In this document: piece by piece, positions 1-64,000 of the stretch | Layout of the letters: the number at the start of each line of letters is the position of its first letter | Numbering within the stretch: position 1 is the first letter of the stretch | Assembly: GCA_040954595.2 (NCBI GenBank) | Contig: CM082592.2 | Location: 3,550,735-3,614,734 of the forward strand | DNA length: 64,000 nt | From: Balanoglossus misakiensis | Taxonomy: Eukaryota; Animalia; Hemichordata | Reading direction: 5' to 3' | Notes under the pieces: model-generated | What the model was told of the DNA's origin: nothing | The model's database searches: none | The model's input: the letters and a program-made list of their open reading frames with translations, nothing else | Made by a program: the position numbers and the translations under genes

Positions 1-1774
1 ATCCAAATTTTAGAGTCACCTGTGACACCTGCCTAACTCATTAATTATGTGCATACCTAATTCCAGGCAAACCAGTAGGGCTACAGGTCTGGTTTTTGTT
101 TGACATGGACCAGTATAGCATAAACATTTTCTGCTCATATTAAGCGTGACCTCACGTGACCTTTGACCTACTTTTCCACATCTCAGCATCCACAGCACAT
201 ACACCCTTGGCATTTGGAGTGATAGAACAACTAATGCAGTAATTAAATATGCACAAATCTATCTCCAGGCGAACCAATAGGGCTAGTAGTGTCTCGAAAC
301 CCGCTTATTGCTGTTCACAGCTATATTTATTATTATTATTATTATTATTCTTCTTCCCACTTTTAAAAACAGCCGCTATTCGAAGACCGTTGCACCCAAT
401 GACTTGAAATTTGGCTCATAGGTAAAACTCAAAGCAAGTAATTTTTTGATCATGTCACTATGGCAACAGGTCACATGACCTGGCAGCCATCTTGGATTTA
501 AACTTTTAAATTGGTCTAATTTGCATAAAAAATGAAGAATCCAAATTCTGTTCAGAAACTTTGTGGACCATATGGCCAGGGTCCTCTATGCCAAATTTCA
601 ATGTCTAAGTCCTTGCCGATTTTGAGGAGATGATTTTTAAAGCATTATTTTTCATATTTTCCATGACCATTGGACCCAGCCATTGGCCTATACTTTCCAT
701 GGTTAAGCAATGGCCCCCTAGGATTTTAGATTTATGCCCAATATCTCAACATCCGCTGGGCTGATCAGCTTCAAATTTTGTGTGCAGCTAGCCTACCTTC
801 CGACAATCAGTTCCAATTGGAAAAAATAATATGGAAAATCGACCGATTTTTTTATATTAATTTTTTTATGAAATCTATACCTATACTTATTCCACTATAC
901 TTAAGCTATGGCCACATAGTTTTGTAGAATTCTGGTCGGTGCAATAGTCTGCAGCATAAGACCAAAATAAGAAGCCACATTTAAGGCTCACCTGTGACAC
1001 CTGCTCAACTCATTAATTATGTGCATACCTAATTCCAGGCAAACCAACAGGGCTACAGGTCTGATTTTTGTCGGACATGGACCAGTATGGGGTCAAATTT
1101 TTTTCCCAAATTTTGGGTGACCTTGGGTGACCTTTGACCTACTTTCGCATATCTCAGCATCCAGAGCAGGTACAGCTCAGGTGTTTGGGTGGATGGGACC
1201 AAAATAAGAAGCCAAATTTAAGGCTCACCTGTGACACCTGCTTAACTCATTAACTATGTGCATACCTAATTCCAGGCAAACCAATAGGGCTACAGGTCTG
1301 GTTTTTGTCAGACATGGACCAGTATGGGGACAATTTTTTTTCCCAAACTTTGGATGTCCTTGGGTGACCTTTGACCTACTTTCACATATCTCGGCATCCA
1401 GAGCAGGTACAGCTTAGGTGTTTGGGTGGACGGGACCAAAATAAGAAGCCAAATTTTAGAGTCACCTGTGACACCTGCCTAACTCATTAATTATGTGCAT
1501 ACCTAATTCCAGGCAAACCAGTAGGGCTACAGATCTGGTTTTTGTTTGACATGGACCAGTATAGCGTAAACATTTTCTGCTCATATTAAGCGTGACCTCA
1601 CGTGACCTTTGACCTACTTTTCCACATCTCAGCATCCACAGCACATACACCCTTGGCATTTGGAGTGATAGAACAACTAATGCAGTAATTAAATATGCAC
1701 AAATCTATCTCCAGGCGAACCAATAGGGCTAGTAGTGTCTCGAAACCCGCTTATTGCTGTTCACAGCTATATTT
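1..1774. mobile_element. Tandem copies (1446-bp period) of a Helentron/HINE-like non-autonomous element with internal 237-bp subrepeats, probably in the first WSB1 intron
   Basis: 3-326 recurs near-identically at 1449-1772 (ORFs 16..213 and 1462..1659 are offset by 1446). The unit contains a (TTA)n microsatellite at ~327-349 and subrepeats starting at 961, 1198 and 1435, and ends in the hairpin GCTGT-TC-ACAGC followed by TATATTT. This matches HINE/DINE-1 architecture; the family assignment is inference. Confidence 0.65.
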
Positions 1775-2133
1775 TGTAGGTTATGTTTGAGTAGTACAAA
1801 TGTTTACATGTATTTGATAGCAATACTGGTTAATATGTAATATTGAAATGTTTGATTTCCTAAGGCATAAAGGGTCTACTCAACATCCATCATTTTTCGC
1901 TGAGGAAGCAAGTACTTGAAATATATAATAATAAAAATAATAATTTTTTGCTTGCTTGTAAATATAGGATTTACATTTATATTTGTGGCAATAACATTGT
2001 AAACATGTACAAAGTTTTCTTATATGTTATCCTGTGAGCTGATCAGCTGTATTTTGTAAGTGATAGCATATCATTTCCCTGTCTAAATAACACATATAGA
2101 TAACTAATAAGACTTATTCTGCCTTTGTTACAG

Positions 2134-5100
2134 AAAAAGCACCTTTGATAGCAGATTTGAGGAATCCAACGACAGGCCATGGACACAGAGCTGGTAGTGA
2201 ATCATGGACCTGTGCCTTTGCGCCGAATAGGTCATATTTTGCATGGTCCTGTGGGAACCGAATGGTGAGGCTTGTGCCTTGGGATGCATACAGGAATACA
2301 ATGTAAGTACCGGTACATCTGAGATTTTTCTGTTATGTAGTTTTGTGACACAAATTATTATTTGCTGGTCTTGATTGGACCTTATTACAGACATGCCCTG
2401 AAATCTTCCTGTGGTTTTCTTGCTGCTGGCATTGCGTCAGAGAAAAGATTAGGTTTCTAGAAATTAATTCTGTCTTTATTTACATGTACATAGTCCAGTA
2501 TCTAGCCATATTTTGTCCGCTTTGCTTCCAAAACTACTTTGGAAGCAAAGTGGACAAAATTCGGCCAGATACTAGACTATTGTTTACGTGGCTTGACACA
2601 TTGCTATCAATGTTGACACTCCTGTTGTAGTCCAAACCAGTACTACCATATTTTGACATGCCAATTCACTAATTAGTGCCCATTCCATGTAATTATAAAA
2701 GCTTAGAGTCAGATTGAAAATGTCTAGACAATCCATTCAGTGTCAGCGCTCTGCCTTATTTTATAATCCAAATAATTGTCAGAATTTTGTATGTGTCATC
2801 AGCCACTTGTCCTATTGGCTGTGCATCAGTGGTTGCACTGTTTGATCTGACGTACATATCGTGAATTTTGACATGGAAATAAAAAAAATCATCTGATGAG
2901 GAAAGTCTGTTTAATCGTTTCCTATCATGACATCTGTGACCACAAAAATTTGAAACAGCTTGTAGTATAGTCTATTTGTAAAAAAAAATGATAAAAAATG
3001 ATAATCGCAGAAGAAAAGTCAGAATAACATGTCATGTGAACAATACAACTGTTAACCAATTTAAATCCACTATCCCAGTGGTATCTGAAAGCAAGCAAAA
3101 TAATTTCAGGAATTGACTGCAAGTATGTGGTTGCCATTTTCACACATGAATGTATTTATTAAGTTTTGTATAGTTCACCATCCTTGCAAAAATATGCCAA
3201 TTGCGCTTCAGATAAAATCTATTTTGTCAGGTGTATTGTTTGTTATTTTAGTCTTGACAAGAAATGGTGAAAATAAGATCTCAGTAATATTCAAAATGTT
3301 TGTATTCCATGAAAATAAATTTCAGTGATATTCCACAGTATGTCATTTGTAAACTCAGCAGATTTCAAGTGTGTCGTCGTGAAGTTTGTCCCGTGATGTC
3401 ATCCGGTAATGTCATCTATGTTCCCTGTATCTTTCAGAGCATTTAACATCACACCAGATCATAATTTTGATCACAATGAAGACAACGGCGGCCATAATGG
3501 AAATAATAATCCACTCGGGCAAGTGAGGAGCATCGATTGTGGGGAGACTGTCTGGGCTGTGGCGTTCGGCTCGTCAGTTCCGGAAAGGGCCCGGAAAAAT
3601 ATTCACATTCATTACACGAGATTCCACTGCGGGAGTTCGGAGGAGCTGGTCTTGGCAACGGGGCTTAATAGTGGCAGAATCAAAACATGGGACATTCATA
3701 AAGGTGAGATTGATTATGGAAGTACATGTAGTATTTGTCAGTTGTATATTTCTACAGCTTTTGACATCATTTGGGCCATCCCAAGCAGAATGGGGTCTTA
3801 TGGTCATAAGTATCGCACCCCCATAAGACCCCTTTCTGCAGCTACGCATATGAACTCACAATACACAAAGTGTATGGTGAAATTTCTTGACTTTAATTTC
3901 CCTCGGCCATAGACGACATCTTTGTTTACTTTCCATTTTGCGCATACACAATACATGTATGTTGTTTTTGAAGTGAGCGGGCATCATTTTTTGGAACTGA
4001 TGCCCGAACTGGCCAAAATGGCGGCAGTGGCTGCAGACAGTCCATGGTTGCCAACAAAACATTTCTGTCTGTGATATGGTATTTGATATCATTGTCATCA
4101 AAGTACTCCTGACTAAAGTGAAAATTCTATGTCAGTTGTTTCCTGATACAAGTGGATTGACGTCAGTTTTTCCCACAGACATGTTTTAGTGGAAATTGGC
4201 ATATACTATTTCCAAGTTTCATTTTACTACATTTGTTGTGCAGAATAGGCGAGAAACTTGCAAAACAAAATGATATCGAAACTAAAAAGGTCTAATAAAT
4301 TCCAGTGTAGCTAAAGCGTACAACAATTCATAACAAAGCCGATGATAAGTTCTTATTGTTGAAGGATTTTGAGACTTTATGAGTATTGTTTTGCGTCACA
4401 AGGAGACTGAGTAAAAAAAGCGATGACGTACATGTATGGGCTGTATGGAGAGGATGACCTGTGACCTACATTCTGACATTAAAGTTTTTATTTATAACCA
4501 AAGAAAACTACTGCATGTTTGTGAATTGTTTATATTCTGAAAAGTTGGCCTGGTGTTGTAACACAGGCCATTATATGACTGTGTTATCCACTTTGAAAAA
4601 ATTAAGTGGACACTTGATTCTCTCCACAGTAGGGTTTAACAAATTGTATTTTGAATAATAAACAGACACTAACTCGGCACCAATGTCCTCACTGACCTTG
4701 AAATCATCCATGAGGTACGATTGATAACTAGTAAACAACATAAAACAAATTCCTGCAATGTCAGGTACTGAACTGTAGTGCTAGGTCATTATCACTTTCA
4801 TTTGTTTCAATTTAACTCCATGTCTCATGTAAAAGCTGATAAAAATGGGCAGAATCAGATGAAAATTCAAAATTTCTCAAGTTTCGAGAATGGATTGGGC
4901 TAACACAGTTTGATGGCTATAGCAAGAAAAACCTAATATAAATCAACAGAAAGACTGACTCCCACTTTTGGCAGACAAGACTTAGACACATAACCATAGC
5001 CCTATTTTAATTAATGACCATGCCTAAAAGAGTTTCTTTACAAATACTTGGTATGTTGGAGTCACTTTATGGCGTAAACAGTAAGCAATGTAAGGCAAAG

Positions 5101-8071
5101 TTCAACACAGGATATGCAGTGAATTAGTATGTAGGTCATCAAGTGTATAACTGAACCATTAAATCCCCAGATCAAATGGGACTGTAAATGGTTAACAACT
5201 TCAGTTTGCCAAGTCTGATACAGTTAATAATACCGGTAATAGAAACAATACAGTTCTGAATTGGATACGATTAAGGTTTCATGTTGGGAAAGCCCATAAC
5301 CCTTTTACCCCCCCCCCCCCCAAATTTTCAAATATATGAGCATTTACATGAATCATACCAGTGTCTTTAGGAGTAAATTACAAGTGTGGTACTTGAAACA
5401 CCAACAGTGTGTCTGTCTGGACATCGCTTGGAATGAAGAGAATAGAATCCAAACTTACCAGATTGACAGAATCGACGGATGTACGGTACATGTACCATAA
5501 ATTTCTGGTTCCATGATGGGCATTGAGCAATCATCATACAACTGGTGTTAATAGTACTACTGTCACAGGCTCATTGTCACAATAATCATCACCCTTGTTC
5601 TATTTACATGCAGAGGAACTGACACGGCCTTCTTCATCTTTATGTTTTGTCTTTCAGGTGAACTTTTACATTATCTGATCGATCACAAGGAAGTGATCCG
5701 TGACATGTCGTTTGCACCTGATGGTAGTTTGATGTTAGTGTCGGCATCACGAGACAAGACCCTCAAAGTCTGGGATCTCAACGACGATGGCAATATGGCA
5801 ATAACGCTCAAAGGACACTCTAAGTGGGTGTTTGGATGTTGCTTTTCGCCGGATACCAAGTTGTTAGTATCTGTGGGAGGTAACAAATCGGTAAGTGTGG
5901 ATCGCTTGTATGTAATGTACTGTAAAACACTTTATTTTCGCGAGTTGGAATTTTCGCGATATTGAGAGAGGCCACTGTTTCGCGAGTATCAATTTTCGCG
6001 TTCTCTTATTTCATTCACTGCATCGTTATCTTCAAAAGAAAATTACACGACTTTTTATTTTCCGGTATTTTGGCTCTCGCGTATTTTGCGAAAATGTATT
6101 GCTCGTGAAAATAAAGTGTTTTACAGTATTTCTCTGTGTATCACTCAAGGGCAAGAGACAGAACTGAACAGTCAAGCTTGACTTGACTAGCAACTTGTTG
6201 CTAGGGTAATTAACCAAATTTCGCGAACTCTCACAATGAGCATAAAATCATCTGTTGTTGACTAAGTCATACCATCCATGGAAATGACGACATTACAAGT
6301 TACTATGATCATTACTTAAATACTGTCAATCAGTTGAAAGTTTTGGACAACATTGATTATTTACTGAGGCTTATAACATATACAGACACTTCTAACTGCT
6401 CTTGGAAAATGTAGGAATATCCAGAATTGCCCACCATTTGTTACATTATCTAAAGAGAGTCTTGCTTTTCTTATCCAGATAATTTTATGGAAAGTCAATA
6501 ACTTGCCAAAAGACATAGTTCTATGGAAGAGACTTGATGGTCATTTCAATGATGTAGTGGCGTGCAAATTTTCGCCTGATGGAGCATTGCTTGTTACTTG
6601 TTCCTGGGATACGAGAGTTATTTTATGGGATCCATACACGGGTGAACAACTTCGAACATTTGGGTGAGTCTTATGATCATTAGGTTATCCTAAAATAAAT
6701 CATAGATACTTCATGCCAGGTGAGATTTTCTTGAAGAAGCATCAAAGAAATTGCTGGATGCGCAGACTTAGTGGTATAAGCACTGATGTAGTTTCTGAAA
6801 TAAAATCTTACCTTCTGATTAGAAACTAAAATGGGTGTCTTCACAGTCTACACTGGCTTATCACAGTGACAGGTAAAATGTTGAAATACAGAGAAAGTAT
6901 CTGTCATTTATGCCACTGGTCCTTGGCAAGACTGCAAATAGTTGAATTTATTGAGTGTTGTTGAGACAGTTTTGTAAATATGAAACAGGTTGTGTGCGTG
7001 TCTTAACTTTCTGGGTCTTCGTAGCTGTGTTGAGAGTTTCCAACCAACCACTGCAGCATTTGACTGATCATTGATATTATTTGATTTTTCCCCAGACATG
7101 TATTCCCTCCGCCGTCTCCCATCTTTGCAGGTGGTGCAAATGATACCTGGGTCCGAGATGTTACATTCTCTCCAGATGGAAGTCACATTGCTTCCGTAGC
7201 TGATGACAAGTACGTTTTCATCTTCTACATTGTATATATGGTGTCAGTTTATAATTGTATGCAAGAACTGATCCCCCAAGGGTAATATTACTTTAACCCT
7301 TTCACCCCCAGTTCAAAAGAATTTGAATAATTATTTAATATGTTAGATATCTGTTGTGATGAGATTTATCCCTTCTTTGTTTCGATAGGTATGTTAGATT
7401 TTGGTCCATATTTAAATCAGATTTACCTGTGAAAATTGCTGTGGTTCCACATGGACTATGCTGTGCATTCTCACCAGGTGGTGGAGTGCTTGCTACTGGG
7501 TAAGTCAAGATGGTGAATTATGTAGACTTTTTGTAGTGAACATGTTTTCTCATTATTAGTGTAGTTTCTGTTTGAAAGCATAAAATTTCTCTACCAACGT
7601 AAAATATCAGCTTCATCTGAATACAGACTCATTGTGGTTTATAGTTTTGTTGAATTACAATGTACGTGATGTGATTTGACGTAACCAGAGCAGAATCAAA
7701 CAGTCTGACCTCATAACCAAAATTGGCAGTCGGTATATGAACATCAAGTTGGCTAAGTTGTACAAAAAAGTTGGTGTCTGTATGTAGTATACAGTATAGC
7801 GCTGCCAACAGTCCAAATATGTGACACTAGTAAATATACAGACACATGACTGAAAGGAGGCCATGTTAACAAGCGTCTTAATTTTTCCTTCTCACCCAGG
7901 ACAAGAAACGGAAACGCGTTTTTCTTTTCCGCGCCGATGGAAGTGCAGAAGCTTCAACACCTGTGCCGCATGGCGCTTCGGAGAGTCTTGCACAACACGA
8001 GAAAAATTGACAAACTCTTCATACCAAAGAGCCTTAAACAGTATTTGAAATACAAAGAGGCGTTGGAGTGA
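2134..8071 (+). CDS. WSB1: WD repeat and SOCS box-containing protein (WSB1-like), 5'-partial, 7 exons
   Basis: GT-AG exons with consistent phases: 2134-2302, 3438-3703, 5658-5890, 6479-6663, 7096-7209, 7389-7499, 7900-8071 (TGA). Peptides ESWTCAFAPNRSYFAWSCG, LVSASRDKTLKVWDLNDDGNM, HVFPPPSPIFAGGAND and the C-terminal SOCS box LQHLCRMALRR..IPKSLKQYLKY match WSB1. The start exon lies upstream of the window. Confidence 0.95.
2490..2580. mobile_element. Fold-back (hairpin) MITE in a WSB1 intron
   Basis: ATAGTCCAGTATCTAGCC..TTTTGTCCGCTTTGCTTCCAAA is followed by its near-perfect reverse complement TTTGGAAGCAAAGTGGACAAAA..GGCCAGATACTAGACTAT. Confidence 0.75.
5918..6128. mobile_element. Tc1/mariner-type MITE with TA target duplication
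   Basis: TA-CTGTAAAACACTTTATTTTC...GAAAATAAAGTGTTTTACAG-TA terminal inverted repeats, with reiterated internal TTTTCGCG motifs. Confidence 0.85.
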
Positions 8072-8929
8072 ATTGGAACAGGATGGACTCTGGATAAATA
8101 AAACGAGGCGGGTTAGAGGCAAGGACTGTTTATACAGCATGTCGCTCTTGATACGATGTACAGTACACAGTGCAGTAACACGCTGACTGGAATTATTTTA
8201 TAATGGACCTAAGCTGAGAAGAGATGCGTGTGCTTCCCTCTCTGTTGCCATGGATACACAGGAGACAGTTGAGTGTTAGTGACCTCCACAAGAAGATAAA
8301 CTCACCACCATCACTGAAAAATCTTTTTAAAAAAAAAACAATCGCTGTAAAATATGTGAGAAGACAATATGGAATCTGCTGTTTCATAGAATTGTTAATT
8401 TATATGAAATGTGTCACAGAATATGTTGTCCCCTACATGTATTTAAGAATTTTATTTACTTATTTTGGTATACCTGTTGTGGAACTCATTCAGTGAGTTC
8501 TTAAATTAGGGTCAATTTTGCTTATCAGGTACTGCCCAGATGTAATATTGCAGTTTTAGTATATTTTTGTTGCTACAAAAAGTTTCAGGTTCCAGTGTGT
8601 GGCTATGTTAAAAACGATCAAATGTCTCGTCATTTGTCTAAAGATGATCTGACCTTCCTAAATATTGAATCAAACTAAACATAAAAAAGCAAAAAATCAA
8701 CAAAACATATGCCCTTTAAAGTCCAAGCTATTAATTGATACAAAACTAATCAGTCTGGACAATATTAACTGACAGGTATTCACTGAATCATGGTTGCCAC
8801 AATTCATCCCACTGTGAAACAAAAATAAAAAGGTGACAACTGCGTCTTTTTAATCATCGTCTCTTGTCGTCATTCATGGAGATTGATACAAGATTTGTTT
8901 CTGTATTCAAATGAACCACTTGGCATATG

Positions 8930-9123
8930 CAGTCAAACCTGTCCGTAGTGGCCAGTCAAGGGACTTTCCCAAAAATCAAACTGGCCTGTATAGACAGGTG
9001 GCCTTTATAGACAGGTGGCCTTTATAGACAGGTCAATTAATGTACATGTAAATTGTACAGGCACTGTAACAAAGTGGATAGGTTTCCACTGTATAGAGTT
9101 GGCCACTAACACAGGTTTGACTG
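8930..9123. mobile_element. pogo/Tigger-like MITE
   Basis: TIRs CAGTCAAACCTGT...ACAGGTTTGACTG, with three internal TATAGACAGGT(GGCCTT) repeats. Confidence 0.75.
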
Positions 9124-10394
9124 TGTACCATAGGTATTAACAGAGGTATCTAAATACAGTCTCTATAACAACATGGCCACAGTGCGATTGTTGTTGATGA
9201 AATCTCCCGGTGAAATGCCAGTAGAGAAAGAACGCTTCCTGGAATACAGTGACAAACCGCATATAAATGGGATATGCGATTATTTCTGGTGCACAAAAAT
9301 GTACCACAACGCACATGTTGTTCTTGAATAACAATATTGATAGTAATTAATAACAGGAGTGGTCTACTTGGTTTGACTTGCACACGATCCATTCATATTT
9401 ATTTAAAGTTAAATGTACATATGACATTGAAATTAAACAAAGCAAACAAAAATAACTGGGTGGACCTTCTTCCAAATACTTCGGGTTCTTCTTTGGAAAG
9501 TTCTCTCTGTCTCAGGACAACTATCTATAACTTTTGCAGTTTAGAATTTTGTGCCAAGGTTAGCCATTTCTATGTCTTCTTCCGTAAACTGATGTACATT
9601 GACAAGGAGGAAATGTACAGCCTTTTTTGTGTATTTTATGTCCAGAAAAGTTTTTGCATGTTCCTGTGTACATTTTGAGAGGAAGCCCTACTTCGAAGAT
9701 TGTGTATATTTCTATTGTCTGACTCTTTTGCGCTCACAAATCTCTTTGTTTGTTTCTTTTTGGGTCTGTAATATTGCAACGGAGAAAACGTGATCATGAA
9801 TTGATTTCATATATCGGCAAATAATGAAAGAAACCGAATTATTAAAAACACGTGCACCAGAAACGCAACTAATTGCATTTGACCTGACCTTCCGATTCGT
9901 GAAAATGTGACAAAGAATGATTTCCACTTTACTGTACCACTCGTATTCAGGTTCAGAACTCCTGAAAAGGTCGCACCAAAACTTGTGCGAATTTCGCAGT
10001 GTGGTCAAATTACAACTGAACTCTCCCCTACAGCGTTTTTTGCTTACCATTCATGTATTTAAGTATCCACAACCAATGCAAAAGGTAGTGAGCTAGGGTA
10101 TGTGACCATCATGTTAACTGAGAATAATTTACTGTAGATATTTGCACATAGAGTTTAGATATTGGAGGAGTTTTATAAAAACAACTTGTATGGACATACG
10201 TCACATGTAAATCTTGCTATGGCATAATTTTAGGTAGATTTGTAAAAAAAAAAAAAAAAAATGCTGTTTGCGACTTGTAAAACCCTATGCGTTGCATGAG
10301 TAGTTTTCATTATGTTTCAGTTCCAAAACAGCAGAATTTCAAATGTCTGACAGGTAACAATTTTGCCCTCAGTGTGCGAACCAACTATGTCTGT

Positions 10395-10487
10395 TTAACC
10401 CTTTTACCGCCATGGTTAAGTCCAAACCCATTGTTTTCTATGGCAAGGTCAGACCTCTATAGAGGGGACTAGGGGTGGAAGGGTTAG
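10395..10487. mobile_element. Short TTAA-CCC (piggyBac-like) MITE
   Basis: TTAACCCTTTTACCGCC...GGGGTGGAAGGGTTAG; homologous in reverse orientation to 32124-32216. A fragment of the same terminus lies at ~7293-7313. Confidence 0.7.
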
Positions 10488-11250
10488 CCTTAGCTGACTT
10501 GTAGATTGTATTTGTTCAGAAGAATTACCTGTAACAGTTGTGATTTGATTTGATTTGACTTTTTTGTACCACGACACAGTGTTTGTAAGAAACAAAAAAT
10601 GGACATTACTACATTTGTGCAGTACCGATAACGTGTCTCATTTGAATTAAAAATTGTACATTATTTAGTTCTAACTGTGCAGTCAAACCTTCAGACACCA
10701 TATTGGAATGAATTTGTCCCCCTGCTGTGTTTGTATGTTTTTGTGAACGTGTCATTTTGACTCGGCAAGATCAACTGTATTCACGTTTTGTCATTTGTAT
10801 GTAGTGCTGCAAATGCTATTGTATCAACAGCCACAGTGACATACTAAAATATGCTGGCATGGGATAAGGATGACTTTGTTCACAGACAGAGAACTTTGAA
10901 AACAACTTTGCTAAGCAGTTTATTCACAATGTTTAAAAACTCAGGATTATGTTTTTAGTGATAGTTCTTATTTTTAAATCATGCACATTATTATATAAAC
11001 ATTGTTGGTGTTTTACTCATATTTTTTTACCACAGTGGAGGAACTACATTCAAAAAGATGGTTTGGGGGTTTGGAGTGATCAGGATTGATTTGGTATTAG
11101 TCAGTCAGTGCCTTTATCTGCTTGACAAGATATGGGTGAGATAGATTGTCTCCAATTGCGGCTTTGTGTTTTCAGATCAGTTTTTTATAGTGAGATAGAG
11201 CAGTATTGATCTGACGTGATCTCCCATGGTCACTGAGTCATCGTAGGTCA

Positions 11251-11289
11251 GTATGTATGTATGTATGTATGTATGTATGTATGTATGTA

Positions 11290-11324
<35 letters not shown>

Positions 11325-11365
11325 ATGTATGTATGTATGTATGTATGTATGTATGTATGTATGTA

Positions 11366-11398
<33 letters not shown>

Positions 11399-11419
11399 AT
11401 GTATGTATGTATGTATGTA

Positions 11420-11454
<35 letters not shown>

Positions 11455-11518
11455 ATGTATGTATGTATGTATGTACATGTATGTGTGTGTGTGTGCGTGC
11501 GTGCGTACATTTGTGTGT
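11251..11518. repeat. Compound (GTAT)n/(GT)n microsatellite
   Basis: Alternating GTAT and GT blocks, read directly. Confidence 0.97.
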
Positions 11519-13071
11519 ATGCATGGTGACCATGAATCCAAGATGGCTGTGTGGTGCCAATATATATGGCAGAGTAATTTCCACATGTCCCCACCACCCA
11601 ATTAATACATATAGTCTATGTAAATGAGAGAATATCTGTTCAAACACCAAACAACCCTCTTCTTTCACCACTGATAGATTTTCGGACAAAAACTGAAAGT
11701 TTATGATGACAATGAGAAACCCATGTTTGTTTGTATTATTTCATTTACAGTTCATATGAGAATACTTTTTGCCATTAAAAATTGTATAAACTGAATTCCT
11801 CATGACGTCTCTGTCTGGATTATTGACATTTGTTGTCACGGTTTCCCGTTACAGTTTCATCACTATATTGACAGTGTAGATATCACAGCACACATTGCAC
11901 CTTGGGGGTGTACCATGTATTGCTATTGGACCATACAGTGTGGTATTAACACCCTCCCTATGGATTACTGGAAATGAAACACATGATGGACTTTGCAGGT
12001 TTGCTCTAACTGCACCTGTGTGACACATGAGGACAAGCTTGTGAGGTTCGCGTGGGTAATTTCAATCAACATTTTGAAAAATTGCTCCCTTCTCGTGGTC
12101 TTCTCAATACACTGACTCACATCCTACGTTCCACTACGAGGCTTTTTACACGTAGTACACCGATGCGCCCTCAACAGTTTTGCCTGACCGTGTAGCCATT
12201 TGGAAGCCTGAACGTCGAGGGCGCACGTTCATAAGATTGAGAAGGGTGGGATGAAGAGACTCGTGGACCGTAACCCATCAATAGTGAAAAAGACTGGGAG
12301 AGCGAATTGCTGAACTTTTAATAGGGAGTAAATTCTTATGGTCATCATTTTCAACGGTTTTTTTTCTTGTTTCTCGGCAGAGCGGGAAAATGCTGATGCT
12401 CCATGCGCACATACTGTGCATTCTGCTCGCCTATTATATATACAAGTACATGTATCTAGTTTGTTGTTCATTGATCTTGCTCTGCAAGGAAGACGGAAAT
12501 ATATATTGAAGACCTGATTTTCAAGTTCCGTGGACCCTTAAAAGCTTTTTGGAAGCTTGCAAGTGCGTACTAATTATAAGTAACATGCGCATGCCCTCTA
12601 CGAAAACAGACTAGTGAAGTGTGGTAGGAGTTCCGTTGTGTTGTTTGGTGCGAGACATTAAGCTTATTTTCAAGGAATCGATCGGCAATGTACATGTTTC
12701 TGATTATGGCTGCGTTGTACAGAAGGGGAAGTTTCAAATGGGGGTACATTGTACATGTATACGCATGTGTTCAGAATAAAGGCGTGAAAATGTTTTCTGT
12801 AGACTGGTCGGAAACAACATGTCACCATGAAGTTTTATTCTGTAGACAAACCAGGAGCAAATCTGACAAATAGTCACATAAACGAGACATTTGCAACGGT
12901 TCAAAGAAAGTTGACAGTCTGACATTAGTTGTTGTTGTTGTTGTTGTTGTTGTTGTTGAGGACCCGCTCACTCGACACACACACATTGTCGCGCAGGCTA
13001 TTCACTTGTTCACTTGGCGGACAGGTTGGTGAAACTAGGCGGCCATATTGTTTGTCATCGCCATGTTGAGT

Positions 13072-15098
13072 CTAAAAACGCAGTTTCGGCCGTTTGATTC
13101 GCCAGGCTCTTACTTCGGGTATGGCAGCAACTCGGTCGACGAGCGCGTCGAGTTTGGGATACATCTTGAGGAATTCGTGGTTTAAACCTTTCAGGTTTTC
13201 GCCTATCTGACTGAAGAACTTCAGATCTACCCAGGTTACCTGCAGAAAGTTAACATGTTATACCAGTCTGAGAAGACAACATGTAGGCCTATTCGTTAAT
13301 TAGTCAGGTAAATGGACAGAGGTAGAAAGCATTTGCACCCGGCCGTATTTTTTCTCGGTGACTATAAAATCACGATCATATTAGCGCTGTGCAGGTAGCT
13401 AATTCGCGGAGATATTTCCTCGTACAACGCATGTGTTTCAATGTTCATTAATGTGGACCAATGTGTTAAAACTTTTTGTGCGTATTTGATTTGCAATAGA
13501 AAGTGTTATGCGCCCTGTGGTTTTGAAAGTCGGGCAGACAAACAGAAAAGACGGTTGGGTGAACGAGCGGCCGATGGAGAGACACTGACAAACGACACAT
13601 ACTCCTCGCCACCACCAAAGAAACTTTTGATGTCACTATATCTATAGGCTAAAAGTATTAGTGTGATAACGTCACCATTCAGTACTCACAGAATCTCCAA
13701 CAAAGAAACCATTTCCTTCATTGTTATTGGTCAGTGCCCGTTCCAGGTTAGTCATTCTGGCCGGCAGCTGACTTGAGAACAATTCCTCAAACAGGGCTGG
13801 CTGATAAAAAATAGACAACAAAAATAAATGCGTTTCAGGCCATTTTATGACACATTCATAATTAAGAATTAACATTAAATATATATTTAATTAATTTTAC
13901 TTTAGTTTAGTTTAGTTTATATAAATGGGTGCTACTGGTATTACATCAATTCCCCCACGATGACTGATCACATTTTTCACAATGGCGGATTAGTAACATG
14001 GGTATGAAACACACTTACATAACATAACATAACACAACACAACATAACGTATAAACATAACATAACGTTCATAATAAATCACGTAATGGGGTGGGGGTTA
14101 TTGAAAAGGGCAAATAACCTTTTTATCCCATCTTGCAAAGAAGTAATCTCGAACGAAGGGAAATATTTCTTCTACCGCGTCCGCTATCATGTCCACCTGC
14201 GCCTTCTCCAAGTTAGTTTTACCCGCCAGACCTGAAGATCAAGCATCACGTGAGGGCAACGCAAATGTGAGAAATCTGAGGAGTATTTAGTGTACTTCCG
14301 CGGGAAATGACGAAAAAAGGTAAGGCGACCCCATGGGTACATTTACTTGCCGAATTCGTTGCTGAGATAGCGGGCGATGGCGTTAGTCTGGGCTAGGACG
14401 GTTCCATCCTCTAGTTCCAACACCGGTACTTCCTGGAACGGACACACTGCATAGATTTAAGTCAATGGGTGGGTGAAGTCAGATCGTTCGTGATCAATCA
14501 ACCAATGGATCGATCGGTCAATCAATCAATCAATCAATCAACAGTTAGCCAACTTTTACCACATTCTTCATTTCTCAATAACCAACAAGTTCTATTATCA
14601 AAGATGCGTCTACGTACTCACACATATTACATTTTCAAACCGCTTAATATCTGCGTACCTTTCCCATGTTTGAGTTGACGAAAAAGACAGAATAGAAGGT
14701 GTTTTGGCCTTTAACGACTCGCCCATGCTCAGTAAAACTCACCGGAACTCAGCACCTTGTTAGTATTGAAGGGATTTGTGACGGAAGGGATCGAAGTTCA
14801 CGTGCGTTGTGCACACACAGCGGTACCAGAGACATGAACACGGTAACCAACTCTTCGCTTTGTGTGGGTTCAGGGAAAAGTTTGTTGTGTCCTCACCCCC
14901 CCCCCCCTTCAATAACCAATGATTCTACCCTGGACAAATACAATACTTACAGTGTTTAAAATCCACCCATTTGGGAGCATTCATGGACGGGTCATTGATT
15001 CGAATGTCTTCATACTCCACTGCAGCCACAGCAAAGACCAGCCTGACCACTTCACCGCGAGCGTACACGTCAAAGTAGGTGTACTTGTATTTAGGCAT
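13072..15098 (-). CDS. Sigma-class glutathione S-transferase, 211 aa, 5 exons
   Basis: Minus-strand exons 15098-14951, 14446-14351, 14231-14119, 13800-13690, 13239-13072 total 636 nt and give MPKYKYTYFDVYARGEVVRLVF...CPFQEVPVLELEDGTVLAQTNAIARYLSNEFGLAGKTNLEKAQVDMIAD...FFVGDSVTWVDL...YPKLDALVDRVAAIPEVRAWRIKRP. The catalytic Tyr and sigma-GST motifs are present. Intron 2 is GC-AG. Confidence 0.93.
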
Positions 15099-15316
15099 AG
15101 CTGATGGCTGGAACTTGCAATACCGAAAGTGTGTGTTCAAATCTACTCAGAACTCGATTAGAACCACCAAAGCTCAGCCTAACTATCTTCGTATGTCAAC
15201 AACGCCCCACGAATATGTATATAGTTATATAACTACACTATGGTCACCGGGGTGACTGTGTATAAATACACAAACAGTTTACCATGTGTGCTAAAAGGGC
15301 ATCTGGTCAGTTACTA

Positions 15317-15490
15317 TAGACTCTCTCACAGCCCACGGTTCGCTACAACAAGCTCCACACTGATGCGCCCTCAACCGTTTGGCAAGGGAGAAGCAGCGTT
15401 TTGGTGTTGTGTAGCGAACCTCTCGCCGGGCACACATGCAATCAGTCCATAAGCCTGCATGGACGACGAGAGGGGCTGTGAGAGAGTCTA
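15317..15490. mobile_element. MITE with TIR TAGACTCTCTCACAGCCC, upstream of the GST start
   Basis: TAGACTCTCTCACAGCCC...GGGCTGTGAGAGAGTCTA; a second family member lies at 58917-59029. Confidence 0.85.
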
Positions 15491-17626
15491 GTCAGTTACA
15501 AACTCGGGTGAAGCATCTTGCCTGGGTTTGCAAGTCCAGGATACACGCAGCTGTGTTCCTGTTATTTTCCATGGAAAACGTCAGCGTTTATTTATACACT
15601 ATATTAAAAATGACTATGAAGATATATTTTTCTGAACAAAATTTACAAAGAAGTAGTACCGGGATACATGGATATATACAAAAACAATCTAAGCGGACAA
15701 AATACGGGGCAGGGACCAGACTATCAGTGATACAAGTAGGGCGCCATCAGTAAGTGTAATCAACATAACTTTCGTTTAGAGCATGAAATTTTCTGACAAG
15801 AAAAGTTTTGTTCACAATTATGAGATGTTTTACATTTTTCAAATGCCTTTACTCTGTCATTCACTCTTCAGTATAAGAATGCAATGGCATGCGACATCAC
15901 CTTGACATAGTTAATATTCAGATGTTGGTTTAGATTGGCACATTCCTTTTCGTTTATATCGTGGTACATCCATGATATCGTAACCAGATGCAAAGTTGAT
16001 ACGAGAATTTGACGTAGAGAACGCGCATGAATTCTTTAAGCATTTGACGCACAAAATGAAATTTTAACAATAACAGCAAGTTGTAACTGTAGTGTCGATG
16101 TGTATAGGTCACCAAGACCTTCCTCGCTTTTTTTTCTTTTCAGTGTATGCCAAGTGTGGCGCGCTTGTGTTGACGTTTGGCACTTTGTTGACGTTTGTCT
16201 TTGGTCAATATTTGCTTTGGTGTCAAGGGTCCGTTCCAGAGTTTTCTTGAACACGTACAAAGTATCATTGAGATAGCTGTTCAAACACCGTGTGGTTACT
16301 TCGGTTGTTCACAAACTTTTGACAGGTAAGGGCGATCTACTTCAACTTACCTGTTCGCACGGATGTGCTAAAATTCGCCCGAGAGTGGCAAAACGTTCCT
16401 GAAAAATATTTACTGTGTCGTTTTGTGCGTGGCAGAGAATGGCGATAGGCCATGTCTTGCGGGCCTATAGGGCGGGCTAAAATCTTCGAATCAGAAATAT
16501 TACACAACTTAACGGGGCTTTTAGTGTCGATCATCTTGCAGTGGGCTTTGAAACAACGCGTAAAATGTTGGATCGGAAACAGATGTTTGCTGTGTTTGGA
16601 AAAAAAAGGCGAAAGATTAGTAGTTGTACAGGTACAGGTGAAGCCATTGAAATTATGCTAATTACGTGATTAAATAACTGTCCATTATTTCTTGCTTGGC
16701 ACACGACCCTTGCCTTTCCAATTACACGAATTAGCTATTAGCGCAAGCTGAGGATTTTGTAAGCAAATCAAACAGGAAATTAACAACGGCGATTATCAAT
16801 TTCCCAAACTAACATTTGCTATTAGGATAAGGCCGCGTCTGTTAATTATTTTTTTCGCTGATACTTCAAAACGCGCTTTGTCATTGGATATCTTTCTCTG
16901 ACCTGAATCCAATCATGCGTAGCGTTTCAAAATGTATATGTAAAACAATAAGCGAGTGGTCACCTTTTGCGTTTTTTGCATTGGCGTACATGTACTTGTA
17001 TTACTTTCTTCGATAATGTAAACATCGTTTTGACGGACTTGGCTGGGGACAGTGAGACCACTTTGCTTCCGTCACATCAATCGATTTATAAGACCACATT
17101 ATCAACCACTAGCGCATTGACCGTATCATTCATCGCATGATATCTCAGATTTCGCAATTTCCTGTCGTTGGAAACTGAAGGGATTTATAGTAAGTCGGCT
17201 TATTCTTTCCCGTTCGCAGCCTATCAGGAGAGAAATCACACAGGCGGAGAAATAGTTGACATACTGTTGAATCATTTTGGTGTGTCCCCCCGGAACAAAG
17301 GTGTGCACAATAAAGCGCTGAGTTGACAGTGGGCGTTCGTGCAGCCAGCCGGTGACACAGTTATCCGGTGAACGGAATAGCCTTGCAAGCGTGTCGATTG
17401 TCAGTTGCGATCACCCGTGTAGCCAAAAGCAACCTTACCTTGCTCCGTTTACCCACAGGCAAAGATCTACCCATATTCGCCGTCGCGCGTATATATCCAT
17501 TATCTTGGGATTTTCCACGCAGGAGAGGTTGGTGGCGCTGTCCATAGCGCTGGAGTCTGGATATCTATTTATTGCCGCACCGTTCGATATCACATCGTTC
17601 GCCTGACATATTATATCACAATCAGC

Positions 17627-20600
17627 ATGAACTCGTGGTCGTCCTACAGCAGCGGCAGATTGGGCAGAAGTAGCGGGTCACCCAAATTTTCCGGCTACAC
17701 AAGAAACGGTAAGCGGGACACAGCTTCATTCGCCGTGGTTATTTTATCGCTGACATCTCCCAGCTCGAATCATGCGCTTTGTCTATGCCGTGTGAAGCTT
17801 CATTGTTGTGTGTATCATATTCTAATAACAGTCGTGTGTCCTTTGTTCTCTCCCATCCCACATCTCGCCGGGACCGCCGCACCGTCTGTCAATATTGAAC
17901 ATTTCATCAGGATATGACAGATCCGCAGACAAAGAGGTAAGAAGATTTTTTATTTTCGCTAAAATAAGCATTGCCACCGAGCTCTGGCAGACAATATATT
18001 AAAAACCGCGATAGTGATATTTGTTTATAACCCTGCCTTTGGCCCCTATTAAAATCAACATCAGATCGAAATAAGCCAGTCACGTGATGTGATGTAGCTC
18101 TCGTACAAACACAAACGAAATACAGACGGCTATTTAGACTTTCACGGCTAGAAATTGGGTTCGGCCGTAGGCCCTGAATAAAAGCTTATTTTTCGCGCAT
18201 AAGCTTATGCCGTTTCCAGCCGCCCACTTTGCATACCCATTACCGTATACAGCAGCGTGTAATGACGTTTTCACATGACCCTGTCGGCTTTGTCAGTTTC
18301 AACGGGGTTTAATTATCGAATTTTGACAGACATGTTAAAGACATGCACTGTTTATGATAAATCGTCAGCATAAAGCTTGGCTTATTTTTAAAGTAGCGAT
18401 CTTAAAAATGACGAAACCCAAATATCAGCTTCAAAACAGAAGCGATGACTCATTCCGATAAATTATTCATTTTTTATTCCCCTCCGCATAAAATGCTGGA
18501 CCCGAGCCCTTTATTAATATTTTCAAACAACGTGTAGATGACAGGGTTCACCCGCTAGCAGCATCACGTGGATCGCAGTAATAGCCGCGGTGCCCAATTG
18601 CTAACAAACGAAAATACCCGGCCCATCGGACGTGCCTTATCAAGAATATGATATATCGCTATAAAATTTATGAATTCATACTCATATAATTAATACTTTG
18701 ATAACCATTAGCTTGATCGGTTCTTAGTTTCACGATTCTTGAAGCGAATTTTGTTTGTTGGCAGTCGGCTATAACACACTCCACGGTAATAATATTTTAC
18801 GTCGAAGTTGTTTCCACCGGAGCGTTCACGGAACAAGACTGGTGTGTTTCAGATGCTGTTTTTAATGGAAACCATTTCCTGTAATCGGCATAATTTATTA
18901 TAAACACGTGGAAGTAGTTGCAAGTAACGAGATGTTGTCGAAATAACACGGGGTAAAATGGCCGCGTTGTTATCGTACCGATCTACAGATGGTAGGCCCC
19001 AGGATTGATTGCGGAATAAATTCATCCTCCTCTCGTCTATGACATGACGCAAACCTTGGAATTTGCATATAATGAAAACAAAACACGTCTGTGCCCCATC
19101 TGACAACAAGCAGTTGTGATTGGTCATTTCCCAACACCGCCACCTGGTCTGTATTATCGATTTGGTTGGTTTGAATCACACCTGTGTCAGCAAGACAGGT
19201 CACATTTTTTGGTGACACTCTTTTGAACGACATGGATGCGGATCACTGTCAGAAGTCAACATTATTTCAGTTTTCACTGAATGCACGATTAGTTATCGGA
19301 CTCTATGTGAAGCTTGTGTATTAATTGTGACGTAATCACGCCGCTGGGTTGGGCCTGTTTATGATTAATTCTCGAAATCGCAGCCTCACCAAAATACACA
19401 ACGCATTCAACGCTATCACTAATTTTATTTTCGTCGTCCATTAAGTTGAACGCGGACGGTGATTCAAACACCAATGCCCTCTCTGTCACGTCTACCCAAA
19501 CAACGCGCTTTAATATTAGTCTTGTACGTGGCTTGAATCATCGAATCGGTATAGATGGACTGTTCAGCTGGCTTAGTCTATTAATATCCTTTATTACGTA
19601 AACGTGTATATATTACACATGTATTTTCAAATTACAATGCTAGAAAAATGTGCATTTTTACGCTGTTCGGGCGACAAAGAAATGGGACCTGTGATTTTCC
19701 TATGCGTGTAATTAGAGACTGCGACATTCCCAGCAAATGGAATCCCCTCCAGTTAACCCCTAGTCGTTTTATTAATGGATTGTGTGGAGCACTGGTAAAT
19801 ACCAGGATTGACTCGTTGTAGTAACCTGGAGAGAAACCGAAGATTATTTGCCATGAATGGTGCCTTTGTATCTATCACAACTTAACAGCTGTAGTGAAAT
19901 AGATACGGTCCTTGGTTGTAAGTGAGGATTGCTTCATGTGCCCGGGGCCACGCACTTCCTGTATTCGCAGGCTTCTTCCGTCTTCGGTTAATGTACTTAA
20001 CAGTTAACGACCCAGGACTGTTTATTCTGGCCGAGATCTTCCTCAAAAGAGAGTGTGTCCGCCCGATGCATGGCCGACGCAAGCTGTGTGGCTCGGATAA
20101 CGCTGCCCTTAGACGTAAAAATAAACTGAGATCTCCAAGGCGTTGTGTCCTCAGGGGTCAGCTAGCCGGAAATACTTTTAGCTGTGACCGCGTCGACGAT
20201 GATCGGCCAAACATTTTCCGACAAAAAGATACGTAGGCCTAAACACGTTTGTCTACATGCAAAATGGAAAAAAATGGGCAATAATTAGAAAGACTTAACT
20301 AAATCTATTAGATTTTAAAAATGGCAAGTTGGTGGTACAAAACTATTTATACCACCAGTAAGAGCTTAGGTCCTACTACCTGAAAACAATGCTGTTAATT
20401 GTGTGTACTTGTGGAGATCCCTGACGAGGTGTCCGATTGCAGTGTTTTGCCGTGACCCAGACCGTGTCGTTTTAAATTACTATGCGTATAAAATCAAGTT
20501 AATGGGACACCAACGTTTTAAATCAATAAGACATATCCCCCGTGGGATATACTAGTATGCAAAAAGTGAAGTACAGTACGGTGTGGTGTTTACATATGAA

Positions 20601-23600
20601 ACAATACATTCCCTTTTCTTCAGCTCAGTGATGGAGGAAATGATCTTGCCTTATACCCTATAAAGCAACAACTGCCAACTCTCAGAGACGTTTACCATAT
20701 GTATATTAATTTTCTGGGTATTTATAAACACTAAAATATTACCAATTATATGTGATATTTTCTTACTGGGTAGACTATATTAGACATCCCTTCGATATCC
20801 AGTTTCACGGTCTGCCCGTTAGGTCAAGCAGAATAAATATCAAATGTTTATGTTGGCAATTTTTAGAAATTACACGATAGCTTAGCTCACAAATCAATTT
20901 ATATATGTTCAATTTATACGTATTTATCGGCGTTTATATGAAAATAGACATTTCGTGTCCTGGATGTTAAATGAACCTTTTGAAGCGAGATAAGACGGCA
21001 AGCCATCTGTGGCCCTGTCTGCAATAACAATATTGACGTGAATAATTAACGTTGGATTAGTCTCAAATGAAAGTATGTAGCTAGTCGAAAAAGTCACATT
21101 CCAGGCAAGATTTCTGAGAACGACTTAATTAGTTAAATGACGTGAGGATAGAATTTAACACGCGACAAAATAACTACGAAACGCATGGAGAGTGGATGTT
21201 GTATTCAGAATAATTGGCTTTATTGATGTCAAACTGTTTGTAAACTCTAGGCTTTTGCACTTTATTCTAGTTTACCTTACATACATTTTAGCTATATATG
21301 TATTTTAAAAAGTGCATGAGCCAGTGTACCCTCAATGATCAATGATCCAATTAATAATATGTTTTAGAACTTACTGCATCGTATTTGACTAAACCTGCTG
21401 TAGATATTGATCTGTCTTCATCTGACTGAACTGTGACACATTTGGCAGTGTCATATTAATCAACGACTAATTTGCATATTTAACGAATTAGTGCAATCCA
21501 GAGTCTGATAGAAATTAAAATTTAGGTACATACTACATTTTCTGTTGTACCGTGTGTACTTGACCCCGTCTTCTATGGATCTTTTATAACAGTATCAGTG
21601 TAATCGTCTGTAATTCTAAATATTTCACTCGTGGTTGGGAGTCATCGGAAAACACGTAGGAGGTTGGCTAATTGGATTAAACGTCGTTATTTATAACAGG
21701 CCGGCCAGAGAGTAGATCAGCAACGTGCTACAAATAACATCTGTCTTGGCCATCTGTTAGATCGTAGAGTACTGAGAGATGCTGTACAAATTAAGTAACA
21801 CCGACGCTAAATTGATCGTTATCATGAAACGAATCTTTTTCATGACTTTTGTCTAAAAATTAAGGAAAATTACAGAGTGTTATTGTGGTGACTCGCAAGA
21901 TTCCCTATGCACCGTTTGACTCAAGTTTATATTCACGTAAAACCACATTTTACAACATCGTCGTCGAAAAACACGTGCCTCTTTACGGCAATTGCTACGT
22001 GTGTTCCTGAAGCGTGTTCTGTTTAGCGTATCATCGTGGGACTGATCTCGAGAATGACAAATTACAGGTGAAACAATGCCTCTAAACATTTAGTTAATAT
22101 GCTGTGACCTCTACACTTTTAGTTATATTATGAAACTTATAGCTTGTCTCTGTATCACAACCACTGTGTAGTACAATATATGCAGCACGGCGTAGCAAGC
22201 TTGCTCTACATTACAATTCAGAATAGTAAAGGGCAACATCAGTACAACTGGATTCGAAGGACCTTGAATGATAAATTCTAAATATACCTGCATGTGTATA
22301 TTCACATCTTATTTCCACGCCCATTGTACTAGTAATAAGCATGCATCTTTTTTATCTGATTTCGAAAATGGCTTGGTGATAACGTTTAATTAAAATGACA
22401 TGGCGAGTTTCGTTGCCAACGGTAACAGAACGTGATGATGGTTGTCGGGTTGAGTTAATAATTGAATAAATTCTTGTGATTCACAAACCTGATATCACAA
22501 CGCGTGTAACTGTTAAGTCTATTACGGAGAAGTGTGGGGAGATAGCAAATATGGTTAGACTTTTCAGTTTGCGAATCGAATCTTAGATGCTGTAAACAGA
22601 AAATTGTAGCAGATTCAAAGGTCTGATTCTAATAGTAGGCCTACTGGCGTATAACGTTGTGTCAGCCCCACAGTGCTTCAACACACAGCGGCGTGAAAGG
22701 GCTGTTTTAAAAATATTTTTTGACAAAATCGTAAATAATAGTGAAACTAAGCATGCTTAATCCATAAATAACGCCTTGGGGAACAATCATGTTTTGATCG
22801 AATGTGGGAATAGGAGGTTTGCATGGAAAATCCACAGGGACCTATCAATTTGGAATGAGCTCTCAATACTTGGGATGGCTTGATATCACCAGTAACGAAA
22901 CCCCGCTGCGTTAAGTGGAATTATGGTGTCAGAACTATTAAACTGAAGTGTTTATAGTAAACTGCCCATAAAATGAAGTAACGATCTCTGCCTGGCGAAG
23001 TCGCGCGTGATATGACGCGTTTTGACAGAGTTCCTGCACACGAGACAGCCTTACTGAGTAGGTGACGTAACGTTGCAGGAAACGCATTTGCCCTTCAATG
23101 AACTTACGGACCCAGGGGATTGGCTTTACTGAATTTAATTTGTTTAGATGCAACCTGTCTTTTTAAAGTCACAATTATGACATCCGCGTCACGTGATCAA
23201 CCTATAAAGACATTGCAAGGCCGTTCAACCAGACCTGGTCGTTTACATCCTCTCTGCCATTCGTGTCATTGTACGGCAAGACAGTGACCGATTCCCCCGA
23301 GTGTCGTGGCGGCGGAAGCTTAATGACACCGTGGCCTAGATCTTCTTCTGAATCACACAATGCACACCCAAACATGCTTCAACGGATTTGCTTACTGAGC
23401 GTACAATTTCGTGTCTGTGATCATTCTCACGGTGATGTAGTAGCCTTGTGTACAGGTGTGCGTGCTCCCGGCGTTACACGGGCCCCCGGGAGAACGCAGA
23501 CATGTATATACGCAAGGCTAGGTGAAGTTGCAATGAATGAACTTGGAGATGTAGGGGGGTCAGTGATAAGTTGATAGGAAAGCTATGGCCATCATTTAGC

Positions 23601-26600
23601 GCACTTAAGGCCGGTTAGTTTCTGCAGACGACAGTCCTGTCTGACCATAGACAGTAGACTGTCTATGGTCTTCCATCGTCTGAGAAAATGAGTCATCAAC
23701 GGATGTTTATTGCAAATCAAGGTGACCCTAGATGTCAAATAACCGAACGACCGAGCAGAAACGAACCCACTGTGTAGGAAAAAGTTACATCCACGGGAAA
23801 GGGGGACTGAATTTACACTTTGAGTTGCATTTATTAACATAAGTTATGACTGAACTTGATAACAATCAGATATACATGCCTCATATCGTAAACTTGTCGG
23901 TACCAATCTGAAGAGTTGTGTGTCGTTGCTGCATTTATTATACTCCTGAACAGACAAATATGGAACTATTATATAACTCAATGTACGAATGGTACTAAAC
24001 TTCCTGCGTTAGTTTGCTAAAAATCTGCAGACAGGAAAGCAAACTCAACAATATAATTCAACTTCTGTTCATTAATAATATCTATTTATTTACTAGTCTA
24101 GCAATATATCTTTTTAAAGCAAATAATATGACTGGGTGAGCTTGTTCGAGTCGTGCACCAACAGAGCCACGCATATAGCAACCCGGTCAATTTGAGCGGT
24201 TCTAACAGTGGCTACTGGTCAAATACATCAAAACGTTTTCAAAGCACAATACCTTTATGCGGTTATGGGAACGTCCCGATTAATATTGATCACTATGGCG
24301 ATATCCACGTGACCAGGCAGAACAATCACAGCGCGCTGGTAGCCTTGGTACGTTCACCTGTACAAAGGCTAGTTACGTTAGTGTGATGATGGAGGGAGAC
24401 GTTTTTGATTACGCGTGCGTCGATTCCTGTACTGACACCCCCTGTCTGTCACCCGACGATTCGCAGACGGTGACGTCGCCGTTCAGCCCCAGAATACTGA
24501 AACTGTCCCGTCGTAAACCGATCTCGTTTCTTTCACAGGAGAGCCAGTCGCCACTTTCCAGGGACCGGGAGTACAGATCGTCGACCCGGTCGTCGGATTT
24601 CACCACCAGTCGATCGACGGAGTTCTCCAGCAGGAGCGAGTTCTCCAGCCGGGTTGGCGATCTGGGCACCCGCGGCAGCGATCTCAACACCCGCTCGAGT
24701 TCGTCAACGTCCGTGTCGTCGGCCTCGTCTCTCGTCGATGTTTCCAGCGGCGCCCGCGAGTATGTTGGCTTTGCCACGCTGCCGGACCAGGTTCACCGAA
24801 AATCGGTCAAGAAAGGTTTTGAGTTCACACTAATGGTTGTAGGTAAGATTCCAATAGCTGCTGATTTATTGGTCCGGTCCTTTGACACTTCCCGTCAACA
24901 AGTTTTGAATTTGGTGAACTCAGTTCTGTTGCCACCCAAATCTTTGTGCCATACTGAGGTGCTTTGCCAGTGGCACATCGGTCGCTATTAAAGTGTGACG
25001 TTCAAGGGAGGACATGTCGTGTTGTCCTATGATCATTGTCCTTGTTAGTATTCCTTGAATACACAATATACCGTCTGGTATACTACTTGTTTTCCACGGC
25101 ATGCGGCCCTGTTTCGAAGTCCGAGAAACCAACTTCGACAACTAGACAATTTAACAATTAAATCACACAGATTTTTATTTTATTTTATTTGCCGTGACAG
25201 GGAGTCAATTTCCAAATTACGACATCAATGTCGATCCCGTTGAGAAGGAAAACGACCTGTCTACACGCAAAACGCCTGGTTGTCCATTCATGGCCGATGG
25301 ATCGTGGCGGTGTATCGCTGCGGGCCAGCGGTACAACAATTTAAACAAGGCGTCCATTCAGTCAACGTAATCGCTTACAATTCATGCCTTTTGCAGTTCA
25401 AAGGAGTCTAAATACGGCGCTTTCAAATGTATTTACTAATGAGAAAAGAACGCAAAACAATCCAATTCTTCGACGTCTGCCTGCCCTGCAGAAATGAAGG
25501 AGACATATCTGTCTTGGTTGCGTCTATTATCAGCATAAATACAAGAAAAGAATCTTTAGTTTTTGTCTTGGTTGTTTTTATGTATTATTTACTGATTTTA
25601 CAAAAGAAATCTGATATACTCGACCTCCACGATCAACGTGCACACTCTGACACGACAGCTTTGTACACAACATTAAAAGTCCGAAAGGGCCAAATTACGC
25701 GTATACTTTGACACGACAGGGTCGAACTGTAACCTCTATACACAGAGTGGCTGATAGCGTCGTCAAAAACCCTTTCTTTCGCGGCTTTCAATCACTCAGG
25801 AATGTTTAGAGATCAGTGCCTTTCGACACTATATAATGAAGGGTTCTCTCGGAATGTTTGCAGAAAAAGTGGGCTTTCGGAAGTCTCTATAGAACCCCCC
25901 CCCCCCATAATAAACTGTTTTTGTAAAGAATCAATATTTTACCAAGCGATACATTGTGGTTCGCAGGTGAATCTGGTCTTGGCAAGTCAACGCTGGTGAA
26001 CAGTTTGTTCCTAAGGGACTTGTACAAAGATAGGATACTTCCTAGTGCCGAAGGTGAGAAGTTTATTCAGATTTCCAGGTGTGTTTTGACAATCACACAC
26101 AGTCGAGAACAGCCTACGGTTGTCAAGATAAACACAGAAAGACTGTCTCTAACAGATATTACTGTACATTGTTGCCCGAAAGCTGGCTCTCAGTAGTACG
26201 AGCGACTTTGAAATCGAATGTAAAGAATATTGTATCGCAAGGACGTCAGCTAACATTATGGTCACCTGCACTGTTCATGTTAAATTAAAATTACCGTAAA
26301 ACGGCCAAAGTTTACGACATTTCCACCTTTGCGGAGAGTGACATATGTAAGACATTCCAAAGTCTTCGTGAACTTTGACACTTGATGTGTTCACTTTTCC
26401 GATGTTTTACCTTTTCCAGAACGTATTTCGAAGACGGTGAAGATCGACAAATCTACGGTTGAAATCGAAGAACAGGGCGTAAAGTTGAGACTGAACGTGG
26501 TAGATACACCTGGATTTGGAGACGCAGTCAATGGCTCTGATTGGTAAGTACATGTTACTGCTGGCCAATCGGGTGTTAGCTTTTGAACGAAATCATCGAC

Positions 26601-29600
26601 GTTATTTTACAAGATCAATACGTTTATTGTGAAGTGCTTGCCGACCAAAAATTTTATTCGTTTTATAATCGAGGTGATGTTAACTTCTGTATTTTGTTTT
26701 ACACCGATAGCTGGAAACCAATCAAGGAATACATAGAGGAACAGTTTGAACAGTATTTCCAAGATGAGAGCGGTTTGAATCGTAAAAACATCGTGGACAA
26801 CCGTGTACATTGTTGCTTGTATTTTGTATCGCCGTATGGACGGGGGTGAGTTGTCAACTACCGTTATCTACAGTTTTGTAAACCGTCAAAGGTAAATGAT
26901 TTGAACTGCCCAAAGTTAAGTTTATCGTCCTTTTGTCTCTACAGACTTCGACCAATAGACGTAGAGTTTATGAAGCAATTACACGAGAAGGTCAATATCG
27001 TTCCAGTGATTGCCAAGGCGGATTGCTTGACGCCGGCAGAAGTGAATACTCTCAAACGAAGAGTAAGTGGAGATATAGGAGATGTTTCTTTGGGGGACTC
27101 GGGATCACGTGGTGTAACCGTTCGGTGGATGTCATGGCAGCATTGCATGTCGGCTGGTTGGTGTTGGTAGACATGCAAAACATGTTTACAGACGTCACGC
27201 CAAATAACTGGGGAAATATCCAGTGAATTTGAGCGTTAACTGGAATAATTCCAGTCCAAGCAGTCAGACACGTGAAGCATTCACGTACTGCTGTGTTCCC
27301 AGCGAGATTGTAGTTCACTAACGCTTATTGGCTCTAAATCAATTTGCGTGATCAGCATGTCTGTTGATAACAAAAGACTGTAACATGTTACAACCATTGT
27401 CCACACCTCTTATGACTGGCATTCTTAGACCAATAGTTTGTCCTTGCATTAGTATAAAAATAACCAATGTTCATTAATTAAGAATTATGTTACTGGGGAG
27501 TTCAAAATCTCAACTTGTTTCATTGTTTGTATATGTCCATCTTATCATGTCCTATCACAGACGTCCTAAATAGTTACTGACTGTTATATAATGTCTTCGA
27601 TAGGTATTAGACGATCTAGACGCACACGGCATCAAAATTTATGAGTTTCCAGACTGTGATTCCGACGAAGATGACGAGTTCAAACAGCAAGATAATGAAC
27701 TCAAGGTAAGGTTGTGTCTCATTATTTTAAAATCTTATCATTCTCTGTGCTACTTTCATATGTGAATGTGCTGTATTTCAATTCCCAGCCTGGATCACAA
27801 CCGAGCCCCACTTCTATGTTGCTTCAGGCTACATTATATTTTATTCGTTTCCCTTCCATGCGGTTGCATTGCATATCAAATATTCCACATGTGACAAACG
27901 AGATTCTTTCAGTTACCTAATCTATTGATAGATTGTAGTTTTTGCCCTTTCTGAAGCGTTATCGAAGGCAATATCGTAGATTTTGATTGGTTGATTGAAC
28001 TCCTGACCATACTGACGCGTCTTGTTATTGTTCACAGGCAAGCATTCCATTCGCTGTGATTGGCAGTAACACCATTGTAGAAGCCAATGGTAAGCGACTA
28101 CGAGGTCGTCTGTACCCATGGGGAATAGTGGAAGGTTAGTTTCCGGTTTATTTTGCATTGTAATACCTAGATGACGTTTGACACATATTTGTGTGTATAC
28201 CATAAATTATACAATACATGCAAGACTCAACAAGTAATTATTCTTCCCTTTTTTCACAGTTGAAAATCCCAAGCACTGCGACTTTGTAAAATTAAGGAAC
28301 ATGCTTATCAGGTATGACGTCATTTACATTGTACTAGTCGTATATGAGCATTTGTAGAGCTTCAATAGAAACTTGTTAAAATTTTCCACGTACTAGTAAC
28401 TTTAAGGAATTATTGCACACCAATGATCGGACAATTATTTATCACAGCCAAGTTATCACCTTACACGTGTGCATGTTTTGATTGGACACGTTTGCTTGCT
28501 TTCCGTAAACACTGTTTGTTTCTTCTATAACAGGACACACATGCATGACTTGAAGGAAGTGACGTGCGATGTCCATTATGAAAACTATCGTCTGAAACGC
28601 ATTGAAAGCTCAGGTCATCCATTCAACCCTGTCAGCGCAAAGGAACGCAAGTAAGAAAGATGATTATTTTCACTTTAAAAGTCAATCTTTTGTTTTTCGC
28701 ATTTTCTTTTACTTTGCTAATTGCCTCCCAATCTCCTCAGCCAGTATTTACTTTCGTTTTACTTTCAAACACCCTTTACAAATACAATGTATTTAATTAC
28801 GTGCACGTGCAAAGTTTTTATTTCTCGATTTTCCTCAATTGACGCATGGAATGTTTTAATTTCCTTTCCGTTTTAAGTTTTATTTTGAAGGCCTTTCTTC
28901 ATTTATTTCACGTTTTTGTTTTTTTATCTTCATTTTGCTACACAGGCATAAGTATTCATCGAAAGTTGAAAGGTAAAATTAAATTTTAAACAGCATTGGG
29001 TTTGGCACTTATAACTTTGGATATAGTTGGATGCACTTGGAACCTTCACTATCTGTAACTTTTGGCTATTTTTCACTATTTTGTTTAATTAATGTATGGA
29101 ATGAATTTTCTCGTTCAAATCCCTATAGTAGAATGAAATGCAAAGTATTTTGCTGCTCAACACGGATATTAGCATTACTATTGTCGATATTTGCTTACAC
29201 GACCGGATTGAATTCATTTGTCTACAATAATAATGGACATTATACACACTGAGCCTATGTTTATAAACAGTTCACTGGCTTTTAAGGATTTCGTAGGGAG
29301 CAGAACAAGAAAGTGTATTCGACTACAGCGAAACAGATCATACTGACAAAATAGCCAAAAGTTTTATTTAACTTGGTACTTATGGTATAACTGCATCAGC
29401 GGTGATGGGTGACTGGGTATACACTCTTTTGGTATAGTGTGAGCGTATTCTATTTATCTGTCGTCCTTCTTGGCTTAGAGGTCCTCCACATTCAATCGTC
29501 ACATCTATCATTAATAGCCAGTCTTAATGCCAAAACAAAGATCTTAATTCAAATTCCTTATGTCAAGTCCGACATTTCACTTTCCAGACAATAGTCTCTG

Positions 29601-30780
29601 CTCGAGGAACACAAGGAGGGTTACTGTGCTTTTTGATAGTTTGTGTGAAGTGTTTCTGTTCTGTTTCACGGTCGATTTTCATGTAAATTCCTTTTCCGCG
29701 TTAAAAAGCGTAAGTGTGAGCTAATGCGTTGTTGTTGTCGAAGACGGCGACAGAAAACTACTGAAATGGCATCATTAAATGCTCTCTTCGACTGTGGAGC
29801 GAGCGACAACAAAGACGAGAGTTCCTCTTTGAGTGGCTTACCCATACAAATTAAACCGCTAAACGTAACTTGAAATCTCGAATAGCCTTGCCAATCTATC
29901 AAAGCATCGTTTTACTCGCGGAGTTAGGGGTCAGAGGTCAGTCTAAAATAAACACAAGAGGTTGCCAAAAGTGGTGTTGTCTACAACACGAACCATTACT
30001 ATTATTTCATGTCGTCATAAAACAGCAAATTATGTCATGTGTGGCGGGGCTGCTTGATCCCTTCACGTTAATACTGTTTATCAGGTCGCAAAGTTCAGAC
30101 AGTCAGTGTCTGCATGTGGTATATCTGCTTTTCCCATTTAGCACGTATGTCGGTCGTGGGTGGTTACAAGGATGGGTCTGCACCCAGCCATACAAATCCA
30201 TAATTCATCTCCATATCAAATTTCTGGTGGAGGTTTCTCTGTAAAAATGTGTTTTCTCGACTCGAACAACTTAATTTTATCATCAATCTTTCTCGAATTG
30301 TCTCTGAGCGTGATATTTTCCAAGAATTGCCTTGAACTATTGTCACGGTTGATTAAGGGGGTTGAGTTAAAAGGGAAGCGAATGCAGACTTTAATCATCA
30401 GACTTAGACTACATGTTGTGTTTTTATGCACAAAGGAAAACTGGTGCTGGCCATTTAATAGCAACATTTACCAATGTGGGGACGAATATTATTTGACTAC
30501 CTAGAATTTAGATTAGAGACGATAACAATTTTGCTCAGAGACATGATAGGTACACGAGTTCTTATCGAAACTCTCATTTTATAATTGCAGCAAACTTAAG
30601 AGGGATTCCGTGGTCAATCTGGAGACCGATCGCCTCCTGCAAGAAAAGGACGACGAGATCAGACGAATGCAGGACATGCTCCAGAAGATGCAAGACCAGA
30701 TGAAGGCCCAACAAGCAGCAAACAACAACAATAACAGAAAACAAAATGGCCGACTTGGTGTGACATCACGTGACCTGTAA
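17627..30780 (+). CDS. Septin of the SEPT2 group (SEPT4/SEPT5-like)
   Basis: Core exons 24539-24842, 25967-26053, 26420-26543, 26711-26845, 26945-27062, 27604-27705, 28038-28134, 28260-28311, 28534-28650, (28946-28972), 30591-30780 (TAA). Motifs: [22 protein letters not shown]-loop [34 protein letters not shown], and coiled coil [13 protein letters not shown]. The 5' exons 17627-17708 and 17911-17936 are inferred from splice consensus and phase only. Confidence 0.92.
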
Positions 30781-32123
30781 ACAGAAGGACGCTCTCCAGT
30801 TAAAACCATAGAACTGTTAAGCAAAATAACATGCGCAGTAACAATTTTATGTGACTGTGCGAGTATTGTCCCCATTGACAGTTTGCTATGGTACCCCGCC
30901 TACCAAAGGAAGTTATTACCGCCCGGAGAAAATTCTTCGCGATCGAGGTGAAGAGCACGCCCCCTGAGTCGTACCTGTGCTACCTTCCGATATATTCCTT
31001 ACCGCTGCTTGTGTAACGGTAACGCTACTGCCAGATTAGACACTGGAAATTTTAGCACACTTCGAATCATATTGTTTCCCCCCCCCCTGAAAATATCCAT
31101 TCCATATTGTAAACAAATGTCTTTCCTAAACCTTTATCGAAAATGGTACACAATTATATTGTTTATTTAAACTATATATACCTGCTAGCTATAATCTTAA
31201 CATCTACCCAACTTTTGGAAAAGTTTCAGTATCAAAAACGAGGTAAAAGTAATTTTTCTACTCTATCGATTATTTGAAGTATTTATTTTCAATTTCAAAC
31301 TTCGTTCATATCCGACTGAGATGGACAGACTCTTTCATCTATGCATTTTATTTTTATAACTCTTCTTTGTATGCAAGTTTTTTTTTATGAATTCTTGTCT
31401 CTGCAGAGAAATTTTGTACCAAACAGTTAGCTATTCTCCGCCAGATTTATTATAAAACAACAATATATATTCAATGTTGATCGTGAAAAGACAGGAATTA
31501 CTTTCCTGTAAATTTGCATTTCGTAAACTGTACAACGTTGGCGGCATTTCACTCATTTGCAGAAACTCCTCCGCGATACAAACTTGTTGTAAGGTTCGTA
31601 CTTTATTGTATTCAGATGTTGTCGATGACGTCAGTCATCAATGAAGTTTGTGGAAAAGTTTGTTTCAAAAACTAAATTTGAGATGTGAAATTTCATTACA
31701 TTTTTGAAGGTTTATACGCATACTTTACTCCTCTGGTAATTATTATTGGGTACGTGACCTTTGACCTGCTGACTCATATTAAGGTGCAATACTGTTAAAT
31801 TGTGATGGGGAGGTCCCTTTGTTAATTTTACGTGCAGCTGTGATTCTCTCGGAAAGAAAATGTCAACCCAAGTACATAGACAGATATGAAAGTGGTTATT
31901 CGCGATGTGTTGACTGTAGACGAATCCGTGAAGACGAACACAAATTTACAAACATTTTTACTGGGCATATTTTGTTGCGCATATCATTTTCACGCCTTTT
32001 CTATTTAAATATGTCATCCATGATTAACCCGTGGGGAATTTCCCCTCTAAACAAGGGCGACACGAACAAAGCCTAGAAACTCTCCCCACGGGTCTGTTGT
32101 CTTCGTTAAAGAGGGACGATGAC

Positions 32124-32216
32124 TTAACCTTTTCACCCCCAGTTTCCTCTTTAGAGGTCCAACCTTACCATAGAAAACAATGAATTTGGGCCAAACCATG
32201 GCGGTGAAAGGGTTAA
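32124..32216. mobile_element. Short TTAA-flanked (piggyBac-like) MITE in the septin 3' region
   Basis: TTAA-CCTTTTCACCCCCA...TGGCGGTGAAAGGG-TTAA; same family as 10395-10487. Confidence 0.8.
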
Positions 32217-35200
32217 ACGCTGGGTGTAGAAAATTGACGAGCCTAGAGTTGAAGGACGGTGACTCCCAAAGCAAAACCTGTTATATATCAATCTTTCAGC
32301 ATCATCACAAGTGTAACAGGAAGCTACCCTCAGTTGGATAGCCAGCGAAATCAAAAGGCGCCACCACGTGTTCAAACGCGTGACTGTAGAAATATTGCAG
32401 TCGCGAAGAATATATATTTCCATAATGATTATAATAGCGCGTATTAGAAAGTTAGGAATAATAAATTGAAAGATAAATAGATGTTGATTGCTTTGTTGGT
32501 ATTCATATTTATGCCGTTAACGTTGTGAGTCTCCTTAAGTTATATGTATGTATTGATTACTAGACATTCACACATGCCCAATAAAATTACGTTAACGAAC
32601 TGAATATTGCATCCAAGTCATTGTTCCAATGTTGTTGTGTGAATGCTAAAGATTGAACTGCTGGTATGTCGTGTTGTGCATGCCCAACCAGTCAAACAAG
32701 CGGTATGGATTTATATTTGCTGTGAAATGGAATTTTCGGTCAAACATTTCAAGGTGTCCTTGGTGGGAAGTGCAGGTCTATTACTTCTGATGCCTACAGC
32801 TATACGTTTTATCAGCAGTCAGGTTTCTGTACCATTGATTATATTTAAAAGTTGCAGACAGTATTTCATATTCTGAAGTCTGACACACGAGGGCGCTGCA
32901 TCAAATCTATACAAACGCACGATTTCACCCACTGACCATGACCATGACAAGGACAGTCACACAAGAAGCAGTCATATAGGCCAGCAGACAAACTAAATAT
33001 ACGACAACTTCGGTTTGAAAAGTTTTATTTTACAATGAAAATCAAAATATTTCCACACCCACAAAAGGTGAAAATATAAAATGTGAGATATATATAAAAT
33101 ATACATAGCCAAATATTTACATATCAAACTATAACATCACTCAGATCAGATTCATGTAAAGGTCACAGATCATTCATGTATCTTTAAAATTGTACCAAGA
33201 GTTATGATTTCATCAAAATGTATTAATATTGAAGAATGTAGTCCATATACGTACTGCTTACATAGAAAGCACATATAAATTTAGCAGCCAAAAACAAAAC
33301 AAAGCCAAACAAAAAAGACGTACAAATATTAAAACTACTGAACTTAAAATCACACTAATATTACTGAGTCAGTGCCACGCAGTTAAAAAGCAAACTGAAC
33401 AATTTTTTAACGTAACATATTACAAAAAGGCATGTATCATATTGAAAGTAAAGTTAGGATGCTTCAAGTGCAAAATGGTATGTTAGTCTTTCTCGACATG
33501 GTTAACTTACAGCAATAGGTGTGGAAAGTAGCGAGGGATTGTGTGTGTGTGCACGTGTATGTGTGTGAATGGACGATATACTATACAAGTCTGAACAGTG
33601 TAGACACACGGACAGGAACTGGAACATGTAGGGCAACATGCAAAGTGGATTCTGGTTCGTCAACTTGTCGTCAAACCAATCTACAAGGAGGTGTACACCA
33701 GGTGTGTGCTTGAGACAACCAATCAGATTAGACCGTTGGCACCTGCACGTTGCCCAACCACGAGAAATGAAGGAATCTCACATAAATACATTTAGTTGGG
33801 TTGTCATATTTAAACAGTGCTGATTAAATTTGAAGCCGAGTCGAAAGGTTGCTTTTGATTGGCCAACTCGTTTGTCGACCCAAAGCAGGTGCACAAACGG
33901 TGTATGAATGATCTTACAATTGCAGACTATTCTGTAAACTTAATTTGACGGAAATCATCATAACTGCTCACAAGAAATTGGACGAGTAACACTTAGTTGT
34001 ATTGCCGGCAGATATGATCAGTTCAACATCTGACAATTGAGTGAGTTTTTGTGAACAGTTTCCTCGCATGGACGGATGGGATTTAACAGATATCAAGCGG
34101 ACTTGGTAACTTCATTCCTGACTCTCAGATTCCATCGTCACAAATCAGTGTAGGCTAATAAGTTTTATCGTGCAACGCGGACGGACACTACAACTACAGT
34201 ATTTTATGACAACCAACAACGTATTGTTTTTAAATAAATTAATTATCATAATAGTGTGAGGTTATGTAAATGCTAATGAGTTGAAGTGACTTACGTAAGC
34301 GTTCAATGGACGAAAATAGACACTTATGTACTACAGTTATAAAAAAATTGCGTTTTGATCGATATGAGCAGGCTTGTATTTAAGTGACATGACCCGGATG
34401 TTAAACCGCCATTGCTGTCCAATGTTTGGGGTTATTTTACCGCTAAGTGTACATGCCAACTTCACCTGAAGAGATCGGTCAGTACGCGAGTTATTAACCG
34501 ACTTCATGCAATGAACATAAATTAAAGTTCTGAAAAGATCAAACCAAATTGTTTTGAAATCAAGATATTGATTAAATCATTGATTGCAGCACCATTCCAG
34601 GGGACAATGTTCAGGAATGGGCTGGAAAGAAAATTCTCGCAATGGATGGAAACGTGTGTCGACTGCCGCTTTAGTGCGCAAGTGACTGTGCATTCACGAA
34701 AACTGCTACTGAATTTATAATTATCAGACGAGCAGCTCACTATCGAAGGCAATGCGTTACGTCTGAGAGTTTGGAATTGATGAAATTCGTCCAATTATGG
34801 CATGACTGTAGATAGCAGTTCCGTTTTCGCAACATTCCCTGCTACGATTAAAAAAAAATAATTTTCCCAAATGTTTGTAAATCGCATCTTGTTGAGAGGT
34901 TATTGAGGACGGGTGCAAAAGTTTAGTACGTAACGACAATTAAATACAACTTTACTATACAAAAGTAATGGCCGGAAAGGTCATCAGATAAAAAGAAAAT
35001 ACATGTACGACATTTTATCTGACTCGTTTACTAGCACTGTCACCATGGTGACGTGTTCTTGGCATTAAAGCTTTCAGGGATGGTTGAGAAATTCTGATGA
35101 CATGTCGGATCAATTTAGACAACCGTTGACGTTTTAGCTGTCTGAGCACAAAAACAAATATGCGAAATTACCCACAATTCTGTCTGATGTGTACACGTCG

Positions 35201-36075
35201 AAAATTATGGTCAAAAAAGTTCTGTTCGACTAATTCCATAATATTGTTTCACTTTAAAATATCAATTAATGTATAAAATAGTAAATAACTCTAATGAATT
35301 CACAATCTGCTATCATTTACTTACGTAAATTTCTCTGAATTGTCATGTTTACGAAAAATCAATATCCTTTTCTCGGTCTATAAATTGAGTTTTACGTGCC
35401 AAAAAAATCTGATCATTGCAAAACTGGTTGTCAGATTTCATCCTTAATTGCCGTTTCTTTCAAGTCAACGTTGTTATTTCTCTTAATAGTTAAACTTTGG
35501 TATTCAGAAAGATAAAAACACAAATGATAGGTCACTCAAATAATTATGTACTGGAAAGATGGCGGTAGAAGATGCAACGTGCAAACAGATCAGACTGAAT
35601 CATGAAGAAATATCACATAGTACACAAACCAACATTTTACAGTTGGTAAATATCGTTTCAAAACTCCACTGATATTTGGTAAACTAGTGGAAGGTACGTC
35701 TTGGAGTTACAGGCTCACTCGAAATCTCTCCGCCGGCCGCACCAATAATCACCACACGCAAGGAGTTCTTAAGTATGGCGCTGACGTTTACACACACGGT
35801 TAAGGCAGGCTTTTTGGATTAGACCACAGACTGGGATTTCGGTGATGCATTGATGCCGCAAGTGAAACTGGTCACTGAAACGCTGATAGCTCTCGTCTTT
35901 AAAAACAGAGTTGCATTAACGAACGCCACTCTCAAACTACGCTTAACCAAAGCGTTTTCTCGCTGCTCTCTCGATAGTACATGTGGTATGGTGTACTTCA
36001 AGCAATAGACTTGCGAGTGAAATAGGCCTATATCTTGCTGTAGTGTATCACACACTGAACTCGCTATTTTCCATC

Positions 36076-39000
36076 TCAAAAATACTCAGTGTCCGTTGAA
36101 TCGCTGTCATAAACGCCCATTTCTTTAAAATTTGCTCGTTCAAGAGTCGGTGTAACGGGTCTTATTGGGGGTCTCTCATTTGACGTCGTGCCGGTTGATG
36201 ACGTGGAGGAAGATCTGATGATGGTCGATCTTCCGGTAACCAAGGGTGCCGCCATTTTGTTTATCGGCGGCTGTTTTCTTTCTGGCGAGTGGTGACTTGA
36301 AGTTGAACTGTAATGATTGAAAAAATCCTCGAAGCCTGAGTCCATACCGTAGCCGTTGGTAGTCGGTGACGGTTTTTCATCATAAAACACATCCGCGCTA
36401 TCCTGAGAAGTTGATCGTGTCAATGTCCCGTGAGCAAAACTGTCGGGAATTTCGTGAGATTTCTCCGGGGCTTTATGTTGTTCGAATTCTGTCTTGTTGT
36501 CCTCAACGACAGTCACTTCGGTTTTGCTGTCGCCGTTATTGCTATCAGAACGTTCAACACTTCTTTCCTCGTGGGAACTCCTAACATTTCCTTCAAATTC
36601 ATACGTTGTGTTGTTGCTGGTGTTACTGCTGAGACTTGGGTTGGAGGCTGAACGAGTCCGATTTTTGTCGGCAGCTCGGTTTCTCAGTTTGCTGAGGCTA
36701 CTGAGGCTGCTGCCTACACTGGCTCTGGGCGTCGTTTGGTGACCGCTTTTGTTGCCGCCATGATGGAAAATCGGCACGGGGATTTTTGTCGGACTGTCCG
36801 GGAAAGGGTCTACTCTCTTGGGGAGATAAAACTTCGGTTCTAGTTTGTGGAAAGATGGCACAGGAGAGCACGGCCTCAGGGCAGAATGCCTGATGCTTCT
36901 GTTGAGCCCTTCATTGAACGTCACGCGCGCCCTTCTTTGATCAGACGAATTTGAACTGTCGTCTGCTTCGTCGTCCGAGTCGTACGCATCCAGCTGCCCC
37001 TTTTTCGACCCGCCAATAAATCGTTTCATCGCATCGTGGAGTCGCTGTTTGCCTCTGTCCCGTTGATTGTAGGATGAGGAGGACCCGTCTGCCCCGTAAT
37101 CTCGCGACCTGGCTTGTCGTCTCTCGAAGTCTCGCGGCTCGGGTGTCTTTGAGCGGTACCTTATTTGGTTTCTGTCATTCCTAAGACTATCCTCCATTTC
37201 CCTGCGTCTGGCTCTTTCTGGTGAAACAGAACGACAGCGTCGACGCGCGATTTCTCTATCTTCTTGCTCCCGCGTTCGACGACTGGAAATTCGCGATGAT
37301 GGTCGTTCAGTCGGAGTTTCTCGTTCTCGAGATCTTCCTGGCTGAGTGGAGGCCTGTTTCTGATAAGAGTTTTCTGATTTGAGAACACGATGGCCTCCGC
37401 CGTCAGTTCGTGATATAACAAACACAACGTCGTCCTTTTGCGGTTTCGATACTCTCGAGAATTCTCGCGTTTGTGTAGGCTCTGTCGACCTCGGTGCTGG
37501 ACTGCTTCGTCCGGATGATCTCGCTCTCGACGGCGCTGGACTAGTCGCTCTTGGTCGCTCTATGAAACTCGGACTGGCCCTCCCCGATCTCGTCGGCGTT
37601 GGCGCGGGACTCGTAGCTCTTGCCCGCATTCTTTCTTTTCGCTCCTTCTCTCTGTCAATCAAACTGCTACCTGTACGCGTCGACGTTGGCGTCGCCGATC
37701 GTGCCGGTGTCGACGACCGATCTCTGTTCGGCGGCACCGAACGCGACCTGGTGGGAACGGGGCTGGATCGTCCCGTCCTCGATGTAGGTCGTTCCGCCTC
37801 TCTCTCGAACGGTCGCGGACTCGATCGCCCCGTTGAACGGGGGTGAGGGTGCTCGCTCTCTTGGCTAACTTCGAGCAAGCCCGATCTGGATGAACGCAAC
37901 GCTGGCGATGGGCTCGACCGCCCGCTTCTGATGTACTCGGCAATCGGCGACGGACTTGACCTTCCCGAGGATCTCATCGGCGCTGGAGTGTCGGGAAGCG
38001 ACCTCCCCTCTCCTCGCTTCGGGAATGTCGACATTCTGTTGTTACCTGATATATCATATGACGGATGGTCCAACCTGGTGCTATTGTTCCAGTCCGTGCC
38101 AGTCGGTTGGCAGCTGTGACCTCCGCTTTTCCTCGAAGACGACGTGTCGCTAGCGCTGTCTGAGCTGTCCGGATGAAACGCCTTTGGACCCGGAGACTTC
38201 GCTCTGCCTCGTCGCTGGTGTTCTCCGCGAGTTTGAGATGACGACGTAATTTCACGGTGTGTCATGTACGTTTGTCTCGAGCTCTGTTGCGGAATTTCCC
38301 AGTCCTCGGTGTTAACATCGCCTTCTTGTGAGTGTGTTTCAGCCCCGGTAGATGTTGGCTGCGCAGGACTCTCAGTTACAAGACTCTTATAGTCATCATC
38401 ATCGTTATCGTCGTGATTGATCATGTACTTGTTAGGAGCAGAAGAAGTCGGGCGTCCTCGTTTACGACTCTCATCTTCGGGGCTGTAATCACCGTCATCA
38501 TTGTTCATATATTTATTTGGTGCGGGAGCAGTCGGTCGCCCTCGCCTGCGACTGTCGTTTTCTGGGCTGTAATAGTTATCATCATCGTTCGTATATTTAT
38601 TTGGCGCGGGAGAAGTTGGTCGTCCTCGTCTGCGACTGTCGGTTTCTGGGCTGTAATAGTTATCATCATTGTTCGTATATTTATTTGGCGCGGGAGAAGT
38701 TGGTCGTCCTCGTCTGCGACTGTCGGTTTCAGGGCTGTAATAGTTATCATCATTGTTCGTATATTTATTTGGCGCGGGAGAAGTTGGTCGTCCTCGCCTG
38801 CGACTATAATTTTCTGGACTGTGGTAATCGTTATCATCATTGTTCATGTACTTATTTGGCGCAGGCGACGTTGGTCGGCCGCGTCTGGGGCTCTCAGTCA
38901 CCCGGTTGTTATAAAAGCTGTCGTCATGATTCATACTTCTGTTCGGTCCGGGAGAAGCCGCGCGTCCCCGTCTCCGAATGTCTTGACTTGACGAGGTCCT

Positions 39001-40410
39001 AGGGGAGGCCGGGCGTGGCGCTCTAGTCGGCGTCTGAGGCCTGGCTGATGAGTTGTCGCCGCGGTCAGCGTCTCCGTTCATGGAAGCGTACCTGGACGAT
39101 CTCGCCGGAGATTCGGGCGAGTGGTTCAGAGAGCCGTTCGACGACATGAGCGATGACCGTCTGGCATTTTCGACCGACTGTCGCAGGAGCGGGCCATCCG
39201 CACTGCTCCGCAAATTGTCGTCTCTGTGAGACAGCCTCCCGGTGCTCCCGGACTTCCTCATCGGGGTGGTTGACGATAGCGACGGCGATGGCGCGCGGTT
39301 TTTGCTGTAGTCGTTCTCGCGAGAAGTTCGCCGCGTGTTCGAGTCGCCATTTTGCATATTGACGTTACCGGTGCTATGGAAACGATGATGCAACTTGTTG
39401 TTATTCTTGTTGATTTCCTGAGACATCCTAAAACACAACAGAGATATCCAAGATGATTAATTTTCAATACAAGTATGTAAATTCACAAAAATAAAGGTAA
39501 ACCAGGTATTGACGCCAGTGCAAACACAACTCGGAGCAGTCAACTAAAGAACGAGATTGAAATTTGAATTTATGAAAGTGGTCACAATGCCAATGCCAAG
39601 TACGCAACGCTTGTTTTATCTTAACACCTTTCGAAAGTCTAATCACTTACTTAATAGGGCGTCCCTATTCCTTCGAACGAGTTTGACAATAATATTTATT
39701 TTTTTTCTGTAATAATTCAATAATTGTTAACTTGAATGTGGCGGATATTCTTGTTACATTCTATCTGTCGTGCTTTATTTTCATGGATTGAGCCACTGGA
39801 CCGTGGTTGAGCTCAGTCCATTGACCTAACCATTCCATTTCATATGATACCAGTCAGATAACCACTAATTACAACGCTTGTGGTAGTTGTTTGAAGAGCT
39901 GACGACAACAGACTATTGTGGATGCAATGATAGGCTATAAATATTGCTGTTCAGTTAGAAGATGGGCGTTTGATTTATTCCAACAAAACCAACAACAGAT
40001 CATGACGTCGTATAGATACTTGACATACAGGATGGTGATGTATGGCATTACTTGGTAAAAACATCAGAGCATTTTCATTAAAAATGGTGCGCGGAATGTC
40101 CAGAAACACGTCAAATCGAGATTGTTGTACAGTTATCACATTTGCGCACCAATTTTGTTCAAGATTTACGCTCGACTACATAGGCTTCAGAGTTTTTATG
40201 AGACAATTTCGTTTCATCAATCAATTTCCACTTTAGAGAAAACCTGACGTGCTTTACGCACATGGAGACACACAGACACGCACGCACGTGCGCGCGCTCA
40301 CATAATCACACACAGTCAAGCTTACCTTGGTTTTGAGTTGTAACTTGAAACGTTTGGTGAGCTTGGTCTGCGCACTATAGTAGTATCTTGAAGCCGAGCT
40401 GCTTTGTGAA
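36076..40410 (-). CDS. Large Ser/Arg/Pro-rich, probably disordered protein of unknown function (>1100 aa), encoded mostly by one 3.35-kb terminal exon
   Basis: Uninterrupted ORF 36076-39427 preceded by the acceptor TGTTTTAG (in-frame ATG at 39426). An upstream exon 40410-40326 (TTTTCAG.. / ..AAG|GTAAG) is open in the joining phase (HKAARLQDTTIVRRPSSPNVSSYNSKPR). The first exon was not located. Confidence 0.8.
38400..38900 (-). repeat. Coding 84-bp tandem repeat (28-aa unit RRRGRPTSPAPNKYTNNDDNYYSPETDS), about 6 copies
   Basis: CTGCGACTGTC recurs at 38546 and 38630 (period 84); the repeat is visible in the translation. Confidence 0.92.
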
Positions 40411-42318
40411 CTGAAAACCACGAAAAAAGGACAAACTTTAGTGTAACTTACATGCTTTATATTCTTGAAATCTTAACTAATTGAGAAAAAGCGATCCCTC
40501 GCTTGAATCACTCATGGCTGGGTTTCTATCTTCATAAAATGTGCTCTTCTAAGATGTTGCTATACGCGGGTTCCTCCTTTCTAGGTCACTGAATGTTTAC
40601 AATACAACTGAATAGACACACAGAAAAAATGAGGCGGACTGTAGATCTGTTCCAGTACCATATAATTTAATAAGTTAACTGGTCTTGAGGTCACAGGGTC
40701 GATGGAGGTCAGATGAGAACATGATTATAAGTTACAAATCAAGTCAAGGTCGCGTTATTATACTTTAATTACTTGCACTGTGATGAGATACCAACGCCCA
40801 GTGCGTTGCTATGATACCCAAAACAAGTATTGGGGGGAATATAATAGAATTCACAGTAACAATTGATCCATATCACAATAGCTGAACGCGACAGGAGACT
40901 GTGTCAGTACTTTCAAATGTCGCCGATTCTTTCAAGTGACTTTTTGCTCCGGCCCATATAAACCAGTAATCGGCTCGTTTTACACCGACACTCTGTTCTC
41001 CCGGCGGGAATGGTACCGGACAAGACAAACCTGAATCCTCGCATAAACGCGAACAAAACCCCGCGCCACGACGGTGTAAGTGGCGTGAAGAAGTCCCCTT
41101 CTTTGTGTTGAATCCCCCCATGCACAAAAGTGACACTTTCGCCCCTTTCATCCGTGTTCAATACCCGGGGTTTGAATTTAACAGGGGCAAAGAACAGTGC
41201 GCGCCGGTGATTGAATGGTTTTAATTGGCTGAGAATGCTGATTGGGGTGGACCAGCGAAGGGTAATTGAACCTTCATTGTTCGACAGTTTGGTAAACACG
41301 GCTATAAAGATCTTACATGCTGGGTAGAACTACAGACAGGGACAACACCTTGTTATCTGTGGTAGAACAACGTGTCCATTTAATGAAGCTCAGATTAGCT
41401 CTTTTACACTTGAAGCGCCCCTTGTAACAAGTTCAGGGGGCGACAATCGCCCCTTCTTGAGCAGCCCACCCGGCCAGTACATGCGCGTCCAAGCCTCCAT
41501 AGCAGGCACCGTAGGTCAAAACACTGGGAAAACGGCCTATACATTTTAACTTCCCCCCCCCCCCCCAAACTATGTTGTAGATGACTTTCACATTCATTTA
41601 CGTGTAATTTAGCTCCAGGGCTATAGTGTGCAATTGTTGGAACAGCCTATCTGGATACCGTAGTGAACTTGTTGATATGGCGACTTTTGAAATTGGGTTG
41701 GCAGAACGTAACAATTTTATGCAAATGAAAGAAACTGCGTTCCTGCCATGGCGATTATCAAGAATGTATCAGTTTATAATAATATAACCCGCCCAACAGG
41801 TTCGGATAATCGGTGTTCCACTGTATATTCAATATGGCGAGCTCAACATGTAAACACACAACTTCTCATCCCTCAAAAACATACAGGGGACCCATCTTAA
41901 GTAACGTCCAATGTAAAAGGTCACTGAACTCGTCAGCGTATTATGTGGCTACTCGTACATTGACCTTTTGGGGCGGGATTCTTTTTTGGCGCGCAACCAC
42001 TAGTACCAGGCCCCAGACCAGGAACTGGCGACCCGCCGTTTGTTTCCAACGCCAAATTTGATTCTAATGTTGAATGTCCGAGAAAACAATTTATCTGACC
42101 TGTAGTTTTCTTGGCTCGCTTACGTTTTAATTTGGAAACTTTTAAAAAAATCAAACGCCACCGTCTTGATGACTGGCCCCTATTTTAATAATGGTTTCGT
42201 CGTTTCGCAATGGAAAAGGTCGCTGAACTCGCCAGCTGAAGCGATTGCGAAACAGCGAAACCACAAAAAACTGACATTATTTCCTTAAAGACCACAGAGC
42301 GAAGGATGCATATTGCAA

Positions 42319-42671
42319 TTAAAGGGACAAAGTCTCTCTCTCGCTGCCCTTTTTTTCCATTAATTATATTTGATACAAGACACCGTTTGTTATTCTACAT
42401 GTGGATATATAGTGAATGAACGTTCAACCACACAAAACTTCCATCCCTCTTATAGACAGGAGAGTGAAAAAAATCGCCAAAATGAATCATTGTTCTGTAC
42501 CATTAATTCATTTTGGGCGAGTTTTTACTCTCGTATCATACAAGTGGGATGGAAGTTTTGTGTGGTTGAACGTTCATTCACTATATATCCACATGTAGAA
42601 TAACAAACGGTGTCTTGTATCCAACATAATTAATGGAAAAAGGGCAGCGAGAGAGACTTTGTCCCTTTTAA
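42319..42671. mobile_element. Long fold-back MITE, TTAA-AGGG...CCCT-TTAA (Kolobok-like)
   Basis: About 165-bp inverted arms (AGGGACAAAGTCTCTCTC...GAGAGACTTTGTCCCT) flanked by TTAA. A TTAA target with purine-starting termini fits Kolobok. Confidence 0.85.
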
Positions 42672-42687
42672 GATAATAAAGACTTTT

Positions 42688-43200
42688 GTCTTACCACTCC
42701 CATCAGCGTCTGACCTTCGGCAGTCTACATGTCTGGTCATACATACATACATACATCAACGTGTACATGTCTGATCAGCTGGCAGAAACAGTCAGTTGAC
42801 TTCTGAGTGGCCTCGAGTCAATGTAGTATGTGTCACGCGCAAAGCACCATGGGAGTTCCAACATGAGTAAGCGTTGTGTCTTACCACTCCCATCAGCGTC
42901 TGACCTTCGGCAGTCGGCATACATGTCTGTCATACATACATACATCCACATATACTAGTACATGTCTGATCAGCTGGCATCCGGGTGTCCTATGGGAGTT
43001 CCAACATGAGTAAGCGTTGTGTCTTACCACTCCCATCAGCGTCTGACCTTCGGCAGTCGGCATACATGTCTGTCATACATACATACATCCACATATACTA
43101 GTACATGTCTGATCAGCTGGCATCCGGGTGTCCTTGCGTCGGTGGTAGTGGTATATGTCACACGCAAAGCACCATGGGAGTTCCAACATGAGTAAGCGTT
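42688..43200. repeat. Three imperfect tandem units (starting 42688, 42878, 43021), each with (CATA)n
   Basis: GTCTTACCACTCCCATCAGCGTCTGACCTTCGGCAGTC occurs three times. Each unit carries ACATGTCTGATCAGCTGGCA, near the reverse complement of part of the 82-bp array unit. Confidence 0.85.
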
Positions 43201-43201
43201 C

Positions 43202-43325
43202 CATTCTCCACGCAGAGAATAACCTTGCTAGGGAGTCCGACCACTATAGCCGCTATTTAGTGGCTATTGGGAAGACCCCCTATATAGTCTAGAATTATCC
43301 ACTCCAAGTCTATGCGTGGAGAATG
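43202..43325. mobile_element. Small MITE with TIR CATTCTCCACGCA
   Basis: CATTCTCCACGCAGAG...CTATGCGTGGAGAATG. Confidence 0.65.
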
Positions 43326-44451
43326 TAAGAACTTTTCTGTAAACTTTCCGGGGCATATTATGGAAACTGGAAGCGAAAAACTGGACCATATTTTCGACCG
43401 CTGAAGGGGAGGTTTTAGCGTTTACATGATTTAAAATAACGCACTCTAGCGAAAGTTACCGCAAGTTGAAAATGCCTCAACAAACGTAGACTTGCTCCAA
43501 GTCTATGGGCTGTGTAGGGAACGTGTCGGCCCATACCCGAAACCACAAGCTCAGTCGCAAATTCGAAACTCGCCTCACTACCAAAAACACGCTTAAGGCA
43601 AGCATGCATGCAAAAAAGTATTGAAATTATTTATTAAGACAAAAAACCACCGAAAACACAAAAAGTATTGAGATTTAAAAATCACCAAGCGACTAGTGGG
43701 CTAGTCTACAACAAACGGTCTGTGAGCGGCCATTCAAAATGCAACGGTATGCTAATGAAGGTGGTGCGCTCTGGTTGATTGTCGCGATTTGTTTATGTTT
43801 TTTTTCACTCCGTATGTCAGCTGGCATCATGGCGTACTGTTGCCAACGACGTAGTTTGAAGTTAGCAGGCAGACTAAACAGCGAGCGCGCAGCTTTATTG
43901 TGTGTATATTTTGAAAGACTAATATGTAATGTGTGTGAAATTGCATGGGAGCCCCAAATCGATTTCACTGTACTATCTCATAGGCGTCTAACACATTCCA
44001 ACGAAACCACAAAGATCGAAACCTCAAAATGCGGCAGCAACTTACACTATTTCCTTAAATACCACAAGGCAGGGAGGCATGAATTGCAATTAAGATAATA
44101 AAGAAATTTGGACAATGATACTGTGTTGTGTGAGTTACATGCGTTTCTATATATAACTACTACTCTTACCCCCCATCAGTGTTTGACCCTCGAAAGCTTA
44201 TGGAATATACTCGTACATTGACCTTTTGGGGCGGGATTCTTTTTTGGCGCGCAACCACACCAGGAACTGGCGACCCGCCGTTTGTTTCCAACGCCAAATT
44301 TGATTCTGATGTTGAATTTCCGAAAAAACAATTCATCTGACCTGTAGTTTTCTTGGGTCGCTTACGTTTTAATTTGGAAACTTTTTAAAAAATCATACGC
44401 CACAGTCTTGATGACTGGCCCCTATTTTAATAATGGTTTCGTCGTTTCGCT

Positions 44452-45313
44452 GTTTCGCTTCGTATGTGAAGGACTGTTTCTGCCAGCTGATCGGACATGT
44501 AAGATTTCGAAGTCACCGTTTCGCTTCGCATGTGAAGGCCGTGAAGTAAACTGACTGTTTTCTGCCAGCTGATCGGACATGTAAGATTTCGAAGTCACCG
44601 TTTCGCTTCGCATGTGAAGGCCGTGAAGTAAACTGACTGTTTTCTGCCAGCTGATCGGACATGTAAGATTTCGAAGTCACCGTTTCGCTTCGCATGTGAA
44701 GGCCGTGAAGTAAACTGACTGTTTTCTGCCAGCTGATCGGACATGTAAGATTTCGAAGTCACCGTTTCGCTTCGCATGTGAAGGCCGTGAAGTAAACTGA
44801 CTGTTTTCTGCCAGCTGATCGGACATGTAAGATTTCGAAGTCACCGTTTCGCTTCGCATGTGAAGGCCGTGAAGTAAACTGACTGTTTTCTGCCAGCTGA
44901 TCGGACATGTAAGATTTCGAAGTCACCGTTTCGCTTCGCATGTGAAGGCCGTGAAGTAAACTGACTGTTTTCTGCCAGCTGATCGGACATGTAAGATTTC
45001 GAAGTCACCGCTTCGCTTCGCATGTGAAGGCCGTGAAGTAAACTGACTGTTTTCTGCCAGCTGATCGGACATGTAAGATTTCGAAGTCACCGTTTCGCTT
45101 CGCATGTGAAGGCCGTGAAGTAAACTGACTGTTTTCTGCCAGCTGATCGGACATGTAAGATTTCGAAGTCACCGTTTCGCTTCGCATGTGAAGGCCGTGA
45201 AGTAAACTGACTGTTTTCTGCCAGCTGATCGGACATGTAAGATTTCGAAGTCACCGTTTCGCTTCGCATGTGAAGGCCGTGAAGTCAACTGATCGGACAT
45301 GTAAGATTTCGAA
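44452..45313. repeat. Highly homogeneous 82-bp tandem array (about 10 units)
   Basis: Unit GTCACCGTTTCGCTTCGCATGTGAAGGCCGTGAAGTAAACTGACTGTTTTCTGCCAGCTGATCGGACATGTAAGATTTCGAA starts at 44512, 44594, ... 45250. I saw only one substitution among the full units (~45011). Confidence 0.97.
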
Positions 45314-45392
45314 GGTCAAACAATGATGGGGGGCGGTAAGACAAAAATCTTTATTATCTTAATTGTAATATACCTCATTCGCACTGTGGCAT

Positions 45393-45748
45393 TTAAAGGG
45401 ACAAAGTCTCTCTCTCGCTGCCCTTTTTTCCATTAATTATATTTGATACAAGACACCGTTTGTTATTCTACATGTGGATATATAGTGAATCAAAATTCAA
45501 CCACACGCAACTTCCATCCCTCTTATAGACAGGAGAGTGAAAAAAACTCGCCAAAATGAATAATCGTTCTTTACCATTTATTCATTTTGGGCGAGTTTTT
45601 AATCTCATATCATACAAATGGGATGGAAGTTGTGTGTGGTTTAACGTAGATTCACTATATATCCACATGTACATTAACATAACCAGTGTCTTGTATCAAA
45701 CATAATTAATGGAATAAGGGTAGCTGGAGAGAGACTTTGTCCCTTTAA
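45393..45748. mobile_element. Second copy of the Kolobok-like fold-back MITE
   Basis: TTAA-AGGGACAAAGTC...GACTTTGTCCCT-TTAA; homologous to 42319-42671. Confidence 0.85.
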
Positions 45749-45987
45749 GGAAATAATGTCAGTTTTTTTGTGGTTTCGCTGTTTCGCAACTTCCACTTGC
45801 ATATGCGGCGATTGACATAAGACAGGCCGGACCGCGTGACCTTTTCCACTTGGACATGAGACGTGAAAAATTGAATGGTACATGTGTCAGTGTTCAGTGC
45901 ACAAAAGAATCTTACATAAACCCATCACTGCCCCTATTAAAATGCATAGTTTGTGTGTTTTTGTTTGTTTGTGTGTTTTTGTTTTAG

Positions 45988-46571
45988 AATACAATTAAAA
46001 GAAATTAAAAACAATATAAAAATATAAATAAAATAAAAACGAGATTACAAACAAAATTGAATAAAAAGAAAATTGAAAAGAAAAGACGACAAAATAAAAT
46101 GAAAAGAAATTAAAAACAACATAAAACATAAATAAAATAAAAACGAAATTACAAACAAAATAGAATAAAAAGAAAATTGAAAAGAAAAGACAACAAAATA
46201 AAATGAAAAGAAATTAAAAACAACATAAAAACATAAATAAAATAAAAACGAGATTACAAACAAAATTGAATAAAAAGAAAATTGAAAAGAAAAGACGACA
46301 AAATACAATGAAAAGTAATTAAAAACAAAACAAAATAAACAAACATAAAAACGAAATTAAAAACAAAATTGAATAAAAAAATTTGAACAGAAAATAAAAC
46401 AAAATACAATGAAAAGAAAATGATAAGAAAAAAGAAAAGAAAAATGAAAAGAAAATGAAAAGAAATAAAAAAAAACAGTAAAAAATAAATAAAATCAAAA
46501 CGAAATTAAAAAAAATGAATAAAAAAAATGGAAAAGAAAATGAAAAGAAAAATAAAGTGAAATGAAATGAA
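45988..46571. repeat. A-rich tandem repeat, ~105-bp period, degenerating 3'
   Basis: ATTAAAAACAA recurs at 46004, 46109, 46213 and 46318, with strong A-strand bias. Confidence 0.85.
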
Positions 46572-47093
46572 CATTTTTTCACCCATGGACGAAATCTGCC
46601 GTGAGCCTACAGGGCTGGGACCATATTTTCGACCGGTGAAGTAACCTTCGGAAAGTCGCCGCAATATCAATATTTCAGCAAATAATTCCAAAATCCATTT
46701 GGATGGCACGAACTAAGACATGTTAGGGGAGGTTTTCGCGTTTACATGATTTAAAAATAACGCCGGTCTGTGAGCGGCCATTCAAAATGCAACGGTCCTG
46801 ATGGTGCGCTCTGGCTATCGTTTACAAGTGTTGCGTAATGTAAGTGGAACCAGTATCTGGTTTACCATGGGGAGTCTGCAATCACAGACAGTGTACATGC
46901 TTTTGGTCTTGTCAACAGAACTGTAAATCTCAAGACCATGGCAGTTGGCTTAAGCCAATCGAAAAATCGGAAATAAAATAGAGAGAAATAGTGTTAACAG
47001 CCCATCTCGCAAACATGCTTGAATCATTCCATAAATATAGGCCAAACAACCACGAGGCAGGGACCATTGGATTAACACAGACTTAACTGGAAG

Positions 47094-48092
47094 ATGGGGA
47101 TTCTGCAATTGCCGGACGACGTACTGGTCAGAATAATGAAGTTTCTACCAACAACGAAGCTGTATTTCGACATACGACGCGTGTGTCGGAAGTTTGCGGC
47201 AATTTGCCAGTATCCTGAGGTCTGGCAAAACATAAAGCTTTCCGCCTGGTGGCCGTATCTGACTTCACCACAACTCGAAGATGTTTTATCTCGCGCAAGT
47301 AATTCGTGCAAACAATTAGACCTATCAGAAGCTTTGATATGTACAATTGACTTAGAGAATGACGATGGCTCTTATACAAAGACTCTACAGTCTGCGGAAA
47401 AGTGCCTCGCGCATTTTGTCAGAAAGTCCACCGGTTTATCCCACTTGAGTTTAAAGGGATTACAGGTAAACGCAAAAGCGTATGGATCCATGCATGGACC
47501 GGAGGATGGATTTGGTTTCCTCAAATCGGCCAAAAACCTGCGTTCGTTGAATCTTAGTGGAACTGCATTCTCCAATGATGATTTGGAATGGCTGACAAAC
47601 AATAAACTACTTCGTGAATTGCATCTGTCAAACACAGACGTAAATTCACTTGACGGCTTCCCAAGTCTACCCAACCTGAGGAAACTGCGTCTGAACAACT
47701 TGGACATTGCGAATAGGGATCTAGAATATTTGGGAGCGTTGACTTCACTGGAATGTTTGTCGCTTAAGGGCTGTTTTAATTTAAAGATGGATCGTTTGCC
47801 GCCCAATCCTACTTTAAGGGTTTTGAATATAAGCAGTAGTCGGGCTTGGGGAAACTACGAAATTGACGAATTGTCAATGGAATGGTTGACAAATTTCCCC
47901 AATTTGGTCGAATTTTACGCCAAGGGCCGTTACTTTAAACAAATACTGACATTTCCACGCATGACCAAGTTACAACGCATCGATCTGTGTGACCCATATC
48001 CTTTCAGAGAATATGACAAACAGTCACTGGAACACGTGTGTTCGCGTACTCCAAATGCAGAAATAATTTTCAGTTCCTGGAAGCCTTACTAA
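47094..48092 (+). CDS. Intronless F-box/LRR protein, copy 1 (332 aa, C-terminally truncated by deletions)
   Basis: F-box LQLPDDVLVRIMKFLP...RRVCRKFAAICQYPEVW; LRRs LRSLNLSGT, LRELHLSNT, LRKLRLNNL, LECLSLKGC; TATA-like ATAAATATAG at ~47031. Confidence 0.85.
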   Translation: MGILQLPDDVLVRIMKFLPTTKLYFDIRRVCRKFAAICQYPEVWQNIKLSAWWPYLTSPQLEDVLSRASNSCKQLDLSEALICTIDLENDDGSYTKTLQSAEKCLAHFVRKSTGLSHLSLKGLQVNAKAYGSMHGPEDGFGFLKSAKNLRSLNLSGTAFSNDDLEWLTNNKLLRELHLSNTDVNSLDGFPSLPNLRKLRLNNLDIANRDLEYLGALTSLECLSLKGCFNLKMDRLPPNPTLRVLNISSSRAWGNYEIDELSMEWLTNFPNLVEFYAKGRYFKQILTFPRMTKLQRIDLCDPYPFREYDKQSLEHVCSRTPNAEIIFSSWKPY

Positions 48093-48232
48093 CTTAAAAC
48101 ATCTGTGTATGTGTCCCGGGCGATAATTGGCTGGATAGAAACTATATTAGACTATTATCATTGACATACAATAGTATAGGCGTTTGAGTGTTTTTTTCTT
48201 TAATTTCATAACATTGTTCTTATGTATTCTGT

Positions 48233-48403
48233 GGCTAGTTACACTTTGCGAAACAGCGAAACGAAACAGGGAAACGACGAAACCATTATTACAATAGGGG
48301 CCAGTCATCAAGACGGTGGCGTATGATTTTTTTAACGCCACCGTCTTGATGACTGGCCCCTATTTTATTAATGGTTTCGTTGTTTCGCAAAGTATAACTA
48401 GCC
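48233..48403. mobile_element. Palindromic MITE-like element (GGCTAGTTA..TTTGCGAAAC termini)
   Basis: GGCTAGTTACACTTTGCGAAAC...GTTTCGCAAAGTATAACTAGCC. The inner arms match the ends of the 41950-42208 and 44208-44450 modules. No target-site duplication is evident. Confidence 0.7.
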
Positions 48404-48669
48404 TATTCATGGTCCATATACAGTAGGAATAATTAGTTGAAAGTACAACACGTAAAGTTTCTGATGGTGTACATGCTTTTGGTCTTGTCAACAGAACTGT
48501 AAATCTCAAGACCATGGCAGTTGGCTTAAGCCAATCGAAAAATCGGAAATAAAATAGAGAGAAATAGTGTTAACAGCCCATCTCGCAAACATGCTTGAAT
48601 CATTCCATAAATATAGGCCAAACAACCACGAGGCAGGGACCATTGGATTAACACAGACTTAACTGGAAG

Positions 48670-49752
48670 ATGGGGATTCTGCAATTGCCGGACGACGTAC
48701 TGGTCAGAATAATGAAGTTTCTACCAACAACGAAGCTGTATTTCGACATACGACGCGTGTGTCGGAAGTTTGCGGCAATTTGCCAGTATCCTGAGGTCTG
48801 GCAAAACATAAAGCTTTCCGCCTGGTGGCCGTATCTGACTTCACCACAACTCGAAGATGTTTTATCTCGCGCAAGTAAGTCGTGCAAACAATTAGACCTA
48901 TCAGAAGCTTTGATATGTACAATTGACTTAGAGAATGACGATGGCTCTTATACAAAGACTCTACAGTCTGCGGAAAAGTGCCTCGCGCATTTTGTCAGAA
49001 AGTCCACCGGTTTATCCCACTTGAGTTTAAAGGGATTACAGGTAAACGCAAAAGCGTATGGATCCATGCATGGACCGGAGGATGGATTTGGTTTCCTCAA
49101 ATCGGCCAAAAACCTGCGTTCGTTGAATCTTAGTGGAACTGCATTCTCCAATGATGATTTGGAATGGCTGACAAACAATAAACTACTTCGTGAATTGCAT
49201 CTGTCAAACACAGACGTAAATTCACTTGACGGCTTCCCAAGTCTACCCAACCTGAGGAAACTGCGTCTGAACAACTTGGACATTGCGAATAGGGATCTAG
49301 AATATTTGGGAGCGTTGACTTCACTGGAATGTTTGTCGCTTAAGGGCTGTTTTAATTTAAAGATGGATCGTTTGCCGCCCAATCCTACTTTAAGGGTTTT
49401 GAATATAAGCAGTAGTCGGGCTTGGGGAAACTACGAAATTGACGAATTGTCAATGGAATGGTTGACAAATTTCCCCAATTTGGTCGAATTTTACGCCAAG
49501 GGCCGTTACTTTAAACAAATACTGACATTTCCACGCATGACCAAGTTACAACGCATCGATCTGTGTGACCCATATCCTTTCAGAGAATATGACAAACAGT
49601 CACTGGAACACGTGTGTTCGCGTACTCCAAATGCAGAAATAATTTCATGTTTCGGTCGGTTCCCAATAGACAGCGAGGCAGAGTTCCTGGAAGCCTTACT
49701 ACGTAAGAAACACCCTAACTTAAAACATCTGTGTATGTGTCCCGGGCGATAA
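48670..49752 (+). CDS. Intronless F-box/LRR protein, copy 2 (360 aa, apparently intact)
   Basis: Same F-box and LRR motifs as copy 1, with the full C-terminus ...EFLEALLRKKHPNLKHLCMCPGR; AATAAA at ~50165. Confidence 0.9.
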   Translation: MGILQLPDDVLVRIMKFLPTTKLYFDIRRVCRKFAAICQYPEVWQNIKLSAWWPYLTSPQLEDVLSRASKSCKQLDLSEALICTIDLENDDGSYTKTLQSAEKCLAHFVRKSTGLSHLSLKGLQVNAKAYGSMHGPEDGFGFLKSAKNLRSLNLSGTAFSNDDLEWLTNNKLLRELHLSNTDVNSLDGFPSLPNLRKLRLNNLDIANRDLEYLGALTSLECLSLKGCFNLKMDRLPPNPTLRVLNISSSRAWGNYEIDELSMEWLTNFPNLVEFYAKGRYFKQILTFPRMTKLQRIDLCDPYPFREYDKQSLEHVCSRTPNAEIISCFGRFPIDSEAEFLEALLRKKHPNLKHLCMCPGR

Positions 49753-49858
49753 TTGGCTGGATAGAAACTATATTAGACTATTATCATTGACATACAATAG
49801 TATAGGCGTTTGAGTGTTTTTTTCTTTAATTTCATAACATTGTTCTTATGTATTCTGT

Positions 49859-50029
49859 GGCTAGTTACACTTTGCGAAACAGCGAAACGAAACAGGGAAA
49901 CGACGAAACCATTATTACAATAGGGGCCAGTCATCAAGACGGTGGCGTATGATTTTTTTAACGCCACCGTCTTGATGACTGGCCCCTATTTTATTAATGG
50001 TTTCGTTGTTTCGCAAAGTATAACTAGCC
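49859..50029. mobile_element. Duplicate of the palindromic MITE-like element
   Basis: Same sequence as 48233-48403, offset 1626. Confidence 0.7.
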
Positions 50030-50290
50030 TATTCATGGTCCATATACAGTAGGAATAATTAGTTGAAAGTACAACACGTAAAGTTTCTGATGTACTTTCC
50101 GCCTGACTTAATCTTAGTATGGAACGGTTTTATTTAGTTGTAGTATTACTGTATGTATTAATAGAATAAATATAATTATTATCTACTTGAATCGCCAGAT
50201 CTCCTAGCTATTTATTCGTGTGGGCATGACAATGAATGATTGATTGATTTGAGAAAAGACAACTTTTATTTCGATATTTCACAGAAACTA

Positions 50291-51292
50291 TCAACCAGTT
50301 GCGATCATGTGATATCGATCCTCTCGCCTAATCCGGCGAGATATATACATTCCCATAAAAACGACTGTCAGGATGTACAATGGTAATCCGATACCCACAC
50401 TCAATGCGATGATGGTGGTATGGTGTCTCTCGTTTGATTTAGATAGCTTAGTGTCAAAAATCGAGCAATCACTTTTCACAATTCGAGCACGCAACGAGCG
50501 CTCTAAATCACCACAAGACCAATTGCCGGTTGCGTTGGCGTGGTCACATTTACAACGGCAAATGTTATAAGTACATTTATACACGGCAGACCCACGAATG
50601 TCATTTTCTGTCTGCTGACACGATTGTTCAATGTCTGTGGTCAAGTTTCTACACCTGAGTCGTAAATTCTCATTCTGATGACAAACACATGGCTCCCTAG
50701 ACACGTTCAAGCTACACAATTGTTCATTTATGAGTAATGTCCAATTCCCATACTCTTTCCACAAAACTTCGCGAGAACCGCACTTTTTTGTCACATTATG
50801 GCGATTTTCAACCCACACGTCGATTTTACTATCGCGTGCCTGGTTTGTGCACAAATTTGGAATCAATTTGACTCGGATAGGTTTCCGTTTCACATCTCGG
50901 CATACTGGGAAACCATCTGTACACACACACCTACAAAAAGCCAAATTGCATAGAAATGTTTCGATTCCTCTGTCGTTCGATAATATGGAACAATTCCCCT
51001 TGATGTCGTCGGGTAATAACCTGCAAAGTGGGGTCGTTGTTGAGTTGCCATCGAGCTCCAGGCATGAACATTGATCGATCGGATGCCCGAAATCACATGC
51101 TGGCGTGTCAAGTGTTCTTGTCCACACTCCGCGCCATTTCCATAATATAGTATAATGGATACATTCTTGGCCCAAATGTTGCGTTGCACTCCCAGAGTTG
51201 GAGATGCCAGGTGGCTGCATCACATCCGAATCTCCGGAGGCGCAATATCTCATAAACCAGATCGCTAACAGCACCTGGATTAAGATGCACAT
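50291..51292 (-). CDS. Type I membrane glycoprotein-like orphan with two tandem Cys-rich domains (333 aa)
   Basis: Signal peptide MCILIQVLLAIWFMRYCASG; two homologous ~105-aa units (LWKxxGxWT...CxC...CRCxC); several N-x-S/T sequons; TM IIALSVGIGLPLYILTVVFMGMYI followed by basic SRRIRR; AATAAA on the minus strand at ~50265. Confidence 0.85.
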   Translation of the reverse strand: MCILIQVLLAIWFMRYCASGDSDVMQPPGISNSGSATQHLGQECIHYTILWKWRGVWTRTLDTPACDFGHPIDQCSCLELDGNSTTTPLCRLLPDDIKGNCSILSNDRGIETFLCNLAFCRCVCTDGFPVCRDVKRKPIRVKLIPNLCTNQARDSKIDVWVENRHNVTKKCGSREVLWKEYGNWTLLINEQLCSLNVSREPCVCHQNENLRLRCRNLTTDIEQSCQQTENDIRGSAVYKCTYNICRCKCDHANATGNWSCGDLERSLRARIVKSDCSIFDTKLSKSNERHHTTIIALSVGIGLPLYILTVVFMGMYISRRIRREDRYHMIATG

Positions 51293-52339
51293 TATGCGTG
51301 TGTGCTGACAGAGTGTCCGCTATATCATTAATGATTACTTTTTAAACTTGCGCTATGGGTAATTCTTTTTGTTTTCGTCAACTCATTTGTGGTGGCTTAA
51401 CAAGTCGCCGTAGCTGTCACTTTGACTATGTATATTCACATATCCCTCTGGAGAGGGGGCGGCGGGAGAATTGAGGGGCGGGATTTTAAACGGTTGAGGG
51501 TATGTAAGGGGGGGGGGAGATTTTAAATAATATTTACTTGGAGTCCACGAAAATGCAGTTTCGCACTGTTCCCCAACACAGAATACTAAAAAAATAAAAA
51601 CAATGTTCAGCTTTAAAACCTACTGATGAGGGGAAACATCAGTTTAAAATTCTTTTCATGGGAGTGCTGTTTTTCTTTTTGACAAGATAGATAGGTGACG
51701 TGAAATAAGGTTGGGGGGAGGGGATTTCAGAATGTTGGCAGTTCGGAAGGGGGTTTTCAACATATTTTTGGTTGTGAAAATTAGCAGTAACAAACATTGA
51801 ATTATCCCACCCCCAAATATGTTTGTGAATGAAGCATTAAACAAGGGTTTCTGTAGCGGACGGTTCTGTGAAGGTCACGCAAGCCGGTTACATAACGGAA
51901 ATCCCGTGTGACCGCCACATTCAGGGCTGACTTAAAACCCCGGTGCGGAAAGTGCCGGGGTTCGGATTAACGTGTGTTTGTATAGTTGTTTATTTGGGAG
52001 TGGTCGTCGTGCATAATGACTGTGTAATTGCTCTCATGTACACAGAAAATAATTGAACACTTCACACTTCTACGCGATTGACAACTGTTTGAATGGCGTG
52101 GTTATTGTTTCCCAGGGACGCTTCTGAAAAGCACTGAAACCAGATTTCTCCCAAAATCATCGTTGTTTCATAAGCTCGTGTTCTTTTTCGTCGATAACTG
52201 TATGTTGTGCGTGTTTATAAAGCCAACTACTGTCGTTGTGTGGTGTAATTCTTTATGCTTGGACCTGTTTGGGCCGATTCTCATAGAGCCGAGATCGTTG
52301 GCCCGCACCGGGGTTTAAACACAACTTTCATATCATGAC

Positions 52340-53578
52340 TCATTCGGGCCATGTTAACAAGTCGTCGCAGCTGTCACTTTGAGCAGAGGAGAGTCCTCTG
52401 GTAACAATATCTTCATCAGAAAATCCGCTGGAGCTCGAATCATCTCCTTGATCGACGTCGTCAGAAAATGTGTAAAAGATCTCCTTGGGTAGAACCAAAG
52501 AATAAAGAATATCATTGTGTGTATTGCCGTACGCAATTATCTTATATTCAAGATTGACAATAAACTGCCTGGGACTCGACAAGTTGTGATCGTAATATTT
52601 GTTGAGCGAGAGTGATAATTTTTTGCCTCTGATATCATTAACGCCACTATCAAGGCATAGACGTTCCATCCAGGCAACAAATAAAGTGATCGCTTTGAAC
52701 GGTATAACCAAAGCAACACATTCTCCCTTGGCATCATGCCGCGTGGGGAAATCTCGGAATCCTGTCCGACTATTCTCTTCTAAGAGTTTCCCATCGAAAG
52801 CTTTGTCTAAGGATCTTTTGACATTACTATTCAAAACAGCGTGAATAAGCATAGTCTGCAGATCATCAAATTGGTATCTGTCATGAGTGTTAATCAAGAC
52901 TTTTAGCTGGCCATCTTCACTGCAAATTTTGTGACGGGAGAAATCACTTGTGTCCACCGAGAATCCTTTCTGATTCAACAAGAAATGCAGTGGTGACCCA
53001 ACGAAATTAAATGTGTTTGTCTCCTTGATTTTGCCCTCTTCTTGGCCATAAAACAACCCTCGTGTGAGAATGTTTGATATGATGCCGTGACTGGATATAT
53101 GCATTACGTCATTCGACGTAACCAATATACCTCGTCCGGCGGCAGTCTTATTTCTGATCATGTATTCTGGAAATAACGTTGTCTTGTTACCAGTCGCTGC
53201 CGGAATTACGAGTGCCTTATTACAACCGCTAGAATCCGCCAAGCAAACTGACCAAGTGTACATGTAATTGTCATAGTCTCGGTTGACAGATTCCTGGAGT
53301 CGCACATCGGCCTTTTCTAGTACCCACCATTTTGGCAAGGGGCCATCTGTAAAATCCTCTCCTACATCGTCACCAGAAATTATTACATCTCTAGAAGATA
53401 TTGACGTATTACTGACCGTGTGCTCACTCCATTTCTCCTTATCAATACCACCGACGCGGTACGAGTAGCTCCTTTCACTGTCACTTGTTTCAAATGCTGT
53501 GAAAGGAGTGTTCGCCGTTACCACTAGGGAACGCGAGATTGACCTATGTACCCACCTATTCGCTTTGACGTAGGCCAT
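52340..53578 (-). CDS. Intronless orphan protein (412 aa) with acidic C-terminus
   Basis: Long ORF, Kozak atcATGG, TATA-like ATATATTTAAG ~30 bp upstream; I recognise no domain. Confidence 0.8.
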   Translation of the reverse strand: MAYVKANRWVHRSISRSLVVTANTPFTAFETSDSERSYSYRVGGIDKEKWSEHTVSNTSISSRDVIISGDDVGEDFTDGPLPKWWVLEKADVRLQESVNRDYDNYMYTWSVCLADSSGCNKALVIPAATGNKTTLFPEYMIRNKTAAGRGILVTSNDVMHISSHGIISNILTRGLFYGQEEGKIKETNTFNFVGSPLHFLLNQKGFSVDTSDFSRHKICSEDGQLKVLINTHDRYQFDDLQTMLIHAVLNSNVKRSLDKAFDGKLLEENSRTGFRDFPTRHDAKGECVALVIPFKAITLFVAWMERLCLDSGVNDIRGKKLSLSLNKYYDHNLSSPRQFIVNLEYKIIAYGNTHNDILYSLVLPKEIFYTFSDDVDQGDDSSSSGFSDEDIVTRGLSSAQSDSCDDLLTWPE

Positions 53579-54051
53579 GATTTATACGGAGCAACCCCAT
53601 CAACTTAAATATATCCGTTTCATATCAATGAATGACACTCGATCGTCATGTTTGCACATTTAATCCAAACTGTACGTTTTGGATAACAAAAACTCACATG
53701 AATTTGTCATACAGTCCAGGGATCGTGTTAACGCAGAATTCCGCGTCCGGGACGCAAGCTTTTTTGCTGTGATGTCTGCGTCCGGGGAACCCCAGCTGAG
53801 CGCACACTGCAGTAATTAATGATCGTCTTGTAATTTTAAATTGTTTATTCAAAAACGCTTTTACGGCTTGCTAATCCAGAAGAATGACACTTGTAAACAA
53901 AAACAAAGTGTGAAATAATCATTTGACTAAAGCATGTTAGAGTTTTCCTGACAACAAAAGAAAAACTGGCTTCGTTTTTTCTTTGGCAGGTCCGCCAATT
54001 GCCTTGTCAACAAGTTGTGAACGATGTGTCATTAATTAGGGGCCGATGTCG

Positions 54052-54230
54052 AGAGCGGGTGGTCGCGCGCGATCGCGGGACGTACCCATGCAGCCGGCCG
54101 ACTGCATCGAGCGGTGGACCCGATGTACCGCGCACGGTCAATCGAACGCGCGTGACCTTGTTTTCGACAGTTCAGCGGGTGTCTTTGTTGACTCTCTGTG
54201 TTTGATTTCCGCAAAAAAAGAAAATTTCTC
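54052..54230 (+). repeat. Left arm of a diverged ~180-bp GC/CpG-rich inverted repeat
   Basis: GGTCGCGCGCGATCGCGGGA...CCCGATGTACCGCGCACGGTCA...GAAAATTTCTC is the reverse complement, with indels, of 59161-59335. Confidence 0.85.
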
Positions 54231-55122
54231 GCTTTTGATTATGCTTTTTACAGCCTGTCTATCTTCATTGGTGTACATGTAATCCTTTCACCCGTTTTCG
54301 CTTGAAAATCTTTGATTTATCCGACTCCATGTAGCTGGACTGGGTTAAATATGGGGGCAAAACTCGTCACTCTGACAATGATAGCTATGCATCGCTTCCT
54401 CACTGTGGTTCCCCGTATAAACACAGGGGGCTCTCCCTCCGCGATTTTATTGTTTGTTTGTTATTGTTGTTGTTATTGATTGGCAAAATCTTTTTCTCAA
54501 GCTATGTCAAACTTCAATGAACAGAAAGCCAGAAGGAAATTACTTTATAATAAAAAATGAAACGTTCATAGAAAATGAAAATAAATGTGGAAATACGCTT
54601 AAATTGTGATGTTGACTTCGCCAGTAAGTGTGTGGCGAGTACGTATGTGTTATAATATATTGAAAAAATGGGGACCCACAAAAATATTTAGGGACCCCTG
54701 ATTTTCACAAGGAAGGGGTCCCAGGGACTCCAAGATTTTGAGGCCTAGCGCAATCCCTGAATACACGTATATCCCCGCACCAGAATAAAGGCTGTTCCCA
54801 TTATTGACCACCCTCCCCTTATATGACATGCAACTATTGGCAAGGCGGGGGCATGACGGTGATCTTCTATGAATTGTCTATCTCCCCCCCCCCTCCCCTC
54901 AACCTCCTTGCCGGGTGAGATAATCGTGCTCACACGTCAGTTTAGTAACAGCGCGTTTAACAGAGATTTCTCATATGTATTCAGTTCTATTGTCAACTAT
55001 AACTGATTCGATCTCCGTCACATGTCTGTAGTCTCAATTTTCAAACTATTGGAAGGGCTCTTTGCTAACAAGCGTGTATTGGAAATATGTCAAATACAAT
55101 ACTAATATACTGTAATATAAGA

Positions 55123-55596
55123 CTAGATGCATAGACGGACACTCCAGTGAAGATTATCATCACATATTATGTACAGGTACATATGTAACCCCTTGGTGAG
55201 TTCCACGTTAAAATCTGCATGACAGAAAGATGAGTTTTGTTTACTGCACATTGTCGACGAAATTGCATCGGGAGGAGAGATTAATTCTATCACGCATCGT
55301 TCAGCGACAATATCTGGTCTAAACGTGACCTTTATAGCCCACAGGTAGACATTGCAGATTGCTTGTACACCCACAGATTCAACGAAAGGGCCAAGTTTGT
55401 CCGGAATGAACATCCACTCTGGTTTCACCGTATCTGTGGTCGCTCCTTGTCTCACGGGAGTCAATACAGGGACAGACAAGACGCACGTGACAAAAAGGCA
55501 CCCCACAAAATACACCAAACAAGCAACTTTAGTCCCGTCCGACTTCACTGGTTCATCGTCCAGTAAACGGGTGATGAAATCTTCATCTTCCTCCAT
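55123..55596 (-). CDS. Small membrane protein (157 aa), probable signal-anchor
   Basis: Acidic N-terminus, hydrophobic VACLVYFVGCLFVTCVLSVPVL, Cys-containing C-terminal domain; divergent from 55655 with only a 58-bp gap. Confidence 0.7.
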   Translation of the reverse strand: MEEDEDFITRLLDDEPVKSDGTKVACLVYFVGCLFVTCVLSVPVLTPVRQGATTDTVKPEWMFIPDKLGPFVESVGVQAICNVYLWAIKVTFRPDIVAERCVIELISPPDAISSTMCSKQNSSFCHADFNVELTKGLHMYLYIICDDNLHWSVRLCI

Positions 55597-55654
55597 TTCA
55601 CGCAGTTACAGGGAGGAGATATGTTAATGTATTTTAATACATAGTGACAACGTC

Positions 55655-56140
55655 ATGGAGAGATTTCTTGTAATATTTACAACGTGTTTCATGGTCGCCT
55701 TGTCTGCAGAATTGCCAACCGTGTTAGTAGGTGATTTGTACGTCGGCTTATCACCTATATTTTATCCGAGTGCGTGTATTAATGAGAGTGGTGCAAGTTG
55801 TTTGCGTGAAATAAATGGATTGGTGTATGTAGACTGCGACAGACGGCTATGCGAACGCCCCTTTTCGCTCTCTCGTTGCACTGGGCAACAACCAGGCTAT
55901 AATAAGGGTGACCACGGAGAAGTTTGGGTGGAACCGGATAAGGGGTGTCGCTTTCTCGGAGGTTACTGCGCTTACACGGGTCGCAACAATCTTGTCGGCA
56001 TTTGTGTTCCGGCGTGGAAAAGGGACGTCGACCAACGTTTATTTCCTAAGTTGGTACCTCGTAATAGTATATGTCTAAGCAAATGTGACACGGATGTAGA
56101 ACTATGGGGTGGTGACGCATCATTCTGTACTTGTGGTTAA
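55655..56140 (+). CDS. Secreted Cys-rich protein (161 aa)
   Basis: Signal peptide MERFLVIFTTCFMVALSA, about 12 Cys in the mature part, terminal FCTCG, Kozak gtcATGG. Confidence 0.8.
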   Translation: MERFLVIFTTCFMVALSAELPTVLVGDLYVGLSPIFYPSACINESGASCLREINGLVYVDCDRRLCERPFSLSRCTGQQPGYNKGDHGEVWVEPDKGCRFLGGYCAYTGRNNLVGICVPAWKRDVDQRLFPKLVPRNSICLSKCDTDVELWGGDASFCTCG

Positions 56141-56256
56141 TGTCATCCTTCCAATTGTCGCCCACACGTAACGTCCTCTAACCCAATCTATTATTGGCGA
56201 TTTATCGGTATTATTAACATGCTCAGAGGTTGAACAGAACGAAACGACTAGTTGAT

Positions 56257-57489
56257 ATGACAGTTATGTTTATCGTAACTGTCTTTTTACTGCATTGTTT
56301 ATGTTTATCCCAAACATTTTCATATATCTGTACAGAAGATCACAGCCATTGTGCAGGTCCTATCACCGAGTTAATGCGCGCATTCGATGTTGAATACTCA
56401 CTAACGGCATACCATCTAATTCCGGCAGACAATGAGGAAGTGTCTTGTAAACACTTTTCTACAGCGTTAGAATGCACTTGCACAAGCAGCGATGTCGTTA
56501 TTCATTATCCTGCGGATCACCTGATAACACTCCAGCGGAAAAACGACGACGTAATCACGGTTCTACCAGGATGTAATTCGACGTTTCGGATAGTCATAAC
56601 TGATCCCATGCTATCCGCAGATAGCGCCACCATGGGGCAAGAACCATACTGGTTGCGTGGGCCAGCCTGCGGATTGTTTGTAATACAGCGAGGCAACATA
56701 GTTTTGAAAGACATCACCGTTGACAACTCGGTTTGCATGCAAACCCTTGAAATTGAATACGGGTGTTGGCATAGGGTCGAGTCTGCGGCCATATTTGTTA
56801 CGGGGTTACATATAGTTTCTGATATTAAACTCAGTAATCTGAAAGTGGTGACGTCCGATAGAGATGGGAAGGAATGGAACGTCCCTCCTTTGCTCGCATA
56901 TTTTGCGAGTTCGTCCGCGTTTGAGGTTCTTCGTTTGCAAAATATTACCATTGACGAGATAGCGAACGTGTCAGTCAAATTTGAACAGTGCGTTGGCCAA
57001 GCACATGTAGGCACTAAGCACGGCGCCGAAGCTACTGTTGTCGTAGAATATTTTCCCCTTCTTGACACAAAACCATTGATTGTAGATACTCCTGTTACTA
57101 GAATTTTTGATATGTCCCAATGGCTAGGACCCACTCTCTTGTACAAAATATACGCAGACTATCGGCGCCAAGATCGAAACGAATGGACACTTTACTTGTT
57201 TGGTGCATTAATAGTGATTGCTATTACGTTCGTTGTTATTCAGATTACTATATGGTTTTGCAGGGTCGACTCTGGCAGTCACCCAGGAGATATTTACGAC
57301 GCATTAGGAGCAGTTGCTATGGACAAATTAAAACAACGCAAGAAGCGTAGACACCAACACGAGACCAAAAACTCTCATTACAACAAATATTCTGACTTTC
57401 GCAAATTGTATCATTCGTCTGACGAGGATGACGCAAATCGAGTTGTGTTTGACCAGTCACAGAGATTTTTACACAATGATAGACTATAG
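56257..57489 (+). CDS. Type I membrane glycoprotein-like orphan (~410 aa)
   Basis: First ATG at 56257, signal peptide MTVMFIVTVFLLHCLCLS, Cys-rich then beta-rich ectodomain, TM WTLYLFGALIVIAITFVVIQITIWFC, basic tail KLKQRKKRRH; AATAAA at ~57578. Confidence 0.85.
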   Translation: MTVMFIVTVFLLHCLCLSQTFSYICTEDHSHCAGPITELMRAFDVEYSLTAYHLIPADNEEVSCKHFSTALECTCTSSDVVIHYPADHLITLQRKNDDVITVLPGCNSTFRIVITDPMLSADSATMGQEPYWLRGPACGLFVIQRGNIVLKDITVDNSVCMQTLEIEYGCWHRVESAAIFVTGLHIVSDIKLSNLKVVTSDRDGKEWNVPPLLAYFASSSAFEVLRLQNITIDEIANVSVKFEQCVGQAHVGTKHGAEATVVVEYFPLLDTKPLIVDTPVTRIFDMSQWLGPTLLYKIYADYRRQDRNEWTLYLFGALIVIAITFVVIQITIWFCRVDSGSHPGDIYDALGAVAMDKLKQRKKRRHQHETKNSHYNKYSDFRKLYHSSDEDDANRVVFDQSQRFLHNDRL

Positions 57490-57691
57490 ACAAACGCAAA
57501 ATACATACAATTAAATTACAGCTAGACCGGTTTTGGTAATATTTGACACACTTTTATTTCCACCTTTGATACAACACAATAAACCTGACGTAGGTAATAT
57601 TTCCACTCAATTTGTCTGCTTGTTTCTTCGCATATACACACGGCGATCCCTGTTGAATATTTGGTCCCAAGGGTTGTTGTTGTTGTATCAA

Positions 57692-58831
57692 CTACTCCGA
57701 GTCCGAAATACACTCCCATGAATTTGTAGGCGAATCGTCCGTTGCGTCGTTAGTGGGCTTGAGTTGGTAATCATTCAACTATATACATAAGGAATAAAAT
57801 TAACATGGTCAAAATGGGTGATGTAGTGTATTGACACACTCACAAAAATGTATTTTGGCAATTACTATACCTGGCGCATACAGTCTTGTAATTTATCCTT
57901 GCATTGGTCAAGTTCTGTGAAGGTAGCATGTTTTTCACGCTCAGCCCTCAACAATTGTCTCCTGAGTAAATCTAATTCGTTTTGCATGGACTCGCACAGT
58001 GGCTGTAAATCATCCTTTACCGATTGTCGTGGTTCCTCTACCTATATAGAAAATGTATATGAATGGTGAGACGACTACGGGAAATTATATGCAAGAGAAA
58101 TACTACACTGATAAGTAACAATGACAGTCTGTATTCACCCGTTGTTGTTTTTGTAGTATGTTGTTATCTTCCAGAATCTGTTGTCTTTCACGTTTAAGAT
58201 CATCGATCTGAGCCTCTAGAGATTTTATCAGAGTTTTGGTGGCGCGAGAGTATGTAGTCAGTTCAGTTGTGGTACAGTCGTTTTTCATAGTCAGACAGTG
58301 TATCTGGTCCGCTGCAAACTCTTTGTACTTTATCAACTGTTTGTTTTCTTCGTCCATTTCCTTAGCATTAGCCTCGTACTTTGCGGCCTGTTTATGCAAT
58401 TGTTCTATTTGTTTGACAGTAGACGATTTAAATTTGAGAAGATCGCGAATTTGTTTCTCTAAAACCTGATTGCGTTTTCCCAGAGTGGCGACTGCTTCAT
58501 CGACATCATTTCTTTCTTGTTGGTCAAAGTTCTGCCCATGCTGGTGTTGGTCAATGATTTTATCCTGTAGCGTCTCAATGAGTTTTCTCAAAGATTGAAC
58601 TCGTTCTCTTTCAGCCAGTAGTTCATTTAGCTGTGGTTGTTCGTCAGTCTTCTGCGACTGCAGGTGTTTAATTGTCATCTGCATATGTTCTACATCTCGT
58701 AGCCTGTCTTTGTCGTGAGTCGCTCTAATTTTCATCGCGATGCCTAAGTCGGTCGTCACTTCTTTCAATTTAGTGATCAAACCGTTTATATTATCTACGT
58801 TATGTGCTGGAGACTGTCGTGCGTTCGCCAT
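57692..58831 (-). CDS. Spliced coiled-coil protein, 3 exons, 316 aa
   Basis: Exons 58831-58139 (231 codons), 58041-57871 (57), 57778-57692 (28 + stop); phase-0 GT-AG introns of 97 and 92 bp. The heptad pattern continues across the junction (MQNELDLLRRQLLRAEREK). TATATAAG ~35 bp upstream, gccATGG Kozak, AATAAA at ~57553-57558 on the minus strand. Confidence 0.85.
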
Positions 58832-58916
58832 GGCTGGTTATCTGCGAGGTGACTACACCATCACGCTTATATATCATCGAAATGGCATTTGTTTAACACA
58901 AGCACGTTAACTGTTC

Positions 58917-59029
58917 TAGACTCTCTCACAGCCGTTTGGCAAGAGAGAAACACCTTCTGGTGTTGTGGACACACATGCAATCAGACTATGAGCCTGCATG
59001 GACGGCGAGAGGGGCTGTGAGAGAGTCTA
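58917..59029. mobile_element. Internally deleted copy of the 15317-15490 MITE family inside the virus-like block
   Basis: Same TIRs (TAGACTCTCTCACAGCC...GGCTGTGAGAGAGTCTA) and shared internal CCGTTTGGCAAG, CACACATGCAATCAG and AGCCTGCATGGACG. Confidence 0.88.
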
Positions 59030-59160
59030 TATACATGTAATCAGAGATCTGCCCACGGTGGTCGGCGCCGGTCGCGCGCGACCGGCACTCTCAGGCCGAG
59101 ACCAGAACAAAAAGGTCGCGACCATTGCTATTGTTCGCTGTGATACACGCACTTTGGCGT

Positions 59161-59335
59161 GAGAAATTTTCTTTTTCGGCGGAAATCAAACACATGGGAC
59201 CAGAGAGTCCACAAAGACAGCCGCTAAACTGTCGATAACAAGGTCGCACGCGTTCGACTGACCGTGCGCGGTACATCGGGTCTACAGCTGGATGCAGCCG
59301 GCTGGGTCCCGCGATCGCGCGCGACCATCCACTCT
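59161..59335 (-). repeat. Right arm of the ~180-bp GC-rich inverted repeat
   Basis: Reverse complement of 54052-54230; a perfect 20-bp palindrome GCCGGTCGCGCGCGACCGGC lies nearby at 59067-59086. Confidence 0.85.
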
Positions 59336-59694
59336 TGAGATCGACTCCAAAGTCGTTGTCACGGTCGGGATTGCTAATTGCCTCGATCGGTATAAAATTG
59401 TAGTCAATGAAACCCCAAAAATCGTCATCATTGTTGATGTGGCTGTCATGAAAATGTCCAGCGAAAAATTTGCTGTCTTCCGGGTTTACAAAGCAAAGGA
59501 AAGACGCATACTGTCAAAGGTCACGTAATTAGGTCATGTCGACAACGCTTACATCGAGCTCATGAATAGTAATAATCTCATTAATATGCATGAGCCCGAC
59601 AACCACTTCGTTTTGGCTCGGCAAAACCCTGTCATGTTCATGTGATACCAAATGTCGTAATATTAACGTACAGTTTGACTAAAAGGGATAAACC

Positions 59695-60232
59695 ATGTCG
59701 GATTTTATGCATCTATATTTCACCACGTGTTGTATGTTGGCCTTAGCGTCAAATTTCGCGTATAGCCACACCTTGCATAGCATTAACAGCTCATCGGATA
59801 GCATCCGAAGCCCCGAAACATTACCCATACAAACAGAGGAAGCCATTGACGACGTTGTGTCGCCACCAAACAGAGATGAGAATAGAATCAATTCGTCTCA
59901 TGCTAAGAGCGCTATTGAAAACAAAACAATATTCACAATGCATGACTACAGACAACTGAAAACTCGTCTGACCAATGTCACACACGTACAAGCGTAGTCG
60001 ATGTGACTAGTAGACACGTACATGTATGTACAACCTATTACGTAGTAGGGAAGCGGATAAGACATGCCAGAAGGTTCATGCGCAAGTGGGATTGTATTCC
60101 ACGCGCCTTTCGCAGACTAGATACATGACATCACGGACAAGATACTTCCCAAATTCGATACATTACGTCATGTACAGGAGGCCATCCGGACCAGCCGCCT
60201 TTTGCAAATTCAAAACATGGTGTCATAGGTAA
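59695..60232 (+). pseudogene. Probable disrupted secreted-protein gene (ORFs 59695-59997 and 60026-60232)
   Basis: The first ORF has a Kozak accATG and a signal peptide. The second ends in TAA closely followed by AATAAA. The break contains a duplicated ACACGTACA and a TACATGTA. Confidence 0.45.
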
Positions 60233-60539
60233 CAAATAAAACGATGCACAGAAATACAAAGTATGCATCAAATCATGACGCAAGAGTTTGATTCTTTCGC
60301 AATAGTGATGAATTGTAGTCATGACTAACAGAAGCGCGTTAGTTATTTTACCGACGTCAACGAACGTGACATAAGCACAAAGTAACAAGAATGCCCTGAC
60401 CACTCACGATTGTTATTTAAATTAGCGCCATATATGAGGTCACCAGTATAAAACCGAGTAGAATGGCTAAGATAAAGAGAACTGACTGATGCTCTGACAC
60501 ATGTATGTGTGTTGAACGCCTGCGTGTACGGTGAGAATA

Positions 60540-62258
60540 ATGAGTTCTGGTGCCTCTGGTTCCGATTTTGCCTACCTATATCGTCGTGTGATTCAACTTT
60601 CTGAACCATCCAACGAAACAATCCCGAATGATGTGGACGATAGTTTTCATGCCAAAGGCACGTACGGCCTCTGCCAATTTCGACCAAGAAGCGGGACCAT
60701 CGTCAAACAGAGTCGTGGATTCAAGAGAGACCGGACGAAGTTACATATCAAGAATAATTTTATTACTAATCTGGAGACATCTCTCGCCAAAGAGGCTCTC
60801 ATTATGCGATACCTGAACAAAAAAGATGCGACGTCGTACAGATATCTTCCGAAACTGCTATCTTTTCAGATCGTGGCTTACAGACACTCGTCTGGAAACA
60901 TAATTCGGATGGTTCCGGAACTGCAAATGGAATTTGCCGGAGTAGACCTGCACAGGTTTTGCATCGTAGATGGCAATCTTGTCAACGTTCAACACTTACT
61001 GAAACAAGCATTAGAAGCGCTGCAGTTTCTCAGTGCGCATGGGGTACTTCATTGCGATATCACGTTGTCGAACATTACTTTCCATCGGGAACTGTCTCGG
61101 TTTAAGTTGATCGACTTCGGGTATGCTGAATTTATTCATGCAGATATTGTCGATAAAATGGCGTTCACGTCACCGCATTCTGAGATTCCACTTGGTGCGT
61201 CTCGCATGAAGGCGCTACAGACAGGAAATAGTCCATATTCTAAATCGCATTTACCTCGCGGTATCTTGTTGCATTCTCTGGACCCGTGTCCTGAAGAAAA
61301 TACAATCAGTGCATGCACTCAGACGACACCGTTGCCGTACTATGACCCAAGTATTGCTCTGTCAGATGAAATAGAAACAGAATCATATAGCCATGAGAGT
61401 GATTGTTTTTCGTTGGCATGTGCAGCGGTGATGGTAATGGGTCTTCCCATGTACAGAGATAGAGACCTCGCGACAGTCACTTATCATATTCTACAATCTG
61501 TGACATGCCCGGTCCAAGCTCAACGTTGTATCGACCACTTAACGCGTGTCTGTCGCTCAATTAACTTACTTAGAGGGCCACTCGACGACATCGAAATTGC
61601 GTTCTGGAAGTCAATGATAAACAAAGATATACGACTGATACATGAACTGGGATTCAACTATCTGGGACCAAGGCTTCTCGATCGAGTTAATTGGATATAC
61701 GGCGACTATGTAGTTAAAGCCCTGAAATCGATGTTGCACCCTATCAGAAGTTTTAGATCACCTGCGGCTGATACTCTGCTTCTTTTGGATCAAGTGCCAC
61801 ATGTAACTGCTGATTATGACACGGATGTAGATGGCCTATCTCACGCTCGTCAACTCACAGACAGGTATATAGTCCACACAGCCAAGTACACTATCAGTCC
61901 GTCACACGACATCCCAGTTGCATCAATCACTCTGGCAACGCGTGTAGATGGACACCGATTTGTGCCAATATTCACTGATGATCGTCTCGTCGTTAAGTGG
62001 TTCAATATTACATGCCCACGTGTTCACTATAAAAACGTCATAACGAAACTTCTCTGTGGCATATATCGCTCCCATTCCAAAGGAAGCCCGTCGCTTCAGG
62101 TACCTCGTGAGAGACTATTATCTCTCCGATTTGAGGTTTTGCACAAACACGAGCGTGGCTTAATTCACTCGTGTTTTGTGGAAACATTCGGCGCTATCTA
62201 CGTACATGACAAAATGATCGTAAATGCAGTGGATATTGACGTCGATTTGACCGAATAG
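60540..62258 (+). CDS. Divergent intronless Ser/Thr protein kinase with a long C-terminal extension (572 aa)
   Basis: Gly loop AKGTYG, beta3 IVK, alphaC KEALIMRYL, catalytic loop LHCDITLSNI, LIDFGYA, subdomain IX SDCFSLA; TATAAAA at ~60447. Confidence 0.88.
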   Translation: MSSGASGSDFAYLYRRVIQLSEPSNETIPNDVDDSFHAKGTYGLCQFRPRSGTIVKQSRGFKRDRTKLHIKNNFITNLETSLAKEALIMRYLNKKDATSYRYLPKLLSFQIVAYRHSSGNIIRMVPELQMEFAGVDLHRFCIVDGNLVNVQHLLKQALEALQFLSAHGVLHCDITLSNITFHRELSRFKLIDFGYAEFIHADIVDKMAFTSPHSEIPLGASRMKALQTGNSPYSKSHLPRGILLHSLDPCPEENTISACTQTTPLPYYDPSIALSDEIETESYSHESDCFSLACAAVMVMGLPMYRDRDLATVTYHILQSVTCPVQAQRCIDHLTRVCRSINLLRGPLDDIEIAFWKSMINKDIRLIHELGFNYLGPRLLDRVNWIYGDYVVKALKSMLHPIRSFRSPAADTLLLLDQVPHVTADYDTDVDGLSHARQLTDRYIVHTAKYTISPSHDIPVASITLATRVDGHRFVPIFTDDRLVVKWFNITCPRVHYKNVITKLLCGIYRSHSKGSPSLQVPRERLLSLRFEVLHKHERGLIHSCFVETFGAIYVHDKMIVNAVDIDVDLTE

Positions 62259-62273
62259 AACTTCGACATTAGG

Positions 62274-63002
62274 ATGGACGGATGCGAATACCGGGTAGTG
62301 CATTCCACCAACAGGCGCGCAGAGATGGTTTTCTTCATGGTTAACATCGTCTCATCTCAAGTGATTGGTCATAGGAAACCTCCTGATGACATGGAGATGT
62401 CGTCATCGGTACACCTTCGAGGATCTAAACTGCAGCACACAATGTTTGAAGTCGCCAATCCTTTGACACACTCGTCCACAGTACTGAACTTCGCTTCTAC
62501 TGGAGCAACTACTGTTACCGTAAGAGGTAATTACCTACTGAGAACACGAGCCAGTCTGGATTTTGCTTACCATCAGGGACTGGCTTTCAACAAACGAAGA
62601 CTGGTGCTGTTACCGTTCTCTACGAATAACTTAAATTACTCTGGGCGTTTGTACGGGGTGATGAACCCACACCAGGTCAAAGACTGTCTTTGTAACAGCG
62701 AACGGTGTATAGTAGACAAGAACGATCAATTTCCCTCTATAAAATTAACTTTTGAACAAGATGGTTTAACCAGCCAAAAAGTGTGTTTTCAACTATTTGT
62801 CCCAACGATGTCTATTAATACTCAATTTCAAACTTGGGACACGCTTTACGAGAGCAGTCAGAGAATGTTAGATATCATACTCCGTTATGCCGATTTTAAT
62901 CAGGATCTGTGTACTATGTGTGTAAATGCAGAGACGTTAAAAGGCCGCAAACTTTGTAAAAATGAAGTAGATGAGATATACGATAACTTTAGTCGGGCAT
63001 AG
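62274..63002 (+). CDS. Intronless orphan protein (242 aa) with CxC-x4-C and CxxC motifs
   Basis: Starts 15 bp after the kinase stop, Kozak aggATGG; I recognise no domain. Confidence 0.78.
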   Translation: MDGCEYRVVHSTNRRAEMVFFMVNIVSSQVIGHRKPPDDMEMSSSVHLRGSKLQHTMFEVANPLTHSSTVLNFASTGATTVTVRGNYLLRTRASLDFAYHQGLAFNKRRLVLLPFSTNNLNYSGRLYGVMNPHQVKDCLCNSERCIVDKNDQFPSIKLTFEQDGLTSQKVCFQLFVPTMSINTQFQTWDTLYESSQRMLDIILRYADFNQDLCTMCVNAETLKGRKLCKNEVDEIYDNFSRA

Positions 63003-64000
63003 GTTATTTCACAGCTACCTTACAGTACAATAGCGTAATTTGCGTTGTTTGCATAAAGCAAGTAATCGTATAACAAAATGGAAGTTATAACAAACACGCG
63101 TTAATGCTTTATATTGACGACAGTGTTGTAATTATTGTTACTACCATGTTTTAATTATTGGAGTTATCAGGTATTTCCAATACATGCCTCATTGAAGCCG
63201 AAAAATAAGATATTAAATGCATGTTTTAAATAGAATCTGTACGTTCTCCTTATCATGCGTTATGTCTGGGGCGCGTAAATGGATCACATCTGTACCGAGA
63301 TAAGTATCTGACGTGAGCAATGTGAAGAATCGTTGAATATGTTATTTCGAACGTTTCAAGAAAATGCATGACACCTTGTGGCGATGCGAGTTTGTTCAAA
63401 TGCGTAAATGTTACTTTTATGAAATTGTAGTATTAAAAACAAACTATTTGAGAAATATAGTTTTCTATGTCGTCAATTGTGGTGTGTGTGTGTGCGAGTG
63501 CGCATGTGTTATTTAGATCACGAAAAAAAATGAGCAGGGAAAACCAATATCCTAAGTCGACCGCGAGTAGGTTCAGGAACGCACGGATTGCCGCAATAAC
63601 ACGCTTTGATCAGTAGCCATGAAATGTAAACAGGCGATATCGTGGCCTATAATAATTAGTGACGCATGCCAGAGTGCGAACGCGGCACTTCCGATCGCAT
63701 TATTACGGTGGGAAAAAAAACTAAAGTAATTATTGACTGGGCGCACAAAAGCCCGAGTGATGTTAACGAAGGCCAGAGAGAATGAAAATCTTGTTTCAGG
63801 AGCGGCGAGCGAATATTTTTTTTTTTTAGGCTGAAGGCAAATCCTGTTCTCTGGCATATTTGCACAGATGCAGACAAGGCGATATAGTTGTTTCCCTTTT
63901 TACCAGAAATATCTCAGACAAAAACACTGATACATGTACTTGTAACTGAATGCATAGGCCGCTGGTCTTTGCACAACATATGTTGTAATGCGGAAGTAGA

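What the first reader, a model, noticed from the sequence alone, without database searches (positions are those of the whole stretch)
41950..63002. Candidate endogenous large nuclear DNA virus (possibly herpesvirus-like) or giant virus-like element in an invertebrate chromosome
Seen: after intron-rich host genes, a repeat-rich 5-kb zone leads into 11 densely packed genes. Most are intronless, several have a TATA-like box ~30-90 bp upstream, a strong Kozak context and an AATAAA near the stop. Convergent genes have interleaved polyA signals (~57553 minus, ~57578 plus), and gaps are as short as 15, 58 and 116 bp. The cargo is two type I membrane glycoprotein-like proteins, small Cys-rich secreted or anchored proteins, an F-box/LRR, a coiled-coil protein and a divergent kinase. 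Knowledge: this layout is typical of large dsDNA viruses transcribed by host Pol II (e.g. Herpesvirales); malacoherpesvirus-like sequences have been reported in invertebrate assemblies, and herpesvirus-transposon hybrids (Teratorn) occur in fish. Inference: this is one end of an integrated, possibly undescribed virus lineage. No capsid, terminase, polymerase or transposase gene is visible here.
Basis: partly seen in the sequence, partly recalled or inferred. Interest (0 to 1): 0.9.

Follow-up and report, generated by a model that had tools for sequence, protein, structure and literature searches.

The report
Fish-herpesvirus-like element in invertebrate chromosome
An invertebrate chromosome carries what is likely one end of a herpesvirus related to those of fish and frogs, likely present in about five near-identical copies, and one of its genes is predicted to fold like a TATA-binding protein, which would give a job to a long-unexplained fish-herpesvirus gene.

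Summary
The 11 ORFs are real (10 ORFs of 150 aa or more against 0.12 in shuffles) and are not host genes. The last ORF (62274-63002) decides the reading: its confident model has the TBP fold (Z 14.0), its best viral structure match is ranid herpesvirus 2 ORF75, and its family's motifs recur in order in Teratorn 'ORF34-like' proteins. That points to fish/frog alloherpesviruses, not malacoherpesviruses or giant viruses. The kinase-TBP-like pair is adjacent in a second, unrelated contig and probably a third. In one run the cluster's contigs are about five times haploid depth and differ from the assembly at 0.05% against 1.5% in host DNA, so it is likely a recent multi-copy element. Host-type repeats lie between its genes. 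At least one gene is spliced, and the F-box gene is tandemly duplicated. Not shown: capsid, terminase, polymerase, transposase, or any contig bridging the 5.7-kb repeat junction, so family membership and integration are inferred. My literature searches found no TBP annotation for alloherpesvirus ORF34. Verdict: likely the end of an endogenous herpesvirus of an undescribed, probably invertebrate-hosted lineage.

The parts
41176..46890 (.). Repeat zone holding the host-element junction; exact end not located
   Evidence: Depth jumps from ~45 to 10^3-10^5 at 41176; duplicated blocks and hairpins; no TTAGGG run
42315..42679 (.). High-copy hairpin element with TTAAAGGG ends, MITE-like (label from recall); second copy 45389-45756
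   Evidence: 91% identical pair, self-inverted; very high depth
44472..45292 (.). 82-bp tandem array, 10 copies, 99% matches
45988..46571 (.). A-rich satellite-like stretch
46891..50092 (+). Tandem duplication of a ~1.6-kb unit holding the F-box gene
   Evidence: 1 mismatch in 1557 aligned bases plus a 50-nt indel; collapsed contig depth 193
47094..48092 (+). F-box/LRR gene, copy 1 (332 aa, shortened 3' end)
   Evidence: Pfam F-box-like E 9e-09
48670..49752 (+). F-box/LRR gene, copy 2 (360 aa); likely recruits host ubiquitin ligase
   Evidence: Pfam F-box-like E 8.9e-09; role inferred from the domain
50291..51292 (-). Type I membrane glycoprotein-like ORF, 333 aa, 26 Cys, 8 sequons
   Evidence: no Pfam family
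52340..53578 (-). Orphan ORF, 412 aa
   Evidence: No family; Atlas only weak capsid-like leads at 0.82-0.85; fold failed, pLDDT 32.5
54036..54230 (.). Medium-copy repeat; inverted partner at 59161-59351
   Evidence: 80% identical over 203 nt; contig depth ~650
55123..55596 (-). 157-aa ORF with an N-terminal membrane anchor
55655..56140 (+). 161-aa Cys-rich, likely secreted protein
56257..57489 (+). Type I membrane glycoprotein-like ORF, 410 aa
57692..58831 (-). Spliced coiled-coil gene: intron 57779-57870, and a second intron with acceptor at 58042 (donor 58138 or 58108); 316 or 326 aa
   Evidence: X3 contig geometry fits the spliced form: 352 and 191 letters expected, 352.2 and 190.7 found; frames
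58929..59029 (.). Repeat shared with host DNA at 15372-15490
   Evidence: 76% identity, E 1e-20; 58929-59013 lies inside an element-depth contig
59695..60232 (+). 100-aa ORF, probably extended by a second exon to a stop at 60232
   Evidence: GT-AG introns keep a frame open to 60232, AATAAA at 60235; inferred
60540..62258 (+). Divergent Ser/Thr kinase, 572 aa
   Evidence: Pfam Pkinase E 7.8e-11; only 2 relatives, 37% and 32% identical
62274..63002 (+). TBP-fold protein of the alloherpesvirus ORF34-like family, 242 aa

Best explanation
This is likely the end region of a herpesvirus related to fish and frog alloherpesviruses, likely integrated in an invertebrate chromosome and likely multiplied recently to about five near-identical copies. 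Shown: intact non-host ORFs, a kinase next to a TBP-fold gene, excess depth, low divergence, host-type repeats between genes. Inferred working: the genes are read by host RNA polymerase II (TATA-like boxes, polyA signals, GT-AG introns); the viral TBP-like protein would bind an ATTAA-type box and switch on late genes such as the membrane and secreted proteins, as the TBP mimic of beta- and gammaherpesviruses does; the F-box/LRR protein would send host proteins to ubiquitin ligases. The copies most likely spread by the element's own re-integration, as Teratorn does (about 0.55), rather than by passive host duplication (about 0.3) or extra episomal DNA from one integrated copy (about 0.15); no mobility gene is in view.
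For: TBP fold: model pLDDT 84.5; PDB Foldseek rows 1-44 are TBP structures; VIA Z 14.0, rmsd 3.1, 175 aligned, next unrelated fold Z 6.3; Atlas 23 of 30 hits TBP set, viruses. Herpes link: top BFVD hit ranid herpesvirus 2 ORF75, E 3.8e-10, TMq 0.64, 17% identity, against E 2.9e-08 and TMq 0.52 for the next. The family's motif series recurs in order and near-equal spacing in the Teratorn 'ORF34-like' proteins of PMC5601938 supplement file 2 (compared by eye). Relatives lie on contigs of 144, 178 and 198 kb and, separately, of 1.3-5 Mb. Synteny: L001 has kinase then TBP-like gene, 32% and 56% identical; P0001 and P0004 share a longest-contig length of 5345. Copies: four X1 element contigs at depth 130-139 against 28-29 for two difference-free host contigs, ratio 4.6-4.9; 6 differences in 12,825 nt against 59 in 3,911 nt. 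Residence in the host: a host-shared repeat sits inside an element-depth contig. ATTAA box 33-44 nt upstream in 4 of 10 genes, all with predicted secretory or membrane products.
Against: No Herpesvirales hallmark gene is in the window; the herpes link rests on one gene. TBP-like genes also occur in nucleocytoviruses, mirusviruses and nimaviruses. 15 of the 40 significant BFVD rows carry no name, so a closer non-alloherpes match is not excluded. The Teratorn match is by eye, and no sequence search returned a named alloherpesvirus protein. The window's clade is long-branched, at 22-28% identity to the longer relatives. No listed contig bridges the junction. Depth comes from one sample, contig depth is a rough copy measure, and contigs drop rare variants. 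The ATTAA motif and window were chosen after looking, and one secreted gene (161 aa) lacks it. Six of ten genes have no relative or family.
Confidence: 0.72

Rival explanations
1. A free or episomal herpesvirus infecting the sequenced animal, wrongly joined to the chromosome through shared repeats.
For: About fivefold depth and near-identity fit a clonal infection; no listed contig bridges 41.2-46.9 kb; the junction is a 5.7-kb repeat zone.
Against: High-copy repeats sit in five intergenic stretches within 17 kb, and element-depth contigs run into them, including one shared with host DNA at 15.4 kb. The relative L001 also has kilobases of gene-poor repetitive DNA beside its kinase. Distant relatives lie on megabase contigs.
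Confidence: 0.12
2. An integrated large DNA virus of another group (nucleocytovirus, mirusvirus or nimavirus-like) that shares a TBP-like gene with alloherpesviruses by gene exchange.
For: Atlas top clusters are Nucleocytoviricota; most named BFVD rows are nucleocytovirus TBP-like proteins; nimavirus core genes include a kinase and a TBP and the elements are multi-copy (PMC10871703 passages); mirusviruses carry TBP (PMC10132985 passages); weak jelly-roll leads for the 412-aa ORF; L001 carries a matrixin.
Against: The best structural score is an alloherpesvirus protein; the motif series matches Teratorn ORF34-like proteins; five IMG/VR scans with kinase and TBP-like queries found no relative; spliced, polyadenylated genes fit nuclear Pol II transcription.
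Confidence: 0.1
3. A host gene cluster of fast-evolving immune or surface genes, recently amplified by segmental duplication.
For: F-box/LRR, kinase and Cys-rich secreted proteins are common in animal genomes; GC content is like the host's; host repeats are interspersed; some introns.
Against: The TBP-fold protein is 13-17% identical to cellular TBP, so it is not a host TBP paralogue; the kinase has only two relatives among 5,817 candidates scored; the kinase-TBP-like pair is conserved as an intronless pair with a 15-bp gap or an overlap.
Confidence: 0.04

Closest known systems
Teratorn and Teratorn-like endogenous alloherpesviruses of teleost fish (PMC5601938, PMC5822658, PMC10175614)
   Same: Chromosomal herpesvirus-like element in several copies (2-30 per haploid genome in the passages read); ORF34-like gene; kinase genes.
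   Different: Reported as teleost-specific; this host is an invertebrate (CpG o/e 0.92). The protein here is 242 aa and lacks the C-terminal part that ORF34-like proteins carry. No piggyBac transposase or terminal repeat is identified. In Teratorn subtype 1 the ORF34-like gene is not next to the kinase.
Alloherpesviridae, ranid herpesvirus 2 ORF75
   Same: Best structural match, 243 columns, TMq 0.64.
   Different: 440 aa against 242 aa, 17% identity; a frog virus. That ORF75 is the IcHV-1 ORF34 counterpart is my inference; no call states it.
Beta/gammaherpesvirus viral TBP (KSHV ORF24, EBV BcRF1, HCMV UL87)
   Same: TBP fold (BFVD ranks 7, 12, 17, 32); binds a TATTWAA late box (PMC13345323 passages), like the ATTAA boxes here.
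   Different: A domain of a 550-1000-aa protein with a separate polymerase-binding domain; here a stand-alone TBP-sized protein.
[quoted passage not shown]
   Same: Endogenous, divergent herpesviruses in invertebrate chromosomes.
   Different: Placed by polymerase between Ortho- and Malacoherpesviridae; gene content was not visible to me (supplements closed), so they may or may not be this lineage.
Acipenserid herpesvirus 3 (PMC12031113)
   Same: Alloherpesvirus integrated next to host transposon clusters.
   Different: Vertebrate host, telomere-like repeats at the junction; no TTAGGG run here.
Endogenous nimaviruses of crustaceans (PMC10871703)
   Same: Multi-copy endogenous large DNA viruses with kinase and TBP core genes.
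   Different: 22-477 copies; no named nimavirus protein among the 50 BFVD rows shown.

Membership tests
Herpesvirales | HK97-fold major capsid, triplex, protease, portal | not testable with these tools
   None identified among the window's ORFs; the element runs off the window and no genome is held. A Pfam Herpes_UL6 hit on the 410-aa ORF (E 0.035, 13 bits against cut-off 27) is treated as noise.
Herpesvirales | Terminase ATPase and family B DNA polymerase | not testable with these tools
   Outside the window if present.
Herpesvirales | Host Pol II gene layout: TATA-like boxes, polyA signals, occasional GT-AG introns | tested here: met
   7 of 10 genes with a TATA-like hexamer; 5 of 11 stops with a polyA signal; one intron supported by X3. 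Not specific to herpesviruses.
Alloherpesviridae | ORF34-like gene, one of 15 genes used to find Teratorn-like viruses | tested here: met
   Top BFVD hit RaHV-2 ORF75; motif series shared with Teratorn ORF34-like proteins (by eye); gene list.
Alloherpesviridae | The other core genes and placement in a polymerase or terminase tree | not testable with these tools
   Not in the window.
Alloherpesviridae | Fish or amphibian host | tested here: not met
   Flank has CpG o/e 0.92, about 1.5% contig differences, and TACATGTA 18 times against 1.65 expected: invertebrate-like by established knowledge. Phylum not determined.
Teratorn-like elements | Several intact, near-identical chromosomal copies | tested here: inconclusive
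   Depth ratio 4.6-4.9 and 0.05% differences, but one sample, and chromosomal location of the other copies not shown.
Teratorn-like elements | piggyBac transposase, TIRs and TTAA target site | tested here: inconclusive
   No transposase ORF in the window; TTAA-ended hairpins in the junction are high-copy repeats; the far end is not visible.
Malacoherpesviridae | Homology to OsHV-1 or abalone herpesvirus proteins | tested here: inconclusive
   No named malacoherpesvirus row among 50 BFVD rows, but 15 of the 40 significant rows are unnamed; only one protein could be folded well.
Nucleocytoviricota / Mirusviricota / Nimaviridae | Double jelly-roll capsid, own RNA polymerase, packaging ATPase, or PIF genes | not testable with these tools
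   None in the window; TBP-like genes alone do not assign.
TBP-fold proteins | Two-repeat saddle fold | tested here: met
   Z 14.0, rmsd 3.1, 175 aligned to yeast TBP; Foldseek E 2.1e-08.
TBP-fold proteins | Binds TATA-like DNA | not testable with these tools
   Needs a binding assay; Asn24, Asn119/121 and Phe153 are near-invariant in 29 family rows.

The most novel reading that the evidence does not exclude
An undescribed family-level lineage of invertebrate herpesviruses, sister to the fish and frog alloherpesviruses, lives as a still-multiplying giant element in invertebrate germlines and drives its late genes with a stand-alone viral TBP. Alloherpesvirus ORF34 is then the missing TBP mimic, and TBP-driven late transcription, known from beta- and gammaherpesviruses, would be ancestral to Herpesvirales and link them to mirusvirus TBP.
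Probability: 0.4. Interest if true: 0.88.

Novelty: new variant of a known kind. Interest (0 to 1): 0.72.

Why it matters
Described invertebrate herpesviruses are almost all molluscan, and multi-copy endogenous herpesviruses are described from fish. An alloherpesvirus-linked element in an invertebrate chromosome would widen both, and bears on where vertebrate herpesviruses came from. Separately, the TBP fold gives a testable function to ORF34, a conserved alloherpesvirus gene annotated as hypothetical, and raises the question whether a viral TBP is ancient in the order.

Tried and rejected
No whole genome is held, so downstream core genes could not be sought. IMG/VR scans found no relative for the kinase, the TBP-like alignments or the 412-aa ORF (6 of 6 answered scans). 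The prokaryote genome scan gave one 29-residue match, taken as chance. Of 80 metagenome loci kept (118 matched), only L001 is a true relative; L002 is a bacterial-type kinase locus and the other 78 were not opened, being short catalytic-loop matches. Pfam, NCBIfam and PDB sequence searches did not recognise the TBP-like protein. P0022, 1 of the 19 representative hits, was dropped as unrelated; short fragments were left out of the tree (17 rows). The 412-aa ORF fold failed, its capsid-like Atlas leads are below 0.9 and it had no phage match. Rfam found nothing. No RNA holder was listed; parts of the cluster that X3 does not cover are not used as evidence. Kinase matches in the PDB cover only the catalytic loop (best Cdc7) and do not place it. 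Six answered look-ups of earlier findings returned nothing. The inverted pair 54036/59161 was considered as transposon ends or a herpes-type inverted repeat; its ~650 depth shows a dispersed medium-copy repeat, so neither is claimed. No complex prediction was run.
Full report
Observation. Eleven ATG ORFs lie at 47094-63002. Ten are 150 aa or longer, against a mean of 0.12 in 50 shuffles and 2 in the first 36 kb. The flank holds intron-rich WD40 and septin genes, with CpG o/e 0.92, which fits an invertebrate; the phylum was not determined. The cluster is less dense than described (63% coding, 7 of 10 gaps over 500 bp). The F-box/LRR gene is a near-perfect tandem duplicate whose first copy is shortened. 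The coiled-coil gene is spliced.

The deciding gene. The 242-aa ORF had no Pfam, NCBIfam or PDB sequence match. It has two close relatives at 56% and 72% and 19 hits among cluster representatives, one of them spurious. Of the members read, none carries a useful name. The Atlas placed it with viral TBPs (23 of 30 hits, top score 0.90, 178 of 256 features). A model from a 29-row alignment had pLDDT 84.5. It matched TBP in the PDB (Foldseek E 2.1e-08; Z 14.0, rmsd 3.1, 175 aligned, next unrelated fold 6.3) at only 13-17% identity, so it is not a host TBP. Among predicted viral structures the best match was ORF75 of ranid herpesvirus 2, an alloherpesvirus (E 3.8e-10, TMq 0.64), ahead of a giant-virus TBP (E 2.9e-08, TMq 0.52) and of beta/gammaherpesvirus UL87/BcRF1. 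Fifteen of the 40 significant rows are unnamed.

The ORF34 link. I read the eight 'ORF34-like' translations in supplement file 2 of the Teratorn paper PMC5601938 (main text not read). By eye they carry the family's motifs in the same order: VNxV, NxN followed eight residues later by YG-x-x-N, QLF then INxQ, CxxxE-type, LxxxEK, and NPE. Counted on the first entry, the spacings are 8, 7, 33, 11 and 62, against 8, 8, 35, 11 in the window protein and 55-73 for the last step in the longer relatives. Two of the eight entries are N-terminally short and show only the later motifs. This is a by-eye comparison, not a scored one. ORF34 is one of 15 herpesvirus genes used to find Teratorn-like viruses (PMC5822658 and PMC10175614 passages). 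The window's protein falls in a starred clade of seven ~240-aa proteins that lack the C-terminal part, on a long branch from the longer forms.

Synteny. The kinase has two relatives among 5,817 candidates (37%, 32%). Metagenome locus L001 encodes one of them, directly followed by the 56% TBP-like relative. The other kinase and the 72% relative share a longest-contig length of 5345 nt, so they are probably neighbours too. No other window ORF matched L001.

Copy number and age. Three runs of one sample hold the stretch. In X1 four element contigs have depth 130-139 and the collapsed F-box contig 193. Host contigs listed have 28-46, and the two without differences have 28 and 28.9. Taking those as haploid gives 4.6-4.9 and 6.8: about five copies, some with the duplication. 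X2 shows the same direction (listed element contigs 278-684, host mostly 71-165, one at 288). Five long X1 element contigs differ from the assembly at 6 of 12,825 sites, and eight host contigs at 59 of 3,911; the 342-nt gapped contig and two repeat contigs were left out. The assembled copy is therefore much closer to the majority form than host alleles are to each other. Contig depth is a rough measure, contigs drop rare variants, and this is one sample.

Integration. Depth reaches hundreds to 10^5 at 41.2-46.9 kb and in intergenic stretches near 51.3-52.3, 53.7-54.7, 59.0-59.5 and 63.5-64 kb: high-copy repeats. One, at 58929-59029, matches host DNA at 15372-15490 and lies largely within an element-depth contig, so the multi-copy form carries it. 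This favours long residence in this host's nuclei. No listed contig bridges the junction, and no telomeric run or clear terminal repeat was found, so a mis-joined episome is not excluded.

Transcription. X3 is listed as 'DNA?', but three of its contigs leave the genome at splice sites. One 543-nt contig fits a spliced form of the coiled-coil gene exactly: 352 and 191 letters expected in two bins, 352.2 and 190.7 found, against 444 and 99 if unspliced. X3 contigs also cover the 3' half of the TBP-like gene and beyond. I infer that some element genes are transcribed; levels cannot be read from contigs.

Mechanism. Shown: the fold, the gene order, the depth and divergence, one intron. Inferred: a nuclear virus using host Pol II; a viral TBP that would start late genes, as KSHV ORF24 does at TATTWAA (PMC13345323 passages). 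Four of ten genes, all with predicted membrane or secreted products, have ATTAA 33-44 nt upstream (p about 0.001, chosen after looking), while the F-box, coiled-coil, kinase and 412-aa genes have TATA-type boxes. The route of copying is not visible; re-integration by the element's own means is my best guess.

Comparison and novelty. It works like Teratorn, but I do not file it in Alloherpesviridae: the host criterion fails and the hallmark genes could not be tested. [quoted passage not shown] Those are placed away from alloherpesviruses or not compared with them. On TBP: searches listed 14, 816 (20 shown), 4 and 5 papers. Passages read in PMC9503944, PMC10132985 and PMC12768974 mention host or mirusvirus TBP only. 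The SalHV-1 structure paper PMC13030845 and the IcHV-1 cryo-EM preprint have no occurrence of TATA or TBP in the main text. Passages of PMC12031113, PMC12638877, PMC12567609 and PMC10871703 were also read. Most subscription papers are not searched, so absence in print is not proven.

Verdict. Likely an endogenous, recently multiplied herpesvirus of an undescribed lineage linked to alloherpesviruses (0.72). New variant of a known kind; interest 0.72.

Noticed in passing
PMC5601938 supplement file 2; BFVD Q14W31: Alloherpesvirus and Teratorn 'hypothetical protein ORF34-like' appears to be a TBP-fold protein with an extra C-terminal part. Searches and term counts in two structure papers found no such annotation.
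   Followed up: partly
upstream of 51292, 55596, 56257, 59695: ATTAA box 33-44 nt before the start in four genes with predicted membrane or secreted products; binomial p about 0.001 but chosen after looking.
   Followed up: partly
L001:7603-8292: A matrixin-type metalloprotease (Pfam M10, E 6.4e-06) overlaps the end of the TBP-like gene on the opposite strand in the relative.
   Followed up: partly
L001:1-5300: Gene-poor repetitive DNA with one 152-aa orphan ORF behind a TATATA box; the relative may itself be endogenous in an animal.
   Followed up: partly
P0012 cluster; P0019, P0023, P0043: Unnamed family members lie on 1.3-5 Mb contigs, some as fragments, and on 144-198 kb contigs: probably further endogenous and complete herpes-like genomes.
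   Followed up: no
run X3 on window 24501-24840, 30591-32160, 57564-57778: Three contigs leave the genome at or within 2 nt of splice sites, so this run, listed as 'DNA?', behaves like RNA. It also covers 62625-63088 and 63126-63430.
   Followed up: yes
window 36076-39456 minus: Host gene with one 1,126-codon Ser/Arg/Pro-rich exon, an 84-bp internal repeat and no Pfam family; its likely promoter at ~41.0-41.3 kb abuts the repeat zone.
   Followed up: no
window 3397-5965 and 24290-30780: Host WD40 gene (WSB-like, label from recall) and a septin gene.
   Followed up: partly
window 48233-48403 and 49859-50029: A hairpin repeat after each F-box copy shares an arm with repeats at 42142-42210 and 44384-44462.
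   Followed up: no
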